Source: a virus (lineage: Duplodnaviria > Caudoviricetes). From it: a stretch of DNA of 63,174 nucleotides. A program made the translations under genes and the position numbers. Below, in pieces: positions 1 to 63,174 of this stretch (positions are counted from its first letter, which is position 1; each line of letters starts with the position of its first letter). The notes beneath the pieces were generated by a model, which had not been told where the DNA came from, made no database searches, and was given only the letters and a program-made list of their open reading frames with translations. Location: the IMG/VR virus record IMGVR_UViG_3300018405_000018, positions 1-63,174 of that record. One strand, written 5' to 3'.

Positions 1-533
1 CCACCCCCGCCACCGCCCCCGCCACCAATGACAGATTGGTTGTTGATTGCGATTGCGTAATTGATTGCCATTGCCGGGCCACCGTTTGCACCAGCGGTTG
101 CCCTTCCAGCATTTGCTGTTCCGCTATCTCCGTTTGCGCCATTACCGCCGTTGCCACCTTTACCAACAATCCAGCCGAGGTTCGTCAGCGTTACAGTAGA
201 GCCGTTGGGGAAGTTCCCTGTCGTCAGAGCGGGTTGGTTTGTTAGTGTAGAGCCAACAATGGTTCCAGTATTGACTGTCACATTGACGTTAACAACCGAC
301 AAACCGTCCCAACCAGCAGCAATAGCTGCGTTGCGAATGTTGTAGTTGGTTGTGTTAGCAGATATCACCAAGTTGTATGTTGGTGTTGGTGGGATTGGGT
401 CAAACACCAACCGCCACGTACCGCCGTCCTTGACATACACTTTCTTGATGTCCCGCCAGACACCAGCGTCTTTGACAAATAGTTTGTCAACCAACCGTTG
501 AGTGCCCGCGTCTTTAATGTATGTTTTTGCCAT
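1..533 (-). CDS. gp38-like glycine-rich tail fibre adhesin (3' end truncated by window)
   Basis: Absent from the ORF track because it has no stop in the window. Manual translation from ATG 533: MAKTYIKDAGTQRLVDKLFVKDAGVWRDIKKVYVKDGGTWRLVF...LTNLGWIVGKGGNGGNG...GGPAMAINYAIAINNQSVIGGGGGGGG. The Gly-rich motifs resemble T-even gp38 adhesins, and the gene directly follows a gp37-like fibre. Confidence 0.75.
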   Translation of the reverse strand, partial: MAKTYIKDAGTQRLVDKLFVKDAGVWRDIKKVYVKDGGTWRLVFDPIPPTPTYNLVISANTTNYNIRNAAIAAGWDGLSVVNVNVTVNTGTIVGSTLTNQPALTTGNFPNGSTVTLTNLGWIVGKGGNGGNGANGDSGTANAGRATAGANGGPAMAINYAIAINNQSVIGGGGGGGG

Positions 534-539
534 CTGTTA

Positions 540-2450
540 TTACGCCACGTATTGGTAAATGATATCACCGTTATTGCCAGTTGCGTTGGATGGAACACCA
601 GCGGTTGTTGGCTGGACCGTCTTTGCGCCCTGCGAGTTCTGTCCTGATGTTTGGATTGCTGTTTGGACAAACGCTGTTGTTGCGATACTGACGTCGTTGT
701 CACCTACTGCTGGTGTTGGAGCGGTTGGGTTGCCTGTGAATGCCGGTGATGCAAGGTTTGCTCTTGTCGAAACTGCGTTCGTAACAAACGCAGTTGTTGC
801 CAGTTGAGTCGTGTTCATTCCTGCAGCCGCAGTTGGTGCTGTTGGAGTTCCGCTGAACGCAGGTGACGTCAGATCAGCTTTTGTTGACACAGCATTCGTG
901 ACAAACGCGGTTGTTGCTAGTTGAGTTGTGTTTGTTCCAGCAGCTGCGGTTGGTGCTGATGGTGTTCCAGAAAACGTTGGCGATAGTGTAGGGGCAGCGC
1001 CGACAGTAGTCACATCGCTCAACGTCAGCGATACAGCGCCTGTACGGCCGTTAAACGAAGCCACAACGTTAGCAGATGTCACAAAGTTGTTTGGGTTTGT
1101 GGTTCCGTTATATGGCGTATAACCAAGCGCTGCTGTAACGTCTGCTTGCGATAAAGTAACAGCACCAGTCCGTGCATTAAATGACGTAACGGGTGATGCC
1201 CACAGAGTGGATGTACCGTTTGTTGTCAGATAACGACCTGCTTGACCAGCTTGCGAGGCAACCTCAGGTGCTTGAGCCAATACATTGTTTGCAATGCCAC
1301 GCCAGTTTGTAAACAAAGCCTGCGATGAACTGATTGCTATCATCACTGGTTTGCTGATTGACCCGATTGATGACGGCTGCGTTTGAATGAATGCGCCTGG
1401 TGTAACGTCAGACAGGAAGTAGGATGATCCTGGGACGAGTCCTGAAAGACCAATGACAACACCTTGAGTCGTGATCACAAACGAATCTGCTGATATAACA
1501 TCACTGACAATACCAATCACTTCCGCGTTCGTTGCGTTGTTTGCTTGTGAGCGAACATATCTCTGAACGCCTGCGGATCCACCATGACGCACAAGAGTGC
1601 CGAGCGTAAAACCGTGTGCAACTTGGCTCACAGAGATTGACGAGTTGGATCCGCCACCTCCACCACCTCCACCGCCTATTCCCCAGAAAGCGTTACCGTC
1701 CGCACCAGACATTAGTACACGACCGACTGTTGACGGCGATTGTGCTGGCAACATATCGTCAATGTCGTTGAACGGGATTGCGTTAGCGATACCGCGCCAG
1801 TTGTAGAAGAACCCGCGTGGTCGTGCTGTGCCTGAAACAGCTGTTGAGTTAATCGCCATCATCAACGGTTTGCTTATGAACCCTGCTTCCGTAGGTTCCA
1901 CATCAGTCATTAACCCCGCTGTTGTTGCTGACAAATAGTATGTCCTGCCTGGCACGAATGCGGTCGAAGGCATTGCGTCGAACACAATGTAACCGTTTGT
2001 TGTTAGAGTGAATCTGTTTGCATCCAAGACTGCAGTAACAACACCGATCACGTCTGCGGTTGCTACAGAGTTTGCTTGAGCGCGGCGGTATGTTGTTCCG
2101 TCGTGGTAGAGAACCGTACCTTGTGTGAACCCGTGTCCGTTCTGCACGATATCAATCGCTGCAGCAGACACAACACTAGGTGTGGACCACTGAACGTTCG
2201 TTCCGTCTGTTGTCAGAAACTTTCCTTGCTGGTTTGTCTGACTCGGGAACGGATTTGCACCAACCTCTACGATTACAGGCGTGAGTGGAGAACCAGTGGT
2301 TGTGTTGACTGGCGTTCTTTTCAGGAAAAGTTTACCGTCAACGGTGTTAATCGCCAGTTCGCCGTCATCGAGCATTGCTGCTGTCGGACGCTTACCAATG
2401 GCAGACAGACCAGTTTGTGATTGTCTTTTTAGTTTGATTTTTTGTGGCAT
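540..2450 (-). CDS. gp37-like long tail fibre subunit
   Basis: N-terminal KLKR...RPTAAMLDDGELAINTVDGKLFLK resembles the T4 gp37 N-terminus. Contains two AQAN..A.VIG.V...YYLS domains, VTSFNARTGAV repeats and three SP.F.G.P.APT..ATTAFV fibre repeats. Confidence 0.8.
   Translation of the reverse strand: MPQKIKLKRQSQTGLSAIGKRPTAAMLDDGELAINTVDGKLFLKRTPVNTTTGSPLTPVIVEVGANPFPSQTNQQGKFLTTDGTNVQWSTPSVVSAAAIDIVQNGHGFTQGTVLYHDGTTYRRAQANSVATADVIGVVTAVLDANRFTLTTNGYIVFDAMPSTAFVPGRTYYLSATTAGLMTDVEPTEAGFISKPLMMAINSTAVSGTARPRGFFYNWRGIANAIPFNDIDDMLPAQSPSTVGRVLMSGADGNAFWGIGGGGGGGGGSNSSISVSQVAHGFTLGTLVRHGGSAGVQRYVRSQANNATNAEVIGIVSDVISADSFVITTQGVVIGLSGLVPGSSYFLSDVTPGAFIQTQPSSIGSISKPVMIAISSSQALFTNWRGIANNVLAQAPEVASQAGQAGRYLTTNGTSTLWASPVTSFNARTGAVTLSQADVTAALGYTPYNGTTNPNNFVTSANVVASFNGRTGAVSLTLSDVTTVGAAPTLSPTFSGTPSAPTAAAGTNTTQLATTAFVTNAVSTKADLTSPAFSGTPTAPTAAAGMNTTQLATTAFVTNAVSTRANLASPAFTGNPTAPTPAVGDNDVSIATTAFVQTAIQTSGQNSQGAKTVQPTTAGVPSNATGNNGDIIYQYVA
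665..1000 (-). repeat. Three ~40-aa tail fibre repeats (SP.F.G.P.APT...ATTAFV)
   Basis: Visible in the translation of 540..2450; one more copy in 4939..5790. Boundaries are approximate. Confidence 0.8.
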
Positions 2451-2486
2451 AGCGTGTGACCTATCATTATCCCGTGTTTCATAAAC

Positions 2487-2493
2487 TATTTAT
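2487..2493 (-). promoter_or_regulatory. T4-type late promoter (ATAAATA)
   Basis: cATAAATA upstream of the start at 2450. Confidence 0.7.
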
Positions 2494-2507
2494 GACTGCC
2501 ACTGGTG

Positions 2508-3905
2508 TTATTTCACTACAATACACATCACCAACTTCTCGTCAACGTTCTCGTTTGTTTCCAGCGCTGTAGCGAAAGACAAAGCTGTCCCAACAATCGC
2601 ACAGCCAGCACGGTCGCTAGAAACAAGTCGCTGACCTTTACGAACTGGACCGATCACACGGACAGGCACTTTGCCTGTCAGAGCAATAGCTTGGCCGTCT
2701 GATAGGTTGTTCATTAGATATGCTGGGTTTTCAGAGATTACACCAACAACATACTGATACACTTTCGTTGATTGAGTGCATTCGCTATCATCATTTTCGC
2801 CGACAACAATCACGGTGCCAACAGGATATTCAGCATCCGTTGTGTATTTTTCGGCCAAGTCAGCGTAGTTTGCGGACGTTGCACGTCCGTTGAACACGTT
2901 AGCGAATAAGTTTCCGCTAGCATCGCGTTGAGCAATCGTGTTTGGAGTTGCTGGCACCGAAGCCGCCGCACCACCCAACAACCGCGCGTTGGCCACGGTG
3001 GCGCCTGCGACAAACTCGGTTGTTGCGATTGTTGTATTTGATGTTCCTGCAGGCTGTGTTACAGCAGCTGAGCCTGTAGGCAGCTGTGACGACCACGTTG
3101 GCGCCGCGGTTGCTCCGTTGGACATTAAGAACTGGCCTGACGTGCCGAAACTTGTCGTTCCTGTCCCTACACCAAGTTGGCCAGCACTGCCAATGGTGAA
3201 TAGATGGCCGCCGGCGGCTGTTCTGAAGACGTGACCGGAAAAATCATAGTGCATCCATGCGTTGGAGTTTACAGTGCGCAGCTGCCCGTGCGGAACAGCA
3301 CCAGACAAAACATTTAGCGAGACTGCACTGTTAGCAACCGTTGGTGTCAATGTCAGAGATGCTGTCGTTCCGAGAATGTTCAGTGTTGTGTTGCCACTTG
3401 TATTTGTTAGGTGGACTGCACGAAGGCCGCCTAGGTACAAAGAAATAGGCAACTGAGTTCCTGTTCCACGAACATCGGAAACGATTCTCATCTCGCTGCC
3501 TTGAACGTTAGCAAAAGAGAACACAGAGCCATTACCGGTCGAAACTGAACCAACATCTTCAAGATGAAGGGCAGCCGCTGTAGAGTTTGTTGTTACAGCA
3601 CCGTTCGGCAAAATACCAATTTGTGTGCTAGCATTTGTTGTGCGTGTCTGGAACATCGTGCGGCTAGCAACAGTGGCATTGTTAAAGTCACCTCGGATCC
3701 GTGCTCCTGTTCCTGTTAGGTTGACGTTGCCGATTGTTAGAGCGTCCAACGCTGCTTGGGCAGTTGTTTGACCTGTACCGCCGCCAGCAATCGGAAGAAC
3801 TGTCCATTGTGTCCCCCCGCCAGTTGAGACTAGTGGTAGATTTTGCGTCCCACCATAATCGGGTAAAACATTTACTGGTGTAAATCTGGCGAAGGTTGTT
3901 GACAT
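2508..3905 (-). CDS. Tail fibre protein with C-terminal YADLAEKY (peptidase G2-like chaperone?) domain
   Basis: LPIAGGGTG.TTA fibre motif, Thr/Gly-rich shaft, C-terminal ATSANYADLAEKY...VGVISENPAYLMN...ALTGKVPVRV domain. Confidence 0.75.
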   Translation of the reverse strand: MSTTFARFTPVNVLPDYGGTQNLPLVSTGGGTQWTVLPIAGGGTGQTTAQAALDALTIGNVNLTGTGARIRGDFNNATVASRTMFQTRTTNASTQIGILPNGAVTTNSTAAALHLEDVGSVSTGNGSVFSFANVQGSEMRIVSDVRGTGTQLPISLYLGGLRAVHLTNTSGNTTLNILGTTASLTLTPTVANSAVSLNVLSGAVPHGQLRTVNSNAWMHYDFSGHVFRTAAGGHLFTIGSAGQLGVGTGTTSFGTSGQFLMSNGATAAPTWSSQLPTGSAAVTQPAGTSNTTIATTEFVAGATVANARLLGGAAASVPATPNTIAQRDASGNLFANVFNGRATSANYADLAEKYTTDAEYPVGTVIVVGENDDSECTQSTKVYQYVVGVISENPAYLMNNLSDGQAIALTGKVPVRVIGPVRKGQRLVSSDRAGCAIVGTALSFATALETNENVDEKLVMCIVVK

Positions 3906-3935
3906 TGTAAATTCCTCTATCTATTTTTGCTGCAA

Positions 3936-3942
3936 TATTTAT
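3936..3942 (-). promoter_or_regulatory. T4-type late promoter
   Basis: cATAAATA upstream of 3905. Confidence 0.7.
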
Positions 3943-3957
3943 GCTGGCTAACTTGCT

Positions 3958-4536
3958 TTAGATCCCCAAAGCGAACCACGCATATGCAAGTCCTGTCTGT
4001 TCTTGTGGTGCTCCAGTTGCTGTAATTCTCACAGAAGCAATCGTGACAGACGTCGTTGTGGCAGCACCTGTTGGTGCGTGGATTGTTGGTAACATTGGCC
4101 CTGTCCCCCATCCACCTGCACTGCGTTCATTTGCCATTACAACAAAGCACTGAGACGGGAATGCGATTGGGAATGTTACTGTTGATAGTCCGCCCGTGCT
4201 TGACGTTCCTGTCCCCCACTGAATCAACAGCCCGCTTGGCAGGCGTTGATGACCATTTGTTGTCAACGAGCGAGTAGCGAACTGATCAACCCACGAAGAA
4301 GACGTGCCGTTTGTCTGTAACACACGGTTTGCGTTGCCTGTTTGTGACGGCAGAATCGCGTTGAGCACTGTATTTGGTTGTGATTGACCTGGATTTGTGC
4401 CAATCATTGACAGCACTGTATTCCACGATGCAGTAACACCGTTAGAAACAAGTGCGCGGCCGTTTGTGGCTGTCGTTTGTGCTGGCAGTTCGCTGTCAAC
4501 GACGATGGGGCGAGAAGATTGGAATGACGTTGGCAT
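3958..4536 (-). CDS. Short tail fibre protein with LPSGLLIQWG C-terminal domain
   Basis: Start moved to ATG 4536 (MPTSFQ; AAGGA SD; avoids overlap with the upstream gene). C-terminal GHQRLPSGLLIQWG...FPIAFPSQC...WFALGI is a common tail fibre tip domain. Paralogue of 4939..5790. Confidence 0.75.
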   Translation of the reverse strand: MPTSFQSSRPIVVDSELPAQTTATNGRALVSNGVTASWNTVLSMIGTNPGQSQPNTVLNAILPSQTGNANRVLQTNGTSSSWVDQFATRSLTTNGHQRLPSGLLIQWGTGTSSTGGLSTVTFPIAFPSQCFVVMANERSAGGWGTGPMLPTIHAPTGAATTTSVTIASVRITATGAPQEQTGLAYAWFALGI

Positions 4537-4540
4537 GATG

Positions 4541-4927
4541 TTATCCTTGTAAAGCAGGCCAGTTGATTTCTGTTGGGAATCCTGGCTGTTTTGGCAAATC
4601 GCGAAGTGCTTTTCTGTATGTTTTCCAGTTTTCGGGAATCGGAGCGTTGATTTCACATGCTCTAACAACCACCCAGTCACTCTCTGCCAACAATCGGTTG
4701 CGTTGTTGGCGAGCAAACGAAGCAAGTTCCATCAAAGATGGCTGAGCAGCATCAATAACAATCGGTTCTCCCGTTGCAGGATCAGCAGAAAGCGTTTTCC
4801 CACGGTTGCTCAGTTCACGCATGATTTCTGCGTGTCGTGCTGGTGTAACATCAACAGCATCAAAAGGGATATCTGCGCTGAGAGCAGTGTCGTAAAAACT
4901 GTTCGTGGTTTGTGAATATTTGATCAT
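4541..4927 (-). CDS. Tail fibre assembly chaperone (Tfa-like)
   Basis: Start moved to ATG 4927 (MIKYSQTTNSFY). The motif RQQRNRLLAESDW...WKTYRKALRDLPKQPGFP.EINWP is typical of tail assembly chaperones. Confidence 0.85.
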   Translation of the reverse strand: MIKYSQTTNSFYDTALSADIPFDAVDVTPARHAEIMRELSNRGKTLSADPATGEPIVIDAAQPSLMELASFARQQRNRLLAESDWVVVRACEINAPIPENWKTYRKALRDLPKQPGFPTEINWPALQG

Positions 4928-4938
4928 TTGTCGTCCTT

Positions 4939-5790
4939 TTAAGCGCCAATAGCGATCCAGAATCCTGTGTTGTTGCCGGCAATATCGCCACACAGCAAAC
5001 GATATTGGAACCTGCTAACAGCCTCAGCAGACATGTCGGCAGTGTAGTTTCCTGTCGGATTTGCTGATGCGACAATAACAAAGCACGCGTTCGGGAAAGC
5101 GACGGGGAAGTTTTTAGCAACGTTGTCGTCAGGAGCATTGCCCCACTGAATGATTAAACCACCAGGCAAAACCTGATATCCGGATGACGTCAGAGACTGT
5201 TGCTGGAAGACGGTGGAGAATGTGTTTTGGACAAACGCTGTTGTAGCAAGCTGTGTTGTGCTATTACCTAACGCTGGCGTCGGTGCTGTTGGCGTACCTG
5301 TAAACGCAGGAGACGCAACAGGAGCATAGTTGTGGGCGTGGTTTGCTGCAGCTGCTCCAAGGTTAGTTAGAGCTTGTGCAGCGGTTGTAGCTCCTGTACC
5401 ACCATTGACGATCGCTGTCACACCAGTGATGTTTGTTGCCGTTGTGGCAGACGGAACGTTGGTGATTGTAACAGCGCCTGTAAACGTCTGTGTTCCAATC
5501 GTGATACTGGTTACAGCAGCGTTTTGTCCTGCGTCTTCAACCCACGACAAACTGCCTGCACCATCAGTAGACAGCACTCGGCCTGCTTGACCTAGTTGGT
5601 TTGGCAGAATTGCGTTGGCAACAGCAGCACCTGATGTTTGACCTGGACCAGGGCCGATCATGCTAAGAACTGTGTTCCAGCCCACTGAGGTACCGTTGGA
5701 AATCAATGCACGACCTGCAGTAGACGTGTTTTGTGTCGGCAGGGCGTTATCAATCGGGAGTGCTTGTAAGTTTGTAAATGCTGTGGTCAT
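4939..5790 (-). CDS. Short tail fibre protein with LPGGLIIQWG C-terminal domain
   Basis: NGGTGATTA motif, SPAFTGTPTAPT repeat, C-terminal GYQVLPGGLIIQWG...FPVAFPNAC...FWIAIGA. Confidence 0.8.
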   Translation of the reverse strand: MTTAFTNLQALPIDNALPTQNTSTAGRALISNGTSVGWNTVLSMIGPGPGQTSGAAVANAILPNQLGQAGRVLSTDGAGSLSWVEDAGQNAAVTSITIGTQTFTGAVTITNVPSATTATNITGVTAIVNGGTGATTAAQALTNLGAAAANHAHNYAPVASPAFTGTPTAPTPALGNSTTQLATTAFVQNTFSTVFQQQSLTSSGYQVLPGGLIIQWGNAPDDNVAKNFPVAFPNACFVIVASANPTGNYTADMSAEAVSRFQYRLLCGDIAGNNTGFWIAIGA

Positions 5791-5817
5791 TGTTGTGTCC
5801 GTCCGTTAACTTTGTTG

Positions 5818-5824
5818 TATTTAT
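5818..5824 (-). promoter_or_regulatory. T4-type late promoter
   Basis: gATAAATA upstream of 5790. Confidence 0.7.
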
Positions 5825-5827
5825 CGA

Positions 5828-7717
5828 TTACCGTTTTCCGACAAACACTTCAATCAGTCCAGCGTCGCCGTCAAAGTCTTCTAATGCAATTGCAACAACA
5901 GAGCCGATTACAGCGTGGGTGTCAGCAACAGCTGTTCCGTCACCATTGGAGACAAGAAAGTCGCCTTTGGTTACTTTACCAGTCACACGACAAGGAACGC
6001 GGCCAACGAGAGCGACAGCTACAACGTTTTCGCCTTCGCATTCGCTATTCATTAGATATGCTGGTTTGGTTGACACAATGCCGATTACTTTGAAGTCGTT
6101 TGGTGTGTTGGAAGCGGTTACTTCCTTTTCACCACCGATTCTGATCAATGTTCCAGGCTCATACGGCTGATCAGCAACATATTTTTCAGCCAAGTCAGCG
6201 TAACGAGCTGCTGTAGCTGTACCGTGAATAACACCACGTGGAACAATCACACCACCAGCAGCGTTCAGCTCAATCATGTCAGCAACATCGTTGTTCACAA
6301 ACAAACGAAGACGTTGAGCTTCACCGCCGTCGGCAGAGTAAGCGTCAATATAGCACTCATCGCCAAGACCACCAAATTGGTCATTTGGCCAGCTGATCCG
6401 ACGGCCTGCTTGTAGTCCGATTCCTGTACAGTTGCTGACAGAACCGTTTGTCAAGTTCGTGGCGTTCGTGGCGTTCTGAACGAATGTTGCACCGAGCGCT
6501 GTCGTCACGTCGGTTGCTGTTAGAGTGATTGCGCCTGTGCGGGTGTTGAATGAACTAACACCCGTAATAATTGTTTGCCAGCTCGGCGACGTGCCGTTAG
6601 TTGTCAGGAACTTGCCTGCATGTCCAGATTGGTTCGGTAGCACTGAAGCAGACGTTGCTGTTGCAACAGCAACTGGCAAGCCACGCTGGTTAAAGAACAC
6701 ACCTTCTGTAGACGACGTTGCAATGAACACCGGCTTGCTGATTGAAGATTGTGTTACAGGTTCAACGGTCGTCATCAGCCCTGCTGTTGAGTCGCTGAGG
6801 TAATACACAGCGCCTGGCATCAGGCCAGAAAGGCCGACAACCAAACCTTGTGTCGTTACTGTATACACTGTCGGCGATGCGTCCGAAATAATACCAAACA
6901 CCTGAGCGTTTGTTACGTTGTTGGCTTGAGCAAGAACATACGGTGATGCAGGGTTGCCCGTTGCACGAACAATCTGTCCACGTGTAAAACTGTTCGCCAT
7001 CTGAACTTCATCAGATGCGACGTATGCTGAGATCGACATCCAGCCAGCAGATACGCCATCAGACACCAACACATTACCAGAGTTGCCTGTTTGTGGCGGC
7101 AGAAGGTCATCAATTTCAATCTCCTGGGAAATCTCAACACCGCGCCAGTTGAAAAATAGGCCAAAGTTTGCACCGAGAGCAATAAACACAGGTTTACTGA
7201 TGTTACCTACAACGGTGGGTTCAACGGTTGTCATTGCACCCGGTGTTGTTGCTGATAGGAAGTATGCTGCACCCGGCGTCAGCGCTATGTTTGGGATATC
7301 AATGATACCGGACGTTGTCACTTCAATTGTGTTTGCGTCCGTTACCTCTGTGATGATACCAACAACGTCGGCTGTTGCATCAGATGCTGCAGAAGCAGGG
7401 ACATAAATTGATCCGTTGAACCGAACAATCGTTCCTACAGTCATTCCGTGGTTGGGTTGGCTTACGCGAGTTGCTGTACCACCTGAATCTGACCAAGATA
7501 CCTGCGAGCCATCCGTTTTAAGGAACATCCCTGCTTTATCCGATTGGTCCGGAAACGGATCACGTGTTACATCGATGATTGATTGCATGCCATTATCACG
7601 CTTGATGTACATTTTACCATCGTGTGTATTGATTGCGATTTCACCAAGTTGCAACTGTGCAACTGTGGGGATTTTGCCAGGCGTAGCGGAACGCTTAGAA
7701 AGAATTGTTTGTGACAT
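5828..7717 (-). CDS. Second gp37-like tail fibre subunit, with C-terminal YADLAEKY domain
   Basis: Start moved to ATG 7717 (GGAG SD). N-terminal SKRSATPGKIPTVAQLQLGEIAINTHDGKMYIK. Same two-domain layout as 540..2450 but a different C-terminus, ATAARYADLAEKY. Confidence 0.8.
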   Translation of the reverse strand: MSQTILSKRSATPGKIPTVAQLQLGEIAINTHDGKMYIKRDNGMQSIIDVTRDPFPDQSDKAGMFLKTDGSQVSWSDSGGTATRVSQPNHGMTVGTIVRFNGSIYVPASAASDATADVVGIITEVTDANTIEVTTSGIIDIPNIALTPGAAYFLSATTPGAMTTVEPTVVGNISKPVFIALGANFGLFFNWRGVEISQEIEIDDLLPPQTGNSGNVLVSDGVSAGWMSISAYVASDEVQMANSFTRGQIVRATGNPASPYVLAQANNVTNAQVFGIISDASPTVYTVTTQGLVVGLSGLMPGAVYYLSDSTAGLMTTVEPVTQSSISKPVFIATSSTEGVFFNQRGLPVAVATATSASVLPNQSGHAGKFLTTNGTSPSWQTIITGVSSFNTRTGAITLTATDVTTALGATFVQNATNATNLTNGSVSNCTGIGLQAGRRISWPNDQFGGLGDECYIDAYSADGGEAQRLRLFVNNDVADMIELNAAGGVIVPRGVIHGTATAARYADLAEKYVADQPYEPGTLIRIGGEKEVTASNTPNDFKVIGIVSTKPAYLMNSECEGENVVAVALVGRVPCRVTGKVTKGDFLVSNGDGTAVADTHAVIGSVVAIALEDFDGDAGLIEVFVGKR

Positions 7718-7795
7718 AAAGTTCTCCGTGCTTTTGGAGAACACGTTGTGGTATATACCACGCTGTGTTCTAAAGGATATCTATCCTTGATTTAT

Positions 7796-7802
7796 TATTT
7801 AT
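7796..7802 (-). promoter_or_regulatory. T4-type late promoter ahead of a structured ~80-nt leader
   Basis: aATAAATA upstream of 7717. Confidence 0.6.
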
Positions 7803-7809
7803 TGTTAGG

Positions 7810-10800
7810 TTACCTGCCTGCTTTCAGGGTCTCGACTTCTTGTTTGAGTTCTTTGATCGCTTCAATCAGCAAACTAACAATTCTGTCGTATTTGACTGCA
7901 AGTGTACCATCGGTTCGCTGAGAGACAACTTCTGGTAAAACTTGTTGTATCTCTTGTGCAATCACACCAACATCGTGACGACGTACGAAATATTCGTCGA
8001 TGCCACCCTTCGATGCAATATATTCGTCAGACCAATCAAATTCAACTCCACGAATTTGATTAACTTTGTCTAATGCGTTGGCAATCGGGGTAACGTTCTT
8101 TTTGAGTCTAGCATCAGACGAGAAAAACGCTGTGACATCGTTTGTTGCTCGAATTTCGCCGGTTGTTCCTGAAGCTGCTACACCAACGCCAAGAGATGCA
8201 ATCTGTGTGTTTGTGTTTGTTATTACAACCGCATCCGTGATTCCGTAACCAGCAAGTGTTGTCGGATTGGTGCCTGATGACACACGACCGTCGGTTCCTA
8301 CTGTTACTCTCGTGTATGTTCCGCCTGCAACACCTGTGGTTGACAAAGTTGTCGGCAAAGACAGGTTTGGAGACACCAGAGAGATTGATCCTGTGATCGC
8401 GCCTGTTAGTGTCAGAGTAGGCTTTTCAGAAATATTTGGCCAACGTGCTGTTGTCTCGTTTACAGTATAAACATTCTGAGACACCGGATCTGATGCATTT
8501 GTCGTAACGTCACCTATCAGAACTCTACTAAACGTGTTGTTCATTCTCCTTGTGGATGTAAACACTTCAAGAATACGGACATCATTAGTGTTTCTGCGAA
8601 CATAGATGTAGTTTATAGTGTTAGGCAGCAATGTAACAGATGTTGGTTGCAACCTTGACCACTGTCCCGCCACGAACACGTCTTGTGCAGATATGTAGGC
8701 AATTAGCCCCACGCTTCCAGTAACACGTTTAATTATGTTACGATTAACCCCGGTAATGAAGGCTGTTCTAGCAACAATTGATTGTGTCTGATCAACCCAC
8801 CGTACCGTGGGTGTGGTTGTTCGTGTTCCTGTGAATCCCTCATTACTGAACGACATCACATACGTGTTGTTCCACGCAGGAATGTTTGTTAGACCCTGCT
8901 CAACTGTAAACGCTGTACCATCAAATGTCAGTCTGTTATAAGGAGCTTGCAATACATCACCAACACCCATATATGTTTGGTTAACGTACACGTCACCAGA
9001 TTGATCAATCAGTATGTTTGAGGTGGTGCTGTTAATAGCACTCACGTTTACAGCGGTTCCGTGAAAATGGCTGCGAGATGAGTTTGCTATGTGTTCGTTT
9101 ATGAGTGGTGATTCTGTCCAGACCCCTGCCGAAAATGCCAATACACGTGTTGAATTGAACTCACCAGTCTTTCTTACAGCATAATAAAACACATTACGTT
9201 TCGGGTCAAATCCCCAATTGCCTGCAGCAACATATCCAGCAGGGAGGGACGGGCTTGTCCCAACAACGTTGTAAGGTGTTACACTAACCATCAGCGTTGC
9301 TGAGTCTATTGTAATTCTGTGAATGGCTTGTCCCGGTCCAGTGCAAAATAAAAACAGTGGTGTGTCTGTGTGATCAAACGTTACACATATGTGTTGTTGA
9401 TTTGTGATGTGTTGAAAGTTGGCTGGCACAGCATTATCCAACACACTTGTTGGTGCGGTTGATGGACGAGCGTCGAACAATCTCCACCGACCAGGCACGA
9501 TCGACATTGTTGTGCCAATTAACGTGTATTCACCTATCATCCACCGGCCACCGTAAGACGTGCCTACACCAGCAAACATACACATGTTGTTGGGGAACAA
9601 CATCAGCTGTCTCACCGATTTTGACCAAGGCGACGAATCTGGTGTGGCAAAAGATAGTGTTGGCGACCACCAGAAATCAGCGCTACGATCAAATTGTCTT
9701 GTTATTGTTGTTTTGTTGAAAAGAAAGTTTGTGGTGTTCCAAAAGTTGTGTTGCACAAGAAATACCGTGTTTGTTGGTTCATCAAACGAATATCTGCGAG
9801 TGGCTTCTGTTTGTCCAGTGGATGGTCCAAAAAACAAATGTGTAGAATTTGGAATGAGTGATGTAACTTGCCCAACGCCTGTTGACATCACTGACGGTGG
9901 TATGTCATAAGATAGTGTAAACGTTTGAAAACGTAATCCTGTTGTTCCACTAGCCAGCGCTGTTACCATTATGCCAAACACAACAAACAAGTTGTTGGTA
10001 GACGGCACATACATTGGTGAAAAATGTCTGAGTGATATTCCGCTAACACTTGTTATAGTAGGGTGTGTATAGTCAATATCTGCTGTAAAGTTGAACAACG
10101 ATCGATCTGTTCCGAGCTGTGTCCAGGTTTGCGTGTCAAATATACGAAGAACAAACTGCCCGCTAACGGCTACTAAATCGACAGCTCTGTTCTGTGCCAA
10201 CACCATTTTGGCATTTGATGATATTGTGCCTACAGGAACTGCAGTGCGGTTCCAGCTGACAGGACTGTCGAGATTGTTTGTTCTTATCAACGTGAGTGTT
10301 GATGACGACGGAGATGTGTTTGCTATAGTGACTAACAACCAATCATTGCTGCCTCCGTGAACAGCTGTAATGAACTCTGTTGCAGTCAGAAACGGTGGAC
10401 GGACCGCATCTGGATCAAACAACCACGACGTTTCTGTTGAAAGTTTACGAGCTTTGAACATGTCTGGTTGGCTACTCCCGTCACTTGCAATGTAATATAC
10501 ACACTCTTCATCATATTCATTGACTATCGTAACCCCCACACCTTCCATCCACGAATAATCAAACTTGCTGGTTATCCCCACAATGTGATCATTACCTTTA
10601 CCAACTTTTGGCTCAAAGTTCAGGAAGTTGTTGTCAAAGAAATACTGTGCTGTTACCGCCTGGTTCATTTCCTGTGGTTGAGCAAGCGTTAAAGTGCCGT
10701 CTGCGTTCCTGATAGCAATGTTGTCTGTGATTCCATAACCAGACAGCGTTGTTGGTTTAGATGTTACTTGTGTCCAACTAACAGTTGCTGACGACAGAGT

Positions 10801-11058
10801 ACCCGTAATAGCAGATGCTGGAATTGTCGGCGATGCTGTCGTAATGGCGCCGTTAAAAAATACATATCCTGATAAACCTGTCGTGTTTTGGCCAAATCCA
10901 CCATATTGACGAGAGATTGCTGTTGCGTTCCACGTTCCGCTAGTTATTGTACCAACTTGGTTGTTTGTTCCTTGCAAGTTTGTATTGCCCGCAACAACTG
11001 CGTTCCCAGCAACCTGAATACCGTTTTTGATTCTGAAATCTGATTCGATTGTAGACAT
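7810..11058 (-). CDS. Large tail fibre/spike with C-terminal peptidase S74 intramolecular chaperone
   Basis: C-terminal FFSSDARLKKNVTPIANALDKVNQIRGVEFDW...VGVIAQEIQQVLPEVV...AVKYDRIVSLLIEAIKEL is a classic S74 domain. Also has PTTL.GYGITD fibre motifs and a large beta-rich central domain. Confidence 0.88.
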   Translation of the reverse strand: MSTIESDFRIKNGIQVAGNAVVAGNTNLQGTNNQVGTITSGTWNATAISRQYGGFGQNTTGLSGYVFFNGAITTASPTIPASAITGTLSSATVSWTQVTSKPTTLSGYGITDNIAIRNADGTLTLAQPQEMNQAVTAQYFFDNNFLNFEPKVGKGNDHIVGITSKFDYSWMEGVGVTIVNEYDEECVYYIASDGSSQPDMFKARKLSTETSWLFDPDAVRPPFLTATEFITAVHGGSNDWLLVTIANTSPSSSTLTLIRTNNLDSPVSWNRTAVPVGTISSNAKMVLAQNRAVDLVAVSGQFVLRIFDTQTWTQLGTDRSLFNFTADIDYTHPTITSVSGISLRHFSPMYVPSTNNLFVVFGIMVTALASGTTGLRFQTFTLSYDIPPSVMSTGVGQVTSLIPNSTHLFFGPSTGQTEATRRYSFDEPTNTVFLVQHNFWNTTNFLFNKTTITRQFDRSADFWWSPTLSFATPDSSPWSKSVRQLMLFPNNMCMFAGVGTSYGGRWMIGEYTLIGTTMSIVPGRWRLFDARPSTAPTSVLDNAVPANFQHITNQQHICVTFDHTDTPLFLFCTGPGQAIHRITIDSATLMVSVTPYNVVGTSPSLPAGYVAAGNWGFDPKRNVFYYAVRKTGEFNSTRVLAFSAGVWTESPLINEHIANSSRSHFHGTAVNVSAINSTTSNILIDQSGDVYVNQTYMGVGDVLQAPYNRLTFDGTAFTVEQGLTNIPAWNNTYVMSFSNEGFTGTRTTTPTVRWVDQTQSIVARTAFITGVNRNIIKRVTGSVGLIAYISAQDVFVAGQWSRLQPTSVTLLPNTINYIYVRRNTNDVRILEVFTSTRRMNNTFSRVLIGDVTTNASDPVSQNVYTVNETTARWPNISEKPTLTLTGAITGSISLVSPNLSLPTTLSTTGVAGGTYTRVTVGTDGRVSSGTNPTTLAGYGITDAVVITNTNTQIASLGVGVAASGTTGEIRATNDVTAFFSSDARLKKNVTPIANALDKVNQIRGVEFDWSDEYIASKGGIDEYFVRRHDVGVIAQEIQQVLPEVVSQRTDGTLAVKYDRIVSLLIEAIKELKQEVETLKAGR

Positions 11059-11094
11059 AATGTGAGCCTTCCCTATCCAGCTTTGTTCCTGGGA

Positions 11095-11101
11095 TATTTA
11101 T
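11095..11101 (-). promoter_or_regulatory. T4-type late promoter
   Basis: cATAAATA upstream of 11058, just after a terminator. Confidence 0.7.
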
Positions 11102-11113
11102 GAGCAGAGCAAT

Positions 11114-11139
11114 AAAAAGGGCGCCGTAGCGCCCTTTTT
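11114..11139. terminator. Rho-independent terminator (bidirectional form)
   Basis: AAAAAGGGCGC-cgta-GCGCCCTTTTT; minus-strand loop C(UACG)G. Confidence 0.85.
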
Positions 11140-11154
11140 GTCGTATCGCAGATA

Positions 11155-14100
11155 TTACACTACTGTCCAGCCACCACTGAGGTAAATCTTCAGCGCAGAT
11201 GCTGTCGTATCGTACCATAGTTGGCCGATTGCTGGCGAAGTTGGAGCAGAGCCAGCAACATTAGCAATTGTGCCGCCAGGAGCACCAGCAGAACCAGTGA
11301 AGCCTGTTGAGCCAACCGCTGCGTCAACCCACTGTGAGCTGTCGCCATCGTTGAACCAAATCTTCAGACGACCGTTTGTGGTGTCAAACCACAGATCACC
11401 ATCAGCAGGCGACACAGGAGCAGTTGCACCTGTGAACGTTGACGCGTCAGCACCAGCAGAACCGGTGAAGCCAGCACTACCCGTGAAGCCAGCTCCTTGT
11501 GAACCGGTGAAACCGATCAAGCCTTGCGAGCCTGTGTAGCCTTGAACACCCTGGATACCTTGCAGACCTTGAACGCCCTGAGCACCCTGCGAACCAGTGT
11601 AGCCTTGGATGCCTTGTGGTCCCTGAGGGCCCTGAACACCTTGTTCACCTTGTGAACCTGTGAAGCCAGTTGGGCCAGCCACGGTAGAAGCAGAACCGGT
11701 AAAACCGATAGGACCCTGCGGGCCAGTTGCACCTTGAGGACCAGTGATACCAGTAGCACCTGATAGGTCGTTGACGTACGAGTACGATGTACCGTCCCAC
11801 AGATACAGACGGCTGTTTTCCGGATCGTTGACATTTGCTGTCTCAATGATAGCAAACTGACCTGCTGTGATGCCAGTAGGTGCTGTATCAGCGGTTAGAG
11901 CGGCAACAGAAGCGTACACTTTTGCAATCGTGAAGCCCATACCGGTGTCACCTTTGGAACCGGTAAAGCCAATCTCACCTTGTACACCCCGAACGCCTTG
12001 TGAACCTGTGAAGCCAGTAGCACCAACAGAACCTGTGAAGCCAGTAGCACCAACAGAACCTGTGAAGCCAACATCACCCTGAACGCCCTGAACGCCTTGT
12101 GAACCTGTGAAGCCAGTAGCACCAACAGAACCTGTGAAGCCAGTAGCACCTTGCGGGCCAGCGGCACCAGTGGAACCTGTTAGACCGATATCACCCCGAG
12201 AGCCTGTGTAGCCGAGTACACCCTGTGAACCAACATCGCCCTTAGAGCCTGTGTAGCCGATTGGGCCTTGAATCCCTTGTTCACCTTGAACGCCTTGAGG
12301 ACCGATTGGACCTCGAATCCCTTGTTCACCTTGTGAACCTGTGAAGCCAATAGAACCGGTGAAACCTGTTGGACCAGCAACTGTAGAAGCAGAACCTGTA
12401 AAGCCTGTTGGGCCTTGCGGACCTGTCAGACCAGCAGTACCTGACAGATCTGTTACGTATGAGTAAACAGAACCGTTCCACAGATATAACTTAGCATTGT
12501 CAGCGTCGTTGACGTTACCAGTTTCAATGATAGCAAACTGACCAGCAGAGATGCCAGTAGGTGTCGTATCAGCGGTTAGAGCGGCAACAGAAGCGTATGT
12601 CTTTGCGATTGTGAAGCCCATACCGGTGTCACCCTTGGAACCAGTAAAGCCTGTCGCACCTGCTACGCCAGTCGCACCTTGAGAGCCAGTGAAGCCGGTT
12701 GTGCCTTGTGAACCAGCCGGTCCAGCAGATCCTGTGAAACCTTGTTCGCCCTGAGAGCCTGTGAAACCGGTTGTGCCTGCAGCACCGGTTGCGCCTGTGT
12801 TGCCCTTAGAGCCTGTGTATCCGATAGGACCTTGAACGCCCTGGATACCCTGTACACCTTGAACACCCTGTACACCTTGAACGCCTTGTGAACCCGTGAA
12901 ACCGATAGAACCAGTGAAACCTGTTGGACCAGCAACAGTAGAAGCAGAACCAGTGAAACCAGCAGAACCAGTGAAACCTTGCAGACCTTGCTCACCAACG
13001 TCTCCCCTGGAGCCAGTGAAACCAGTTGTACCTTGTGGTCCTTGCAGGCCTTGAGAGCCTGTGAAACCAGTTGCGCCTTGCGGACCAGCGACGGTAGAAG
13101 CAGAACCTGTAAAGCCTGTATCACCCTTGGAGCCAGTATAACCAATCGCACCTTGTGGACCAGCAACGGTAGAAGCAGAACCAGCGTAACCGATCGGACC
13201 TCGCGGGCCAGTTAAGCCTGTTGTACCAGACAAATCTGTTACATATGTGTAGGCAGTGCCTGACCACAGATACAACTTAGCGTTGTCTGCGTCATTGACG
13301 TTGCCTGTTTCAATAACAGCAAACTGACCAGGAACGATTCCTGTCGGTGCTGTATCAGCGGTTAGAGCGGCAACAGAAGCGTACACTTTTGCAATCGTGA
13401 AGCCCATCCCTGTTTCGCCTTTGGAGCCAGTGAAGCCGATTGAACCAGTAAAACCAACAGAGCCTGTCAGACCAGTCGGTCCTTGAATACCTTGCTCGCC
13501 TTGTGAACCTGTGTATCCACGAGAGCCTGTAAAACCTTGCGCGCCTTCCGCACCGTTTGTACCGTTTGTACCAGCAGAGCCAGTGAAACCGGTTGCACCT
13601 TGAACGCCCTGTGAACCAGTGAAGCCGATTGGGCCTTGGGTTCCTTGAGGTCCTTGAATACCTTGTTCACCTTGAATGCCTTGAGCACCCTGCGGGCCCT
13701 GAATACCTTGAGAGCCAGTGAAACCGGTTGCACCTTGAGCACCCTGTGAGCCTGTGAAGCCAGCACCGGCTGGACCTATGGAACCTGTGAAACCAGTCTC
13801 ACCTTGGATGCCTTGAACACCCTGCGGGCCTTGAACACCCTGCGGGCCTTGTGAACCGGTGAAACCGATTGAACCAGTGAAGCCTGTTGGACCAGCAACA
13901 GTAGAAGCAGAACCAGTGAAACCAGTTGCACCCTGCGGGCCAGTGATGCCCTGTGTACCCGACAAATCTGTCACATACGAGTATGATGTGCCGTTCCACA
14001 GATATAACTTAGCGTTGTCTGCGTTTTGTGGATCACCTGTTTCAATAACAGCGAACTGGCCTGCAACAATCCCTGTAGGTGTCAGATCTGCTTCCAGAGC

Positions 14101-14463
14101 AGCAACAGATACGTACGACTTCGCGATGCTGAAGCCCATCCCTGTATCACCTTTGGAACCGGTGAAACCACGCTCGCCTTGCGCTCCGTTAGTGCCAGCT
14201 GAGCCTGTAAAGCCCTGAACGCCCTGAATACCTTGTGTACCCTGCGGGCCCTGTGGGCCTTGAACACCCTGTGGGCCTTGTGAACCGGTGAAACCAGCTA
14301 CACCCTGAATACCTTGCAGGCCCTGTGAACCGGTGAAACCGATTGAACCCTGATAACCTACTGTTGCGCCTGCCCAAGATGTGCCGTCCCATGTATAGAC
14401 TTTAGTGCCGATAGAGTAGATGTCACCAATCTGCGGACTAGCTGGAAAATTTAAAGCAGCCAT
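11155..14463 (-). CDS. Collagen-like fibre protein A (G[FY]TGS-rich, four globular interruptions)
   Basis: Long Gly-X-Y runs with ~48 G[FY]TGS by manual count and four copies of a ~60-aa IAK.YASVAALTAD module. N-terminal NFP.SP..GD.Y...W module and two C-terminal GDLWFD/GQLWYD modules. Confidence 0.85.
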   Translation of the reverse strand: MAALNFPASPQIGDIYSIGTKVYTWDGTSWAGATVGYQGSIGFTGSQGLQGIQGVAGFTGSQGPQGVQGPQGPQGTQGIQGVQGFTGSAGTNGAQGERGFTGSKGDTGMGFSIAKSYVSVAALEADLTPTGIVAGQFAVIETGDPQNADNAKLYLWNGTSYSYVTDLSGTQGITGPQGATGFTGSASTVAGPTGFTGSIGFTGSQGPQGVQGPQGVQGIQGETGFTGSIGPAGAGFTGSQGAQGATGFTGSQGIQGPQGAQGIQGEQGIQGPQGTQGPIGFTGSQGVQGATGFTGSAGTNGTNGAEGAQGFTGSRGYTGSQGEQGIQGPTGLTGSVGFTGSIGFTGSKGETGMGFTIAKVYASVAALTADTAPTGIVPGQFAVIETGNVNDADNAKLYLWSGTAYTYVTDLSGTTGLTGPRGPIGYAGSASTVAGPQGAIGYTGSKGDTGFTGSASTVAGPQGATGFTGSQGLQGPQGTTGFTGSRGDVGEQGLQGFTGSAGFTGSASTVAGPTGFTGSIGFTGSQGVQGVQGVQGVQGIQGVQGPIGYTGSKGNTGATGAAGTTGFTGSQGEQGFTGSAGPAGSQGTTGFTGSQGATGVAGATGFTGSKGDTGMGFTIAKTYASVAALTADTTPTGISAGQFAIIETGNVNDADNAKLYLWNGSVYSYVTDLSGTAGLTGPQGPTGFTGSASTVAGPTGFTGSIGFTGSQGEQGIRGPIGPQGVQGEQGIQGPIGYTGSKGDVGSQGVLGYTGSRGDIGLTGSTGAAGPQGATGFTGSVGATGFTGSQGVQGVQGDVGFTGSVGATGFTGSVGATGFTGSQGVRGVQGEIGFTGSKGDTGMGFTIAKVYASVAALTADTAPTGITAGQFAIIETANVNDPENSRLYLWDGTSYSYVNDLSGATGITGPQGATGPQGPIGFTGSASTVAGPTGFTGSQGEQGVQGPQGPQGIQGYTGSQGAQGVQGLQGIQGVQGYTGSQGLIGFTGSQGAGFTGSAGFTGSAGADASTFTGATAPVSPADGDLWFDTTNGRLKIWFNDGDSSQWVDAAVGSTGFTGSAGAPGGTIANVAGSAPTSPAIGQLWYDTTASALKIYLSGGWTVV

Positions 14464-14503
14464 TGTTTTGTCCCTTTAGAAAACTGTTGTTGAATGATTG
14501 ATA

Positions 14504-14510
14504 TATTTAT
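14504..14510 (-). promoter_or_regulatory. T4-type late promoter
   Basis: cATAAATA upstream of 14463. Confidence 0.7.
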
Positions 14511-14555
14511 GATGATGCTGTCAATAGTTAAACATCTGCTGTATTTGTGTCTGGG

Positions 14556-16037
14556 TTAACCATTTAAGGTAGCAGCAAACACAAAATCAACGTTGTTCAA
14601 TGAAGTATCAGCAACAGACGGTCCTACCAGCGTTAGAAGATCGCCTTGTGCGACTACGATCTCTGTTGAGGCTGAAAAAGTTCCAGTCGTGCTGCCAGCA
14701 CCAAACGTTACAGTACCTAGCTGAACATTGTGTCTCCGGAATGAAAATACACGTTGTGCAGTAGGACCTGCATCCGCACGGGCTAACGAGCCTGCAAAGT
14801 TAGCCGGAATTGTGAACGAGCGTGGTGACAGAAACCGTAAAATCTGCTGGTTAGTTGTTGTAAGACCACCAATCACGCTAGCAAACACGTCGTAAGGCAC
14901 ACCTTGAATTGATCCTGCTGAGCCTGTGTAGCCGATCGAACCTGTGTAGCCAGTTAGACCAATTGTACCAATCGCTGCGTCTACCCATTGTGCACTGTCG
15001 CCGTCAACGTAGTAAATCTTCAGTTGGCCGTCAACCGATGACCACCACTGATCGCCGGGTGCTGGATTAGCAGGAGGAGCAACGTCAATAAACGTTACAC
15101 CACGTGACCCCGTAAAGCCGAGTTCACCTCGCGAGCCAGTAAAACCCACGCCTTGAGAGCCAGTGAAACCAACAGAACCTGTGAAACCTGTCGGGCCAGG
15201 AACTTCAGATGCAGACCCAGTGAAACCTATGGATCCAGTGAAACCTATGGATCCAGTGAAACCCACAGATCCAGTGAAACCCTCAACACCTTGAGATCCT
15301 GTAAAGCCCCGCGATCCTGTAAAGCCTGTTGGACCAGCAACCGTCGACGCAGAACCGGTGAAGCCGATATCACCGCGGGAGCCTGTGAACCCAGCGCCAG
15401 CAGAGCCAGTGAAACCGATTGAGCCTGTAAAACCTAGATTCCCTCGTGAACCAGTGAAACCGCGAGAACCGGCAAAACCTATTGCACCCTGCGAACCTGT
15501 AAAACCTATAACACCAGCAGAGCCTGTGAAGCCGACACTACCCGTGAAACCTACAGAACCAGTAAATCCTGACCCTCCACCACCGCCTGTTGCACTGATA
15601 GTTATCGTTTGTGGATCTGCTAGGTTGTCTGTTGTAATTGTTACGTTGTTACCTGCAACTAATCTCAACGTATCGAGTCCTACTGCAGTCAATGTTCCCT
15701 GCCCACCAACCTCAATAAACTTAAACGTTGAATTCATGCCAACCTTGACAGCACCGCCGCCGAGATCGGTTATGTCAAACCCTGAAGCTGTATCAAAGCG
15801 CAACGATGTTGTAGTAATGTCACCCGGAAGCACAGTCATCCCGTTGATCAAGCCGACAGTTAAAGCAGCTGACGAACCAGTAAACCCGATAACACCACGA
15901 GATCCAGTGTATCCAACAGGACCTTGGACGGTTCCAGTTGTTAGCGCCCAACCCTTGCCGTTGTATATCCACGATCTCCCACCAAGAGAGTAAACATCAC
16001 CTACAGATGGCGATGAGGGAAAATCAATAAAAGACAT
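14556..16037 (-). CDS. Collagen-like fibre protein B with C-terminal beta-sandwich (C1q/BclA-CTD-like) domain
   Basis: Start moved to ATG 16037 (MSFIDFPSSP, parallel to MAALNFPASP). ~23 G[FY]TGS. The ~110-aa all-beta C-terminal fold is inferred. Confidence 0.8.
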   Translation of the reverse strand: MSFIDFPSSPSVGDVYSLGGRSWIYNGKGWALTTGTVQGPVGYTGSRGVIGFTGSSAALTVGLINGMTVLPGDITTTSLRFDTASGFDITDLGGGAVKVGMNSTFKFIEVGGQGTLTAVGLDTLRLVAGNNVTITTDNLADPQTITISATGGGGGSGFTGSVGFTGSVGFTGSAGVIGFTGSQGAIGFAGSRGFTGSRGNLGFTGSIGFTGSAGAGFTGSRGDIGFTGSASTVAGPTGFTGSRGFTGSQGVEGFTGSVGFTGSIGFTGSIGFTGSASEVPGPTGFTGSVGFTGSQGVGFTGSRGELGFTGSRGVTFIDVAPPANPAPGDQWWSSVDGQLKIYYVDGDSAQWVDAAIGTIGLTGYTGSIGYTGSAGSIQGVPYDVFASVIGGLTTTNQQILRFLSPRSFTIPANFAGSLARADAGPTAQRVFSFRRHNVQLGTVTFGAGSTTGTFSASTEIVVAQGDLLTLVGPSVADTSLNNVDFVFAATLNG

Positions 16038-16076
16038 AGTTGGCAGCCCCAATCAAACGTGTTTGCAAGCTGCTAA

Positions 16077-16316
16077 TTAAGCGCTTGGTTGTTCTGTGTT
16101 TTCTTCTAATGTAGCGTCAATAGGTTGGTTGAGGTGCGCTGGACGCTCGATTGCCGTGTGTGCAAGCGCTTCCACTGGCTCGTTAGTGCCGACGTACCAA
16201 TCTTTACCAACAGAAGTTGCCCAGCTTTGCACAGGAACATCGAACGCTTGTTCCCTTGTCACTGGACCATAGTAGTAGTATGCTTGTGTTAACAGTTCTG
16301 AAAGTTGTTCGTACAT
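16077..16316 (-). CDS. Small hypothetical protein
   Basis: ATG 16316 lies just after the stop of 16319..16687; tightly packed in the fibre operon. Confidence 0.55.
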   Translation of the reverse strand: MYEQLSELLTQAYYYYGPVTREQAFDVPVQSWATSVGKDWYVGTNEPVEALAHTAIERPAHLNQPIDATLEENTEQPSA

Positions 16317-16318
16317 GT

Positions 16319-16687
16319 TTATCCCCATGAGTAAGTTGTTTGTGTTATTGGCAGAGCAGCAATGTTTATTACAGGTCTGTACAATGTCATGAAGTATGCC
16401 CCTTCGGTTGGTATTGGATTAGAAGCCCAAACACCTGGGACATCAGACCCTTCCAAACCTGAAGGATTATACACTGTTCCTGTAAACATTGGAACAGTTG
16501 CCCATTCACCAGGAACATTTATGTTTTGTTCGCTGTATCCACCGCCTGTTGTATTGAATGGCAGTATTGCTGACGGACCAAACAGCACTTCTGGGCGCGT
16601 GCCTATGACATAGTAGGATGTTATATCAGGCAGCGCTGCACCAGACAGCATTTCTGCTGATGCAGGTAGAATGGTCCAGTCAGCCAT
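16319..16687 (-). CDS. Hypothetical fibre-associated protein
   Basis: 122 aa, abuts the stop of the upstream gene, Pro/Gly/Trp-rich. Confidence 0.6.
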   Translation of the reverse strand: MADWTILPASAEMLSGAALPDITSYYVIGTRPEVLFGPSAILPFNTTGGGYSEQNINVPGEWATVPMFTGTVYNPSGLEGSDVPGVWASNPIPTEGAYFMTLYRPVINIAALPITQTTYSWG

Positions 16688-16689
16688 TA

Positions 16690-18732
16690 TTATGCTCTAA
16701 ACAGAATGTGAGCAGTAACGTTGCCTGTGTTGTTTGCAACGGGCGCTTGGTTAAACACACGAGCAAACTGAGCTGTTGTTGTACCAGTATACAATGCTAC
16801 ACCGTCCGTTGTTACAGCTTGGTGAGCGCTGAGGTTGAACCCGTTTGTAACAGCGAATGGTTGCCCGTAAGAAGCTAGCGTTCCTGGCGTAGCTCTGTTA
16901 AATAGCCCAGTAATCCACACGTTTGCGGCGGCGGAACCACACATCAGTGACCCTTTAAAAGGAACAATCTTGGTGCCAATACCACTACCGGCTCCGGCTA
17001 CGGTTCCGGCTCCGGTTGGCCCCAGCAATGATAGGAAAAAAGGTCCTGTTACGGTTGCTAGTGTTGTTGCTGTCAGTACACTCCAGCTTAACAAATTGTC
17101 TGAAGCGTTGAAGCGCATCACAAACAGTTGGTTATCCCACACCGCAATTCCTGACCCTCCGAATCCTCCTCTGTGTGCATGAACAGTCACATGCGCACCT
17201 TCACCTGTGTTTCCCTGAACGCGCCACACGCTGTGGTTAATAGCAAGGGAGGGGGTGTTACCTATACCGTTGTGCATGTACACAAATCCTTTATAGTCAA
17301 CTGTCATGTCTGTGAACCCGGGAACAGCCAATGGGGATGCGCCTGCTCCGCTTGTGAACGTTCTTTCAGAAGTAAACGTGGACAGGTTGATGATCTCCAT
17401 TCGAGGGGCTGTTGCAACAATTTCTCTGTATGATGCGTATAGGTAGTCGTCGTCAATTGCCAGCGCCCGGGTTCCTGTAGGCACAGCCAGCGCTGTAACC
17501 GTCATATCCGTCCAGTTCAGACGAGCAACACCCGTTGGTGTTGAAAAATACAGATTAACACCGCCGTCATAGACAACGTCCAACACATCTCCGCTAATTC
17601 CAGTTACAGCAGACCACGACAGCGTATCAAGATCCAACCTGAACACACCGCTGCTTGTTGCTGCATACACGAACCGACCGTTGATTATAACAATATTGCG
17701 AATTGCATGACCACCGCCAGAGTTGTATGATACTGCCTGTATTCTGTTTGGACCGCTGATAGCAGCGTCTAAAGGACCCCCAGTGATTGGCATAATATAG
17801 TGAACAGCGCTTGTGCCGTTAGAACTGAAGAACCCGTTACCGTCTACAGGCAGCTGTGTCGTATCCAAAGCGGCACCGGTCGGTGGGATTACGTGCAGAC
17901 CATAAATTCTACCAGTGTTGTATGCTGATGTAGCACCAGCAAGTTTCAGTGAGCTGACAATCTTCTTGCCGCTATCCCACACATATTCGTGACCGCTACC
18001 AAAGTTACCCAACATACCATGGTGGTTATTTGGGAACTGTATGGTAGAACCATAAATGATTTGTGTGCTGTTTGGTGGGTACATACCAAACGACGTGTTA
18101 ATCACAAACTGTTGGCAAGCAGCCCAACCTGTGTGTCCGTTGCGGGTACGCGGAACCCAGAAAGAGTGTGGGCGAGCGGTTGTTACAGAAGTTGTGTTAC
18201 CATAAAACTCACCAATAGTTAACGCGCTCGTCCAACCGAAGCAAGGAACTGTTTTGTCCAGAATGTCTTCAGGTGCTTCGCGTTCAAATTCAAACACACC
18301 CTGCCAAGGTCCGAGTTCCGAACGAACGGCAGTAGCAAATGCAGCGTATCGTGCTGTTGCAAACACATAGATTACGTTGTTGCTGTACTGGAGACTCAGA
18401 GGGAATGCACCTTGGTTCATAAACGTTTCGTTTGTGGGAACGTTAGTTGATGTATTCCAGTGTTCACAAGCATTGACGTACCATAGCCCTGCAGGTGTAT
18501 CATACCGCAGGATCATGTATTTTGTTGTTGGATTAGGTCCGTCATTGTTTGGTGCTGCGTACACTTTGGTAACGTGTGCGCCTCTCACGCCAGACGAGAC
18601 TGTATCAATCAAAGACCACCCCAATGAGGTTAGTGCTGTATTGACAGCATCAATAATGTTTGTTGCGCTTTGTTCGTTTGAAATCACAATTTGACGGCTT
18701 GCTGTGCCCGTCACGTTAATGTTTACGCTCAT
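16690..18732 (-). CDS. Virion protein with probable beta-propeller (candidate receptor-binding protein)
   Basis: Repeated blade-like units (NIVIINGRFVYAATSSGVFRLDL; DVVYDGGVNLYFSTPTGVARLNW; ALAIDDDYLYASY; DMTVDYKGFVYMH); has its own late promoter. Confidence 0.65.
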   Translation of the reverse strand: MSVNINVTGTASRQIVISNEQSATNIIDAVNTALTSLGWSLIDTVSSGVRGAHVTKVYAAPNNDGPNPTTKYMILRYDTPAGLWYVNACEHWNTSTNVPTNETFMNQGAFPLSLQYSNNVIYVFATARYAAFATAVRSELGPWQGVFEFEREAPEDILDKTVPCFGWTSALTIGEFYGNTTSVTTARPHSFWVPRTRNGHTGWAACQQFVINTSFGMYPPNSTQIIYGSTIQFPNNHHGMLGNFGSGHEYVWDSGKKIVSSLKLAGATSAYNTGRIYGLHVIPPTGAALDTTQLPVDGNGFFSSNGTSAVHYIMPITGGPLDAAISGPNRIQAVSYNSGGGHAIRNIVIINGRFVYAATSSGVFRLDLDTLSWSAVTGISGDVLDVVYDGGVNLYFSTPTGVARLNWTDMTVTALAVPTGTRALAIDDDYLYASYREIVATAPRMEIINLSTFTSERTFTSGAGASPLAVPGFTDMTVDYKGFVYMHNGIGNTPSLAINHSVWRVQGNTGEGAHVTVHAHRGGFGGSGIAVWDNQLFVMRFNASDNLLSWSVLTATTLATVTGPFFLSLLGPTGAGTVAGAGSGIGTKIVPFKGSLMCGSAAANVWITGLFNRATPGTLASYGQPFAVTNGFNLSAHQAVTTDGVALYTGTTTAQFARVFNQAPVANNTGNVTAHILFRA

Positions 18733-18774
18733 GGTTTTCCTTTGAGAAATAAGAGTGTTGGGTGAGGTGTTATC

Positions 18775-18781
18775 TATTTAT
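18775..18781 (-). promoter_or_regulatory. T4-type late promoter
   Basis: cATAAATA upstream of 18732. Confidence 0.7.
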
Positions 18782-18799
18782 GATTTGACTTTGGTAACA

Positions 18800-21643
18800 T
18801 TATGTGTAAACCAAACAAATCACAGCATTGACTGCACCGCCTGCTTGCACAACGTCAACGGTCAGGAAATCTGTTATGGCCATAGGGACATTGACAGTAT
18901 AGTTGGGTGATCTGAACTCATTCGCTTGCACGCGTGGTAGTGTTGTCGGCCCGCCAAAAATAGACGTTCCGTTTACTTTTATATCAATGACAGTTGCTCT
19001 GTTTCCTGGTGTTCCAACGCTGAAATATACTTTTGTTAGAACGATAGGATCGTGAGGATACCACCGCAACGTTCCTGTGCTCTGCACAACAGGCCCGTGG
19101 ATGTTGTATTTTGACACTGTTGTTGCTGGCAATCCTTGAGATCCTGTATACCCCAATGTACCTGCATTGGCGAGTTCTACCCACTGATTGGTGTTGCCAT
19201 CAAACATGTAGAAATACTGAATGCCAGTGGTTGAGTCTATCCATATATCGTTCAACTCGGCACTCAAAGGAGGTTGATCAGCCAGATGCGTGGTTATGGA
19301 TCCTTTCGAGCCTGTAAACCCAGTAGCCCCTCTTGAACCAGTAAAGCCAAGATCACCACGTGAACCGGTAAAACCAAACGATCCTGTAAAACCAAACGAT
19401 CCTGTAAAACCAAACGATCCTTGTGAACCAACAAAGCCTGTTATACCTTGAGATCCTGTGAAGCCACGCGAACCAGTAAAGCCAGCAGGGCCTGGTTCGG
19501 TTGATGCCGAACCGGTGAAGCCAGCACTACCCGTGAAGCCAACAGAACCTGTAAAACCGATTGAACCAGTGAAGCCCAAATCACCACGGTCACCTCGTGA
19601 ACCGGTAAAGCCAGCGCCGGCAGAACCTGTGAAACCTGTTGAGCCAGTGAAGCCTTGAATACCTTGTTGTCCGGCAGAACCTGTAAAACCGACCCCGGCG
19701 GGGCCTTGCGAACCGGTGAAACCTGTATCACCCCGAGAGCCTGTGAAACCAGCGCCTGCTGAACCTGTGAAACCGACAGAACCAGTATATCCTAAATCTC
19801 CGCGCTCACCTTGTGAACCTGTGAAACCAGCGCCTGCTGAACCTGTGAAACCGACTGAGCCAGTGAAGCCTGTTGCTCCATCTTGACCGTTTATACCATC
19901 AGCACCACGTGAACCTGTGTAACCCTCCGATCCTGTGAAACCAACCAATCCGCGAGAACCAGTGAAGCCAATGTTACCTGGATTACCTTGAACACCCCGC
20001 GAACCAGTAAAACCGATGCCGCCCTGCGACCCTGTAAAACCTGTTGCACCAACTGAGCCTGTAAAGCCCGTATCACCACGAGGACCCTCTACACCTGCAC
20101 TACCAGTGTAACCGAATGTACCCTGCGAACCGGTGAAACCGATGTCACCACGGGGGCCCTCTACGCCTGCACTACCTGTATAACCAAATGCACCCTGTGA
20201 TCCTGTGAAACCTACTGGACCGATAATACCTTGGGCACCAGATAGATCGCTCGTATACACATATTGCGCACCATCCCACAAATAGATTCTGCTGTTTTCA
20301 GGATTGTTAACGTCGCCTGTCTCAATAATCGCAAACTGGCCTGCAACGATTCCAGTCGGTGCTGTGTCTGCAGTTAATGCAGCGACAGAAGCATACACTT
20401 TTACAACCGCAAATCCTAATCCAGTATCACCTTTGGAACCTGTGAAGCCAACTTCACCTTGTGAACCAGTAAAACCAATGGAGCCTGTGTAGCCGAGTTC
20501 ACCTCGAGATCCAGTGAAGCCTGTTGAACCTGTAAAACCAGGCAAGCCTTGATCGCCCTCAGGGCCTTGCACACCTGCACTACCTGTGAAACCGCGCGAA
20601 CCGGTAAAACCAACACCCTGCGAACCGGTGTAACCAGTCTCACCTTGAATACCTTGAACACCCTGCGAACCGGTGTAACCAGTCTCACCTTGAATACCTT
20701 GAACACCCCGCGAACCAGTGTAACCCGTGTCGCCTTTATCGCCTGTTTTTGCAAACGTAATAATGACGTCTTCACCGTCAACAAACGTCAACTGTCCTGA
20801 AAGAGCGCCAATAACAAACTCAAAATATCCGGAATGATCGATCACATTAGTGATTGTAAACATTGCGAAGTTCGTGTTGTCGAACTTTTTCGCAATGTGG
20901 AAATGACCTTTGATTGCACTTGTGCTTTGTGCAATCATCAAAAAGAAAGTTCTGGCGCTTGTGCCACCGTCGTCTGCATCATCGATGTACACACGTGTTG
21001 CTGATGTGATGTTTGGTGTGTCAAACCTAACTTTACCGACACCCGGATCTTCTGCTGTTGTCAGTGACGAATATGTGTAGTCGAAAGCCGCGCCACCAAA
21101 GTTACCGTCTTGTCCAGCGGAACCGGTGTATCCGGTTGAGCCTGGTGGCAGTGATGCGCTAATCGTTAGCGTTTGCGGCGATGCTGTGTTGTTTGTGGTG
21201 ATCGTGACGTTGTCGCCAGCAACAATCTTTAGTGTATCAAGACCGACAGCAGTTAGCGTCCCTTGTCCGTTCACTTGAATGAACTTGAACGTTGAGTTCA
21301 TCCCAACTTTAACCTCACCGTTTCCAAGATTTGTTAGGCCAAAACCAGAATCGGTGTCAAAGCGAAGCATGCTAACGTTTGCAATCTCGCCTGATTTTGC
21401 GTTTGCGCTGTTAATCAGACCGACAGAAACACTTCCGGATGGAACAGTTCCCCAACTGACGGTTGTTCCATCAGTTGTTAAAAACTTACCCCCATTGTTC
21501 GTCTGTAATGGCAATAAATTATTAGTCGCATCTTGCAGTGTTGTGGCGCCTGTACCACCGTGCTCAATAGGGACTACGTCACCCGTTCTAAATCGTGTGA
21601 GTGATCCGTCTTGGGAAAGTTTTAACGGTTTGATGTCTGCCAT
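18800..21643 (-). CDS. Collagen-like fibre protein C with C-terminal beta-sandwich domain
   Basis: ~44 G[FY]TGS, one YASVAALTAD module, an LRFDT.SGF...KVGMNSTFKFI module shared with protein B, and an all-beta C-terminal domain. Confidence 0.85.
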   Translation of the reverse strand: MADIKPLKLSQDGSLTRFRTGDVVPIEHGGTGATTLQDATNNLLPLQTNNGGKFLTTDGTTVSWGTVPSGSVSVGLINSANAKSGEIANVSMLRFDTDSGFGLTNLGNGEVKVGMNSTFKFIQVNGQGTLTAVGLDTLKIVAGDNVTITTNNTASPQTLTISASLPPGSTGYTGSAGQDGNFGGAAFDYTYSSLTTAEDPGVGKVRFDTPNITSATRVYIDDADDGGTSARTFFLMIAQSTSAIKGHFHIAKKFDNTNFAMFTITNVIDHSGYFEFVIGALSGQLTFVDGEDVIITFAKTGDKGDTGYTGSRGVQGIQGETGYTGSQGVQGIQGETGYTGSQGVGFTGSRGFTGSAGVQGPEGDQGLPGFTGSTGFTGSRGELGYTGSIGFTGSQGEVGFTGSKGDTGLGFAVVKVYASVAALTADTAPTGIVAGQFAIIETGDVNNPENSRIYLWDGAQYVYTSDLSGAQGIIGPVGFTGSQGAFGYTGSAGVEGPRGDIGFTGSQGTFGYTGSAGVEGPRGDTGFTGSVGATGFTGSQGGIGFTGSRGVQGNPGNIGFTGSRGLVGFTGSEGYTGSRGADGINGQDGATGFTGSVGFTGSAGAGFTGSQGERGDLGYTGSVGFTGSAGAGFTGSRGDTGFTGSQGPAGVGFTGSAGQQGIQGFTGSTGFTGSAGAGFTGSRGDRGDLGFTGSIGFTGSVGFTGSAGFTGSASTEPGPAGFTGSRGFTGSQGITGFVGSQGSFGFTGSFGFTGSFGFTGSRGDLGFTGSRGATGFTGSKGSITTHLADQPPLSAELNDIWIDSTTGIQYFYMFDGNTNQWVELANAGTLGYTGSQGLPATTVSKYNIHGPVVQSTGTLRWYPHDPIVLTKVYFSVGTPGNRATVIDIKVNGTSIFGGPTTLPRVQANEFRSPNYTVNVPMAITDFLTVDVVQAGGAVNAVICLVYT

Positions 21644-21678
21644 GTTTTATCGCCCAGTAGAGATTATAGTGTATTCCA

Positions 21679-21685
21679 TATTTAT
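21679..21685 (-). promoter_or_regulatory. T4-type late promoter
   Basis: cATAAATA upstream of 21643. Confidence 0.7.
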
Positions 21686-21709
21686 GACTAACTGCTTGAT
21701 ATACATTTG

Positions 21710-21738
21710 TTGTCTTGGCAGAAAGTTTGTGGTACAAT
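21710..21738 (+). promoter_or_regulatory. Host sigma70-type promoter for the glycosyltransferase gene
   Basis: TTGTCT-17 nt-TACAAT with an extended -10 TG; AAGGAG SD precedes ATG 21767. Confidence 0.65.
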
Positions 21739-21766
21739 AACGCACGCTGTAGAACAAGGAGATTTT

Positions 21767-24700
21767 ATGACAAAAGTAGCACTGATTGACGTAATCGGGC
21801 TGACGTATGATGGAACAACGCTGTCCAAACGAGGTTTGGGTGGGTCTGAATCCGCTGTAATCTTGATGAGCAAAGAACTTGCTGCCCTCGGTTTTGATGT
21901 TACTGTTTTCAACAACTGTATTGACCGCGAAGCACAGGAAGGTGTGTATGACGGTGTCAAATACATTGACATCAACCGTTTGCGTCAGCCATACGATTAT
22001 CAGTTTGATGTTGTAATCTCGTCTCGCACCGTATTTCCATTTGTTCGCGAGCAAGATCAGCCTCATATTCAGTATGACTGTCGCCATTTCCGCAAACTTG
22101 CTGAAGCAGCGAAGTTAAAGATTGTCTGGCTGCACGATACGTTCTGTCAAGGTGACCACATTCTCGAGCATATGCTCGTCACCGGTGCGATTGACGAAAT
22201 CTTTACACTGTCCGACTTCCATACAACATATGTTGGCACATGCGATCACGGTCGCAAGCGTATGATGGAAGTGACGAAGCGAAAAATCTTTATGACAAGG
22301 AACGGCGCAATGCTGTATCCTGGTGAGGTGGATATTAAGGCAAAAGACCGCAATCTTTTCGTATATAACGCTTCCGTAACGAAGGGTATGATCCCTCTCG
22401 TCAATACAGTATGGCCAATCGTTAAACGGCAAATCCCTGACGCCAAACTCAAGGTGATTGGTGGTTACTACAGGTTCCGTGAAAATGCTGCTCCTGACGA
22501 GCAAGAGAAAACTTGGCGACAGATGGTTGCTGACCCAAAGTATGCTGATCTCGGGATTGAGTTCACTGGGGTTATCAAGCAAAGTGAGATTGCCGAGATC
22601 CTCAAACAGGCATCGTTTATGATCTATCCGCCAGCGTTTCCTGAAACGTTTGGCATTTCGTCGCTAGAAAGCCTGCTGTACAACACCCCGTTGATTACCA
22701 GCCGTTTTGGTGCTTTGGAAGAGACAGCGATTGATCAGGCAAGTTACTTTACAGACTATTCGGCAACACCAAATGGTCTGTACCCGTGGATTGATGAGAA
22801 TGCACAGTGTGTTCGGATCGCTGAGCTAGCCATCCATGCTTACCACAACCCATATCTCCACCAGCAGAAGATGTACTACTGCAACATCGTCAAGGGAATA
22901 CACGGGTGGGACAGTGTTGCTCTTCAGTGGAAGCAGCACTTATACAACAAACTTGGTCTGTATCTGTCTGCTGACGAGTATCGCAAGGTTAGTTATGTTA
23001 ATGCGCGTGTTCGCGAAGTATTTGGCCGTCGGTTTTCTAACCCTGACGATATCTACTATCCTCGCAACGCTCAACAACGGATTGTTGTTGTATCTCCTGT
23101 CTATAACGCAGAGAAATACGTCGAGAAGTGTATCCGTTCTGTTGCCTCACAGGATTACGACAACTGGGTTATGTATGTTGTAGACGATCGTTCTACTGAC
23201 ACGACTTTTGCAACTGCAAAGAAGGCAGCGCAGATTTACGGACGCGATCGTGTTCACGTTATCCGCAACGAAGAAAACAAAGGCGCGGTTTACAATCACG
23301 TGAGCACAATCCTGGAACATTGTAAACCAGACGACGTTGTGATGTTGATTGACGGCGATGACGCTCTTGTTGCGGACAACCAAATCTTCCACAAGTATAA
23401 CAACTTGTATGACGGAACAACGGACTTCACGTATGGTTCGTGCTGGTCTATGGTTGATAGCATTCCGCTTGTTGCTCAACCATATCCAGAGCACATTAAA
23501 CAAGCAAGAGCATATCGCCAGCACAAATTTAACTGGAATATGCCGTACACTCATCTGCGAACATTTAAGGCTTCGTTGATGTTAGATAACGTTGACTTGT
23601 CAATGTTCCAAGACAGCAACAGGAAGTGGTACAAGGCAGGTGGTGATGGTGCTGTGTTCTACGCTATGATCGAGCGCGCAAGACCGGAGGCTGTTAAGGC
23701 CATTCAGGATATCGTCTATCTGTACAATGACATCAACCCGCTAAATGATTACAAAATCAACGGCGGCGAGCAAACGAGAGCAGCAAATGAAATCCTGAAC
23801 AAAAAGCAAGGTATTGCTCCATCACAATCAGCATTGAAAACACAACTTACAACAACAAAGCCTATTATGAACAAAACGATTCTAATCGCTATTCCAACAA
23901 ACAAATATATTGAACCTGACACGTTCAAGTCAATCTACGACTTAGAGATCCCAGAAGGATACACAACAACGTTCCAGTATTTCTTCGGCTATCAAGTAGA
24001 CCAAATCCGCAACCTGATCGCTCACTGGGCAGAGAGGTTTGATTATCTGTTCGCTGTTGACAGCGATATGTCGTTCCCGCCTGATACGTTGAAGAAGCTG
24101 CTCGCTCACAACAAGGATGTTGTTTCTGGCCTGTACATCCAGCGGAAGCCGGGCCAACACATCCTTGAGATTTACCGGAACGGACGAAATGTTCCGTATC
24201 AGGACATTAAGGGTCTAGGGCTGGTTGAGGTTGACGGCTGTGGGTTCGGATGTGTTCTCGTCAACAGCGATGTCATCCGCAAGATTGGCTATCCGCAGTT
24301 TGTCTATAAATCAGCGCTTGACCACAAGGACACGTTCAGTGAAGACACGTACTTCTGTATGAAGGCAAAGCAACACGGTTTCCGCATTTGGGCAGACACA
24401 ACAATCCAGTGTAAGCATCACGGTAGTTCCGTATTTGAGGTTGACAACACGATTGAGCAGACGCCGGCAGACCGTCTCCGCGAACTCGGTCGTATCATGC
24501 TGTTGCCAAAGCCACACGTTGACCATCTGTTCTATATGGCAAGCTGCGGGATTAAACCAAAGGTGATTTATGACATCGGCAGTTGTGTTCTCCACTGGAC
24601 GAGTGTTGCTAAGCAAGTGTGGCCTGATGCTGAGTTCTGTCTGTGCGAGGCAATGCCAGAAGTAGAGCCAATCTACAACGAGAACGGGATCGTCAACTAC

Positions 24701-25141
24701 AACCTCGGCGTATTGTCTGATGTTGATGGCAAAGAACTGACATTCTACCAGAATACCACTCACCCTGGTGGTAACTCATACTACAAAGAGAACTCGGAAG
24801 TCAATCCTGTTGCTGATACGTATTTTAATGAAAAGCATGCTCGCAAGGTCAAAGCACGGACGCTGGATGCTGTTGTTGCTGAGAAGAAATGGCCGTTGCC
24901 TGATCTAATCAAGATGGATGTCCAAGGTGCTGAAATGGACGTGCTAAAAGGCGCCACAAACACGTTACAACAATGCGAACATCTGATAATGGAGCTCCAG
25001 AATGTTGAGTACAACAAAGGCGCTCCACTGAAAGATACTGTGATCGACTATCTGAAGACGATTGGTTTTGAGCCAGTTGGCGGAGGATTATTCTGTGCAA
25101 ACGGCGTAGACGGAGACTATCACTTCCGTAGAGTGAAATAA
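21767..25141 (+). CDS. Four-domain fusion: GT-B (GT4-like) + GT2 + second GT-A glycosyltransferase + FkbM-family methyltransferase
   Basis: GT-B: GLGGSESAV...LAALGFDVTVF and ETFGISSLE (EX7E). GT2: VVSPVYNAEKYVEKCIRSV..Q.Y, VVDDRSTD, IDGDD. Second GT-A: ILIAIPT, VDSDM, GCGFGCVLV, SEDTYFC. FkbM: IYDIGS, TLD, DLIKMDVQGAEMDVLKG. Start moved to 21767 on SD evidence. Confidence 0.9.
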   Translation: MTKVALIDVIGLTYDGTTLSKRGLGGSESAVILMSKELAALGFDVTVFNNCIDREAQEGVYDGVKYIDINRLRQPYDYQFDVVISSRTVFPFVREQDQPHIQYDCRHFRKLAEAAKLKIVWLHDTFCQGDHILEHMLVTGAIDEIFTLSDFHTTYVGTCDHGRKRMMEVTKRKIFMTRNGAMLYPGEVDIKAKDRNLFVYNASVTKGMIPLVNTVWPIVKRQIPDAKLKVIGGYYRFRENAAPDEQEKTWRQMVADPKYADLGIEFTGVIKQSEIAEILKQASFMIYPPAFPETFGISSLESLLYNTPLITSRFGALEETAIDQASYFTDYSATPNGLYPWIDENAQCVRIAELAIHAYHNPYLHQQKMYYCNIVKGIHGWDSVALQWKQHLYNKLGLYLSADEYRKVSYVNARVREVFGRRFSNPDDIYYPRNAQQRIVVVSPVYNAEKYVEKCIRSVASQDYDNWVMYVVDDRSTDTTFATAKKAAQIYGRDRVHVIRNEENKGAVYNHVSTILEHCKPDDVVMLIDGDDALVADNQIFHKYNNLYDGTTDFTYGSCWSMVDSIPLVAQPYPEHIKQARAYRQHKFNWNMPYTHLRTFKASLMLDNVDLSMFQDSNRKWYKAGGDGAVFYAMIERARPEAVKAIQDIVYLYNDINPLNDYKINGGEQTRAANEILNKKQGIAPSQSALKTQLTTTKPIMNKTILIAIPTNKYIEPDTFKSIYDLEIPEGYTTTFQYFFGYQVDQIRNLIAHWAERFDYLFAVDSDMSFPPDTLKKLLAHNKDVVSGLYIQRKPGQHILEIYRNGRNVPYQDIKGLGLVEVDGCGFGCVLVNSDVIRKIGYPQFVYKSALDHKDTFSEDTYFCMKAKQHGFRIWADTTIQCKHHGSSVFEVDNTIEQTPADRLRELGRIMLLPKPHVDHLFYMASCGIKPKVIYDIGSCVLHWTSVAKQVWPDAEFCLCEAMPEVEPIYNENGIVNYNLGVLSDVDGKELTFYQNTTHPGGNSYYKENSEVNPVADTYFNEKHARKVKARTLDAVVAEKKWPLPDLIKMDVQGAEMDVLKGATNTLQQCEHLIMELQNVEYNKGAPLKDTVIDYLKTIGFEPVGGGLFCANGVDGDYHFRRVK

Positions 25142-25166
25142 AAAAGGGGCCCGAAGGCCCCTTTTT
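25141..25166. terminator. Bidirectional rho-independent terminator between convergent genes
   Basis: AAAAAGGGGCC-cgaa-GGCCCCTTTTT; minus-strand loop C(UUCG)G. Confidence 0.9.
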
Positions 25167-25188
25167 ATTGACTGAAAGTCCTTACGGA

Positions 25189-27372
25189 TTACAGTTGGAT
25201 TGGCATACCAATTTGGATTGCCAGAGATGTTGCAGAGAGGGCAATGCCAACTGGAGCAACGAACTGACCTTCGGTTGTCGGCACTGTTGTTGTAACAGCG
25301 CCAGCAACTGTCGGAGACAGGAAGTAGCGAGCACCTGCTGTCAGACCAGTCAGACCAGTCAGAGCACCTGCTGTAGCAACCTTGCCGGTCACGCCAACTG
25401 ATGTAACAAAGCCGATTACCTTCACAGCACCAGCCGCGTTAGCTTGTGCTCTAGCAACACCACCTGTGCCTGTTGCGTACACAGCATCACCAACAGCCAG
25501 ACCAGTTGTGTCAGCTGTGATTGTCGATGCAGCAGTGTCGATAGCAACGGTACCAGCAGCTGTCAGACGACCATCAGCACCAACGGTGAATGTTGGGATT
25601 GCTGTTGCGGAACCGTATGAACCTGCTGTAACTGTTGTGTTAGCGATAGAAACAACACCTGCTGTAGCTGTCAGACCTGTACCGATCTGTACAACACCTT
25701 TGGATGTTGCTGTTGCGTCGTCGACAGTGATTGTCAGTGTGTTGTTGCCGCCAACGGTGGTGCGAACACCTTGCGCGTTGTCGCCCAGGAAAGCAAACGT
25801 TTCACCAAGAGCCAACTGGTCCGTGGTTGTACCATCACCCAGAGTAACGCTGGTGCTTGCCAACATTGCGTTGGTGATAGCACCAGTACCGATGAACAGG
25901 CCATCAGCGTCTGTAGACAGACCACCAGAAGCTTTCAGTTTCAGAGCAAGAGTAGATGTTTCTGAAACTTGGTCAGGGGTGAAGTGCAGGCCACCAGTTG
26001 CAGCCAGTTCCACGTCCAGACGGTTACCTGTCTTAGACAGACCCAGACCAGCTGTAATCTGACCAGTACCTGTGAACTGAACCCAAGCTGTACCAGAGAA
26101 TACGTAACCGGTTTCTGTCGAGCTGTCGAACAGGGCGAAGCCATCAGTAGGCGTTACACCAGCACCCCAGCTCGAACCGTCGGAAGTGTAGATCCGGTTG
26201 TCTGTTGTGTTGACAAAACGTGTACCAGCTGCAGGAACTATGACAGGAAGAACAGCACCGATACCGGCCACTGGTTCTTGCCAGCTCAGGCCACCAGCCA
26301 GCGAGTCAACATAACCCTTAGTAGCAGCGTGCAGAGCAGTTGTAGGAGCAGCGTTCAATGTCAGGAAGCCTGTCATTGTATCGCCAGTTTTGCTTACCTT
26401 ACCGTCAATGTTTATCTGCAAATCTCTGTCAGCGGCTGCACGAGTAGATGCTTCAGCTGTGATGTTACCTTGCAGAGTTGTGTCGGCCTGACCGCGCGCG
26501 GTTGCTTCATTGCTGATAGCAGATGCGTTTGCGGCTACTGCTGCAGCCAACAGAACGTCAGCGTTGTTCAGAGATGTAGCAGCACTGATGTATGCGCTTC
26601 CAACATTTGCTACGTATGCGCCAGTATCAGACAGACCAGCACCAGCTTGTGTTGCGTCCAACTCACCTTGCAGAGCACCGACAGCGTTTGTACGAGCGGT
26701 TACTTCGTTGTTGATGGATGTTTGCAGAGCACCGTCAGCAGTCGTGCGAGCTGTTTCTTCAGCTTTCAGAGCTGTGTCGAGAGTTGTCAGGGCAGAACGG
26801 ATTGTCAGAGTGCCTGCTGACAGACCAGCCAAATAGTTTGAACCTGTGAATGCTGTTAGTGCACCTTCTGTTGTTAGACCAACAGAAGCTTCGATTGCGT
26901 CGATTTGCGACTGCAGATCTGTGCTACCAGTGGCGGCGGCGGCGGCAACGGCGTTGATAGCGCCAACAATAGATGTAGCACCTGCAGCAGAGTTAGTGAA
27001 TGTAACACCTGTCAGAGTGCCGTCAAGAGCTGTACCAATAGACAGCTGTGTAGCGTCCAACTCACCCTGCAGAGCACCGACAGCGCTTGTACGAGCGGTT
27101 GCTTCAGCGTTGATGGCTGTTTGCAGTGCTGTGTCAGCGCTTGCGCGGGTGGAAGCTTCTGAAGCTAGGTCAGCATCGAGTTCGTTGATAGCAGCAACGA
27201 GGCTTGTCTTAGCTGTTGTTGTCAGCAGCGTCAGGTCACCAGTACGTGACGTAACGAACGGTTGGGTAGCGGCTAAATCACCATTAACCAGACCAAATAC
27301 GGTATCTCCGCTTTGCAGCTGTTGCAGTTCCCCGGTTAACGGGTTTAATACGAGAACTTTTCTAGTAGCCAT
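25189..27372 (-). CDS. Coiled-coil/beta fibre protein (whisker- or head-fibre-like)
   Basis: N-terminal half has heptad repeats ([16 protein letters not shown] twice). Also KTGDTMTG.L...HAATKGYVD and [16 protein letters not shown] fibre motifs, and a C-terminal [13 protein letters not shown]...RYFLS domain. Confidence 0.75.
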
Positions 27373-27449
27373 TGATTTTCTCCTTGAAATTTAGAAGGCT
27401 TGTGTTAACATTTTTTTGCTGGTGATTGGGCCCAATCCAGCAATGGACT

Positions 27450-27456
27450 TATTTAT
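27450..27456 (-). promoter_or_regulatory. T4-type late promoter followed by a 5' leader hairpin (27416-27443)
   Basis: cATAAATA; inverted repeat TTGCTGG..GATTGGGCCCAATC..CCAGCAA. Confidence 0.7.
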
Positions 27457-27492
27457 GGTCAATCGTAAGTTTTTCTCAAATTCCGCAATATC

Positions 27493-28164
27493 TTACAGCT
27501 GAATTGGGGGTTCTACGTTGACATCAATCATTGTTGGTGACAACGCTTTGCCAACTTTAACAACGAACAGATTATCGCCAACGGGCGGTGTTGACGTGAT
27601 TCCGCCAGGGAAGTCTGAACGCAAGAAATAATCTCGTCCAGCAACCAGACCGCCTGTAGCGCCTGTCAAAATGTCCCATTCAGGAGTAATCTTTTCAACA
27701 ACGCCCTTCGTGGTGATTTCAACAACCTCACCTGGGTTAGCAACAGTGTTTGTTACTAAACCAACAACGGCTGACTTTTCGTGATCGTTTGCTTGTGCCT
27801 TTTTACATTCTGCTCCGTTAGCTAGCGTGATATAAACAGCCATGCCTTTGAGGATGGCTGATGTTTCACCGTTCAGTTTAGTGAATGTTTGAACTGCTGT
27901 GCCACCGCTGCCAACTGGCGCCCACTGAACCCAGTCAGCGTTTGTAATGCCTGCTTTAAGTGTGAAATATTGGTCAGCAGCAATGACATAGACCAACATC
28001 CCTAGTTTGCGGCGGTCGGCAGTAATAGCATCACGGTCGGCCAACGTAGCAACGGACCTATAGCCACCACGGTTGTATTGCTCGTCTGTTACCGCATATG
28101 TGTCCGTTGAGTCAGTTGGGGCAATAAACCCTGCTACCCGTACTGATCCTGGTATCGCTGCCAT
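27493..28164 (-). CDS. Fibre-associated structural protein
   Basis: GGYRSVATLADRDAI..RRKLGMLVYV motif. The C-terminal AQAN..VVGLV...YFL domain ends in PIQL, as in 25189..27372. Confidence 0.7.
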   Translation of the reverse strand: MAAIPGSVRVAGFIAPTDSTDTYAVTDEQYNRGGYRSVATLADRDAITADRRKLGMLVYVIAADQYFTLKAGITNADWVQWAPVGSGGTAVQTFTKLNGETSAILKGMAVYITLANGAECKKAQANDHEKSAVVGLVTNTVANPGEVVEITTKGVVEKITPEWDILTGATGGLVAGRDYFLRSDFPGGITSTPPVGDNLFVVKVGKALSPTMIDVNVEPPIQL

Positions 28165-28183
28165 TATTGTTTTCTCCTGATTA

Positions 28184-29377
28184 TTAGCTTACAGCGATCG
28201 TAATCGCGCCGCCGAGAACGTTTGTCGTTCTGTGAACACGATAATCTTGGACAACACCAAACGCGTTCGTGACTGAGACAATGACAGGCGGTTCGAAAGG
28301 AACGTCTAGGTTTGTTGATGTATCTTTAAATGTTGTTGCGGTTCCAAACACAGTCGGGTAAGCAATCCACTTATACCCACCAGCGTTGAATGAATAGTTG
28401 CCTGCGAGCCCAGAAACAAGTCCGTTAACTCGCAACGCTTCTATTTGGTTTTCCGTCAATGTAGTATTTACACTTTCACCAAAAAATCTCCGCCATTGCC
28501 AAGTCACTGTAAAGTCGCGTGTGAATACTGTTGTCTGTGTGTTTGTTGCCCGAATCCGCCAAACGTGCGTTGTTGCTGTCGTCTTTGTCGCGTCAGCAAA
28601 GGAAAGCACTTCTGTTCCGTCGTTAGCCAAACCGACTGCTAGCGACGTTGTGCCACCAGTGATGTTCTGGATCTCGACGGTGTTTGCGGTGATGTTGGAT
28701 GCGTTGGTTGCTGTCCATGTAAACGTTCTGTTTGCGCCCGTAACGGTTGCGCCAACTTCTAGCGTTGTTGATTGTCCAGAGATCGAGAAAGCGCTGAATG
28801 TGGGCGCTTGATAAGGATACAGCAAACTCTGCAACACAACTTCCACAGGCACGCTGTTAAATGTTGTGCCAGCAGGGATGCCGCCCAGTGCTGTCGGCGT
28901 TGGGGTTGTTGAGTTGAGCACCTGTGGCGGACTACCGCCAGAAATGTTGTCAACGATCTTAACGAAGTTGTAGTTCTGAACGTATTCTGTGTATTTGTCA
29001 TTAACACCTTGGAAATCTTTGGATACAACAGGAAGCAGCCCAAGATTAGTTGACGGTCTAGCGACAGTACACAATGCACCTATGACAGAACCAATATCCG
29101 GTGGGCCGAAAATCAGATCATTGTTGTCTATGAATGTGGCACGAACCTGCAGGTTCGTGCCTCCGGGCGATACAATTTCATTGATTGTATAGAAGGAGAA
29201 TGACCCAGTTTCATGCGGAGATGTGTCTACTGCAATTACATCTCCCACGGTAACATCAAGACCTGTGTAAGCACCATCAGCGTCAAAGAATTCAAGGTCG
29301 CATATCCACTCGCGCATTTCAGCGTCGTTTGGTACAACACTTGTTAAAGTGACTCTAGCTTGAAAAGATGTTTTCAT
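28184..29377 (-). CDS. Structural protein with Ig-like beta domains
   Basis: Thr-rich beta-strand pattern (LLYPYQAPTFSAFSISG..TLEVG); in an operon with fibre genes. Confidence 0.65.
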   Translation of the reverse strand: MKTSFQARVTLTSVVPNDAEMREWICDLEFFDADGAYTGLDVTVGDVIAVDTSPHETGSFSFYTINEIVSPGGTNLQVRATFIDNNDLIFGPPDIGSVIGALCTVARPSTNLGLLPVVSKDFQGVNDKYTEYVQNYNFVKIVDNISGGSPPQVLNSTTPTPTALGGIPAGTTFNSVPVEVVLQSLLYPYQAPTFSAFSISGQSTTLEVGATVTGANRTFTWTATNASNITANTVEIQNITGGTTSLAVGLANDGTEVLSFADATKTTATTHVWRIRATNTQTTVFTRDFTVTWQWRRFFGESVNTTLTENQIEALRVNGLVSGLAGNYSFNAGGYKWIAYPTVFGTATTFKDTSTNLDVPFEPPVIVSVTNAFGVVQDYRVHRTTNVLGGAITIAVS

Positions 29378-29387
29378 GTGAAATCTC

Positions 29388-32300
29388 TTACATCAACGAA
29401 TAACGTGTAATCCACGGCGATGCTGCAGTAAAGCTACCTGATTGGCCCATAGTTACCACACCTCCTGTGTTCGTTACAGTGGTGCCTGTAATAGCTTGAA
29501 CGCCGCCGGCACCATTATATCTGGTGATTACAGGTACCATCATTGTTGTCAGGCTTGCGTCTCCGTTTGGATCGGTGTATCGAACGAAGAAAGCGGTGCC
29601 TGACGGAATGAAAGAGGCTGGTGTGTGTATTGTTATTGTCTGTAGTTTAAACGTGGCTGGAATATTATCAAACCTGACTGTATCTCCGAACACACCCGCT
29701 TGATCAAGACGAACGGTAATCGCGTCGATGTCTGTTTGTGATCCGTAACCAACAAGATGGATGTTTGCAGTTTGATTCCCTGCAGCGTTCTGTATCGTCA
29801 TTTTACGTAGCACGACTGAAGCTCCGCCTGATCCGCCACCACCAGGAACGTTAACTGTAACAGCCCCGCCGCTATTTGTTGCAGTAACACCCGCACCCGT
29901 GAAGTTGATTGACGTAGCGCCTGTCGTCAACGAAGTGCCTTCGTCCAGAACAGCCAGAGCGCTTCCGCCGCCTCCACCAGGAATGTTGACAATCACACCA
30001 TCTGTTGACGATGTTGCTGTAACGCCAGCACCTGTGAAGTTTATGAACGTTGGAGCGGTGTGAACAACAGTTCCTTCGTCTTGAACGGCAAAGTTTGTTG
30101 TTCCAGACGAGCCGGTGAAGCCTTGAATACCCTGCGATCCAGTGAAGCCAGTCGCACCAGCAGGACCTGCAGAACCTGCAGAACCTGTAAAACCAGTTGG
30201 GCCAGCAGGTCCTGCAACCGTAGAGGTGGAGCCCGTGAAACCAGCACTGCCTGTGAAACCTACACCAGCACTGCCTGTGAAACCTTGTGAGCCATTGAAA
30301 CCTTGAATACCCTGTTGACCAGCGCTACCTGTAAAGCCGGCACCAGCACTACCTGTGAAACCAACTGAACCAGTGAAACCGTTCGTGCCTGCACTACCAG
30401 TAAAGCCGGCTGCACCTGCGCTACCAGTGAAGCCTGCACCAGCAGAACCAGTGAAACCAACTGAGCCGGCTGGTCCTGCAACGCCTGCACTACCAGTGAA
30501 ACCAGTGGCGCCAGCGGAGCCTGCAGGACCTGCGCTACCAGTGAAGCCTGTGGCGCCAGCAGAACCAGTAAAGCCTTGAATGCCTTGTTGACCTGCCGAA
30601 CCCGTGAAGCCAGCGCCGGCACTGCCTGTGAAACCAACTGAACCGGCAGGACCAGCTGCTCCTGCAGAACCTGTAAAGCCGGTTGCACCGGTGGAACCTG
30701 TAAAGCCGGTTGCACCAGTCGTTCCAGCTGCTCCTGCAGAACCAGTGAAGCCCGTAGCACCAGCACTACCTGTAAAGCCAGCACCAGCACTACCCGTAAA
30801 GCCAGTAGGTCCAGCAACTGTTGATGCAGAACCAGTGAAACCTGTTGCACCTTGAGGTCCTTGTGGACCAGTCACACCTTGTGTTCCAGAAAGGTCGGTT
30901 ACATATGAGTAAGCGGTGCCATTCCACAGATACAGTTTAGCATTATCTACATCGTTGACGTTGCCTGTTTCAATAATCGCAAACTGGCCTGATGCAATGC
31001 CAGTAGGCGCTGTGTCTGCAGTTAATGCAGCGACAGAAGCGTATACTTTTGCAATCGTGAATCCAATACCAGTGTCGCCTTTGGAACCTGTGAAACCGAT
31101 TGCACCTTGTGAGCCCGTAAAACCTACAGAACCTGCCGAGCCTGTGAAGCCTGTGCCTGCCGAGCCTGTGAAGCCTTGAATACCTGCAGTTCCTGCAGAA
31201 CCAGTGAAACCAGCACTGCCGGTGAAACCTGCTGTGCCTGATGGGCCTGCTGGTCCAGTGGACCCAGTAAAGCCTATTGCACCAGAAATACCTTGTGAAC
31301 CTGTGAAACCTGCATCACCACGCGAACCAGTGAAGCCTGCACCAGCAGAACCAGTGAAGCCTTGCGCACCAGGAGCGCCGTTTGTTCCAGCGCTTCCTGT
31401 GAATCCTGTGTCTCCACGAGAGCCTGTGAACCCAGCGCCAGCGGACCCAGTGAAACCGATTGAACCTGTGAATCCTGTTGCGCCTTGAGCGCCTGCCGAG
31501 CCTGTGAAACCAAATCCTGACGGTCCTTGCGAGCCAGTAAAACCACGCTCACCGGACAGACCTTGTGCACCATCTGCTCCAGCAGAACCGGTGAAGCCTT
31601 GGGATCCTGTGTAGCCTTGAGAGCCCGGACCAGTCACAACAGAAGCAATCTGTGCGTCAACGTATGCTTTATTAACAACTGATGTTGGCAATAATGGTGC
31701 ATCAACAATATCAATCTTCAATCCAGCAGGAACAAAAATGTCACCTGTCGTAACACCTGCCAGTTCAGTAATCCCACCACCTGTTCCTGGAGCACCACCG
31801 AGCATTGTTGTTGATGCTCGCATCATAATGGCGTGACGATCGATCACTGTTGCGACGGGTACTGGCGGAATCGCTGGTGTTAATGTTAAGGCACCGTATT
31901 CATCAACGTATAAAGGAGCGTTGATTTCTGCACCAGCAGCAAGCCAGTCCCAAGCACCATTGTAGATAACACCATCCAACGCAACGTTAATGAAATCGCC
32001 CGCTGCAGCATCAAACTCAATGATACCGTACGTCACCTGGGTAATGTTATGCGGGCTTGCAGCGATAACTTTGTTGTAGTCGGAGAACTGAACAATCGTG
32101 TGAGACGGCATTGATTCTTCTGCTTCTGCACGAAGTTGTACCGATCCGAGCTTAACTTGTGTGCTGTTAGCAATCCCTGTAACAGCATAGTCTTCTGTTG
32201 TGAAGTATGTGCCGTCTTTCTTCTTTAGAACGCCACCAAAGTTGTCATAGATCAGTGCACCCGCGTGAGTTGGACGGATGATACCAACTTGTGTGCCAGT

Positions 32301-32750
32301 AAACACGCCAACGTTGTTGCTCATACTGACAAACACGCCACCCTGCGTCAGTTGCGCTGCGAACACGCGAATCACACGCTGCCATCTGTTAGCAGCCGCA
32401 ACATACACTTTCATCTGGCCAGACGATGTGTCAAACCAATGTTGGTCATTTGCTGCGTTTGCTGGTGGGGTTGGGCCTTCAACAGGCTCTAACAACGTGT
32501 GTCCGAACGAACGAGCACCAGTGACAAGGTGCATATCCCAGTACAGCCAGTAGTTTGTACCAGAAACAAAAGGACCAGCCCACGCATTTGCTACAGTTTG
32601 TTTTTCAGAAAGCAAATAATCAGACGATCCGTCAGCAAATGCAACCAATACGGTGTCGTTAGGCGGGACTTGCAAAGATACTGCTGATCCAGAACGAGAT
32701 AAAAAGTTCGCTGGTGCACGGACCAAGCCTTGTCTAAAGTCGATTAACAT
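29388..32750 (-). CDS. Collagen-like fibre protein D
   Basis: N-terminal ~310 aa paralogous to 32807..36811; ~41 G[FY]TGS; one YASVAALTAD module; two DEGT...INFTGAGVTAT repeats; distinct C-terminal domain. Confidence 0.85.
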   Translation of the reverse strand: MLIDFRQGLVRAPANFLSRSGSAVSLQVPPNDTVLVAFADGSSDYLLSEKQTVANAWAGPFVSGTNYWLYWDMHLVTGARSFGHTLLEPVEGPTPPANAANDQHWFDTSSGQMKVYVAAANRWQRVIRVFAAQLTQGGVFVSMSNNVGVFTGTQVGIIRPTHAGALIYDNFGGVLKKKDGTYFTTEDYAVTGIANSTQVKLGSVQLRAEAEESMPSHTIVQFSDYNKVIAASPHNITQVTYGIIEFDAAAGDFINVALDGVIYNGAWDWLAAGAEINAPLYVDEYGALTLTPAIPPVPVATVIDRHAIMMRASTTMLGGAPGTGGGITELAGVTTGDIFVPAGLKIDIVDAPLLPTSVVNKAYVDAQIASVVTGPGSQGYTGSQGFTGSAGADGAQGLSGERGFTGSQGPSGFGFTGSAGAQGATGFTGSIGFTGSAGAGFTGSRGDTGFTGSAGTNGAPGAQGFTGSAGAGFTGSRGDAGFTGSQGISGAIGFTGSTGPAGPSGTAGFTGSAGFTGSAGTAGIQGFTGSAGTGFTGSAGSVGFTGSQGAIGFTGSKGDTGIGFTIAKVYASVAALTADTAPTGIASGQFAIIETGNVNDVDNAKLYLWNGTAYSYVTDLSGTQGVTGPQGPQGATGFTGSASTVAGPTGFTGSAGAGFTGSAGATGFTGSAGAAGTTGATGFTGSTGATGFTGSAGAAGPAGSVGFTGSAGAGFTGSAGQQGIQGFTGSAGATGFTGSAGPAGSAGATGFTGSAGVAGPAGSVGFTGSAGAGFTGSAGAAGFTGSAGTNGFTGSVGFTGSAGAGFTGSAGQQGIQGFNGSQGFTGSAGVGFTGSAGFTGSTSTVAGPAGPTGFTGSAGSAGPAGATGFTGSQGIQGFTGSSGTTNFAVQDEGTVVHTAPTFINFTGAGVTATSSTDGVIVNIPGGGGGSALAVLDEGTSLTTGATSINFTGAGVTATNSGGAVTVNVPGGGGSGGASVVLRKMTIQNAAGNQTANIHLVGYGSQTDIDAITVRLDQAGVFGDTVRFDNIPATFKLQTITIHTPASFIPSGTAFFVRYTDPNGDASLTTMMVPVITRYNGAGGVQAITGTTVTNTGGVVTMGQSGSFTAASPWITRYSLM

Positions 32751-32782
32751 TCCGTAAACTCCATTTGTGTGGTCGGTTGTAT

Positions 32783-32790
32783 TATTTATA
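32783..32790 (-). promoter_or_regulatory. T4 late promoter (canonical TATAAATA)
   Basis: Exact T4 late consensus upstream of 32750. Confidence 0.8.
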
Positions 32791-32806
32791 CAAATGCTGG
32801 TGGAAA

Positions 32807-35800
32807 TCAGATGATGTCATTCATGAACAGCGTTGCGTTATACTTAAAGGTAGTGTTAGCAGTGAATGGTGTTGTAATCGTTGTCTCTGCATAGATTTCA
32901 ACTTGAGCCAAGGTGGAGTTGTAGAGAGCAGACCATTGAACAAACGCTGTGCCAACACTAGTGTGTGTTAGATACACATTACCGGCATCATCATAAGCAG
33001 CATACAGCTCAGCCAAGCAAGTATCTTCAGATCCGTAGTTGCGAACGTTAACAAGGTATTTTCCTGCTGTAAACTGGGCGATAGCAAAACTATCAACCAT
33101 TATTGGCAGATTGCTGTTGTGTGTAAACTTACCGTTGCGAACAACTGTAACATCACCGAATGTCACCTCGCTGTCAACTTGGTTTAGGTTGGTTGATCCG
33201 TTCCATGTAGCTACAACTTTGTTGGGGTGAAGGCTAGTGATCCATATTGGATCGGCATAGCTGCCGTTTGTATACACACCGTTGGTTACTGTAGAGGCGT
33301 TGCCGAGAATGCTGATATCCCACGTTCCTGTTGCTCCTGTGCCGTTTAGCGGAACACCACCAAGGTTAGACAGTGCTGCAGGCGCCGTACTTGCTCCTGT
33401 GCCGCCCTGAGCAATCGTCAGTACGCCTGTGATTTGTGCCGCAGGAATGTCGTTAACTGTACCCCACGTATTTGCTGCTGTTCTAACAACGTATCCAGTC
33501 GTTGACAAGTTTTCTACAGCGGCGAGGTCATCAGCAAGCGATAGTGATATTGAACCAGCGGTCGTGATTGGACCACCAGAAATAGCCAGGCCCGGTGATG
33601 TTGTTGTCACGTTGACGGATGTCACTGTTCCGTTGCCGCCTTGTGGGAAAATAATCTGGGCCCAGTTTGCTATGTTTGTCGGATCTTCGTTAACAAGAAT
33701 GAACGTAGAACTCAAATCTGAGCGGATAACGATGTCACCGCGCGTGGCCGACAGTCCAAGCATTTCTGCTTGTGTAGTAACCGTAAACGTTCTTGTTCTA
33801 ACATAGTCAGGCAGCTGCACAGCAGGAACCTTTCCTGTCATGTCAAGACCTGCAACTGTGACGCCAATATCAACAGGCTTCAAATATACGCCATCGTGGT
33901 TGTGAATCAGCGGAGCAGCATCGGTAATACCGTAACCAGCTAGTGTTGTTGGTGTGTTAGTGATTGCAGACCAGTTCCACGTCTTAGCATCAACTTCTGC
34001 TTTTGTATACGCGTTGATGATTCCATAACCAGCCAACGTTGTCGGGCGGTTAGTGATTGCAGACCAGTTCCATGTCAGCGCTTGTGTTTGTGCTTGTGTA
34101 TAAGCATCCGTAATCCCGTAACCAGCAAGCGTTGTTGGACGGTTAATGATTGCAGACCAGTTCCACGTCAAAGCGTTAACTTGCGTCTGGGTATATGCAT
34201 CAGTAATCCCATAACCAGCGAGTGTTGTCGGTCTTCCTGTTATGCCAGCCCACGGTACTGTGTTTGCAGACGCTGCGTTGATGTTCCAGTTACCAAATGC
34301 TCCAAAACCGTTTGTAAGAGCAATCGTGCCAATGCTGTTTGGCATATTGTACGTGATTGTTGAGCCGGAAGTGATATTGCCAGCCTCAAACTTAAACCGT
34401 TTGGTTACATCTAACGCGTCAACAACAGTGAAGTTTGCATCACGGACTGTGGTCGTGTTTGTATCGTCAAATGTTTTTCCTGAAATCACGGTCGGCAATG
34501 CAGCGTTGTCCAAGCCAAGAGCGGACCAGTTTGTTCCGTTCCAGTGCAAGATGTCGCCAACGTTCTTTACGGATGTGTTGACGTCCTCCAACAATTCCAG
34601 TCTGTGGTTGTGAGCCAGTGGGGCAGCATCAGTAATCCCATAACCAGCGAGCGTTGTTGCCACATTTGCTTTTGTCGCTAAGAACGTATCAACTTCTGTC
34701 TTGGAATAGATGTCAGTGATTCCGTAACCAATATAACTTGTTGGACGGTTAGTGATCGCAGACCAGTTCCACGTCAGCGCGTCTGTTTGTACACGGGTGT
34801 ACGCGTCAGTGATCCCGTATCCTGATATCGTTGTTGGGCGGCCAGTTATTCCGGTCCAAGCAACCGATGATGCGGCTGGGACTGTTCCCGAAATGTCAGA
34901 GCCAGGAATTTGATTAAGGACGGAATACGTTGTTCCATTTCCTTTCAGGTAGCCAGAGACGGATGATAGTCCTGTACCGCCGTTACCCATCGGCAAAACG
35001 CCAACAACAATCCCCGAACCTGCGTTCAGATCTACTGGACGAACTTCCCAAGTGTCAATCCCAATCCTATGTGCAACACCAGTGCCTGAAATGTTTTCCA
35101 GTGCAGCAAGGTCGTTAGCAAGAGAAAGAGAAATCGTTCCGCTGCTGGTTACAGGACCGCCTGTTGTGACAATCCCCTGTTGTCCTGCAGCAGGTGTGAC
35201 GTTGACCCACACAACACCGTCCGGACGTGTTAGTAACTCTTGCCAATCGCCAATCAATGTAGGGTTGGAGCCCCGAAGAACGTACGTGATTCCTTGGTCA
35301 GTGCGAACTGCAAGATCACCCGTTTGTGCAGTCAGGCTGAGCATCTCTGTTTGCGACGAAACAACAAACGTGTTGGAGATTGCCATAGGAGGCAGTTGGC
35401 TTATTGTGATTTTGCCTGTTGCATCAAGAGTAGCGACGCCGTTTGCAGCACCCCGTTGTGATTTTTCAACAAACAGATCAACATATTGTTTTGGAGCAGC
35501 CGCGAGGTCGTGTGTTGGATTACCACTCAACAGTAGAGGGCCTGTCATCGTGTCGCCAGCACGTCCCACCTTAGCGCTTTCCAGGTTTTGCAGCGAGGAT
35601 TGAACCGTGCCCGTAATGTTTGCGCCAAATGGAGCGGGAATTACATCCTCTGCTGTGTGAGTGTGAGGAAGTGGGAGCCGCGGATCAGACAGACGAGGAT
35701 CGTTAGTTTCAACAGCATATGGTGAACCCGGATCGGTCGGCGTTGCTGTTAACTTTACCTTGCCGAGTTCAAATTGTGTTGCCGCTTCACCGACCCCGCC

Positions 35801-36811
35801 ACCGGCAAGAGCGCTATCACCCTTCTCACCTTTGCCGCCGAGCCCTTGGTCAAAGATGATTGTGTGACGACCGATCACACGAGCAACAGGTGCTTTCGCG
35901 ATGTTAAAAACAACAACGTCTGTTGTGTGTGGATCGGTCTCAGTTAGTTGGCCGCCTGTAGAAACCCACAGAGGAGCACCAACGACATGCCAGTTCCACT
36001 CCGGGTTAGTGATTGTTCCTTGTACTACAAATGTGCCAACATCATCACGCTGAACACCCTGCATTGCAATCGCGATGGCGCTATTTTGCAGGTCGTGGTA
36101 TGACGCGAGAGCAGTTCTGCCAAAATCAACAAACTTAACAACTTGATAGCCAGCGATATTCTCAATAGGCGATGCTGTTAGGACGTTTGCTTCTAGGCGA
36201 ATCGTGTTGATTGGTGAGCCATTAACGAAGAAATCATCTTCGGTGGTGAAGAACTGATTGTTGCTCTTTGTGATCGGGCGGCCTGTGTTGTCAACGATGA
36301 TCCTTCCGACGTTGACTTGCTCACCTTGAATACCAACTTGTGTTCCGTCAAATCTACCAGAAGTGCTGAGAACACTAACGCTGATGAATGTAGCAGATCC
36401 TGGATTGTATTCAGCAGCAAAAACACGAATCTTTTCTTGCCAGCGGGCACCATTCCATACCTTCATCACGTTGTAGCCGGTGTCAAACCAGTGTTGGTCA
36501 ACTTCAGGGCTAGCAGGCGCGGACGGTTGGAACATCGGCTCAATATCCGTAAAGCCGAATGTTCTAGCACCTGTCAGATTGTTAATGTCCCAGTACAGCC
36601 AAACAGGGTAAGGATCGGTGAAGGGGCCCCAGGCATTTGAAACTGAAGTGGCTTCTGTGAGAAGGTAGTTTGACTGCTTGTGAGCAAAAGCAACATCTGT
36701 AACGCCGTTTGTTGTACTCAGTGAGACATACTGGCCTGTAGGGGCAAGAAATTGCTGGGCACCGCCTGATGACGGATATGAAATGATACCCTGACGGAAG
36801 TTGATAATCAT
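32807..36811 (-). CDS. Long fibre protein with PTTLAGYGITDA repeats
   Basis: About seven W.(A/G)IT.RPTTLAGYGITDA-type repeats; duplicated TF.V.SQ.EML.L.A..GD and GGP.T..G.ISLSLA.DLAA.EN modules; GGTG motifs. Confidence 0.85.
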   Translation of the reverse strand: MIINFRQGIISYPSSGGAQQFLAPTGQYVSLSTTNGVTDVAFAHKQSNYLLTEATSVSNAWGPFTDPYPVWLYWDINNLTGARTFGFTDIEPMFQPSAPASPEVDQHWFDTGYNVMKVWNGARWQEKIRVFAAEYNPGSATFISVSVLSTSGRFDGTQVGIQGEQVNVGRIIVDNTGRPITKSNNQFFTTEDDFFVNGSPINTIRLEANVLTASPIENIAGYQVVKFVDFGRTALASYHDLQNSAIAIAMQGVQRDDVGTFVVQGTITNPEWNWHVVGAPLWVSTGGQLTETDPHTTDVVVFNIAKAPVARVIGRHTIIFDQGLGGKGEKGDSALAGGGVGEAATQFELGKVKLTATPTDPGSPYAVETNDPRLSDPRLPLPHTHTAEDVIPAPFGANITGTVQSSLQNLESAKVGRAGDTMTGPLLLSGNPTHDLAAAPKQYVDLFVEKSQRGAANGVATLDATGKITISQLPPMAISNTFVVSSQTEMLSLTAQTGDLAVRTDQGITYVLRGSNPTLIGDWQELLTRPDGVVWVNVTPAAGQQGIVTTGGPVTSSGTISLSLANDLAALENISGTGVAHRIGIDTWEVRPVDLNAGSGIVVGVLPMGNGGTGLSSVSGYLKGNGTTYSVLNQIPGSDISGTVPAASSVAWTGITGRPTTISGYGITDAYTRVQTDALTWNWSAITNRPTSYIGYGITDIYSKTEVDTFLATKANVATTLAGYGITDAAPLAHNHRLELLEDVNTSVKNVGDILHWNGTNWSALGLDNAALPTVISGKTFDDTNTTTVRDANFTVVDALDVTKRFKFEAGNITSGSTITYNMPNSIGTIALTNGFGAFGNWNINAASANTVPWAGITGRPTTLAGYGITDAYTQTQVNALTWNWSAIINRPTTLAGYGITDAYTQAQTQALTWNWSAITNRPTTLAGYGIINAYTKAEVDAKTWNWSAITNTPTTLAGYGITDAAPLIHNHDGVYLKPVDIGVTVAGLDMTGKVPAVQLPDYVRTRTFTVTTQAEMLGLSATRGDIVIRSDLSSTFILVNEDPTNIANWAQIIFPQGGNGTVTSVNVTTTSPGLAISGGPITTAGSISLSLADDLAAVENLSTTGYVVRTAANTWGTVNDIPAAQITGVLTIAQGGTGASTAPAALSNLGGVPLNGTGATGTWDISILGNASTVTNGVYTNGSYADPIWITSLHPNKVVATWNGSTNLNQVDSEVTFGDVTVVRNGKFTHNSNLPIMVDSFAIAQFTAGKYLVNVRNYGSEDTCLAELYAAYDDAGNVYLTHTSVGTAFVQWSALYNSTLAQVEIYAETTITTPFTANTTFKYNATLFMNDII

Positions 36812-36840
36812 GTGAATCTGCCTCGCTTTACGTTATTCTG

Positions 36841-36847
36841 TATTTAT
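36841..36847 (-). promoter_or_regulatory. T4-type late promoter
   Basis: gATAAATA upstream of 36811; divergent partner at 36891. Confidence 0.7.
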
Positions 36848-36890
36848 CAACAGACACAAGGCAGATTGGTGTATACTATTGTGAATATGG

Positions 36891-36897
36891 ATAAATA
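36891..36897 (+). promoter_or_regulatory. T4-type late promoter
   Basis: gATAAATA upstream of 36920, followed by a GGAG SD. Confidence 0.7.
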
Positions 36898-36919
36898 ACA
36901 TTCACCGTGGAGACAAACG

Positions 36920-37684
36920 ATGTCAGAACAATCAAACAATGAAAACTTGCCTGCAACATTCAGCTTTCTGTTAGACGGCTATAAAGACGCTACCGTGGAT
37001 GTATTAACTCGAGTTGTGATCGAAGGTGCTGTTAACGGAGGTGGAGTAATAGTAAAAGCAACGCTCAACGATGACGGTTGCTGGACTGCCCTAATCCCCA
37101 AAACCATTCCTGAAGGATCGTATGATGCTGTTGTTGAAGTGGTGAGCAACGACCGTCTAACATTTCCGTTAAAGTGCCGAATTAAACTAAACAACCACAC
37201 AGTTGCTGTAGTAACACAACCCATCCACACAACAGAATTAACGGAGGCACAGTTCGTCAACAGCGGGACATCACACGTTGCTGGTCCAGAGGAACCCGTC
37301 GATACAAAGCCACAAAAACCTGAAAGACCTATCGAAAACAAACTGCGTTACTCGCCAGGTCAGAACAACGATGAAGCAATCGATCACGATGCATTGAATA
37401 GTGCCAGGACCAAAGAGATTGCCTCCCGTGTTACCAGCGTGCAAGGTCCGCAATTACCGTTCAATGATGATAACAGTGTGAGGGACGCCATCAAAAAGGC
37501 AATCCAAAGCAGTTTTCCTGTTACCAGAACAAAGGCGGAAGGTAAGGGCAAGCTGTTTGATGCTAAGACAAAACATCGTTTAACCAGAAGCCCGAAATAC
37601 GCGGCTGAGGCTGTTGAAGAAGAGAAACGGGAAGTAGAGAAACAAAAACGCTCACGCAAAGTGAGAGAAGTTCTCGGTCTCTAA
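36920..37684 (+). CDS. Hypothetical late protein
   Basis: 254-aa ORF with SD and late promoter; beta-rich N-terminus, charged C-terminus. Confidence 0.65.
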   Translation: MSEQSNNENLPATFSFLLDGYKDATVDVLTRVVIEGAVNGGGVIVKATLNDDGCWTALIPKTIPEGSYDAVVEVVSNDRLTFPLKCRIKLNNHTVAVVTQPIHTTELTEAQFVNSGTSHVAGPEEPVDTKPQKPERPIENKLRYSPGQNNDEAIDHDALNSARTKEIASRVTSVQGPQLPFNDDNSVRDAIKKAIQSSFPVTRTKAEGKGKLFDAKTKHRLTRSPKYAAEAVEEEKREVEKQKRSRKVREVLGL

Positions 37685-38211
37685 CTAACGATACGCTGTT
37701 GTTTCAGATGTTGAACAACACGCATGAGATGTTTACATATCCCGGGCAGATTTGATGGATTTGCTTCCGGTCTGTTGCTGCCTGGCACTTTCTGATACTG
37801 TGGTGGAGGTTCGCCAGCCAGACTGTCGTCTTGGTGGTTGTGAGGAGCAAACCTAAACCGAAAGTCCATGCATGAACAAGCTACACGAGACGTTTCTGCC
37901 GTCAGTTTAATCGGCTGAACACCAACTTCTTGATCGGGCAGTGGAACTAAGTTTGGCTCACCATTCTGACCGAATCGGACGCGGTATAGAATGATCCTTT
38001 GTGTATGGGCGTTCCCTGACCTTGATCTTGTTCTGGTATCGATAGTCAGTTCGTTTTTAGGAACGTTTGGAGCATAAACAATCCCAGGCAATACAGTAAC
38101 ACTACCAACATCATTCTGACGCTTGCGAGTGTTGGGGAATGCTTGACGTGCTTTGGCGTCAAGCTGTGGGATTGTCGAGGCTTCTACCAGCCACTGTTTG
38201 AATGTTAGCAT
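37681..38211 (-). CDS. SWIM-type zinc-finger protein, probable internal head protein
   Basis: CSC..F...GICKH (CxCx(n)CxH). N-terminal MLTFKQWLVE resembles the T4 capsid-targeting sequence. Confidence 0.7.
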   Translation of the reverse strand: MLTFKQWLVEASTIPQLDAKARQAFPNTRKRQNDVGSVTVLPGIVYAPNVPKNELTIDTRTRSRSGNAHTQRIILYRVRFGQNGEPNLVPLPDQEVGVQPIKLTAETSRVACSCMDFRFRFAPHNHQDDSLAGEPPPQYQKVPGSNRPEANPSNLPGICKHLMRVVQHLKQQRIVS

Positions 38212-38234
38212 AAACACACCGCGATCATGTGTGC

Positions 38235-38750
38235 TTATTTATTCTCCAGGTTGTGATTACTGACAATCACCCGATCAAACTCGCCAGCAGCAGGGCGCTC
38301 AAGGCGACCGTACTGGTCGCGAACAGCATCTGCTTTGACATTCTTATCACCACGTGTTTGCTGACGAGCAATGATCGTCTCAAGATCAACAGGCATCTCA
38401 ATGCCAACAACACGGTATCCGGCACGGCGAGCAATGTCAATGTAGAACTTCCTCCGCTTGACAGTCAGGTTCGTGTTGTCAACGTAGATGTCGTTGCCTG
38501 ACTTGATCATCTGGCGGAACACAGCATATGCTTTGTTGTTGAACTCTTTGTCTTCTGTCGACAGCCTAAATGCCCGCGCGTAGTTTTCTTGATCGTACCA
38601 TTGATGGCGGAGATCGTCAAACGAGAATGAATCAATCTGACGGTCCGGATTTTCTGCGCGCAGTTTTTTCAGGAACGTAGATTTGCCTGAACCACTAGCT
38701 CCTATCGGAATCCAGATTGTGGGATGCATATTCAATTCAGATAGTTTCAT
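38235..38750 (-). CDS. P-loop kinase (AAA_33 / polynucleotide-kinase-like)
   Basis: Walker A GASGSGKS, SFDDLR, YVDNTNL, R..R lid motif. Confidence 0.8.
   Translation of the reverse strand: MKLSELNMHPTIWIPIGASGSGKSTFLKKLRAENPDRQIDSFSFDDLRHQWYDQENYARAFRLSTEDKEFNNKAYAVFRQMIKSGNDIYVDNTNLTVKRRKFYIDIARRAGYRVVGIEMPVDLETIIARQQTRGDKNVKADAVRDQYGRLERPAAGEFDRVIVSNHNLENK
38236..38242 (-). promoter_or_regulatory. Late promoter embedded in the kinase 3' end (AAT AAA TAA)
   Basis: ATAAATA ~25 nt upstream of ATG 38211. Confidence 0.6.
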
Positions 38751-39270
38751 TTAGTTGTGCCTTCCACCATAGGTATATTTGTTCAAACTCTTCAAATGTA
38801 GCGTCAGTTTTAATCTTGTTTGCCCGGAATGATATATATCTTACATTCCCTTTGACATATCCTTTCGTTGAATCAAATCTATCAAGACTTGCTCGTTCGG
38901 CGTCTTGAATGTTAGGTTCACCAAAACCAAAGCGTATTGGCGTGTTTGTTATCGGACACACACCTGTCCATATACTCGCAAGGTAATCAACGTCAAGATT
39001 GTTTTCCCAACCTTCTGTTTTAGACCTGTATTTTACTTGATTCAAAGTTTGTTGAAAAGGATTATCTTTCCGTCGTTGCTTTTGATATTCTTTGTCTCGT
39101 TCTTTGTATTCCAGTCGGTTTCTACTTCGTTTGTGTCCTTCGAGATATTTGTCGCGGCATTCTGCCCGCCACCGCCTCGAGTTTTGTTTCATTCTTTCCA
39201 GATTGCCGGGCTTGGACTTCCATTTGTCCCGATATTGCTTTTGTTTTGCTTTCTTCTCTTCATCAGTCAT
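38737..39270 (-). CDS. Free-standing HNH-like (His-Me finger) homing endonuclease
   Basis: Basic helical N-terminus plus CPI...SLDRFDSTKGYVKGNVRYISFRANKIK, typical of phage HNH-like endonucleases. Confidence 0.8.
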   Translation of the reverse strand: MTDEEKKAKQKQYRDKWKSKPGNLERMKQNSRRWRAECRDKYLEGHKRSRNRLEYKERDKEYQKQRRKDNPFQQTLNQVKYRSKTEGWENNLDVDYLASIWTGVCPITNTPIRFGFGEPNIQDAERASLDRFDSTKGYVKGNVRYISFRANKIKTDATFEEFEQIYLWWKAQLNETI

Positions 39271-39294
39271 TTCGTTCTCCTCCCTGTGTTATGT

Positions 39295-39301
39295 TATTTA
39301 T
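39295..39301 (-). promoter_or_regulatory. T4-type late promoter of the endonuclease gene
   Basis: cATAAATA upstream of 39270, followed by a GGGGAGG SD. Confidence 0.7.
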
Positions 39302-39308
39302 GGGAGGT

Positions 39309-39366
39309 ACACAAAATTCAACTATCGTCAGAACACAAAATTCAACTATCGCTCAGAACACAAAAT
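39309..39366. repeat. ~24-nt direct repeat (TCAGAACACAAAATTCAACTATCG) duplicating the terL stop region
   Basis: Copies at 39309-39327 (partial), 39328-39351 and 39353-39366 (partial, = terL 3' end). Confidence 0.85.
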
Positions 39367-40876
39367 CCATACCATAATCGTTTTCGTCGTAATCGTCAAC
39401 AGGTTTGTATGCGTGAGCGTACAATTTGTCATACGCGTCTTGGTCGTATGTGCTGATTTCGCTCAACAACCGGAGAACAATCAAGCAGGCAGAGATGTTG
39501 TCGTCTGTCCCGCCAACTTTTGCTGCGTATGATCCTGCTTTGCGGGTGAACATCTTCATCTCCGCAAGCGTGATCTGTGAGTTCACTTTCATAGCGGCTC
39601 GCTCGATCATCTCTTTCATCAGTAAGCACGCGGACATCTTAGATTTGCCTGTCGTTGTCATCCCTTTGCGGTTCTGCCCTGTCTCAGAAACAAACTCTGC
39701 GGCCGCTGGTGGGTTCTCGTCAGCCTCATACAGCGCAATGATCGCTTCACCAACGCCGTTGTTCTCAACAGAGAAATAGACGTTCGCATTGACCTTCTCA
39801 AGCAGTGCGAGCACTTTTTTCAGTTGATGATATGTCATCACGGAAGACATTGTGTTCGACCGCCACTCGGCTACCTGTTCGAGGCTCGGGAAATCAAACA
39901 CCTGGATAGCGGCGTAATCGGCGCCAGAACCCGTTGCCGGATCGACGCCGACAAGGTAGGTCCCATTTTGTTGTGGTTGCTTGAAAAACACAACATCACC
40001 GATTGTTCCAACAGGCTTGATATCCTTGATTGCGGCTGTAAGGTTAGAGAGAACGATTGTGTCAAACAGTAGTGGGTCATTGGACAAGAACTCGTTTTCG
40101 TATTCTTGACGCCAACGGACCTCGCCAATCTTTGCCATCTCTTTCTTCTTGAACTCTTCATCACGGCCTGGCGGCTCATTCCACTTGACTTCAACAGCCT
40201 TGAAACCGTTTGCTTGCAGAACGGCACCGCGCCACAGTTGAGCGTACAGGTTTGCGTCTCCGTTCGGCGTTGATGCGATGATGCACGCGCCACCAGTAGC
40301 AAGCGTAGGAGCAATAGATGTCCAGAATTCGGTCTGAATGCTTTCACGAACAAACGCAAATTCGTCCAGGAACAGCAGAGAGATAGACATACCACGACCT
40401 GTGTTCTCTGATGTCGCTTGCGAGTGGATACGACTGCCGTTGTCAAACCCAAGGCTGTGCTTGTTATAGCCGTCAGCAGCGAGACCTGGCTTCAACCAAT
40501 GAGGCAGTCGCTCATAGACGAACTTGATCCGATAGATCATCTCCATCGCGTTATCGTTCTTGTTTGACGCGATCAGGATTGTCTTCTCAAAGTGGAAGAT
40601 CGCATACCACAACAGGTAGATACACGACATTGTTGACTTGCCGGTTTGGCGAGCAGATAGAACGATTGTATTTCTGTTATCACGAAAGTCATATAGCATC
40701 CGCTTTTGATACGGATACAATTCAACAGGGACGGAGCCCTTGACGGGGTGTTGAATGTGGCAATACCTCTCAGCAAAGTATACAGGGTCGGTCATACATT
40801 TCTGTATTTCCAGCACCTGTTCTGCTGTGTATTCCATTACATGATTTGCGTCTTTCAGGTATGGGTTTTTGGCCAT
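39353..40876 (-). CDS. gp17: Terminase large subunit
   Basis: LYPYQ, Walker A SARQTGKS, Walker [15 protein letters not shown], nuclease [15 protein letters not shown]. Confidence 0.97.
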
Positions 40877-40908
40877 CTGTGTAATCCTTCGGTTTTAGTG
40901 GGGTAGCG

Positions 40909-40915
40909 TATTTAT
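40909..40915 (-). promoter_or_regulatory. T4-type late promoter of terL
   Basis: aATAAATA inside the loop of a 7-bp inverted repeat (40899-40922). Confidence 0.65.
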
Positions 40916-40938
40916 TACCCCATTTTCCACCGTGACCT

Positions 40939-41967
40939 TTATGCGAGTGTTACTTTGATCCCAACACGCATAGCGCCACCGGAGGGACCGCCGTATGTTG
41001 CGATCTTGAACCCGCGCAGTGCTGGCAGAGGTGGCAGTTTCAGTGGGTTAGGTTCATATTCCGTGTGATAAATTACAGGATCCCCACTTGATGGGCTGAC
41101 AGCAAAATAGTTGTCACCGCCTTCAGCAAAGTGATCAATCAGCAGCTGGCGCATCGCTTGCAGAGCACCAGCATCAACAATGTTAAACTCACTCGGCAAC
41201 TTTCCTGACTTTCCTGTTCCTTCGTCGCCAGGGAACCCGATCGTAGGATCTTTTTGTTTGTATTCATCAACAAGCTGCGTGAAGTCACCAACACGACCTT
41301 TCGTCAAGACAGAAGCAAAGTGGTCAAGTATCTCAACCTTCACTCCACGTCGAACAGACTTGTCAAAGAATGTGATTGGTGCTTTCGGATTGCTCGCTCC
41401 TTTAATCTCAAACTGGATCGATTTGCCGTACACTTTGACAATCAGGTCAGCAACAGTACTTCCTTTCTTTGCTGTGGATACAAACTCGTAGTTCTCTTCA
41501 CCAACCATATCCTTGACATACTCAGCAATAGAGTTTTGAGCATTTGCACCAGTGCCAACTCGCGACTGGTTTTTTCCTGCTGGTTTGGTTACCTTAGATA
41601 GTTGAATATAACCAAGAAAGTCTTCGGGCTCAGGAGAAACAACGCTAACCTTAGCGTATACACCTGAACCATCAGCAGCACCAATGTCTTTACCACGTGC
41701 AAGTTTACCAGGCCGTGTTAGATACACACGGTCACCTTGTGCAACGTCAACCTTCGTGCCGTCTGGTTTGATGATTTTGGATGGTTGGTTTACGACAAAT
41801 CCCCGTTCGTTGTGTTCTGATGCTACATAGTTTGTTCGCTCGCCAACACTATTGAATTGTTCATTACCATCGCTTGGGAAATTCTTTGGTGTAAACGACG
41901 TCTCATGCAACTCATAGAAGTGTTCAGACAATGGGGTGTATAGTCGGTCAAGGCGATAAAATCTCAT
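40939..41967 (-). CDS. Putative PD-(D/E)XK nuclease-fold protein between terS and terL
   Basis: Motif STVADLIV...IQFEIKG resembles D-x(n)-E-x-K; has its own late promoter. Confidence 0.6.
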   Translation of the reverse strand: MRFYRLDRLYTPLSEHFYELHETSFTPKNFPSDGNEQFNSVGERTNYVASEHNERGFVVNQPSKIIKPDGTKVDVAQGDRVYLTRPGKLARGKDIGAADGSGVYAKVSVVSPEPEDFLGYIQLSKVTKPAGKNQSRVGTGANAQNSIAEYVKDMVGEENYEFVSTAKKGSTVADLIVKVYGKSIQFEIKGASNPKAPITFFDKSVRRGVKVEILDHFASVLTKGRVGDFTQLVDEYKQKDPTIGFPGDEGTGKSGKLPSEFNIVDAGALQAMRQLLIDHFAEGGDNYFAVSPSSGDPVIYHTEYEPNPLKLPPLPALRGFKIATYGGPSGGAMRVGIKVTLA

Positions 41968-41991
41968 AACGATTCCAGTATAAGTGGTGTT

Positions 41992-42435
41992 TTATTTATC
42001 TGTCCTGTTGCCCATCAGCGTCCGCAAAATCTCATTGCGATCAGCAACGATCAAGTTTTGGTTCAGCGTTTGTGGCGTCCCTGCAGTTTTTGCTGTCACG
42101 CCTAACTTATCCTTGTGCTCTTTCATCATCCGCTTTTCACGAACCGCGCCAAGAGCAACGTTGAGCATCGTCGCCGTAACTTCACCAATACGCGCCTTGA
42201 ACTTCCCTTCTACGCGTTCCATTTCGTCGCCAATCACCTCGACTTGGCCCATCGCTACGGCATAGATTTCTTCAAGTTTTTCTTCAATCTCGCCGTCTTT
42301 CTCGTCGTAGCCAACAGCGGGCAGAATTTCTGTAGGGACGACCTCTGTGTATTCAACCGGTGTTGTTCCAGGCTCAATGTCAAACTCCACTTCTAGTGGG
42401 TGCTCAACGATCTTTTCTTTCTTGACGACTTTCAT
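41992..42435 (-). CDS. gp16: Terminase small subunit (probable)
   Basis: 147-aa helical protein with ARIGEVTATMLNVAL and C-terminal NQNLIVADRNEIL, a pattern typical of gp16 homologues; lies upstream of terL. Confidence 0.7.
   Translation of the reverse strand: MKVVKKEKIVEHPLEVEFDIEPGTTPVEYTEVVPTEILPAVGYDEKDGEIEEKLEEIYAVAMGQVEVIGDEMERVEGKFKARIGEVTATMLNVALGAVREKRMMKEHKDKLGVTAKTAGTPQTLNQNLIVADRNEILRTLMGNRTDK
41993..41999 (-). promoter_or_regulatory. Late promoter embedded in the terS 3' end (GAT AAA TAA)
   Basis: ATAAATA ~26 nt upstream of 41967. Confidence 0.6.
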
Positions 42436-42442
42436 AAGTTCC

Positions 42443-42880
42443 TCACTTGAAGATTGTTTTCTCTGTCAGCACACGGAACTTTAGTCGTCGAGCCTCGCAC
42501 CATTTCTGCGCTGCTTCCCACTTTGCCATATTCTGAACGTACGTCAGGTTTTCAAACAACTGCGTCCGTGGGTTCCTTGACCTAGACTGCTTTGTTTGGT
42601 GGAGAGGCTTGACCTCAACAATCTCCTTGATTATTTCCCCATCTTTAGTTATATATTCACAAAAATAATCAGGATAATAATTTGCCATCCGTTTCTTTAC
42701 AGGGTTATAGTACGGAATTGCAATCTCTTCGCTTCCCCAGTGGAGAATCTGTGGGTTGTTGTCAAAAAACTTGTGAACTTCCAATTCCCAGCTGGATCGA
42801 TAGACAATCTTCGTAACATCGCCTATGTACTTTTCTGGATGCTTCGGCTGAAAGTATCCTTGTTTGTACTTAAATGCCAT
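42443..42880 (-). CDS. gp4: Head completion nuclease (TnsA-like)
   Basis: P.HPEKYIGD..IVYRSSWE...WGSEEIAIPY...YYPD...EVKP..Q...NMAKWEAA. Confidence 0.95.
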   Translation of the reverse strand: MAFKYKQGYFQPKHPEKYIGDVTKIVYRSSWELEVHKFFDNNPQILHWGSEEIAIPYYNPVKKRMANYYPDYFCEYITKDGEIIKEIVEVKPLHQTKQSRSRNPRTQLFENLTYVQNMAKWEAAQKWCEARRLKFRVLTEKTIFK

Positions 42881-44232
42881 CAGAAAATCTCATCAGAAAA
42901 TCTCCTCAGTGCTCCTGATACACCATCAACCGCACTAGTGACAAAACTAGATATACTATTAAGACAGCCATTTCTCTTGATCCTGGCAGCATCTGTCTCA
43001 GCGTAGTTGATCTGACCGCGTGGTTGCGGATTGCCAACATGTCGAAGTGGATACAGCGCTGTGGCTAAAGCACCGAAATCTACTTTGTTCATAGCCACAT
43101 CGACTTCTGTGTGAACGCTATCATAGTTAAACTTCATTTCAACCATGTTGATATCACTGACTGCCATATCAAGATCATCTAGTTCAAAAGATGTAATTCT
43201 CGGGTTGATGAATGTGTAGATGTTGACTTTTCTTCCGTTGTCGTAAACGTGATACAGCTTGATCTCACGGATGATGTTCTTATTATCGTTTGCAAGAGGT
43301 CCTGTGGAACCAGCGCCGTTTGCTATTACAGGAACTTGTTGCTGTATTCCGGATACACGAGAGGACGAGAAGTTGCCAGCCATCCCTTCCATTTCAGCCA
43401 TGTCCATTTCTTTTGCTGAAGCATAGTTTAACACAGGGCTCATCGCACGAGTATACGCAGTATATAGAGCATGAACGCTGTTTCTACCATCATCGTAAAA
43501 CTCCATGTTCATCTCTTCAAACTCTGCTTTTGTCGTCACCTTAGTACGGAAGTTGTAGTAGTTAACATCTTCCATTGTGTACTTGACGGACGGTCTGGTC
43601 GACTGTTTGATCACAAACGCAAACTTCCTTTGGAAGTCTTGATCTTGCATATATTCAGGACTAAATGTGAATTGAACAACAAACAGAAACTTGTACTTTG
43701 GTAGCGCTCTGTCAAGATCAACAGCATATGGTGATGCTGACACTTTGTTTAGAACACCCTCAGATACTTCATTAAATGTTCTCAGCGTGTCAGCCCTAGC
43801 TACTCTATAAGCATCCTCGAGCGGTGGGCGGAAAATCGGAATATCGTTGATTGTAAACCGTCCATTCTTCACGCGATCAAACACGCCCTTTGCTGCTTCT
43901 GTTGCTGCTTCAGCGATCGTTTTGTTTCTCAGTTCACCAGTCTCTGGATCACGGATTTTTCCTTGTCCTGCTTTATAAAGTGCTTGTGAATTGATTCCTA
44001 ATGTGTCTAAAACCCACTTAACATCCGAGTTGATGTTGTCGATTGACACAGGCAACTTGCCGCCTTTTCCTAACGCTTGCGAAATTGACACGAGCGAACG
44101 AAGTCCTGATCCAACACGCGTTGCTGCTGGGTTGTTCGGATTGACGGCACGGCAGAACTCTGTCATTGCGTTTAGGCCGCGCGATGTAGAGATAGACCGT
44201 ACCGATCTACCGATGATGCGTCTTGGATCCAT
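42880..44232 (-). CDS. Baseplate tail-tube initiator/cap (gp48/gp54-like tube-fold protein)
   Basis: Start moved to ATG 44232 (MDPRR), after the late promoter. Tube-like motifs PKYKFLFVV.F, STRPSV...VNYYN, FYDD, NPRITSFELDDLD. Confidence 0.75.
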   Translation of the reverse strand: MDPRRIIGRSVRSISTSRGLNAMTEFCRAVNPNNPAATRVGSGLRSLVSISQALGKGGKLPVSIDNINSDVKWVLDTLGINSQALYKAGQGKIRDPETGELRNKTIAEAATEAAKGVFDRVKNGRFTINDIPIFRPPLEDAYRVARADTLRTFNEVSEGVLNKVSASPYAVDLDRALPKYKFLFVVQFTFSPEYMQDQDFQRKFAFVIKQSTRPSVKYTMEDVNYYNFRTKVTTKAEFEEMNMEFYDDGRNSVHALYTAYTRAMSPVLNYASAKEMDMAEMEGMAGNFSSSRVSGIQQQVPVIANGAGSTGPLANDNKNIIREIKLYHVYDNGRKVNIYTFINPRITSFELDDLDMAVSDINMVEMKFNYDSVHTEVDVAMNKVDFGALATALYPLRHVGNPQPRGQINYAETDAARIKRNGCLNSISSFVTSAVDGVSGALRRFSDEIF

Positions 44233-44260
44233 TATATGTCCCTGTGAATACCGTTTAGGG

Positions 44261-44268
44261 TATTTATA
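44261..44268 (-). promoter_or_regulatory. T4 late promoter (canonical TATAAATA)
   Basis: Directly after the tube-gene terminator. Confidence 0.8.
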
Positions 44269-44272
44269 AAAA

Positions 44273-44300
44273 GGAAAAGGCGACCGAAGTCGCCTTTTCC
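44273..44300 (-). terminator. Rho-independent terminator after the tail tube gene
   Basis: GGAAAAGGCGAC-ttcg-GTCGCCTTTTCC then TTTTT on the minus strand; C(UUCG)G loop. Confidence 0.85.
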
Positions 44301-44318
44301 GCAATGGCTGATAGCTGA

Positions 44319-44903
44319 TTAAGTACCAGCACCACCTGTAGCAACGCCGGGACCGCGAGCGTAACCGCCAACGAGTTGACGTGCGTGGTCATAGCTCATA
44401 GTGATAGATATTTTCACAGCGTCTGATGTACCATAGTCAAGGTCACCATACTTAACGTTCTCAAGGAAGCAACCTTCCATTGTCCACGATTCAGTCACTT
44501 GATCGTTACCGTCCATCATGTCAATCTTAGCAGCAAACTTGTAGATCGAGCCTTCACCTGCTGCAGCCAACCACTGACCCTCAGCACCGATCAGCCACTG
44601 TTGGTTTTGCAGTTGAGCTTGCAACACTGCTGTTGCTGAGCCAGTAACATCGTCTTCGATCACGATTTCGATAGGATCCCACCTGTGTTTTCCGGCGATA
44701 TATGACACCGAATTGTAACGGTGTAGTTCAACTTTTGCAAACTGAACAGTTGGACGCTGAACTGTTACAGCTTGCATTGAAATCGGCTGGCTGTCTGCTC
44801 CAGCGCCCATGTTCTGGAAAGTTACGCGCCATTTATTGGTCTGTTTCGGTTGCAGAATACCAGTGCCAACGCCTGGGATACCGATATCATTGATTGTTGA
44901 CAT
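44319..44903 (-). CDS. gp19: Tail tube protein
   Basis: Start moved to ATG 44903 (MSTIND). LQPKQTNKWRVTF...RPTV.F...YIAGKHRW.PI....EDD...ESWTMEGCF....YGDLDY......ISITMSYD. Confidence 0.92.
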   Translation of the reverse strand: MSTINDIGIPGVGTGILQPKQTNKWRVTFQNMGAGADSQPISMQAVTVQRPTVQFAKVELHRYNSVSYIAGKHRWDPIEIVIEDDVTGSATAVLQAQLQNQQWLIGAEGQWLAAAGEGSIYKFAAKIDMMDGNDQVTESWTMEGCFLENVKYGDLDYGTSDAVKISITMSYDHARQLVGGYARGPGVATGGAGT

Positions 44904-44941
44904 ATTACACTCCTGTTGGTAACAAAAATCTTGTTCGGAGG

Positions 44942-44948
44942 TATTTAT
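44942..44948 (-). promoter_or_regulatory. T4-type late promoter
   Basis: aATAAATA upstream of 44903. Confidence 0.7.
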
Positions 44949-44991
44949 TCTGCTGACACCAATTTTGCCCAAAAACCGACGGTGCAAAACA

Positions 44992-45017
44992 AGAAAGGCG
45001 GTATATACCGCCTTTCT
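44992..45017 (-). terminator. Terminator after the sheath gene
   Basis: Palindrome AGAAAGGCGGTATATACCGCCTTTCT followed by TGTTTT on the minus strand. Confidence 0.75.
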
Positions 45018-45036
45018 GTTTGATCTAGTCTGATGA

Positions 45037-46776
45037 TTAGATCTGTGCGCCTGTATTCACAACTCTGATCGGGATGTAAATAAATTCCGCGGCTTTGACT
45101 GGTTTCAACGCGACGTCGATGTACAGCTCGTTACGATCAATACGATCAGGCGTGTTGTTCGACTCGTCACAAACGGTAACAAAGTCATACAGTCCGCGCT
45201 TGACGAGCAGGTCACCGAGGAAGCTGTCGACAGTTGCTTTCAGGTTATCGCGCGTCAGTTGGTCGTTTGGTTCAAACACGAACGACATTGTGTTCTTACG
45301 GAGCTGACGCTTGATGTACATCATCAGACGAACAACGTTAACACGATCCAGAGCAGATGCGTCTGGTGCAGATGTCTTCTGACCCCACACGATCAGACCG
45401 CGACCTGGGAAGAACACGATCGGATTGATGTTGGTGAAGTACTTATACAGGTTGTCGCGTTGACCGAGGTTCAGAGCGGTCTCGTTGAACACTGTCGGTG
45501 TGCCAAGAGTGCCAGAGATGTACCCAACTGTTGTCGCACCAGAAACCATGCCACGACGAGTACCTGCTGGTGCAAACCACAGTTCAGACACTTCGTCGCT
45601 GTGTGCGATTGTACGAAGAGCGATACCTGATGCTGCACAAACTACGTTATTACCGTCGAGGTTTGATGCCCAGCCGTGCGGGTAGTAGTAAGCAACGTTG
45701 CGTGATTTAGCGCGCGTCGATGTTTCGCCCCAAGCGACAACTTGATTTGGGTCAAGGTCCATAGGCGTGTCAGCAATGACGATTGCTTCTTCGTTGGTGT
45801 CGATGCACAGGTTAACCATCTCATCAACAACTTCTGGGAAGCCAGGGCACAGAATCAGGTTGAATTCGTAAGTTTCTGAACGGATGTCTGTGTTGCTGTT
45901 GATAGCTTCCTGCAAAGCACGAACAACTTCAACACGGCGCGATGCATCGTTAGCACCAAGGCTAGTAGCATTGAGGAATTCCATTGTGTACTTAACGAGC
46001 TGTGATGCTTCAACAAGATAATCACCAGCTTCTTCAGGCGTCCACTCTGTCGGAATAACAGAGCCCCTTGTGTTCAGTTCCCATTCAGTCAGCATATACT
46101 TAAAGCCGGAGTATGCGTCTGTTGGAGGCTGACTGAAGCCGTTGCCGTAGACATCAAGCGGTGCCGCACTGTGATCAACCATGAATTCGTCTTGTGCACG
46201 ACGGAACGAGTATTGTTCCCACACAGCTGTTGTTGCCTGAACAGTCAGAGCGCTGACTTCACTTTTCGTCAGAGTGCGCTTATAGCTAGAATGAGCAGGA
46301 GTGAAACCGTTTGTCAGGTTGAACGTGTTGATATGAGCGTTAGCGAGGTTTGTCAGCACGTATGATGCTTCTTGCATCTTGACATCCCACATAGAGCGAA
46401 TTGATGCTGGGTTGTCGTCCAAGTTGACGTTGGCACGAACAACGAAAGCACGATTACCAACACCAAGATACTGGTTTAGAGCGAACAGACCATATTCGTT
46501 GCGGACATCACCGTGGTGAGCTGCGCCTGATGTGTCTTGCAGAAAGCGTGGGATGCCGTACAGAGCAACAGATTGCTTCAGTGACGTAACAGTGCGGATA
46601 ACACCGTGCTCAAATGTACCGTTTGCGTCCAACTGTGATGTAGGACCAACAGGAGCTTGCTTCTTCTCGTCAGCGGTAGCGATGAAAATCAGTGGGACAG
46701 TTGCTGCTGCCGCTGGAATGAAAAACGATTCGTCAGTGATTGTGACGGAAACGCCTGGGGAAATTAGACTTGCCAT
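45037..46776 (-). CDS. gp18: Contractile tail sheath protein
   Basis: LISPGVSV.I.DES; WFAPAG.RRG; INPI....G....WGQKT; SALDRVNVVRL; FEPND..TR; CDESNNTPDRIDRNEL. Confidence 0.97.
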   Translation of the reverse strand: MASLISPGVSVTITDESFFIPAAAATVPLIFIATADEKKQAPVGPTSQLDANGTFEHGVIRTVTSLKQSVALYGIPRFLQDTSGAAHHGDVRNEYGLFALNQYLGVGNRAFVVRANVNLDDNPASIRSMWDVKMQEASYVLTNLANAHINTFNLTNGFTPAHSSYKRTLTKSEVSALTVQATTAVWEQYSFRRAQDEFMVDHSAAPLDVYGNGFSQPPTDAYSGFKYMLTEWELNTRGSVIPTEWTPEEAGDYLVEASQLVKYTMEFLNATSLGANDASRRVEVVRALQEAINSNTDIRSETYEFNLILCPGFPEVVDEMVNLCIDTNEEAIVIADTPMDLDPNQVVAWGETSTRAKSRNVAYYYPHGWASNLDGNNVVCAASGIALRTIAHSDEVSELWFAPAGTRRGMVSGATTVGYISGTLGTPTVFNETALNLGQRDNLYKYFTNINPIVFFPGRGLIVWGQKTSAPDASALDRVNVVRLMMYIKRQLRKNTMSFVFEPNDQLTRDNLKATVDSFLGDLLVKRGLYDFVTVCDESNNTPDRIDRNELYIDVALKPVKAAEFIYIPIRVVNTGAQI

Positions 46777-46819
46777 TGTTTTCTCCTTGTGGAAAGTGTT
46801 GCTTATTGTAGCATGATGA

Positions 46820-46826
46820 TATTTAT
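46820..46826 (-). promoter_or_regulatory. T4-type late promoter
   Basis: aATAAATA upstream of 46776. Confidence 0.7.
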
Positions 46827-46876
46827 TGAAACGGCCCTGTTGCTAGTGTAAATATAAATGGACCTGTGGAGAAGAT

Positions 46877-47188
46877 ATGACAAGAGGAATGTTGATCGCC
46901 GTACTCAACCAACGAAAAGTATTTACCGAGACGGGTAAGGTTAGCCCGCGTTACCTTGACATATTGTATGCAAAGCCTGCGTTATTGCAGGAGATTTTGT
47001 TGCATACGCAGTTCCTGAAATACAATGCTCCGATCAAAGCACGGCTGAGGTGCTTGCGAGATGGAATTAGTGAGCAGCCGTTGTGTCAATGCGGAACGGT
47101 TTTGCAGATGAGAGAAACAGGAAGGTTTGCTGGAACATTCCCGTCAAGCTGTTCTAATAAATGTTCAGCAGCAAAGCGGTTTATCTAA
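46877..47188 (+). CDS. Small Cys-rich protein, possibly a homing-endonuclease remnant
   Basis: GGAG SD, near-late promoter TATAAATG at 46853, C.CG...CSNKC zinc motif; opposite strand to its neighbours. Confidence 0.5.
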   Translation: MTRGMLIAVLNQRKVFTETGKVSPRYLDILYAKPALLQEILLHTQFLKYNAPIKARLRCLRDGISEQPLCQCGTVLQMRETGRFAGTFPSSCSNKCSAAKRFI

Positions 47189-47951
47189 TCCCAACATTGG
47201 CACCATTTGCAATCTCTTCATAGTCAATACCAAGATCATCCAATGCGGCAATCACATCTCCACTCTCTCGGATTGCATTATTGACGACACCAAGACGCAT
47301 TCGGATGATCTTGATGAAATCAGCTCGGACATCCGCAGGAGAACCAAGATAAACAGGCATCTCAAACATCACTGTGCTCTGGATGATACGACGGTCGGTA
47401 CCGATGGGATACTGCTGGTCAATGTTAATGCTTGTCAGCTTGACGGTGGTTAAGCGTGTCCAGTCAAACGGTGCATCACTGATCTGAATGACCAACTGTG
47501 GATCGAACAACATTAGAATCTGCTCCATGATCTGAAAATGTTGGTCAGTGTTGCTTGCGTAGATCCCAAGCTGGACGGTCATCCTGTATGGAACGGGAGC
47601 GCGTTGATGAACGACCTTGACATCATCAGGCAGTAGCCCACCCGTTGGAACATAGCTGTTCCTCCGTTCAACACCAATACCATGCATCAAATCGGGTGCT
47701 ATGTCAAGGTTCTGCATGTATGCAGTCATCATCGGCAAGCGAATCGGCTTGTTTTGTGTGTTGTCCGCCATCAATGCAGCGACAACACGATCGTGGTTGC
47801 CGTAGTGGATTGTTACAGGAATCAACGACTCTTGTCCTGTCTGCTCGTTGCGACCGATCTGAACTTGTAGACCACTGAAGATCGTCATAAACTGAATGAT
47901 GTAACGCTTCAGTTGGTCATTGTACCAATACGCTTGTTTTGGGATTGCCAT
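47181..47951 (-). CDS. gp15: Tail sheath stabiliser / tail terminator
   Basis: YWYNDQLKRYIIQF..IFS.LQV; PVPY.MT.QL.IYASNTDQ..QIMEQIL.LFDP. Confidence 0.9.
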   Translation of the reverse strand: MAIPKQAYWYNDQLKRYIIQFMTIFSGLQVQIGRNEQTGQESLIPVTIHYGNHDRVVAALMADNTQNKPIRLPMMTAYMQNLDIAPDLMHGIGVERRNSYVPTGGLLPDDVKVVHQRAPVPYRMTVQLGIYASNTDQHFQIMEQILMLFDPQLVIQISDAPFDWTRLTTVKLTSINIDQQYPIGTDRRIIQSTVMFEMPVYLGSPADVRADFIKIIRMRLGVVNNAIRESGDVIAALDDLGIDYEEIANGANVGIR

Positions 47952-47962
47952 TGTCTGTCCTC

Positions 47963-49516
47963 TTATTTGATGTCATCAACACCAGTTCTGTTTGGTGCTA
48001 TCAGGTATTCATTCAGAAGAGCCTTCTGGTTGTTGTATTGCTGACGACGGTCTGTCTCGAGGTAAATCCATCGTGTTTTCTTCTCTGACCAGCGATATAA
48101 CCGAGCTGGAACGTTCTTTGCTAGACCAACGTACGTCAGACGGTGGAAATCGCCATCTTTTGGATTTTCAGGATACTCTGGCCCTTCTGTGAACGGAGCG
48201 TTGTTAGACGGCAGTGCATCCTCAACGAACAACCCTCTCGGATTGAAACCAAACTTGTTGATGTGTGGCGCGCCAGCTTCTGCAGCAGTTCTCAGTTCTT
48301 CTTGCGAAAACTCACGGATTGTGTTTGAGCCCTCAGAACCACGCGCTGGCACACCTTCCAATGCTGTTTGTGCAATCTGCTCGTTCACCCCTGTGAAGTC
48401 TTGCCACATTGGGTGGTCGCCTTCGTCTTGATCGAACAGACCAGACGAATCAATCGCTTTAGCCAACTTCCCAAAGATGTCTTGCGTCTCTTGAGAAGCA
48501 AGCGCTGGTTGAGCGGTGACAAGCAGCATTAGCGGTTGCCATGTCGGTGTATATGAATCAGCATCCCATGTGACATCTGTCACCTCAAGATATCGTTTCA
48601 TGGCCCTTAGGTCAGGTGTGTATTGTGTTTCGCTTGGCAACTCTATGATGTCACCGATCACAACAGGCCGTCCAAGTTGTGCAACGATAGAGTTGAAATT
48701 CAACTTGATATTGTATGTTGCTGACGGAATCTCAATGCCAAATCGCGTCAATTCTGTTTGCGGGCTAATCAGGTTGTAAAACCCTTTAACCAGTACAGGA
48801 TCCTGCGCGTAGTCTCGATCGCGGTTTTCCACGAAGATTTTGTCTTGGATGTTGTTAAGAGCAGTTGCTGAGAAATCGTGCATTTCGAATGCCTGAACAC
48901 CCCAGCTGTCGCACTCATCACCTGTAAAATCAAGAGGACGGAGTCGCCAGTATCTGTTGATTACGGAGTGCTTGATGTGAATCGTGTTCAGATTATCATT
49001 GTTTGGCAGATTGACGATTGCCACACCAAACCACTGCGATCCGTTTTGTGACCGCTCAACTCGCGCCTTCGTTACACGCATGTTTGGATTAGCACTCTGT
49101 TTGATCTTGATTGTAGTGATCATGTGGCGAACGTGAGCGTCAATGCCGTACCGCTGACGGCCTGTTTGAATTCGTAGGATGCCGAAGTCATAACCAAGAT
49201 ATGCAGATGCTACGATTGCTGCTTCACCCGTCTGTTTTGATCTCCACTCCGTTCTTGTTTTTTGAAACGCGTACTTAGCGAGATACTTTGGAGCATCACC
49301 ACCTGATATTGGAGAGCCGTTTTTTGCCAAGTCAATCAAATCGGTTTGCTCGTGAACACCAAGCAGTTTATAGATGTTCACTTGAGCACCTGCAATCGCC
49401 AATGCTTCTTGGCTCTGTTGGTCCATAAAGCACGTGTCTATGCTCTGGGTCATATCCCAGGGCTTGCACGGCGTAAATTGTGATGCAGGTGGGCAGCAAT
49501 CTTTTCTGTTTTTCAT
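47963..49516 (-). CDS. gp14: Neck protein gp14-like with inserted discoidin (F5/8-type C)-like domain
   Basis: IQDKIFVENRDRDY, LTRFGI, LGRPVVIGDIIELP motifs. Insert W.S...YLGYDFG...VERSQNGSQW...RYWRL. Lies between gp13 and gp15. Confidence 0.8.
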   Translation of the reverse strand: MKNRKDCCPPASQFTPCKPWDMTQSIDTCFMDQQSQEALAIAGAQVNIYKLLGVHEQTDLIDLAKNGSPISGGDAPKYLAKYAFQKTRTEWRSKQTGEAAIVASAYLGYDFGILRIQTGRQRYGIDAHVRHMITTIKIKQSANPNMRVTKARVERSQNGSQWFGVAIVNLPNNDNLNTIHIKHSVINRYWRLRPLDFTGDECDSWGVQAFEMHDFSATALNNIQDKIFVENRDRDYAQDPVLVKGFYNLISPQTELTRFGIEIPSATYNIKLNFNSIVAQLGRPVVIGDIIELPSETQYTPDLRAMKRYLEVTDVTWDADSYTPTWQPLMLLVTAQPALASQETQDIFGKLAKAIDSSGLFDQDEGDHPMWQDFTGVNEQIAQTALEGVPARGSEGSNTIREFSQEELRTAAEAGAPHINKFGFNPRGLFVEDALPSNNAPFTEGPEYPENPKDGDFHRLTYVGLAKNVPARLYRWSEKKTRWIYLETDRRQQYNNQKALLNEYLIAPNRTGVDDIK

Positions 49517-49519
49517 ATC

Positions 49520-52477
49520 TTATCCAAATATGATCGTAGAGTTCAGGCCCCAGTCTTCTGGTGTATCCGTGACAAAGTCAAAGATACTACCCATGCACTG
49601 GTCCTTGTCCTGCTGTGCTTGCGCGCGCAAATCGTTTGCGTTCAACGAGACACCACCACCTGCTCCTGGTAATGTCACATACTTACCACGAGTGTTAGCA
49701 AGGATTAGCATCGCTTCTGCTGTTGCCCATTTTCTGATCCACGGGCCAGTAATACGGTCAGACATTAGTTCTTGTTCAGTTCGTTCAACCGCAGCATCAA
49801 TCAAACACAAGCGCTCTGCAAACGGGAATCTGTGGTGGATCCACAATTCACGCGTTTGCTCATTCCAATTGTACGTGATACGGCCAGCAAACAGGATCTC
49901 GAGGTTCTTTGTGTATTCTGTCATAATGTGATATGACAGCAAGTCAAACGTCCCCATGTTGTACAAGTGTTGGAGAACAATTTGTCCGTATACGCCTGCC
50001 CCGTGTGCTGACGATAGAAATGCTGATGTTAATCTATGAACTCCAAGAACATTAACGATCTTGTTCATTCCTGATATTTTGTTGGTCAGCAAATATTTCT
50101 GTGTGTTACCGTGAACTTGCAAAAAGAAGAACCCTCTTTTGTACGCTATCGAAGAGTTTGCTCTTAGTGTACTGATTGCACGATCAATTGCAAAATCAAG
50201 CTGCTCAGGTTGCAGTTCTACATCAACTGTTGGATATCCGAGCGCATAGCGAATGCCGTTTTGCATTGCTAGTCGTTCATCGTGTGTCCCATCAGTTCCA
50301 ATCCCCACTTCATTGTATAGCGGTTCTGACGATACACCGTCTGTTCCCGGCTCTGGGTTATCAATGCGGAATTGGTGTGTTAGCGCATCAAACAAGTCAA
50401 TGTTTTCAATGCTAGCCCATGACAAAGACCCTGGTGTTGTGTCTGTGAAGATGAAGTTGCCGTTGCAGTTGAATTCAACTTTCAACAATGGTTTACCGAA
50501 CACCCATTCATGGCCATTCCACGTCATCAGTTTGTTGGATGTTGTGTCAAACCACATTGCTGATTTTGCTGGTGTTAGCGGTTTTATAGAATATGTGATT
50601 GACACCCAAGCAGCGCCGTTCCACATTTGCAGCGCTTGGGATGTAGGGTTGTACCACATCGTTCCCGCAGCAAGGTTATTCGGATCGGTCTCAGCAAAGG
50701 TAACGTCAATCGGATCCCACCCTGCTGACGTTTTAACAAACCACAGATCGTTTGTTGTATCATGCCAAACGTATCCGTCAGGAATAGTCGTCCTCGGATC
50801 CGTTACAAACATCAAAAACGGAGTTGATATAAAGCAGTTATTCTGCCAATAGTGCAATTTGTTTGTTGACGGATTGTACCACAGTTCGCCTTCTTCAAAT
50901 GCTGGTGGGTCTGTAGGGTCTGTTGGCTGTTGATAAAAATCAACAACGGTTACCCAAACGCTGTTGACACCGTCCCACACCTTGATGGTGTCTGTTGTTG
51001 TATCCCACCAGTTAGAGCAGTATTCAACGACCGTTGGGTCGCTTTCAAACACGATCAGATCAACTGTCGTCCATGCTGTGTCAGCAACGTTGCGTTGTTT
51101 TAACACCATCGTCGACGGATTGTACCACAGTGTTCCTGCTACTACCGTCAGTGTAGGCTCTGTTTCAGCAATCCTTGCTGTTGAAAGTTCATTCCATCCG
51201 ATACCAGGTGTGTTATAAGCAAATAGTTTATTGATTGTCGTGTTGAACCAATACGTACCATCAGACAGTTGGTTTGGTGCTTGTGAATACTGAACAGCGT
51301 TAGCGGAGACCCACATTTCGCGCTTGTCATCCCACGATGATAACTCAAACGTTTGTGTGTTATACCAAAACGATCCGCATGGTGCTGGACGATATAGTGA
51401 CGGATCCGTTGTTCCTATATGCGTCGTGTGTTGACACCACGCGTTCCCCGACCACGTGTGTCCAACAGTGCTGTTAAACCAATATACACCTTCACACTCA
51501 GGAACTGATGGGTTCGTGTGGTAGTTGATCACAGGGGTTGTCAGCCATCCAGCACCATTCCAGCGTTTTAAAACGTTGGCTGCTGTGTCGTACCAGAATG
51601 ATCCATTAACCACACCGTTTGGTGCTGACGTCTGGACGATTACATTTACATCAGTATGGCTATGTCCATCCCACACTTGCAACCTGTTGGTTTTGCGATC
51701 AAAGTAGTAGCCACCGGTATTTGGAGGGGTAGGGCCTTGAGGAGGGTCGTCAACAAGCTGTAACTGAATGTTGATTGCGTCCAGCAGGTCGTCGTATGTT
51801 TGTGCTTGCGCACCCTCAACTTCTATCGTGTATGAAAACGGTGTTGGCACACATTCTTGTGAACCAACAGGACGTTGAGGTCTAGGTACTAACCCCCTGC
51901 GGATCTTGAACGAGTATGTTGTTGCCGCATCAAGGCCTGTCGCATCTGTTGGTTCAATCCCACCCTCACGACTTGTATCCGGCGCAAAAACAACAACTTG
52001 TGTACCGTTCGTCGGTTGTGTACCATCTTGTTTGTAGTCTAGCGAGTAGGCATGAACGCCTTCTTTGTAATATCTATGTTGACAGTCAACAGGAAAGCCA
52101 GAAACAAAATACGCTGTATTCTCTTGCAGACCGGAAACATCAAGGAATGTGGAGTGTCTATCCTCGTAGAACGCTCCCACAACCTTAGAAGTTCCAATCA
52201 TATCGCCAGCGAAAAGGTTACTGTCACCCGTAGGATCGCTGCTGTATACGGTACCGCTTACAGGCAGTTTAGTGCTGTTGTTGCTTGTTGTATCCAGGGT
52301 GATCACGATTCCGCAATATGCTTGCGTTTCTGCTGTGCACCCAGCCGCCGGACGAGGAATATTCCACGACACGCGAGCGGTATCTGGTCCTGTTCTGTCA
52401 AATTTTAGCGTGATCCCCATTGCCTCTGTGCGAAGGGCACCTGGCGCATCATTCCTGATATCTAGCAGTGACGTCAT
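49520..52477 (-). CDS. gp13: Neck protein gp13-like with ~730-aa N-terminal extension containing 11 W-rich repeats
   Basis: C-terminal ~250 aa IRYALGYPTVDVEL...WIRKWATAEAM..LANTRGKY..LPGAGGGVSLN is gp13-like. Repeats are P..P..G..W[YF][ND]....L..W.G..W. Confidence 0.85.
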   Translation of the reverse strand: MTSLLDIRNDAPGALRTEAMGITLKFDRTGPDTARVSWNIPRPAAGCTAETQAYCGIVITLDTTSNNSTKLPVSGTVYSSDPTGDSNLFAGDMIGTSKVVGAFYEDRHSTFLDVSGLQENTAYFVSGFPVDCQHRYYKEGVHAYSLDYKQDGTQPTNGTQVVVFAPDTSREGGIEPTDATGLDAATTYSFKIRRGLVPRPQRPVGSQECVPTPFSYTIEVEGAQAQTYDDLLDAINIQLQLVDDPPQGPTPPNTGGYYFDRKTNRLQVWDGHSHTDVNVIVQTSAPNGVVNGSFWYDTAANVLKRWNGAGWLTTPVINYHTNPSVPECEGVYWFNSTVGHTWSGNAWCQHTTHIGTTDPSLYRPAPCGSFWYNTQTFELSSWDDKREMWVSANAVQYSQAPNQLSDGTYWFNTTINKLFAYNTPGIGWNELSTARIAETEPTLTVVAGTLWYNPSTMVLKQRNVADTAWTTVDLIVFESDPTVVEYCSNWWDTTTDTIKVWDGVNSVWVTVVDFYQQPTDPTDPPAFEEGELWYNPSTNKLHYWQNNCFISTPFLMFVTDPRTTIPDGYVWHDTTNDLWFVKTSAGWDPIDVTFAETDPNNLAAGTMWYNPTSQALQMWNGAAWVSITYSIKPLTPAKSAMWFDTTSNKLMTWNGHEWVFGKPLLKVEFNCNGNFIFTDTTPGSLSWASIENIDLFDALTHQFRIDNPEPGTDGVSSEPLYNEVGIGTDGTHDERLAMQNGIRYALGYPTVDVELQPEQLDFAIDRAISTLRANSSIAYKRGFFFLQVHGNTQKYLLTNKISGMNKIVNVLGVHRLTSAFLSSAHGAGVYGQIVLQHLYNMGTFDLLSYHIMTEYTKNLEILFAGRITYNWNEQTRELWIHHRFPFAERLCLIDAAVERTEQELMSDRITGPWIRKWATAEAMLILANTRGKYVTLPGAGGGVSLNANDLRAQAQQDKDQCMGSIFDFVTDTPEDWGLNSTIIFG

Positions 52478-52503
52478 TGATAACTCCGGTCATTATTGGA
52501 GTG

Positions 52504-52510
52504 TATTTAT
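52504..52510 (-). promoter_or_regulatory. T4-type late promoter
   Basis: cATAAATA upstream of 52477. Confidence 0.7.
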
Positions 52511-52518
52511 GACGCAGC

Positions 52519-52546
52519 AAAAAGAAAAAGGCTCTTGCGAGCCTTT
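52519..52546 (-). terminator. Rho-independent terminator
   Basis: AAAGGCTC-gcaa-GAGCCTTT then TTCTTTTT on the minus strand; GNRA loop. Confidence 0.8.
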
Positions 52547-52547
52547 G

Positions 52548-52730
52548 TTAGTTGCCGAGGAGGTCGTCGACTGTCATCTCGGATAGTGGACGACAATCTG
52601 TCAGTCCTACTGCGTATGCAAACTGGTTAATTGGTTCCAAAACGCGGATGGCGAAGCCACAAGCATCCTCAAAGGGAGTACCGTGCTGCGAAGAGAGAAA
52701 GTTGTACAGTTGAGCCCACATAATGTTCAC
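52548..52730 (-). CDS. Small hypothetical protein (57-60 aa) under a sigma70-type promoter
   Basis: ORF fills the space between promoter and terminator; weak SD; alternative ATG at 52721. Confidence 0.4.
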   Translation of the reverse strand: MNIMWAQLYNFLSSQHGTPFEDACGFAIRVLEPINQFAYAVGLTDCRPLSEMTVDDLLGN

Positions 52731-52754
52731 CAGGAATCAGTTGTTGATGTGCCC

Positions 52755-52783
52755 AGTATACCATAGTTAGGGTCAAAAGTCAA
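52755..52783 (-). promoter_or_regulatory. Strong sigma70-type promoter
   Basis: TTGACT-17 nt-TATACT with an extended -10 TG. Confidence 0.75.
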
Positions 52784-52790
52784 CAGTTAT

Positions 52791-53336
52791 TTACGCAGGG
52801 GCGAAACCTCGAGTTTGCGGTTGTGTGGGTGCCTGTTGCTGAAGTGCACGGTCAACAGCCATACGAACGCGTCCAACGGCGTCAAGGATCGTCTTCGCAG
52901 CCTGCTTATCACCAGTCTCATTGTACTGGGCGATTGCTGCCGCTAACACTTGCTTCTTCTGCTGATTCTTCTCTTGACCGATCTGGCTAACCTTAGCAAC
53001 GGCATCTAGGTGCGTCATTTGACCATTACGGACTGTCACAGCTGCAAAAAACCTACGCGAGCCGTCAGACACTTTAGGCTGCGCTGCTAACAGTTCTACG
53101 CCTGCGATGAATGCAGCCAGTGTATCATGGCGACCGTAAGCAAGGTTTGTATTGACAGGCTTGCCGCTTTGCACGCTCATAGCGATGTTTGCAAGAGCGT
53201 GTGTAATACTCTCGTTCACAGTTTGCACGCTCTCTTTCAGTGCAGCTGCCACGTCAACAATGTTGGTAGCATATGTTTCAGTGGATTGAGTGGCTACCAC
53301 GTCACGTGTGTGAGCTTCTTTGATTAGTTTCAGCAT
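52791..53336 (-). CDS. Hypothetical helical protein, possible head protein
   Basis: Start moved to ATG 53336 (MLKLIKEA), just after the upstream stop; contains IKE and LKE protease-type sites. Confidence 0.6.
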   Translation of the reverse strand: MLKLIKEAHTRDVVATQSTETYATNIVDVAAALKESVQTVNESITHALANIAMSVQSGKPVNTNLAYGRHDTLAAFIAGVELLAAQPKVSDGSRRFFAAVTVRNGQMTHLDAVAKVSQIGQEKNQQKKQVLAAAIAQYNETGDKQAAKTILDAVGRVRMAVDRALQQQAPTQPQTRGFAPA

Positions 53337-53337
53337 G

Positions 53338-53664
53338 TTAGACACCTTTCGTGTGGCGACGGAGCCACTTTTGCATTTTTTCGTTAGACCAGAATGTTTG
53401 GTGTCGTTCATCACTATCGACGCTATCGACACCCTCTAAACGAATTGATTGTGGGGTGGGGTCTGTCATGCTGTCATACCGCCACTCAACAATAATCTTT
53501 TGTCGTGGCTTTAAGCTGACGGTCACTTTGTCTTCTTCGTACTCACCAAGAGGCAGCGTGCAATAGTGGACAATGGTATATTCGTTCTCAGCAATAGGAA
53601 CATTCTCAACTGCTTTTAGCAGCTGTTCTTTGCTTTCCAGATACTGTTTGAATGTTAGTTTCAT
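53338..53664 (-). CDS. Hypothetical protein with capsid-targeting-like N-terminus
   Basis: MKLTFKQYLE; has its own late promoter. Confidence 0.7.
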   Translation of the reverse strand: MKLTFKQYLESKEQLLKAVENVPIAENEYTIVHYCTLPLGEYEEDKVTVSLKPRQKIIVEWRYDSMTDPTPQSIRLEGVDSVDSDERHQTFWSNEKMQKWLRRHTKGV

Positions 53665-53696
53665 AACGCTTGTAAACTATCTAATGGATGTGTTAA

Positions 53697-53703
53697 TATT
53701 TAT
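53697..53703 (-). promoter_or_regulatory. T4-type late promoter
   Basis: cATAAATA upstream of 53664. Confidence 0.7.
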
Positions 53704-53766
53704 GCATTACTGTAGTGTGAAGACGAGTGCGGTTGTCGCATATGTGTCAGGAGAATCAGTGATTTG

Positions 53767-54579
53767 TTAGCTGTTGGTCCACGTCACTAAAATATCGTCA
53801 ATAGCAATCCGGTTTCCATTCATCGTTGTGCTAATAGCTGCAGTTATTGTGTAGTTTGCACCAGCTGTGAGGTTGTATGAGAAAGGTACGTTTGCGGCTT
53901 CACCCCACAGTCGAAGCGGTCCAACTGTCGCAAATGTTGTGCCATTGCGTCTGATAACTAAGTTTGTCTGGTCGAAAGAGTTGCCTGCTTTAAACGATAC
54001 TACTGGGTTGATTGCGCCTGCAGGAACTGAAAACGCAACAGTGAAGTTTGCTCCGTTGAAACTCAAAGCGTTTGCGTCCGTAGTCATAAGTATGTTTGTC
54101 TGCGTCTGTGCTGGTTGTCCGTTGTGCGTGCCGGCACGCACCACGTGACCGGAGCCACTTATTGTGAATATACCTGTTGTTACAGGTGACGGAAATCCCT
54201 GCCTGTCTGAGAATTGTTCAAAGTTAAGCAGTCTCGATACAGCTTGGTTGATACTTGTGTCATTTACTGCTACAGTAATGCGCGAGCCATTGAATAACAC
54301 AACATCAAACGCTTCAGGACCTTCAGTGGTGTTATCTGCGGCTAATTGCAAAACAACTTGTGCAGACCCATCTCGCTGGACAACAAACGCGCCTGACAGG
54401 CTAGCTAGTCCTACAAAATCTGCAAGAGATGTACCTTCGATCGTGTAAGGGATTTGTTGAAGATATTGAACACCAGTTGTCTGCAACGTGATTGTAACGG
54501 TGCTGCCTTCATCAACACTGCCTACTGAAGACGTAACTTGATATGTTGCTGAAGGGGAAGTTGTTGACAATTTAAACAT
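53767..54579 (-). CDS. Ig/Calx-beta-like domain protein, candidate capsid decoration protein
   Basis: SVDEGSTVTITL.T...PYTI.G...D.TTEGPE.F...V.VNDTS Calx-beta-like motif plus a beta-sandwich C-terminus; follows the major capsid gene. Confidence 0.65.
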   Translation of the reverse strand: MFKLSTTSPSATYQVTSSVGSVDEGSTVTITLQTTGVQYLQQIPYTIEGTSLADFVGLASLSGAFVVQRDGSAQVVLQLAADNTTEGPEAFDVVLFNGSRITVAVNDTSINQAVSRLLNFEQFSDRQGFPSPVTTGIFTISGSGHVVRAGTHNGQPAQTQTNILMTTDANALSFNGANFTVAFSVPAGAINPVVSFKAGNSFDQTNLVIRRNGTTFATVGPLRLWGEAANVPFSYNLTAGANYTITAAISTTMNGNRIAIDDILVTWTNS

Positions 54580-54603
54580 TACTGCTCCAAAAAGGTGTTC
54601 TTG

Positions 54604-54610
54604 TATTTAT
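54604..54610 (-). promoter_or_regulatory. T4-type late promoter
   Basis: cATAAATA upstream of 54579. Confidence 0.7.
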
Positions 54611-54619
54611 GGCTTACGC

Positions 54620-54650
54620 AAAAAAGAAACCCGCCGAAGCGGGGTTCTTT
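54620..54650 (-). terminator. Terminator after the major capsid gene
   Basis: CCCGC-ttcg-GCGGG then TTTCTTTTTT on the minus strand; C(UUCG)G loop. Confidence 0.85.
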
Positions 54651-54677
54651 GATCGTGTTGTCTAACCGACTTGCTGA

Positions 54678-56099
54678 TTAAGCAAAGTTGAAGTTGGAAA
54701 CATTGATTTTTCCGTAGTAGTCCGCACTGTTACCCAGAGATGTTTCGGTCTGAGTGAATGCTGTCTTACCGTAGCGAGTCATCATGGAAACGACTGGCTG
54801 GAATGTCACTGGGTTGATAACAACGCCAGACGACATCAGTGGGATGTACGGGCAGTAGAAGTAGCCTGTATCGGTTTCACCGTTACCACCTTTGTAGCCA
54901 ATCAGAATAGTGTCAGACACAGGCGAGCCTAGACCAGACGCTTGGTTCCACAGGTAGCTGTAAACCTTGATGGTGCCGTTCAGAGTACCAGCCAACATTG
55001 TGTTGTTAGGACCCTTGAACGAGCCAGAGATAGCAGGTGCGAACACCGACTTAGCAGCAGATTGCAGCACGGAAATGATCATCGGCGAAACGACGATGAA
55101 GTTACCAGGACCACGACGTGTCTTACGAGCGATTTCGTTAGCAACGGCGTTGATCACGATACCCAGGTTAGCGAAACGGTCGCCCAGGTATGCTGGCTGA
55201 TAGTTTGGGCCCATGCCGATAGTAGCGTAATCAAACGCACCAATGGTGCCAGCCAGAGCGATCAGGTCGGACAGGATTTCGGAGTCGATTTCCTGAACGA
55301 TTTCTGCGGACACAACTTGTGTCAGTTCGCTTTCCAGATCCAGACCATGCTGAGACTTCAGGTCTTGCATAGCTTCAACGGTCCAACCGGCTTGCAGCTT
55401 ACGTGTACCAGCTTCAACAGCTTGTGACACAACTTCCAGCTTGACGTTACGGCCGCCGGAACCTTCGATGAACGAACCGGAACCACCGTACAGACGACCA
55501 GCGTGTCGCTTGCCGATCTCGTCAGTACCACTAGCTGGGAACGGACCGAACAGCGAGCTGTTGTAAGCTGGCAGGCTTGAAGGCCATGCGCCCGACGATG
55601 CTGCACTGTCGATGTCGCCTTCGTCAGCAGCTGCGTTAGCGATACCAGAAGCACCAGCAGGCTGAGCACGGCCACCATCACCAACAATTGCACCAGCTGC
55701 GGACGAGTAGAACTGACGCAGAGCTGGGTTGTTACCGAACAGTTCGTCGCCAGCGTTAATGTTGAGAGACGTAGGTGTGAACGGTGTGTTTGGTTGCTGT
55801 ACAGACTCGCCGTACTTGTAGCGCATTGTGTACACCAGGCCAACCGGACCTTGCATTGGCTGAACACCAACGATTTCAGTAGCAATCGTGCCAGGGATGA
55901 TACGACGGATCATCGGAATCAGGATCTTGCGGAAACCTGCGATGTCGTTAGCTTGCACAGCACCAGCAGCTGCCGTTTCCGACAGGATTTGCTGCTTTTG
56001 GTTCTCCATCAGAGTACCAACGATTTGCTTCTTTTGGCTGTCAAGGCCTTCGAGAAGGGCGTCCTTTACTTCGGACCAGTTTTCAAATAGATCATTCAT
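54678..56099 (-). CDS. gp23: Major capsid protein
   Basis: IPMIRR..P..IA.EIVGVQPM.GPVG..Y.MR; VEAGTRKL.A.WTVEA.QDL...HGLD.E.EL; IARKTRRG.GN; GYFYCPYIPL; TFQP...MMTRYG. Confidence 0.98.
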   Translation of the reverse strand: MNDLFENWSEVKDALLEGLDSQKKQIVGTLMENQKQQILSETAAAGAVQANDIAGFRKILIPMIRRIIPGTIATEIVGVQPMQGPVGLVYTMRYKYGESVQQPNTPFTPTSLNINAGDELFGNNPALRQFYSSAAGAIVGDGGRAQPAGASGIANAAADEGDIDSAASSGAWPSSLPAYNSSLFGPFPASGTDEIGKRHAGRLYGGSGSFIEGSGGRNVKLEVVSQAVEAGTRKLQAGWTVEAMQDLKSQHGLDLESELTQVVSAEIVQEIDSEILSDLIALAGTIGAFDYATIGMGPNYQPAYLGDRFANLGIVINAVANEIARKTRRGPGNFIVVSPMIISVLQSAAKSVFAPAISGSFKGPNNTMLAGTLNGTIKVYSYLWNQASGLGSPVSDTILIGYKGGNGETDTGYFYCPYIPLMSSGVVINPVTFQPVVSMMTRYGKTAFTQTETSLGNSADYYGKINVSNFNFA

Positions 56100-56138
56100 T
56101 TTAATCTCCTTTAGATTGAATGTTTTGTTTGCCTAGCT

Positions 56139-57086
56139 TTATACCAAGCCTGCCAGACGGCGCAAACGGAGCTTTTCGCTCTCTGTGATTGTCGGTGTGA
56201 CTTCTGCAGCAGATGCATCAGCTTCTTTCAGTTGCTGTTGCTCTTTCTTCAGAGTAACGTCGTCACCACTCTTTGCTACGCCTGATACCACAGGCTTCTG
56301 TTTACCTTCAGCTAGTACTGTCTCTTCCTTCTCTGAAGTATCTTCAACGACGGTCGTCTCTTTCAGGACACGACCAACGTATGTCTTGTATGCTTCTTCA
56401 AGCATTGTTGTTTCCACGTTCTTGAGGATTGCTTCCATCACTTCACGCGAACGACCAGACAGCGGCTTCAGCACGCTTTCCAGCTTGATAGAACGCTCGA
56501 GCTTAGTAGCCTTCTTCTCAGCAGATTCCAGGGCGAGCATTGCATCAGCCAGACGCTGTTCAGCTTCGTTCAGCTTGCCTTCAATGCTGTTGTCACCGGC
56601 ATAGTGCTTCTTGAACTCTTCAACAAAAGCCTCAAACACTGTCTTACCAAATTGTTGCTTCTTAACAACTTCAAAGTCTTCACGTAGCTCTTCCAGCTCA
56701 GAAGATAGACGGACTTCTAGGAATGCGTCGAGCTTTTCGATCAGCTGAGCAATATCACCCTTCAGTTGGTCAGCCATTTCTGATTTAGATTCAACCAGCT
56801 TCTCAGCATACTCAGCTTCGAGGTCACGGAAGCGATCAATGTCAGCACGAAGTTCAGCAACTTCTTCTGTCAGTGCTTCAGTAATCTTAGCGTCAAGAGC
56901 TTCGATCAGAGTTTCGCGCTCGGTGATCCACTGTTCGTTCAGTTCAGCAGTTACTTGAGCAGTAGCTTCTTCACGAGCTTTTGCCATTGTTTCATCGATC
57001 TGCTTTTTAACAGCAGACTCGATTTCCGTCTTTGTTTCTTCAGTCAGAACCTCTGCTTCAAGCAGCTTCTTCAACAGTTCATCCAT
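56139..57086 (-). CDS. gp22: Prohead core scaffold protein
   Basis: Acidic coiled coil with many L.E sites; start moved to ATG 57086 (AAGGAG SD); lies between protease and capsid genes. Confidence 0.88.
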   Translation of the reverse strand: MDELLKKLLEAEVLTEETKTEIESAVKKQIDETMAKAREEATAQVTAELNEQWITERETLIEALDAKITEALTEEVAELRADIDRFRDLEAEYAEKLVESKSEMADQLKGDIAQLIEKLDAFLEVRLSSELEELREDFEVVKKQQFGKTVFEAFVEEFKKHYAGDNSIEGKLNEAEQRLADAMLALESAEKKATKLERSIKLESVLKPLSGRSREVMEAILKNVETTMLEEAYKTYVGRVLKETTVVEDTSEKEETVLAEGKQKPVVSGVAKSGDDVTLKKEQQQLKEADASAAEVTPTITESEKLRLRRLAGLV

Positions 57087-57120
57087 CGTAATCTCCTTGG
57101 TGTGTGTTTTCACGTGTTAT

Positions 57121-57127
57121 TATTTAT
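57121..57127 (-). promoter_or_regulatory. Late promoter for the gp22-gp23 transcript
   Basis: cATAAATA upstream of 57086; no separate site seen before gp23. Confidence 0.7.
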
Positions 57128-57183
57128 GGCCCCCGTGAGTTTTTTTATTAAGATCTGCTAGCAGCAGGGTAAAAAACCCACAG

Positions 57184-57213
57184 AAAACAGGGGTTTACAG
57201 CGACCCCCGTTTT
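57184..57213 (-). terminator. Possible terminator after gp21
   Basis: Imperfect stem AAAACGGGGGT..ACCCCTGTTTT followed by a T-rich tract on the minus strand. Confidence 0.45.
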
Positions 57214-57223
57214 TCCAGTTTTG

Positions 57224-57865
57224 TTATTTTGTTTTTGCGAAAACGCCCCCAGACAGCCACTTCATAATCTCTTTCTTGAAGTATTTCTGGGCAGCTGGGT
57301 CATGTCTGACCTGTTCTGCAAGCGTCAAGATGCGATTGCCATTTTTGGCTTGTTCCAAGGACTCATAAACGAGTCCTGGGTAGGCATTAGGGGCTGATGG
57401 TGTAACAACAATGTCGTAGGTGATGAACTGGAACCCAGATACGTTACCGCCTTCATTGACGTTACCAGCACCACGACTTGAGACACCAATCTTGACACCG
57501 CTACGAAGCAGTTCTTGAGCAATGTTCCCCATCGGAGTGTTGATCAGTTTTGCCTTACCGTAGGCGTCGTTGCCGTTCATCCACATTTCTGTGATCACGT
57601 GCGAAATGCGGTCGCTGTTGATCTGAAGCGTTTGTGGGTGATCCAACTCACCAAAAATCCCATTACATTCTTTGATACGCTGTTGGGCGTTCTGAACTGC
57701 TGCTGAGATTTCATTGATCGGATAGTTACGGCCATTGCGATTCTTGATAGAGCTTTGCATACAGATTCCTGTAAGCCACATGCTCTTGCCGTCAGAAGAC
57801 GACTCTTGAATCACACGAGCTTCGCCTGGTGTGAATTCTTCGACGAGTAAGAGTGGAGTAGTCAT
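57224..57865 (-). CDS. gp21: Prohead protease
   Basis: GI.MQ..IKNRNGR.Y, GELDHP, SH.I, TPMG.I, GVSSRG.G, DIV..PSAPNAY. Confidence 0.96.
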   Translation of the reverse strand: MTTPLLLVEEFTPGEARVIQESSSDGKSMWLTGICMQSSIKNRNGRNYPINEISAAVQNAQQRIKECNGIFGELDHPQTLQINSDRISHVITEMWMNGNDAYGKAKLINTPMGNIAQELLRSGVKIGVSSRGAGNVNEGGNVSGFQFITYDIVVTPSAPNAYPGLVYESLEQAKNGNRILTLAEQVRHDPAAQKYFKKEIMKWLSGGVFAKTK

Positions 57866-57903
57866 TTAAATGCCCCCGTTAGGTTTGAGTCAGAAAGAAC
57901 TGA

Positions 57904-58218
57904 TTAGCAGCTTTTCTGCATCTTACCTTTTTTGCCCTTACCTTCTTCGTCCTCTTCACCTTTCTTTTTTAGGAAAGCTGGACGCTTATCTTCCTTTTCA
58001 TCTTTGTCCTCGCCGGAACCTTCATCTTTGTCCTCGCCGGAACCTTCATCTTTGTCCTCGCCGGAACCTTCATCTTCATCTTTGTCTGCTTTCTCACCCA
58101 GCACTTCTTGGGTCTTCAAACGCAGGTACTCGTGGAACGCTTCCTTAGCAGCTGCTGCATCTTCATTAACGATAGATGTAACAACCGTTTCCAGGTATTG
58201 TTTCATTTCTTTAGTCAT
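57904..58218 (-). CDS. Small acidic prohead core protein (gp67-like)
   Basis: Start moved to ATG 58218 (AAGGAG SD); helical N-terminus and D/E/K-rich tail; lies between portal and protease. Confidence 0.65.
   Translation of the reverse strand: MTKEMKQYLETVVTSIVNEDAAAAKEAFHEYLRLKTQEVLGEKADKDEDEGSGEDKDEGSGEDKDEGSGEDKDEKEDKRPAFLKKKGEEDEEGKGKKGKMQKSC
57997..58076. repeat. Perfect 24-nt tandem repeat x3.3 (encodes DEGSGEDK)
   Basis: TTCATCTTTGTCCTCGCCGGAACC at 57997, 58021 and 58045, plus a partial copy. Confidence 0.95.
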
Positions 58219-58273
58219 AGTAATTGCTCCTTTTGCAAAAAGATTCACCGGCTCCATTTTGGGGCCTGTTCAA

Positions 58274-58280
58274 TATTTAT
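58274..58280 (-). promoter_or_regulatory. T4-type late promoter
   Basis: gATAAATA upstream of 58218. Confidence 0.65.
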
Positions 58281-58313
58281 CAGTACGATGTTGTTTTTCG
58301 CGGGTTTTTTATT

Positions 58314-59948
58314 TTATGCTGCGGGAGCGCCTTGATTTGGTTGAGGATTTTCGGGACCACCACCTTCAAGTTCTCCTCCTAAGTCGCCTGTGTCACCGCC
58401 AGCTTCCATGCCACCTAAGTCCATGCCTGCAACCATCCCTGGGCCATCCATTCCAGCATCTTCAGCCGGAACGTAGATTGCTCTGAGGTCTTCCATTCCG
58501 CCATTCGGGTTCAAGCCTAGTTCCTCACGACGCATCCGCTCGTTCGTCAGAATTTCTTCATCAGTCAACTGCAGATATTTCTTCATCGTGAATCGTGGAG
58601 ACAAGAACTGAACACCTGAAGCCGTCTGGAATGTGTTCAACAACGCGTTGTCAAGTTCTTGGCGACGGTAGATACCAAAGTTCTCAGGCTCAGGCAATGA
58701 AATGTTGAAGATTGCAGGATCGACGTGGATACCAACGTTGCGAAGATAACGCTTGAATTCCTTATCCATGATTCTAGCGATGTACCCCTGCAGGCGTTTG
58801 ACATACATAGCAAACCGCAATTCTTGAATGTATGCTGTGCCAACTTTACCGTCATTCACAGTAGCACCATCGGTACCCTCGCGCATATACGATAGAGGAA
58901 TACGAAGACCACGAAACACCTTCCATTGGAAGTATTCCAAGTCAGCGAGTTCGCCAAGCCCTTGACCACCAGGCAACGTCTCAACCTTCGATCCGCGGCC
59001 GTCTGGACGCTGTGCAAAGAAAAAGTCCTCACTCATAGCCTGTGGGTTATAGACGGAATCAACTTGATCAACGCCACCGCCTGCTGTTGGGATCTTACGC
59101 TGACGGATCTCATTCTTGATTCCTTCCAAGTATGCCTTAACACGTTGAGGAGGCATTTTGCCAACATCGATGTAGAAAACACGACGTTCCGGAGCACGCT
59201 GAATGCGGTAAATCAGGATAGCATCTTCCAGCAGTTCTTTTTGTTTTTGAGCACGATAGATTGCACGAAGGGCAGATTCACCAAACGGTGCTGCTTCGGA
59301 CATATCATCGTTCAATGAAAACACGATTACCTCATCAGACGAGAACGTATCAACCATCTCTGTCGAGTATGACCCGAAGTGACCAACAGGATTGCTGTAT
59401 GGAGAATTAGGGGTTTTTGCGTCACGACGGATCTGCCAGCCGACAACGCGTGTCATGTCACGGTCATCAACAATCGCTGCGACAACGTTTTTTGGATGGA
59501 CGTATTCCCACCTTTGTGTCTCTTTATGACGGATGAAGAAACAGTCACCGTACTTAATCGTCACACGAGCAACAGCAAACAAACGGTTCCGCCAGTCGTG
59601 CATATCACACCAGTATCTCAGCGCTGACTTCAATGTCAGTACCGTACTTGTTGGGATGTGCTCTGTCTTTTCAGACACAATGTTCAGGTCCAACGGCATC
59701 TCTTGGTTTGGGTCTGAACCGATCATCTCTTCTGCTATCGTATCAAGAGATCGTGCAATTTCAACATCGTTGTCCATTAGGTCATATTCACGATAACGTG
59801 TGATACGTGATGCTGAACCTTGGATTAGACGCTGGTACCAAGTGTAGTTGGAGTACGCGCCTTGGTCTCCTACACCTTGACTGTCCGTCATTGTTGTTAC
59901 GCCTGGTTTTGGCGTAACAACTTTAAAATAATTTGAGAACTTTGCCAT
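58314..59948 (-). CDS. gp20: Portal vertex protein
   Basis: LLEDAILIYRIQRAPERRVFYIDVG.MP; EDFFFAQR.DGRGSKVETLPGGQ.LGE..D..YF; GLRIP.S. Confidence 0.97.
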   Translation of the reverse strand: MAKFSNYFKVVTPKPGVTTMTDSQGVGDQGAYSNYTWYQRLIQGSASRITRYREYDLMDNDVEIARSLDTIAEEMIGSDPNQEMPLDLNIVSEKTEHIPTSTVLTLKSALRYWCDMHDWRNRLFAVARVTIKYGDCFFIRHKETQRWEYVHPKNVVAAIVDDRDMTRVVGWQIRRDAKTPNSPYSNPVGHFGSYSTEMVDTFSSDEVIVFSLNDDMSEAAPFGESALRAIYRAQKQKELLEDAILIYRIQRAPERRVFYIDVGKMPPQRVKAYLEGIKNEIRQRKIPTAGGGVDQVDSVYNPQAMSEDFFFAQRPDGRGSKVETLPGGQGLGELADLEYFQWKVFRGLRIPLSYMREGTDGATVNDGKVGTAYIQELRFAMYVKRLQGYIARIMDKEFKRYLRNVGIHVDPAIFNISLPEPENFGIYRRQELDNALLNTFQTASGVQFLSPRFTMKKYLQLTDEEILTNERMRREELGLNPNGGMEDLRAIYVPAEDAGMDGPGMVAGMDLGGMEAGGDTGDLGGELEGGGPENPQPNQGAPAA

Positions 59949-59981
59949 CAGAAAATGTCCATACGCGCGTTGGTTATGTAC

Positions 59982-59988
59982 TATTTAT
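59982..59988 (-). promoter_or_regulatory. T4-type late promoter
   Basis: gATAAATA upstream of 59948. Confidence 0.7.
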
Positions 59989-60019
59989 CACGACTAACCG
60001 TTAGGGGATGTTACCCTGG

Positions 60020-62842
60020 TTACAAGTATTGGAAAGACGCTGCAGCTAAGCCTGAGCTTTTACGAACAGAATCACGATTGCGTTCTTTTTCTTTTTCTGT
60101 TAGTGTCATAGCTATCAGTTGTCGGTTAGCTAAATCAACAAGCGTTGGAACATTGTCGGCAACGGTTTTTAGGTAGTTATTTGCTTCTGTTGCTACTGTG
60201 AGATGCTTGATCTGGTTCTCGATTGTCTGAGCGATCGAGAGGCGGTCCTTATCTGTTTCGTCTTCTGCCTTCTTCTCTTCATCAGTAACTTTGTCATCAC
60301 GTTGCGACGTTGGCTCAGCAATCTTGGCGGGTGTTGTTGGTGTTACGGCTCTTGCCGTTGCAGACTGTTGAGACGGAGCAACAGCAGCAGTTGGTGTTTG
60401 AACTACTTGTTGAATGTTGGGGGTTGCTTTTGCAACTTCGCTATCTGCTTGTGGCGGATTCATCCAATCATAAATCAACCCACCCAGGGTTTGTCCTTGT
60501 TCGCCTGTTGCTTTCTGGACCAACCCATTGACAACATCATTAACAAAGTTGTTGCCACTCCCACCTCGCAGGATCCCATCTTCACCGACCAACGCCTGCC
60601 CGGCTCCGGCTATTCCTATGCCCGCAGCGCTAGCAGCCGCTACCCCACCAGCTGTCACACCACCAAGTATGCCAAGTCCAGCACGTCCAACGTTCATTAA
60701 CGAGCCACCCGCACGAGAGGCAATCTGTCCCAGGCGGCCTCTGGTTCCGCGATCACGGGTGTCGTCAACCCCGTCAATCGGCGGAAAGTCTATGCCACCC
60801 CCACGATCTCTCCCACCACCGCGGCCGAACCACCCTTTGACCTTATCCAGCAAGCCGTCGAAACTTTTTGATCCCTTGAACAAAGCTACTGTGTGAGCAA
60901 CCATTGCTGCCGAGTGACCCATCATTACAGGAACGAGCAATGCTGTACCACCCGCCAACTGAATAATCGGGTTCTTTAGAATACCAAGCCCGCGTTGAAC
61001 CGCCTCGTTAATTGTTTGACCGATTTCACCTATTTGTCCCATGGTGTCAGCTGTCGCTTGCGGATTGCCCATAGCAGATTGAGCCTGTGCAGTGTTAAAG
61101 ACTGCCATTCCTCGTTCATCGTATCCAGTTTTGTCCGCTAGTGCTTCGGTGTATAGTTGTGTGCCAAAGTTGCTGCTGCCAAGACCACTCATAATACCTT
61201 GGTTGAGCTGATTTTGGAATTCTGCCATCCTTCTGTTTTCTTCTTCCGTCAGCATTGAAGCGGGCTTCATCGCAAGCCGAATCATCTCATCGCCACCACT
61301 AATCCCCATAGCCCCTGCCAGAGCAGCCTGTTTAACCGCTTGCTGGAAGCGAGATTTTGGTCTTTGGTTTTGCATCTCCATTTGTTTTTTCAACATTGCA
61401 CGCGTCTGCTCTTCGGATATACCACGGAGACGGTTTTCTCTGTACCGAGCAGCAACAGAGTCAGCGATAGCAACACGTTCAGCTTCTGTTGTTGCCAAAC
61501 GCATTTGATACATCGATTCTTCATTCTCCATGATGTCACGCATTGACGTGTTGAATTCTTCTAACGTCATTCCTGTGACAGCGTGTATTGACTTAAAAGT
61601 CTCTCCCATTGCTCGCACACGATCTGTTGTTGGACGAACACCCATGTTGGCAAACATTTCCATTTGCTGTGCAGCAAATTTGGCCGCTTCAGCTCTGCTA
61701 GCAACGTTGCCGTCGAGTTGTTGTGCAGTAGCTGATAATGTGTTGAGACTTTCTGTCATTCCGCCAGCTGCTAACATACCACGTCGGTATTCACCCGTCA
61801 TCTCCATAAACTCTGTTGGAGACATGTTCAGCTGCGATACTTGTGCTTGCTGCACCACATCCAGAATACCAACAGAGCGGTTAAGTCCAGTTTGAATTTG
61901 CGTGAAGATCCCGTTGACACCCATTGCAACACCGAAGAAACCGGTGTTTTCCATTGCGTTGATGAAGTTCTCCGTCATTCGTCCAACAGCACCTTTGACG
62001 TCAACTTTTCTGAATTCATCAACCGCTTTGGTAAGTTCTACCTGCGTTTCTGCCATACTGGCTTCTATTAGAGGGATTTGCCCAGACAGCGCGGTAAGAT
62101 TGTTGTTTATGGAATGAATGTTTGCAACATAACGAACCATCCCAGCCTTGAGATCATCATGAAGTTTCTGCTCTTCATCAAGACGTTTTTGTTCTTCCTC
62201 AAGCTCACGTTTAGCCAAATCCGCCAATGTCTGAGCGGTTTCGATTTCCTTCTGTGTACCATCCAGACCTGCTTGGAACAGCGCTGCCTGAGCCGTCGAA
62301 TAAGCTGCACTTTTAGCATCTACTTTAGACTGAATACTTGCAATCGTGTTAGCGCGTGACTGCAGTTGTTTTTCCTGCTCTTTGTAAGCGTCAGACAGCT
62401 TTTGTTTTTCCGCTTCCTCGTCGGTTATCTGCTTCTGTATTTCTTTTAGCTTACGTTGGTGGAGCTGTTCAGATTCTTTAAGATGTTCTGCTCGCTGGCG
62501 TGCTTCAGCAGCATTTAGTTGCCACGTTTCGTAAAAGAAAAACGATTGATTGTTGAGACGTCGCTCAAACATCGCTCGCTCACGGTTAACAGCCTGATCG
62601 AGCTTGGTGTTAGTGATTACATCACCAGCTTTTTGTATCTGACTCTCCAACGTGCGGATAAACCTATCCATCCCACGGTCAAATGAATCGGCTTGTACAG
62701 ATGAGCTGCTACCAACTTTCCGCAGCACAGCCGCCATGTTGTCAGCAGCATTGATCATTTGATTGCCAGCGCTATTCATCTGCGCAACTATAGACGCTAA
62801 CGTTCTGCTCAACTCAGCTGCTTGTTGGTCGGTACCCGCCAT
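60020..62842 (-). CDS. Tape-measure / baseplate hub-like protein
   Basis: 940-aa Ala/Gln/Met-rich helical protein with a coiled coil and Gly/Ala-rich hydrophobic segments; divergent from a baseplate hub gene. Confidence 0.7.
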   Translation of the reverse strand: MAGTDQQAAELSRTLASIVAQMNSAGNQMINAADNMAAVLRKVGSSSSVQADSFDRGMDRFIRTLESQIQKAGDVITNTKLDQAVNRERAMFERRLNNQSFFFYETWQLNAAEARQRAEHLKESEQLHQRKLKEIQKQITDEEAEKQKLSDAYKEQEKQLQSRANTIASIQSKVDAKSAAYSTAQAALFQAGLDGTQKEIETAQTLADLAKRELEEEQKRLDEEQKLHDDLKAGMVRYVANIHSINNNLTALSGQIPLIEASMAETQVELTKAVDEFRKVDVKGAVGRMTENFINAMENTGFFGVAMGVNGIFTQIQTGLNRSVGILDVVQQAQVSQLNMSPTEFMEMTGEYRRGMLAAGGMTESLNTLSATAQQLDGNVASRAEAAKFAAQQMEMFANMGVRPTTDRVRAMGETFKSIHAVTGMTLEEFNTSMRDIMENEESMYQMRLATTEAERVAIADSVAARYRENRLRGISEEQTRAMLKKQMEMQNQRPKSRFQQAVKQAALAGAMGISGGDEMIRLAMKPASMLTEEENRRMAEFQNQLNQGIMSGLGSSNFGTQLYTEALADKTGYDERGMAVFNTAQAQSAMGNPQATADTMGQIGEIGQTINEAVQRGLGILKNPIIQLAGGTALLVPVMMGHSAAMVAHTVALFKGSKSFDGLLDKVKGWFGRGGGRDRGGGIDFPPIDGVDDTRDRGTRGRLGQIASRAGGSLMNVGRAGLGILGGVTAGGVAAASAAGIGIAGAGQALVGEDGILRGGSGNNFVNDVVNGLVQKATGEQGQTLGGLIYDWMNPPQADSEVAKATPNIQQVVQTPTAAVAPSQQSATARAVTPTTPAKIAEPTSQRDDKVTDEEKKAEDETDKDRLSIAQTIENQIKHLTVATEANNYLKTVADNVPTLVDLANRQLIAMTLTEKEKERNRDSVRKSSGLAAASFQYL

Positions 62843-62873
62843 CTGCTTTACCTTAAAACATCATTTGTGAGGC

Positions 62874-62880
62874 TATTTAT
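62874..62880 (-). promoter_or_regulatory. T4-type late promoter
   Basis: cATAAATA upstream of 62842. Confidence 0.7.
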
Positions 62881-62907
62881 GGTGTGTTGCCCCTGTTGTT
62901 CGCGATG

Positions 62908-62914
62908 ATAAATA
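62908..62914 (+). promoter_or_regulatory. T4-type late promoter
   Basis: gATAAATA upstream of ATG 62939 with an AGGAG SD. Confidence 0.7.
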
Positions 62915-62938
62915 ACAGGCCGCATAGGAGATGCTAAT

Positions 62939-63174
62939 ATGTCAGAAACAAAAAACCCACTAATGCAACGCTTGCAAATTCCAGGCGAAACATTTCGCCT
63001 GCCTTCACAAGGGTTGTTCTATACGAACAGTGAACTGACGGATGACGTAACCAACGGCGAGGTTCACGTCTTTCCAATGACAGCGTATGACGAGATAGTG
63101 TTTAAGACGCCGGACATGTTGCTGTCCGGCAAGGCAATCGATGAGGTGTTCCAACGATGCATTCCTCAGATCAA
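62939..63174 (+). CDS. Baseplate hub assembly protein (gp26-like), truncated by window
   Basis: Absent from the ORF track. Manual translation: MSETKNPLMQRLQIPGETFRLPSQGLFY...GEVHVFPMTAYDEIVFKTPDMLLSGKAIDEVFQRCIP. Confidence 0.75.
   Translation, partial: MSETKNPLMQRLQIPGETFRLPSQGLFYTNSELTDDVTNGEVHVFPMTAYDEIVFKTPDMLLSGKAIDEVFQRCIPQI

Follow-up and report, generated by a model that had tools for sequence, protein, structure and literature searches.

The window analyzed here, the 63,174 nucleotides of IMG/VR record IMGVR_UViG_3300018405_000018, is an 18%-complete genome fragment from an uncultured jumbo myovirus, a relative of Xanthomonas phage XacN1, and the region described below is the fibre, or host-contact, module of that phage. 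It contains four collagen-like fibre genes, A–D, and a gene for a fused glycosyltransferase (GT)/methyltransferase, in the following arrangement.

7810..11058, minus strand: flanking tail-fibre gene, 1082 aa, no collagen motif; intramolecular chaperone (Peptidase_S74) at the C terminus
11155..14463, minus strand: fibre A, collagen-like, 1102 aa (Pfam Collagen PF01391, E = 4.5e-98), 48 G[FY]TGS motifs
14556..16037, minus strand: fibre B, collagen-like, about 493 aa (PF01391, E = 1.1e-18), 23 motifs
16319..18732, minus strand: two ORFs between fibres B and C, 122 and 680 aa, no family match
18800..21643, minus strand: fibre C, collagen-like, 947 aa, divergent from the GT gene (PF01391, E = 1.1e-55), 44 motifs
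21644..21766: 123-bp intergenic region separating the divergent fibre C and GT genes, with AAGGAG before ATG 21767
21767..25141, plus strand: four-domain GT/methyltransferase fusion, 1124 aa (Pfam, AlphaFold2 model)
21767..23026, plus strand: domain 1, GT-B fold, GT4 family; ExxxxxxxE at E293–E301, invariant in 30 homologues
23081..23806, plus strand: domain 2, GT-A fold, GT2 family; DGDD at 529–532, invariant
23873..24436, plus strand: domain 3, α/β, read as GT-A-like; VDSD at 764–767, conserved
24509..25138, plus strand: domain 4, FkbM-family SAM-dependent methyltransferase
25189..29377, minus strand: three ORFs between the GT gene and fibre D, 727, 223, and 397 aa
29388..32750, minus strand: fibre D, collagen-like, 1120 aa, one knob (PF01391, E = 2.2e-53), 41 motifs
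32783-32790: TATAAATA, 33 nt upstream of fibre D
32807..36811, minus strand: flanking fibre-like or virion structural protein, 1334 aa, no collagen motif
47963-49516: virion protein with a discoidin (F5/8 type C) sugar-binding-type domain

The four collagen-like ORFs are present, all on the minus strand, where the earlier note had placed them. Fibre A contains about 726 residues in Gly-X-Y runs, between which four non-collagen inserts of ~60 aa, or “knobs,” are scattered, and its C-terminal part carries two GDxW-type hairpin motifs. Fibre B probably starts at ATG 16037 rather than at TTG 16052 of the listed ORF, since the resulting N terminus parallels that of fibre A; its C-terminal tip of ~114 aa has no Pfam match. 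Fibre C has one knob and a non-collagen N-terminal part of ~300 aa, within which segment 168–298 recurs in 31 ORFs of relatives, and its tip is essentially an orphan, with only 4 partial matches among 5.8 billion proteins. Fibre D opens with a non-collagen domain of 375 aa and has a repeated β-rich region on its C-terminal side. A triple-helical fold of the fibre shafts would be in keeping with the Gly-X-Y periodicity. The tips of fibres B and C and the N terminus of fibre D gave no matches among 2043 ORFs of relatives. The four fibres combine conserved motifs at the N terminus with scattered knobs and hypervariable tips, and relatives of the collagens bear the tail-fibre end domains Mtd_N and Peptidase_S74; the PHROG families that match the fibre collagens are mostly labeled “tail fibre.” Taken with their location in a tail-fibre block, these features make the collagen proteins look like tail fibres and not like the hairs of a coat, as had been suggested in the earlier note.

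Apart from the fusion, no plus-strand gene of the minus-strand fibre block matches a family. Pfam places GT4/GT1 at 45–345, GT2 at 459–594, and FkbM at 964–1122 of a 1144-aa frame, and the AlphaFold2 model of the 1124-aa protein contains a third GT-A-like α/β domain at residues 703–890. The resulting GT4, GT2, GT-A, and FkbM architecture agrees with the triple GT and methyltransferase read from the sequence earlier, as does its standing as the only recognizable enzyme among the fibre genes: no further enzyme domains were found in the main ORFs of 540–38217 (the end-truncated ORF 3–533 left out) except Peptidase_S74 and Peptidase_G2, which are self-cleaving chaperone domains in neighboring fibre genes. 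Domain 3 lies below every Pfam cutoff, with a weak match to Anp1 and a match to phrog_1574, and its look-alikes are mainly standalone phage proteins of ~200 aa. The start of the fusion is most likely ATG 21767 and not TTG 21707, as judged from the AAGGAG ribosome-binding site and from homologue alignments, which begin there. The intergenic region carries sigma-70-like hexamers on both strands, with a site count not above chance in a 19-kb scan. Two GTs that act on collagen, LH3 and COLGALT1, were matched in the fold comparison at RMSDs of >20 Å, and these matches reflect tandem GT-A domains only. Across 29 homologues the fusion is 59–73% identical, and the motifs of all three GT domains are invariant among homologues, which indicates that the enzyme is under selection. 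It is essentially confined to phages; a search of 185,579 species genomes, limited in sensitivity by its use of two peptide patterns only, returned two strong loci, both with the same fibre layout.

The dominant motif of the four fibres, G[FY]TGS, estimated at ~150–160 copies in the earlier note, occurs 156 times, and no copies were found in 12 other ORFs counted in the same way, including the GT gene. Of the 592 Gly-X-Y triplets, 143 have Phe or Tyr at X, 137 of these have Thr at Y, and Gly-Ser follows in every one of the 137. This abundance is far beyond chance: in 1000 trials of triplet shuffling, the mean was 41.8 and the maximum was 58. The array is not a recent DNA repeat, as the 156 copies are encoded by 105 different 15-mers, with serine codons of both families (TCN in 137, AGY in 19), and such synonymous and cross-family variation indicates that the motif is kept at the protein level. 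In relatives, Thr occurs in 5187 of 6999 aromatic triplets and Ser comes next in 4886 of the 5187, with the following residue varying freely (188 collagen-like ORFs from 133 fetched loci, a sample biased by the selection of loci by motif or GT). The repeat unit of the four fibres is therefore a conserved hexad, G-[F/Y]-T-G-S-x. Thr accounts for 35% of residues at Y and Lys is rare there (11 of 592 triplets). Proline is not among the 12 commonest Y-position residues of the collagen region and makes up 9% at X, such that hydroxyproline cannot stabilize this region.

The nearest cultured relatives of the window are XacN1-type jumbo phages (major capsid protein (MCP) 58% identical to that of XacN1, TerL 51%), and the designation “T4-like” given earlier holds in a broad sense only. 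In an MCP tree, the window is the sister of XacN1 and Xoo-sp13 (support 97/99). A check of GT/collagen co-occurrence across phage genomes, which the earlier note had proposed, was strongly positive. A fusion orthologue (49–65% identity, E < 1e-100) is present in 40 of 73 other motif-bearing viral contigs, most of which are fragments under 40% complete, and a motif-rich minus-strand collagen lies directly upstream of the GT gene, in divergent orientation, at 21 of the 28 GT loci for which 400 bp or more of upstream sequence is available. Of the seven exceptional loci, two are on contigs in which the motif pattern still occurs, 72 and 32 times, at a distance of ~16 kb. The pairing is found in two deep lineages of the T4 superfamily. 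The second is represented by G004, a complete genome of 173.6 kb whose MCP is 70% identical to that of Stenotrophomonas phage DLP6; relative to the window, its MCP is 38–42% and its GT fusion 51% identical. In G004, the GT gene and a separate FkbM gene lie on the plus strand, flanked by two minus-strand motif collagens, with a further motif collagen 42 kb away from the GT. The divergent layout thus persists at an MCP identity of ~40% and is kept whether the enzyme is fused, split in two, or split in four, and also where domains have been inserted; the FkbM gene adjoins the GT even where the two are unfused. Conversely, five complete cultured relatives, XacN1, Xoo-sp13, RsoM2USA, DLP6, and phiM12, have no motif matches, and no GT homologue was found for their genera in a 50,697-record phage collection. 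Two other collagen phages, S-CRM01 and S-CAM7, have no motifs and no fusion, and in S-CAM7 a prolyl 4-hydroxylase gene adjoins the collagen gene. On this linkage, the fibres are a plausible target of the enzyme.

From the anatomy, conservation, co-occurrence, and synteny, we infer a substrate, an order of steps, and a methyl cap with its role. The fusion, read as a soluble enzyme, would modify the fibre chains in the cytoplasm, one GT domain placing a sugar on Thr and/or Ser of the hexad, the remaining two lengthening the sugar chain, and the FkbM O-methyltransferase capping the terminal sugar. Glycosylated Thr at Y may then stabilize the triple helix, as in the cuticle collagen of Riftia, and the fibres would acquire a surface of glycans as well. 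We put the probability that Thr/Ser of the motif are O-glycosylated, with a methyl-capped glycan that stabilizes the proline-poor helix, at roughly 0.5, and the earlier interpretation is, as a whole, partly supported.

The main rival to glycosylation of the fibres, doubtful but serious, is that the infecting phage uses the enzyme to modify a glycan of the host envelope, be it O-antigen, capsule, or a different surface polysaccharide. Such modification could block superinfection or keep progeny from re-adsorbing to lysing cells, and the fusion and the fibre genes would then travel together on account of their common link to one host surface. The GT4, GT2, GT-A, and methyltransferase families of the fusion are those used in polysaccharide synthesis. 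The best NCBIfam matches of the GT2 domain are TuaG, EpsE, and WcaA, the same domain weakly matches a GtrB-like PHROG (6.8e-8), and the structural neighbors of the enzyme are generic, namely small-molecule GT-B enzymes and polysaccharide polymerases, with heparosan and chondroitin synthases as the top fold matches. At one locus, G074, the fusion lies ~16 kb from the collagens, beside ADP-heptose-type genes and in the company of HldE-like, epimerase, GT9+methyltransferase, and GT25-like genes, and in G045 an epimerase/dehydratase gene is 1.5 kb downstream of it; a host-glycan reading is also given for GTs of pelagimyophage fibre regions in an excerpt of PMC7029224. However, an enzyme matched to a receptor should vary with the receptor-binding tips, and these are hypervariable beside an enzyme conserved within and across lineages; its conservation appears to go with the conserved shaft instead. 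Furthermore, a simple hydropathy scan predicted no membrane helix in the fusion, the window ORFs scanned included no recognizable flippase, no priming transferase, and no partner of the GtrA type, the enzyme is practically absent from bacterial genomes within the sensitivity of the two-pattern search, and host modification leaves unexplained why it tracks one particular collagen motif. The same lack of a reason for the motif weighs on hypermodification of phage DNA with a methylated oligosaccharide, which is highly improbable. Pyle et al. are said to have described, in 2024, phage GTs that decorate DNA with glycans, and the fusion gene of G074 abuts a DNA polymerase gene, but Pfam gave no match to the T4 α- or β-glucosyltransferase families, and the gene is part of the structural and fibre block in the window, as it is in G001, in G004, and at 21 of 28 loci.

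It is rather improbable that the enzyme has no functional tie to the fibres and that one broad group of phages carries it as a passenger in a fibre cassette. The hexad would then be the preferred collagen repeat of that group, with aromatics for lateral packing and Thr/Ser for hydration, for example, and co-occurrence would reflect shared descent and physical linkage, as cassette swaps can co-transfer or co-delete both genes. All positive cases fall within two clades of one superfamily. On the MCP tree, GT changed at least 5 times and the motif at least 4 times, in line with the sister position of the window to two phages that lack both, but the pair test is underpowered: among three phylogenetically independent contrasts on supported branches, the motif went the same way in two or three and the opposite way in none (sign test, p = 0.25). 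Motif collagens are in general not common in phages without the GT; exceptions that lack the fusion are two long contigs dense in the motif, G023 (115.8 kb, 64% complete), with 40 motif-pattern matches and an unrelated 333-aa GT1 ~30 kb away, and G046 (61.5 kb), with 43 matches, as well as the genome G070 (197 kb, 100% complete), in which the pattern is matched 11 times and true GFTGS accounts for about 8 of the matches. A mere passenger would not be expected to show the long-lived divergent layout, the attachment of FkbM to an unfused GT, the invariant catalytic motifs, or the absence of both traits from the closest cultured relatives of both clades. Quite unlikely, finally, is a different virion target, or synthesis of a glycan, free or lipid-linked, with which the particle is decorated. 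Candidate targets are Ser/Thr-rich non-collagen fibre proteins, the neighboring ORFs having 19–23% Ser+Thr (19% in the 680-aa product), and the capsid and tail tube, which carry glycans in mycobacteriophages (excerpt of PMC12619734); the discoidin domain in a virion protein would also suit a decorated particle. Across lineages, it is the motif collagen and not these ORFs that is the conserved neighbor of the enzyme, and the 727-, 680-, and 397-aa ORFs have no family match; the 223-aa ORF matches phrog_23630 and, at its N terminus, a “tail protein” family.

Fibre glycosylation, the preferred reading, can be compared with several known systems. In pelagimyophages and cyanomyophages, which are also aquatic members of the T4 superfamily, GT genes lie among tail-fibre genes and structural proteins carry collagen repeats, but according to excerpts of PMC7029224 the GTs, which reside in a hypervariable tail-fibre region and are read as modifiers of the host O-chain, are mostly single-domain, with GT8 most represented; the excerpts mention neither a four-domain fusion nor pairing with a specific collagen motif. 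Mycobacteriophage GTs glycosylate the structural proteins of the phage itself (Freeman et al. 2023, as cited in an excerpt of PMC12619734), although these glycans are on capsid and tail-tube C termini of siphoviruses of Actinobacteria, and neither a collagen substrate nor a multidomain GT–methyltransferase fusion is mentioned in that excerpt. Similar to what is proposed here, Mimivirus encodes proline-poor collagen-like proteins, L71 among them, together with L230, the enzyme responsible for their glycosylation, which converts Lys to hydroxylysine and attaches glucose to the latter via a GLT25D1-like domain (PMC9614988, in part). The phage has no such hydroxylase and, Lys being rare at Y, its candidate acceptors are Thr and Ser.

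Like the fusion, another virus-encoded enzyme, A064R of chlorovirus PBCV-1, combines more than one GT domain and, at the C terminus, a methyltransferase in a single chain, and both are presumed to be cytoplasmic and to target a virion protein glycan. The phage enzyme differs in having three GT domains (one GT-B and two GT-A) and an FkbM-type methyltransferase, and in its presumed target, an O-linked collagen motif on fibres rather than N-glycans of an algal-virus capsid. No homology between the two is detectable, A064R and its solved domain being absent from the best 50 PDB/BFVD fold matches. In part of PMC9614988, A064R is described as having two rhamnosyltransferase domains and a 2-O-methyltransferase that act at the end of the capsid N-glycan.

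With BclA of Bacillus anthracis, the phage fibres share a proline-poor collagen-like region with Thr at Y and, as proposed, a methyl-capped O-glycan. The repeats of BclA are of the GPT type, in contrast to G[FY]TGS, its C1q-like head was not found in the phage fibres, whose tips have no family match, the enzymes show no relationship in the comparisons made, and BclA is a bacterial spore protein rather than a phage fibre. According to an excerpt of PMC6222408, BclA is a collagen-like glycoprotein of the exosporium whose collagen region bears oligosaccharides that end in 2-O-methylated anthrose. The cuticle collagen of Riftia pachyptila is an animal extracellular protein, whereas Thr modification in the phage is proposed; galactosylated Thr adds thermal stability to this collagen (Mann 1996, Bann 2000, in an excerpt of PMC10141479). 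In both, Thr is dominant at Y in place of hydroxyproline, which provides a physical rationale for Thr glycosylation of the phage fibres.

Four minus-strand genes of the window, referred to as fibres A to D, encode collagen-like proteins that share the motif G[FY]TGS.

Collagen-like fibre genes of the window
11155-14463, minus strand, fibre A, 48 G[FY]TGS, PF01391 match
14556-16052 (listed open reading frame), minus strand, fibre B, 23 G[FY]TGS, PF01391 match
18800-21643, minus strand, fibre C, 44 G[FY]TGS, PF01391 match
29388-32750, minus strand, fibre D, 41 G[FY]TGS, PF01391 match

The four motif-rich collagen genes claimed in the earlier note are real: the PF01391 matches have E-values of 1e-18 to 4.5e-98, and the motif occurs 156 times in fibres A to D and zero times in 12 other open reading frames (ORFs) of the window counted likewise. 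Among 592 Gly-X-Y triplets, X is aromatic (F/Y) in 143; T occupies Y in 137 of these 143, and G-S follows in every one of the 137. Because this count far exceeds that obtained by triplet shuffling (mean 41.8, maximum 58), the true repeat unit is the hexad G-[F/Y]-T-G-S-x, with a variable residue (A, Q, R, I, V, K) at x. A total of 105 different 15-mers using both serine codon families encode the motif's 156 copies, a codon diversity that rules out a recent DNA tandem repeat as the origin of the motif and argues for selection on the peptide. The proline-rich X and (hydroxy)proline Y of canonical collagen are not found in fibres A to D: proline occupies X in 54 of the 592 triplets (9%) and is outside the 12 commonest residues at Y, which are led by T (210, 35%), Q (129), and A (81). 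The Gly-X-Y periodicity, by itself, suggests a trimeric triple helix. Collagen rises 0.286 nm per residue, and the Gly-X-Y runs of 192–726 residues per fibre protein thus correspond to shafts of roughly 208, 55, 126, and 119 nm in A, B, C, and D, respectively; open frames of relatives contain up to 1611 Gly-X-Y residues.

The shafts of these fibre proteins are conserved, and the tips are hypervariable. Fibres A and B start with a short motif, …FP.SP..GD.YS…W…G..W, which reappears near their C-terminal ends as a GD.W…L.I(W/Y) hairpin. A knob, a non-collagen insert of ~60 residues, is present in four copies in fibre A and one copy each in fibres C and D, invariably between GSKG(D/E)TG and G..G.(T/I)GP.G, and is found in 17 ORFs of relatives; its conservation per alignment column is 79%. 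A complex prediction with three knob copies (score 0.01, mark 0.42) speaks neither way on trimerisation. The tips, namely the C-termini of B and C and the N-terminus of D, have zero homologues among 2043 ORFs of relatives, and the fibre C tip has only four partial hits in a collection of 5.8 billion proteins. Pfam searches at E ≤ 1 returned nothing above cut-off for the tips of B, C, and D, for the N-terminus of D, for the knob, or for the N-terminal parts of B and C. With regard to a C1q/TNF-like head of the BclA type, the tips lack a Pfam match at E ≤ 1 and have too few homologues for a model.

Fibres A to D lie in a block (~0.5-36.8 kb) in which nearly all genes are on the minus strand and fibre-like.

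Other genes of the fibre block
3958-4725, minus strand, Gp53-like_C ORF, E about 5e-17
4939-5790, minus strand, neighbouring Gp53-like_C ORF, E about 5e-17
minus strand, fibre of 1082 aa with a C-terminal Peptidase_S74 chaperone
fibre block, 638-aa protein with a Peptidase_G2 autoproteolytic domain
fibre block, 1334-aa structural protein

The two Gp53-like_C ORFs may be alternative fibre tips. The flanking genes carry Peptidase_S74, Peptidase_G2, and Gp53-like_C domains, and the best PHROG matches are mostly to 'tail fiber' families. Together with the Mtd_N and Peptidase_S74 domains on motif collagens of G004, a complete viral genome described below, these features fit tail fibres better than the coat hairs proposed in the earlier note. 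A T4-late-promoter-like TATAAATA at 32783-32790 on the minus strand, 33 nt upstream of the fibre D start, is only a hint of a signal; the window has two TATAAATA sites where 0.54 are expected, and two occurrences were reached in 8 of 100 shuffles. A P-loop kinase-like protein of 171 aa (AAA_33, E 5e-18, with a weak match to Zeta_toxin) is encoded at 38235-38750 on the minus strand, in the interval that separates the fibre block from the large terminase gene. Elsewhere, 47963-49516 (minus strand) encodes a 517-aa virion structural protein with a weak F5/8 type C (discoidin) match, at 25.3 bits below the 28.2-bit cut-off; the discoidin-like region is a possible sugar-binding module on the particle.

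Inside the fibre block lies a single plus-strand glycosyltransferase (GT) gene.

Enzyme gene of the fibre block
21767-25141, plus strand, GT4 + GT2 + GT-A + FkbM methyltransferase fusion

The most likely start is ATG 21767, giving 1124 residues, since AAGGAG precedes it and homologues align from there. Sigma-70-like sites flank the GT start, but no claim on timing is made from promoters because the region contains 17 such sites, fewer than the average of 19.0 after shuffling. The fusion joins two or more GT domains to a SAM methyltransferase in a single polypeptide: Pfam recognises GT4/GT1, GT2, and FkbM, with NCBIfam concordant. An AlphaFold2 model based on a 30-sequence alignment (mean pLDDT 84.0, pTM 0.62) contains four alpha/beta regions, which are read as GT-B (residues 1–~420), GT-A (439–~680), a second GT-A (703–~890), and methyltransferase (~915–1124) modules; the linker at 682–701 is of low confidence. 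The catalytic motifs E293/E301, D529-G-D-D532, and D765-S-D767 are invariant across the 30 sequences. No 19-residue window exceeds a Kyte-Doolittle value of 1.6, as would be typical of a membrane helix, and the fusion is predicted to be soluble. Its fold neighbours in the PDB are generic and include heparosan synthase 2 and K4 chondroitin polymerase for the tandem GT-A region, where human LH3 and COLGALT1 are also matched with RMSD above 20 Å, and sucrose-phosphate synthase, MshA, BshA, PimA, GtfA, and a phage HY126 GT for GT-B. In BFVD, uncultured Caudovirales proteins match the fold over its full length (46% identity), and a Moumouvirus FkbM protein is similar to the methyltransferase domain (38% identity, TM 0.93). 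Domain 3 groups with standalone proteins of roughly 200 aa, nearly all viral.

The association between enzyme and motif was followed from both sides. A search with the enzyme yielded 32 viral loci of 52–65% identity, 28 of which extend 400 bp or more beyond the enzyme gene on its upstream side; in 21 of these 28, a minus-strand ORF with at least two motifs lies directly upstream. Seven loci lack an adjacent motif ORF (L012, L015, L033, L034, L035, L038, and L041). In the whole records of L041 and L035, the motif pattern is matched 72 and 32 times at a distance of about 16 kb from the enzyme, and in those of L012, L040, and L034, all of which end short upstream, 1, 0, and 0 times. Scanning viral contigs with the pattern GFTGSxGFTGS gave at least 119 stretches in at least 80 loci, including one, L019, already in the enzyme set. 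The matches listed comprise 77 distinct new records, and among the 73 searched for the enzyme a fusion orthologue at E < 1e-100 is present in 40 (25/47 + 15/26); four more have weak single-domain matches only. The GT/collagen co-occurrence that the earlier note had offered as a check is borne out by these counts, 21/28 and, among the matches listed, 40/73, and the GT/collagen module is conserved and widespread. In most fusion-negative motif records, the contig is a short fragment or ends close to the collagen gene (G021, G041, G047). Four longer or more complete records also lack the fusion: G023 (115.8 kb, 64% complete), with 40 pattern matches at 16.4–19.7 kb, no GT2 gene, and nothing beyond a GT1 of 333 aa at 49.5 kb; G046 (61.5 kb), with 43 matches at 21.8–24.3 kb; G070 (197 kb, 100% complete), with 11 matches, some 8 being true GFTGS; and G062 (42 kb, 80% complete), with two.

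The phage behind the window belongs with the XacN1-related jumbo myoviruses of the T4 superfamily. The right half of the window carries T4-type structural genes by PHROG matches (large terminase, sheath, tube-like protein, gp23-type major head protein, and portal), and from the CheckV completeness of 18% for this IMG/VR record of 63,174 bases the whole genome would measure about 350 kb. Among cultured phages, the closest are XacN1 and Xoo-sp13 (Xanthomonas), the jumbo phages CM1 and RAS14 (Stenotrophomonas), and RsoM2USA (Ralstonia), with identities of 45–51% for TerL (XacN1, 51%) and 51–59% for the major capsid protein (MCP; XacN1, 58%). In an MCP tree of 18 rows, the window is sister to XacN1 and Xoo-sp13 (support 97/99). 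Among 50,697 phage records, megablast detected no close DNA relative of the GT region, and tblastn of the fusion against the phage collection gave single-domain matches only, covering at most 26% of the fusion. A 'Moraphage' lineage was also considered and not tied to this phage; the available part of PMC12619734 mentions neither collagen nor XacN1.

The same layout recurs within and beyond this clade. It is repeated in G001 (291.7 kb, 82% complete), a record of the window's own clade, in which five tandem minus-strand ORFs of 229–415 aa (211064-214375 and 209844-211088; L185) lie between two motif collagens beside the GT gene and have N- and C-terminal motifs in common, ending …NFEA.R.RYG[IL]. 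The MCP of G004, a complete genome of 173.6 kb, shares 70% identity with that of Stenotrophomonas phage DLP6, 64% with that of Sinorhizobium phage phiM12, and only 38–42% with that of the window. On the plus strand, G004 encodes a GT of three domains (867 aa) and, in a gene of its own, an FkbM protein (242 aa); the two are flanked by motif collagens of 320 aa with Mtd_N and 415 aa with Peptidase_S74; a third motif collagen is 42 kb away. The motif pattern has zero matches in five complete cultured relatives (XacN1, Xoo-sp13, RsoM2USA, DLP6, and phiM12), and none of the 91 phage records matching any part of the enzyme comes from their genera. On the MCP tree, positives were coded from any contig and negatives from complete genomes only; the fragment rows G029, G031, and G067 were left uncoded, and G046 and G057, whose MCPs are split, were excluded. 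The minimum number of state changes is five for the enzyme and four for the motif. Of the independent pairs (three on supported branches, five on all branches), the motif changes in the same direction as the enzyme in two to three and in the opposite direction in none (sign test, p = 0.25), an association across lineages that is consistent and underpowered.

In metagenomes, 1702 proteins among 8000 candidates scored belong to the enzyme family at E ≤ 0.001, on contigs of up to 393 kb in some cases. The fusion occurs in forms of about 1100, 1350, 1580, and 1800 aa, the three longer ones bearing extra inserts. Besides the fused enzyme, there are versions divided in two at the low-confidence linker (near residue 700) and, in G010, in four. 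This variation, with the fused or split forms of G010, G011, G013, G005, G017, G027, G034, G049, G053, G060, and G068, looks like active domain shuffling. A scan of 185,579 species genomes with two peptide patterns found two strong enzyme loci only, on contigs of bacterial metagenome-assembled genomes (MAGs) labelled Cellvibrionaceae (L187, 201.5 kb) and Gammaproteobacteria (L188, 12.4 kb). Both have the phage GT/collagen layout and are probably phage contigs binned into MAGs; a bacterial origin was rejected on the basis of that layout, and the bins offer a weak lead to gammaproteobacterial hosts. In L041 (1-9940; record G074), a fusion variant with an extra GT2-like insert and no methyltransferase lies beside sugar-pathway genes, read from translations only as an HldE-like bifunctional protein, an NAD-dependent epimerase, a GT25-like protein, and a 583-aa heptosyltransferase-like and methyltransferase fusion; a 1601-aa RCC1-repeat-like protein and a DNA polymerase gene are also adjacent. 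The collagens of the cultured cyanophages S-CRM01 and S-CAM7 contain zero motifs. In S-CAM7 (MT586120.1, L171), a 1545-aa collagen-like gene (11881-16518) is followed 2 kb downstream by a putative prolyl 4-hydroxylase gene (18535-19131), a pair that may represent a different, hydroxyproline-based stabilisation of phage collagen fibres.

The fibres are a candidate, and unproven, substrate of the fusion, and we put the probability that the fusion glycosylates the fibre shafts at about 0.5. This reading is preferred mainly because enzyme and shaft motif are conserved while the neighbouring tips turn over completely: an enzyme matched to a receptor glycan would be expected to vary with the tips, and a shaft-acting enzyme would not. 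That expectation bears on a serious rival, to which we give a rather low chance, that the fusion modifies a host glycan. Such a role is the published one for GTs in myophage fibre regions, at least in the available part of PMC7029224, and gains from the G074 variant beside ADP-heptose-type genes. As for a membrane-embedded GtrA/GtrB/type-specific Gtr set, the main ORFs of the window contain no GtrA-like gene by Pfam, and the sole Gtr-like signal comes from the GT2 domain of the fusion, which weakly matches a GtrB-like PHROG. Nucleotide-sugar genes do not distinguish the candidate targets: in five relatives, the epimerase/dehydratase family is present in two and the nucleotidyltransferase family in none. 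G045 has an NAD-dependent epimerase/dehydratase family gene (76474-77100, plus strand) 1.5 kb downstream of the fusion, and the complete genome G004 has none.

The main caveat to fibre glycosylation is that inheritance, loss, and swapping of the enzyme follow the fibre cassette whatever its function. The same behaviour would be seen if the fusion were a passenger in the cassette, which we consider unlikely. Action on another virion target is less likely still, and modification of DNA is highly improbable; at E ≤ 0.01, the fusion has no Pfam match to the T4 alpha- or beta-glucosyltransferase families. Glycosylation of the shafts is fitted by an enzyme that is predicted to be soluble, is confined to phages, and has FkbM linked to GT even when unfused. 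It is likewise fitted by the putative Thr-rich helix of the fibres, which would have no means of hydroxyproline stabilisation; galactosylated Thr stabilises Riftia collagen, according to the available part of PMC10141479. A fuller picture, which we hold as tentative and on the doubtful side, is one of hydroxyproline-free collagen tail fibres of up to about 0.4 micrometre in widespread uncultured aquatic T4-superfamily phages, with the helix stabilised and coated by phage-made, methyl-capped O-glycans on the G-[F/Y]-T-G-S sequon, in viral convergence with Riftia collagen, and with enzyme domain shuffling diversifying the glycan coat independently of the tips.

As a class, virus-encoded glycosylation of a virus's own structural proteins is already known. 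The literature on collagen-like phage proteins, jumbo phages, and virion or tail-fibre glycosylation yielded no description of the motif/enzyme pairing. For archaeal viruses, a similar adjacency-based guess has been made about tail proteins, without collagen, in the available part of PMC11706807. Should the fibres prove to be the substrate, no earlier phage system would have had a dedicated enzyme that glycosylates collagen-like fibres at a defined repeat, and the reading of GTs in myophage fibre regions, now by default host O-antigen or DNA modification, would change. Similar to the fusion, PBCV-1 A064R combines multiple GTs and a methyltransferase in one chain; the likeness is one of architecture and presumed logic, not of homology, and A064R is absent from the 17 PDB sequence matches and from the best 50 fold matches in PDB or BFVD. 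BclA is similar on the collagen side, in Thr at Y (210/592 triplets here) and in a methylated terminal sugar (proposed here), and the Mimivirus L230/L71 pair is likewise similar to the phage collagen side. The window system differs from both BclA and L230/L71 in the repeat, the acceptor residue, and the enzyme families, and would, if fibre glycosylation is correct, constitute a third viral route to collagen stabilisation, beside prolyl hydroxylation (the S-CAM7 gene) and hydroxylysine glucosylation (Mimivirus L230).

Follow-up and report, generated by a model that had tools for sequence, protein, structure and literature searches.

We describe a single intact open reading frame of a T4-like jumbo-type myovirus (gene P0001; positions 21767..25141 including the stop codon, + strand) whose 1124-aa product joins, on the evidence of domain searches and homologs, four enzyme modules: a GT-B and a GT2 glycosyltransferase, a small GT-A glycosyltransferase resembling the viral protein A197, and an FkbM methyltransferase. 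The protein very probably carries out multi-step glycan synthesis with O-methylation, and we tentatively propose, with slightly less than even confidence in the statement as a whole, that it is a soluble enzyme that decorates the virion fibers of the phage itself with a methylated glycan. The narrower proposal that the acceptor is the collagen-like fibers in particular is possible but distinctly uncertain.

Few systems are known in which phage-encoded enzymes glycosylate the virion, and literature searches for a phage enzyme of the present four-module kind turned up no description. A sugar coat applied to the fibers by a self-encoded, module-swapping enzyme would bear on host range, on virion resistance to proteases and antibodies, and on the stabilization of collagen-like helices without hydroxyproline; a viral collagen triple helix would in this way become stiffer and shielded with no hydroxyproline required. 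Swaps of glycosyltransferase and methyltransferase modules between phages would then diversify the fiber sugar coat, and the enzyme would, for T4-like or jumbo phages, be the first system of fiber glycosylation to be described, standing as the phage equivalent of BclA and chlorovirus A064R. If the host surface or DNA were the target instead, the protein would still be an unusually large phage 'auxiliary' enzyme of defined architecture. The fused and split forms of the family constitute a natural series for studying the assembly of multi-step glycan enzymes, and the family offers glycoengineering a supply of soluble glycosyl- and methyltransferases that may be coupled.

Gene structure and domain architecture

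In the window, by which we mean the whole 63,174-nt stretch of DNA analyzed, the reading frame is open from either TTG 21707 or ATG 21767 to 25141. A Shine-Dalgarno sequence (AAGGAG, 21756..21761, + strand) lies 5 nt before ATG 21767 and homologs begin at the same residue, making this ATG the likely start. Since the identical 1124-aa protein is on record from four contigs and 1124-aa copies with 99% identity occur in further assemblies, the fused form is not an assembly artifact.

An initial annotation, made from the sequence alone, had proposed the four-module architecture, and Pfam, PHROGs and TIGRFAM matches together with models of modules 1 and 3 confirm it; the ranges it gave (21767-22990, 23080-23800, 23867-24450 and 24550-25138) agree almost exactly with those reported here. 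The Pfam domain assignment it had proposed as a check matched PF00534, PF13439, PF00535 and PF05050, and the catalytic motifs it had described as intact-looking are invariant across the 34 full-length homologs on which motif invariance was scored.

Module 1 (aa 1-432; 21767..23062, + strand) is identified as a retaining GT4-type GT-B by Pfam, homolog motifs, structural modeling and Foldseek. PF00534 matches aa 207-325 (2.1e-11, 44.1 bits against a cut-off of 26.4) and PF13439 matches aa 25-129 (0.0024). The AlphaFold model of aa 1-432 (pLDDT 90.9, pTM 0.90) contains two Rossmann-like halves, and its Foldseek matches include MshA, sucrose-phosphate synthase, ManT, GlgM, BshA, glycogen synthase, PimA and WaaG, the 50 matches listed spanning E-values of 4.6e-15 to 3.6e-11. 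The motif G23-L-G-G-S-E28 is invariant in the 34 homologs, as are E293 and E301 of the E-x7-E motif in the C-terminal half, which are also invariant in 14 GT-B sequences.

Module 2 (aa 436-679; 23072..23803, + strand) is a GT-A of the GT2 family, an inverting family by CAZy convention. The assignment draws on Pfam (PF00535 at aa 441-574, 5.2e-23, 82.2 bits against a curated cut-off of 23.3), on PDB profile matches to TagF, GalT1, TarS and heparosan synthase (3e-13 to 7e-11), and on homolog motifs, with N447, D474 and the metal- and nucleotide-binding DXD motif D529-G-D-D532 invariant in the 34 homologs.

Module 3 (aa 701-897; 23867..24457, + strand) is matched by phrog_1574 (3.3e-20) and adopts a GT-A fold in a model of pLDDT 92.2. 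Its nearest solved structure is STIV A197 (PDB 2c0n; Z 20.7, rmsd 2.2, 168 of 191 residues aligned at 23% identity), which it also matches by profile with E-values of 5.8e-5 and 2.4e-4, and the next structural entries follow at Z 18.5 and lower. The motifs D765-S-D767 (DXD) and S858-E-D860 are invariant in the 34 full-length homologs, with DYD or DHD appearing instead in 3 of 14 aligned module-3 sequences. The VDSD of module 3 aligns with LDED of A197, and its S-E-D(860) with a G-E-D at A197 chain index 149-151, an index that may differ from the residue number; Asp151 is described as the proposed catalytic base of A197, and A197 itself as no more than a candidate for coat-protein glycosylation (PMC4187194). 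Both enzymes are viral, but A197, whose own activity is uncharacterized, comes from an archaeal virus and stands alone at 197 aa, whereas module 3 is part of an 1124-aa phage protein.

Collagen glycosyltransferases rank just below A197 (Z 16-18.5), the matches comprising human COLGALT1 and LH3 and the Mimivirus proteins L230 and R699, and giant-virus PLOD-like proteins also match module 3 in a viral fold library. In LH3 the aligned region is residues 293-536 and in COLGALT1 residues 45-312, which we take to be accessory, non-catalytic domains, and both belong to a gradual series of GT-A matches whose Z falls from 18 to 14 by rank 50; for both reasons we treat them as weak support.

Module 4 (aa ~930-1124; 24554..25138, + strand) belongs to the FkbM family of SAM-dependent methyltransferases according to PF05050 (9.7e-18, 65.3 bits against a cut-off of 22.7, covering profile positions 9-172 of 173), TIGR01444 (68.4 bits against 37.7) and homolog motifs. 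Invariant in the 34 homologs are D936 and G938 of D936-I-G938, and K1049, D1051, Q1053, G1054 and E1056 of the K-M-D-V-Q-G-A-E stretch at 1049-1056; no solved structure was matched by sequence at E <= 0.01.

The protein shows no transmembrane segment, its 19-residue Kyte-Doolittle mean peaking at 1.51 where the usual transmembrane threshold is 1.6, in line with the soluble enzyme initially suggested. Likewise, the lack of donor-synthesis genes noted at that stage holds: none of the window ORFs that we compared with PHROGs and Pfam is a sugar-nucleotide gene.

A large and modular enzyme family

Modules 2 and 3 are joined by a Thr/Ser/Gln linker (aa 680-700, KQGIAPSQSALKTQLTTTKPI; 23804..23866, + strand) with a mean conservation of 11%; in relatives a stop and a start codon overlap at this place. 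A fusion seam had been suspected at the internal Met (23867) and, judging from the sequences compared, it is a real one: relatives split precisely there, as in L003, where one ORF aligns to aa 11-679 and the following ORF from aa 703. Each of the other junctions is also split in some relative, so that the split homologs that the initial annotation proposed to search for are found at every module junction. Uncultured phages hold a large family of such modular enzymes, with at least 586 matching stretches in IMG/VR and 367 representatives at E <= 1e-30, and variants carry an additional GT-B, a second FkbM, or a GT25 or Methyltransf_24 module in place of FkbM. Enzyme identity remains at 45-73% across phage loci of 26-49% GC, a degree of conservation that fits an acceptor traveling with the phage.

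Genomic neighborhood

The enzyme gene is the sole + strand gene inside a run of - strand fiber genes in a T4-like structural module. Its divergent upstream neighbor (18800..21643, - strand) encodes a 947-aa collagen-like tail fiber built of G-[F/Y]-T-G-S-x hexads, in which G[FYLIV]TGS occurs 44 times and 36% of Y positions are Thr. Two more collagen-like fiber genes with the same G-[F/Y]-T-G-S hexads lie at 11155-14463 and 14556-16052, and a fourth, with 41 G[FYLIV]TGS motifs, at 29388..32750 (all - strand); across the window's collagen-like fibers Thr occupies 35-40% of Y positions. The convergent downstream neighbor (25189..27372, - strand) encodes an Ala/Thr-rich repetitive protein of 727 aa with no family match, which position alone marks as probably another fiber.

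A T4-type late-promoter motif (ATAAATA, 21679..21685, - strand) serves the upstream fiber gene. The motif is absent from the + strand before the enzyme gene in the window, and there we find a weak candidate sigma-70-like promoter (TTGTCT-17-TACAAT with TG before the -10; 21710..21738, + strand), a type of site no commoner than chance (7 found, 5.9 expected from shuffles). Of 28 related loci, 20 have ATAAATA on the enzyme strand no more than 100 nt upstream, a raw count in AT-rich relatives, and the motif often falls within a palindrome shared with the divergent fiber gene.

The family survey took in 57 clusters comprising 111 loci. A fiber/enzyme/fiber order recurs in G001 (291 kb), the closest large relative. 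Leaving out merely glycine-rich proteins, the immediate upstream neighbor is truly collagen-like in 14 of the 43 clusters having an upstream neighbor, against 14 of 161 other ORFs of at least 200 aa at the same loci (odds ratio 5.1, Fisher p 2e-4, uncorrected for relatedness). Such a neighbor is present in 13 of 18 clusters if divergent versus 1 of 25 if co-directional, and since the association is confined to the divergent arrangement it may be inherited synteny. Non-collagen upstream neighbors matched PHROGs labeled tail, baseplate or virion structural in 9 of 17 cases tested. In three loci (L027, L030 and L031) the enzyme gene sits beside DNA polymerase and sugar-nucleotide genes, not fibers.

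Proposed function and alternatives

From this evidence we infer which reactions the modules catalyze, which donors they use, in what order they act, what the methyl group does and what serves as acceptor. The soluble, cytoplasmic four-module enzyme would draw on host nucleotide sugars and SAM, assembling through at least three sugar-adding steps a glycan that carries O-methyl groups. By analogy with A064R and WsaE, the methyl group may serve as a cap; on these precedents the product first suggested for the enzyme, a short oligosaccharide with an O-methyl end, is plausible, and the enzyme could instead polymerize, or methylate internal sugars. The acceptor would most likely be virion fibers made in the same cell, the collagen-like fibers first among them and the adjacent fiber at 18800-21643 our favored candidate. 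The G-[F/Y]-T-G-S-x hexads of the collagen-like fibers would make Thr or Ser available in almost every triplet, and a Thr/Ser-linked glycan would stiffen or shield the fiber. Put most specifically, a modular glycan assembly line encoded by large environmental myoviruses would O-glycosylate Thr/Ser in the G-x-T/G-S-x triplets of their collagen-like tail fibers and methylate the chain, a formulation to which we attach a rather low probability.

The enzyme might alternatively remodel the host surface, extending and methyl-terminating a lipid-linked glycan (O-antigen, capsule or S-layer precursor) at the inner membrane face for a host exporter to display, so that superinfection is blocked or adsorption changed. 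We consider this conceivable but on balance doubtful. Multi-module soluble glycosyltransferases with a methyl-type terminator are described as the rule in ABC-transporter-dependent assembly: WsaE is one instance, and others are the E. coli O9a WbdA/WbdD and Klebsiella O7 ORF6 systems, in which several glycosyltransferase modules and such a terminator are in varying ways fused or divided among proteins (PMC3482155, PMC11231755), the terminators bearing a coiled-coil ruler (PMC11231755). O-antigen terminators combine that ruler with a kinase and Wzm/Wzt acting on und-PP-linked glycans, however, and none of these was found here; no long coiled-coil ruler appears in the modeled aa 1-432 or 696-900, and the unmodeled linkers measure only 21 and 32 residues. 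Comparison of window ORFs with PHROGs and Pfam revealed no Wzm/Wzt, initiating phosphoglycosyltransferase or ligase among those scanned, although the host could supply the exporter and the initiating transferase. Host-surface remodeling is also favored by the best named matches of module 2, which are cell-envelope glycan enzymes (TuaG, EpsE, WcaA, TagF and TarS), by relatives in which RfaE-like, epimerase/dehydratase and GT25 'LPS' genes occur close to the enzyme gene, by the window copy having only the sigma-70-like site and no late motif, and by a report in which glycosyltransferases of the pelagimyophage fiber-region island are read as host O-chain modifiers (PMC7029224). Against it, the gene accompanies fiber genes, and one shared lipid-linked acceptor is hard to picture for an enzyme conserved over phages of 26-49% GC.

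A free or small-molecule product, either a soluble methylated oligo- or polysaccharide or a glycosylated metabolite in the infected cell, is improbable. The GT-B module does match by fold enzymes that use small or soluble acceptors, namely MshA, BshA, sucrose-phosphate synthase and ManT, from the methylmannose polysaccharide pathway, and the gene in relatives has many small-molecule-type enzymes beside it (radical SAM, desaturase-like and TauD), but GT4/GT5 enzymes in general give fold matches of this sort, the E-values of the first 20 ranks staying within a single order of magnitude, the benefit to the phage is not evident, and the fiber-module position is conserved.

Hypermodification of DNA with a glycan is very unlikely. 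T4-like phages glucosylate their own DNA, G001 has a second, divergent thymidylate-synthase-family gene beside helicase and dNMP-kinase-like genes ~10 kb from the enzyme, and DNA polymerase B adjoins the enzyme gene in L027 and L031; yet the window ORFs scanned include no nucleotide-modifying gene, the enzyme gene lies between fiber genes in the window and in G001, outside the nucleotide module, the thymidylate-synthase-family gene occurs in two of five large relatives and its second copy in one (four of the five records being incomplete), and in the matches listed no module resembles the T4 DNA glucosyltransferases. DNA glycans made by virus-encoded glycosyltransferases are the subject of a 2024 paper, as cited in PMC12619734.

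Relation to known systems

For a methylated glycan on the virion fibers, the closest working analogs are A064R of PBCV-1 and WsaE of Geobacillus stearothermophilus. A064R is described as a single chain in which a SAM methyltransferase lies C-terminal to two glycosyltransferase domains; the protein assembles the terminal part of the virion glycan and 2-O-methylates its final sugar, domain order matching reaction order (PMC9614988). By this description it shares with the 1124-aa protein the union of several glycosyltransferase domains and a methyltransferase in one viral polypeptide, but it is only 638 aa long and has three domains, of which one is a GT-A, one represents a new GT family and one is the methyltransferase, compared with four modules including GT-B and GT2, and it acts on the N-glycan of a eukaryotic virus capsid protein, whereas here the virus is a bacteriophage and the acceptor a proposed one. 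WsaE is presented as a soluble trifunctional protein with two rhamnosyltransferase domains and a methyltransferase making a 2-O-methyl cap thought to stop chain growth (PMC2943079). It is cellular, with the methyltransferase N-terminal rather than C-terminal as in the phage protein, and the S-layer glycan it serves is described as lipid-linked and as being attached to protein after Wzm/Wzt has exported it, whereas Wzm/Wzt was not found among the window ORFs scanned.

BclA, of the Bacillus exosporium, has GPT repeats in which Thr is the attachment site. Its collagen-like region is reported to be densely glycosylated with GalNAc-Rha3-anthrose (PMC10050317), and anthrose to be 2-O-methylated (PMC6222408). 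The likeness lies in a collagen-like fiber with a short glycan whose terminal sugar is O-methylated; the window's fibers are Thr-rich at Y, their role as acceptor is putative, and no relationship between the enzymes of the two systems is known. Mimivirus L230 is reported to glucosylate viral collagen-like proteins (PMC9614988). Collagen glycosyltransferases act on hydroxylysine, whereas the four fibers of the window carry 0-7 Lys at Y positions each (7, 0, 3 and 1). An enzyme of the hydroxylysine type (GT25/COLGALT1, LH3, L230) was rejected, no hydroxylase or oxygenase being found in the window and Lys being rare at Y; GT25 modules are present in some relatives. Decoration of virion proteins by phage-encoded glycosyltransferases is on record for mycobacteriophages (cited in PMC12619734), where the enzymes are described as separate small genes whose products modify capsid and tail-tube subunits at their C-termini.

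No homolog of any module was found in four of five other phages with similar collagen-like fibers, so the enzyme is not needed for such fibers; the fifth, S-CAM7, has only a module-3 homolog, ~167 kb from its collagen genes. Independent cases in favor of a virion acceptor come from other viruses. In a Methanobacteriales virus, a module-3 homolog (35.6% identity) lies two genes before a collagen-like tail protein made of GDT/GAT triplets. A small myovirus carries a module-3 homolog between capsid and tail genes, and in a podovirus a GT-B homolog is located just after the capsid gene, beside further glycosyltransferases.

Module composition and catalytic residues

The enzyme gene is a single uninterrupted frame (window 21767-25141, + strand) encoding a product of 1124 aa. 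The frame opens at a TTG codon (21707), and ATG 21767 is the probable start, because a Shine-Dalgarno sequence, AAGGAG (21756-21761, + strand), lies 5 nt before it and its first residue is common to 33 aligned homologues. Profile searches against Pfam, PHROGs and NCBIfam assign four modules to this product: a GT-B glycosyltransferase at aa 1-432 (PF00534, 2.1e-11, aa 207-325, with a weak match to the GT4 N-terminal half, PF13439, 0.0024, aa 25-129), a GT2 at aa 436-679 (PF00535, 5.2e-23, 82.2 bits against a cut-off of 23.3, aa 441-574), a small third module at aa 701-897, and an FkbM methyltransferase at aa ~930-1124 (PF05050, 9.7e-18; TIGR01444, 68.4 bits against 37.7). The Pfam assignment that the initial annotation had proposed as a check matches GT-B, GT2 and FkbM, while module 3 is recognized only through phrog_1574 (3.3e-20, aa 757-892), with a faint Anp1 match. 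The derived boundaries differ from the ranges first described by no more than a few tens of bases, bearing out the four-module make-up, and the reading of the protein as soluble also stands, a membrane helix not being evident in a hydropathy profile whose highest 19-residue mean is 1.51.

Catalytic motifs that had looked intact in the single sequence keep their expected residues unchanged in an alignment of 34 full-length homologues (45-73% identity). GLGGSE (23-28) and E293/E301, the EX7E pair, never vary in the GT-B module; N447, D474 and D529-G-D-D532 are invariant in the GT2, D765-S-D767 and S858-E-D860 in module 3, and D936/G938 and K1049/D1051/Q1053/G1054/E1056 in the methyltransferase.

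The modelled GT-B (aa 1-432; pLDDT 90.9, pTM 0.90) matches folds of the retaining GT4/GT5 class, including MshA, sucrose-phosphate synthase, methylmannose-polysaccharide mannosyltransferase and GlgM, as well as BshA, glycogen synthases, PimA/B' and WaaG; E-values over the best 50 matches run from 4.6e-15 to 3.6e-11 and no single match stands out. For the FkbM module, sequence search returned no solved structure at E ≤ 0.01. Module 3 (aa 696-900, modelled from a 14-sequence alignment; pLDDT 92.2, pTM 0.89) is predicted to be a compact GT-A, and its nearest solved structure is A197, from the archaeal virus STIV (Foldseek 3e-12; VIA-align Z 20.7, rmsd 2.2 over 168 residues, 23% identity), which sequence profiles also find (5.8e-5 and 2.4e-4). 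In the profile alignment, VDSD of module 3 falls on LDED of A197, and S-E-D on G-E-D at chain index 149-151. An archaeal virus structure survey describes a DXD motif in A197, names Asp151 as its catalytic base and considers the protein, itself uncharacterised, a strong candidate for glycosylating the coat protein (PMC4187194).

After A197, the module-3 matches are human LH3 (Z 18.0-18.5), yeast Mnn9 (17.2), human COLGALT1 (16.5) and Mimivirus R699 (16.4), followed by TarP, RmlT and others, with Z falling from 15 to 14 by rank 50; giant-virus PLOD-like proteins also match in the viral fold library. The aligned regions, residues 293-536 of LH3 and 45-312 of COLGALT1, are presumably accessory, non-catalytic domains. 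Enzymes of the LH3/COLGALT1 type act on hydroxylysine, whereas the window ORFs scanned hold no hydroxylase and the fibres are low in Lys. We rejected module 3 as a collagen glycosyltransferase, since it is the accessory regions of LH3 and COLGALT1 that are matched, and the scores pass by a small step into those of generic GT-A enzymes. Such model-based matches in a gene next to collagen-like fibres are suggestive, but we place no weight on them.

Fusion seam and split forms

The internal Met at 23867 had been proposed as a fusion seam, and it proves to be one, because relatives such as locus L003 break into two ORFs there. In L003 the ORFs overlap by 4 nt; the first, of 675 aa, aligns to aa 11-679 of the enzyme, and the second begins MKKILIAIPT and aligns from aa 703 to 1122. 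The intervening residues 680-700 (KQGIAPSQSALKTQLTTTKPI) are the least conserved stretch of the protein, at 11% mean identity compared with 60-70% for the modules.

The search for split homologues suggested at the outset found splits at all junctions. We grouped 111 loci into 57 clusters (module 3 at 90% identity), 47 of which have a gene set uncut by a contig end. The gene is fully fused in 25 of these 47. GT-B-GT2 and module 3-methyltransferase form two genes in seven clusters, GT-B-GT2 is followed by module 3 plus something else in three, and GT-B-GT2-module 3 carries a different tail or none in five; two clusters have an additional, separate methyltransferase gene after the fused four-module gene. 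The remaining arrangements occur once each: GT-B-GT2-module 3 with a separate methyltransferase, the same three modules followed by a separate module 3-methyltransferase gene, GT-B, GT2 and module 3-methyltransferase as three genes, GT2-module 3-methyltransferase, and a form with two GT-Bs. Every module junction is thus broken in some relative, module order is constant throughout the relatives surveyed, and stand-alone single-module proteins are present for each module in the representative library.

Family size and distribution

A word-index search scored 7998 candidates, of which 1873 proteins reached E ≤ 0.001. Among the best 120 of the 1873, 30 measure 1093-1166 aa, like the enzyme, and the rest 1327-1809 aa; the longer forms carry an extra second GT-B, a second FkbM, or Methyltransf_24 in place of FkbM, and some have no methyltransferase. 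In other relatives a different domain replaces or accompanies the last module: GT25 in loci L025 and L007, Methyltransf_24 in L019, and a second GT2 in L020 and L030. A full HMMER scan gives 367 representatives at E ≤ 1e-30, and IMG/VR holds at least 586 confirmed module-3 stretches. Family members lie on contigs of up to 393 kb, and the related loci range from 26 to 49% GC.

The phage collection searched contains neither DNA near-identical to the window nor a record covering at least 80% of the enzyme protein; an identical protein is on record from a 196-kb contig, and among the UniProt-derived viral models is a protein of 1119 aa from an "uncultured Caudovirales phage", 60% identical in module 3, that bears an automatic name only. 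Sequence near-identical to window 20800-25400 (66-76% of sampled words) occurs in freshwater, wastewater, sediment, soil and aquatic metagenome runs from several studies, and the phage lineage therefore appears widespread. Multi-domain viral and bacterial enzymes combining glycosyltransferases and methyltransferases are of a kind already known. In the open-access literature searched we found no description of a phage enzyme of such architecture: the four-module composition, the location in a phage fibre module and the large module-swapping family are not described there.

Fibre neighbourhood in the window and in relatives

The window corresponds to a T4-like myovirus structural module, with terminase, sheath, gp15-like tail sheath stabiliser, portal, prohead protease and a major capsid protein 56-59% identical to those of the Xanthomonas/Stenotrophomonas jumbo phages XacN1, Xoo-sp13, CM1 and RAS14. 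The enzyme gene is the sole + strand gene inside a long run of - strand fibre genes, between a divergent collagen-like fibre of 947 aa (18800-21643, - strand) and a convergent repetitive protein of 727 aa (25189-27372, - strand). The divergent neighbour is one of four collagen-like fibre genes built on G-[F/Y]-T-G-S-x hexads, the others lying at 11155-14463, 14556-16052 and 29388-32750 (all - strand). Their triplets are unusual in having Ser (22-38%) or Phe/Tyr at X and Thr (35-40%) at Y, and Pro is scarce; G[FYLIV]TGS motifs number 50, 23, 44 and 41 in the four fibres, and Lys at Y is rare (7, 0, 3 and 1). The hexads recur in fibres of related phages.

A strict rule counted a protein as collagen-like if it had 20 or more G-x-y triplets, neither x nor y being Gly, within runs of at least five. 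By that count 14 of 43 clusters have a collagen-like protein immediately upstream, compared with 14 of the 161 other ORFs of at least 200 aa in those loci (odds ratio 5.1, p 2e-4, for clusters that are related to one another). Divergent neighbours account for nearly all such cases (13 of 18 clusters, against one of 25 co-directional). Because the clusters are related, inherited synteny may account for much of this signal. A looser test, three consecutive G-x-x, counted 24 of 43 clusters and was dropped, eight of its co-directional matches being glycine-rich and not collagen. When 17 of the upstream neighbours that are not collagen were tested, nine matched PHROGs annotated as tail, baseplate or virion structural, so adjoining a large fibre-type gene is a more general rule than collagen adjacency. 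A strict coupling of enzyme and collagen fibre is rejected: four of five other phages with fibres resembling the collagen-like fibre of the window lack a homologue of any module, and in the fifth, S-CAM7, the one homologue is a distant relative of module 3, encoded far from the collagen genes.

The closest large relative, the 291-kb record G001, repeats the fibre/enzyme/fibre arrangement. Exceptions occur, as at loci L027, L030 and L031, where the enzyme gene has genes for DNA polymerase B, an RfaE-like kinase/cytidylyltransferase, an epimerase and GT25 as neighbours. Among independent cases, a Methanobacteriales virus (L034, BK063679.1, 5001-5600 and 6268-7140) places a module-3 homologue (phrog_1574, 35.6% identity) two genes before a collagen-like tail protein whose GDT/GAT triplets carry Thr at Y, as in the window fibres. 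A small myovirus has a module-3 homologue between capsid and tail genes, and a podovirus has a GT-B homologue just past its capsid gene, beside further glycosyltransferases.

Expression timing

The T4-type late motif core ATAAATA occurs 27 times in the window against 3.4 expected, with 25 of the 27 on the - strand just upstream of structural genes (for instance at 2487-2493, 21679-21685 and 54604-54610), so a phage with an XacN1-like jumbo capsid protein seems to use T4-style late promoters. No ATAAATA precedes the enzyme gene in the window; a sigma-70-like TTGTCT-17-TACAAT with an upstream TG does, and such sites are no commoner than in shuffled sequence (7 found, 5.9 expected). Among 28 related loci with enough upstream sequence, 20 have ATAAATA on the enzyme strand within 100 nt upstream, a count from AT-rich loci made without a shuffle control, and many also have a good sigma-70-like site. 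In relatives the motif is often inside a palindrome, TATTTATAAATA, common to the enzyme and the divergent fibre gene.

Proposed function and acceptor

With four intact transferase modules, held in fixed order in a soluble protein that is breakable at every junction and kept beside fibre genes, the enzyme would take host NDP-sugars and SAM in the cytoplasm and make a glycan by at least three glycosyl transfers and an O-methylation. The donors would come from outside the window: as initially reported, sugar-nucleotide synthesis genes are absent from the ORFs scanned there, as are hydroxylase and exporter genes. The product was first read as a short oligosaccharide ended by an O-methyl cap; judged by sequence, it may also be a terminated polymer or an internally methylated chain.

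Two enzymes are working precedents of the same logic. The chlorovirus enzyme A064R carries two glycosyltransferase domains and a 2-O-methyltransferase in reaction order and completes the capsid glycan (PMC9614988); WsaE has two rhamnosyltransferase domains and a methyltransferase whose 2-O-methyl cap is thought to stop chain growth (PMC2943079).

The acceptor could be the phage's own fibres, collagen-like ones among them. We favour fibres, tentatively and at a little under an even chance, on several grounds: where the gene lies, the late motif upstream of it in related loci, the closeness of module 3 to A197, the independent case in an archaeal virus, conservation of the enzyme across phages that differ widely in base composition, and the Thr/Ser density of the fibre repeats; that the collagen-like fibres in particular are modified is doubtful. 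BclA offers the example of a bacterial collagen-like fibre that carries a short chain at high density (PMC10050317), with a methylated sugar at its end (PMC6222408). Fibre glycosylation, if shown, would sharply raise the interest of the enzyme.

Remodelling of the host surface is a rather unlikely use of the same activities. It is the guess published for glycosyltransferases in a pelagimyophage fibre-region island (PMC7029224); the GT2 matches lean to cell-envelope enzymes, and multi-module terminator systems of O-antigen assembly are similar (PMC11231755). Against it, neither an exporter nor an initiating enzyme was found among the window ORFs scanned, no coiled-coil ruler was found in the modelled parts (modules 1 and 3), and the phages that share the enzyme are very different. 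It is highly improbable that the product is free or a small molecule, a reading for which the generic GT-B matches are the one argument. A DNA glycan is slightly more improbable still: in its favour, G001 has a second thymidylate-synthase-like gene with dNMP-kinase-like neighbours ~10 kb from the enzyme gene; against it, the enzyme gene lies outside that module.

Other genes in the window and related loci

In record G001 (L115:7584-8564), a second, divergent thymidylate-synthase-family gene lies beside helicase, thymidylate-kinase-like and guanylate-kinase-like genes; this company hints at a modified pyrimidine in the DNA of G001. Downstream of the enzyme gene, loci L003, L006, L014, L032 and others have dense clusters of modifying enzymes, comprising radical SAM proteins, fatty-acid-desaturase-like membrane proteins, TauD, 2OG-Fe(II) oxygenases, Asp/Arg hydroxylase, SufE and extra methyltransferases. 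Upstream of the enzyme gene, L030 encodes a 1558-aa protein (131-4807) composed of RCC1-like repeats, accompanied by GT25, epimerase and RfaE-like genes.

The window itself also encodes other fibre types (7810-11058, 3958-4725 and 4939-5790, - strand), one with a C-terminal Peptidase_S74 intramolecular chaperone domain and two with gp53-like C-terminal domains. A 145-aa ORF within the tail-gene block (42443-42880, - strand) has a TnsA-like endonuclease N-terminal domain (1.3e-17) and may be a mobile nuclease, and a 171-aa AAA_33/zeta-toxin-like P-loop kinase (38235-38750, - strand) adjoins the terminase gene.
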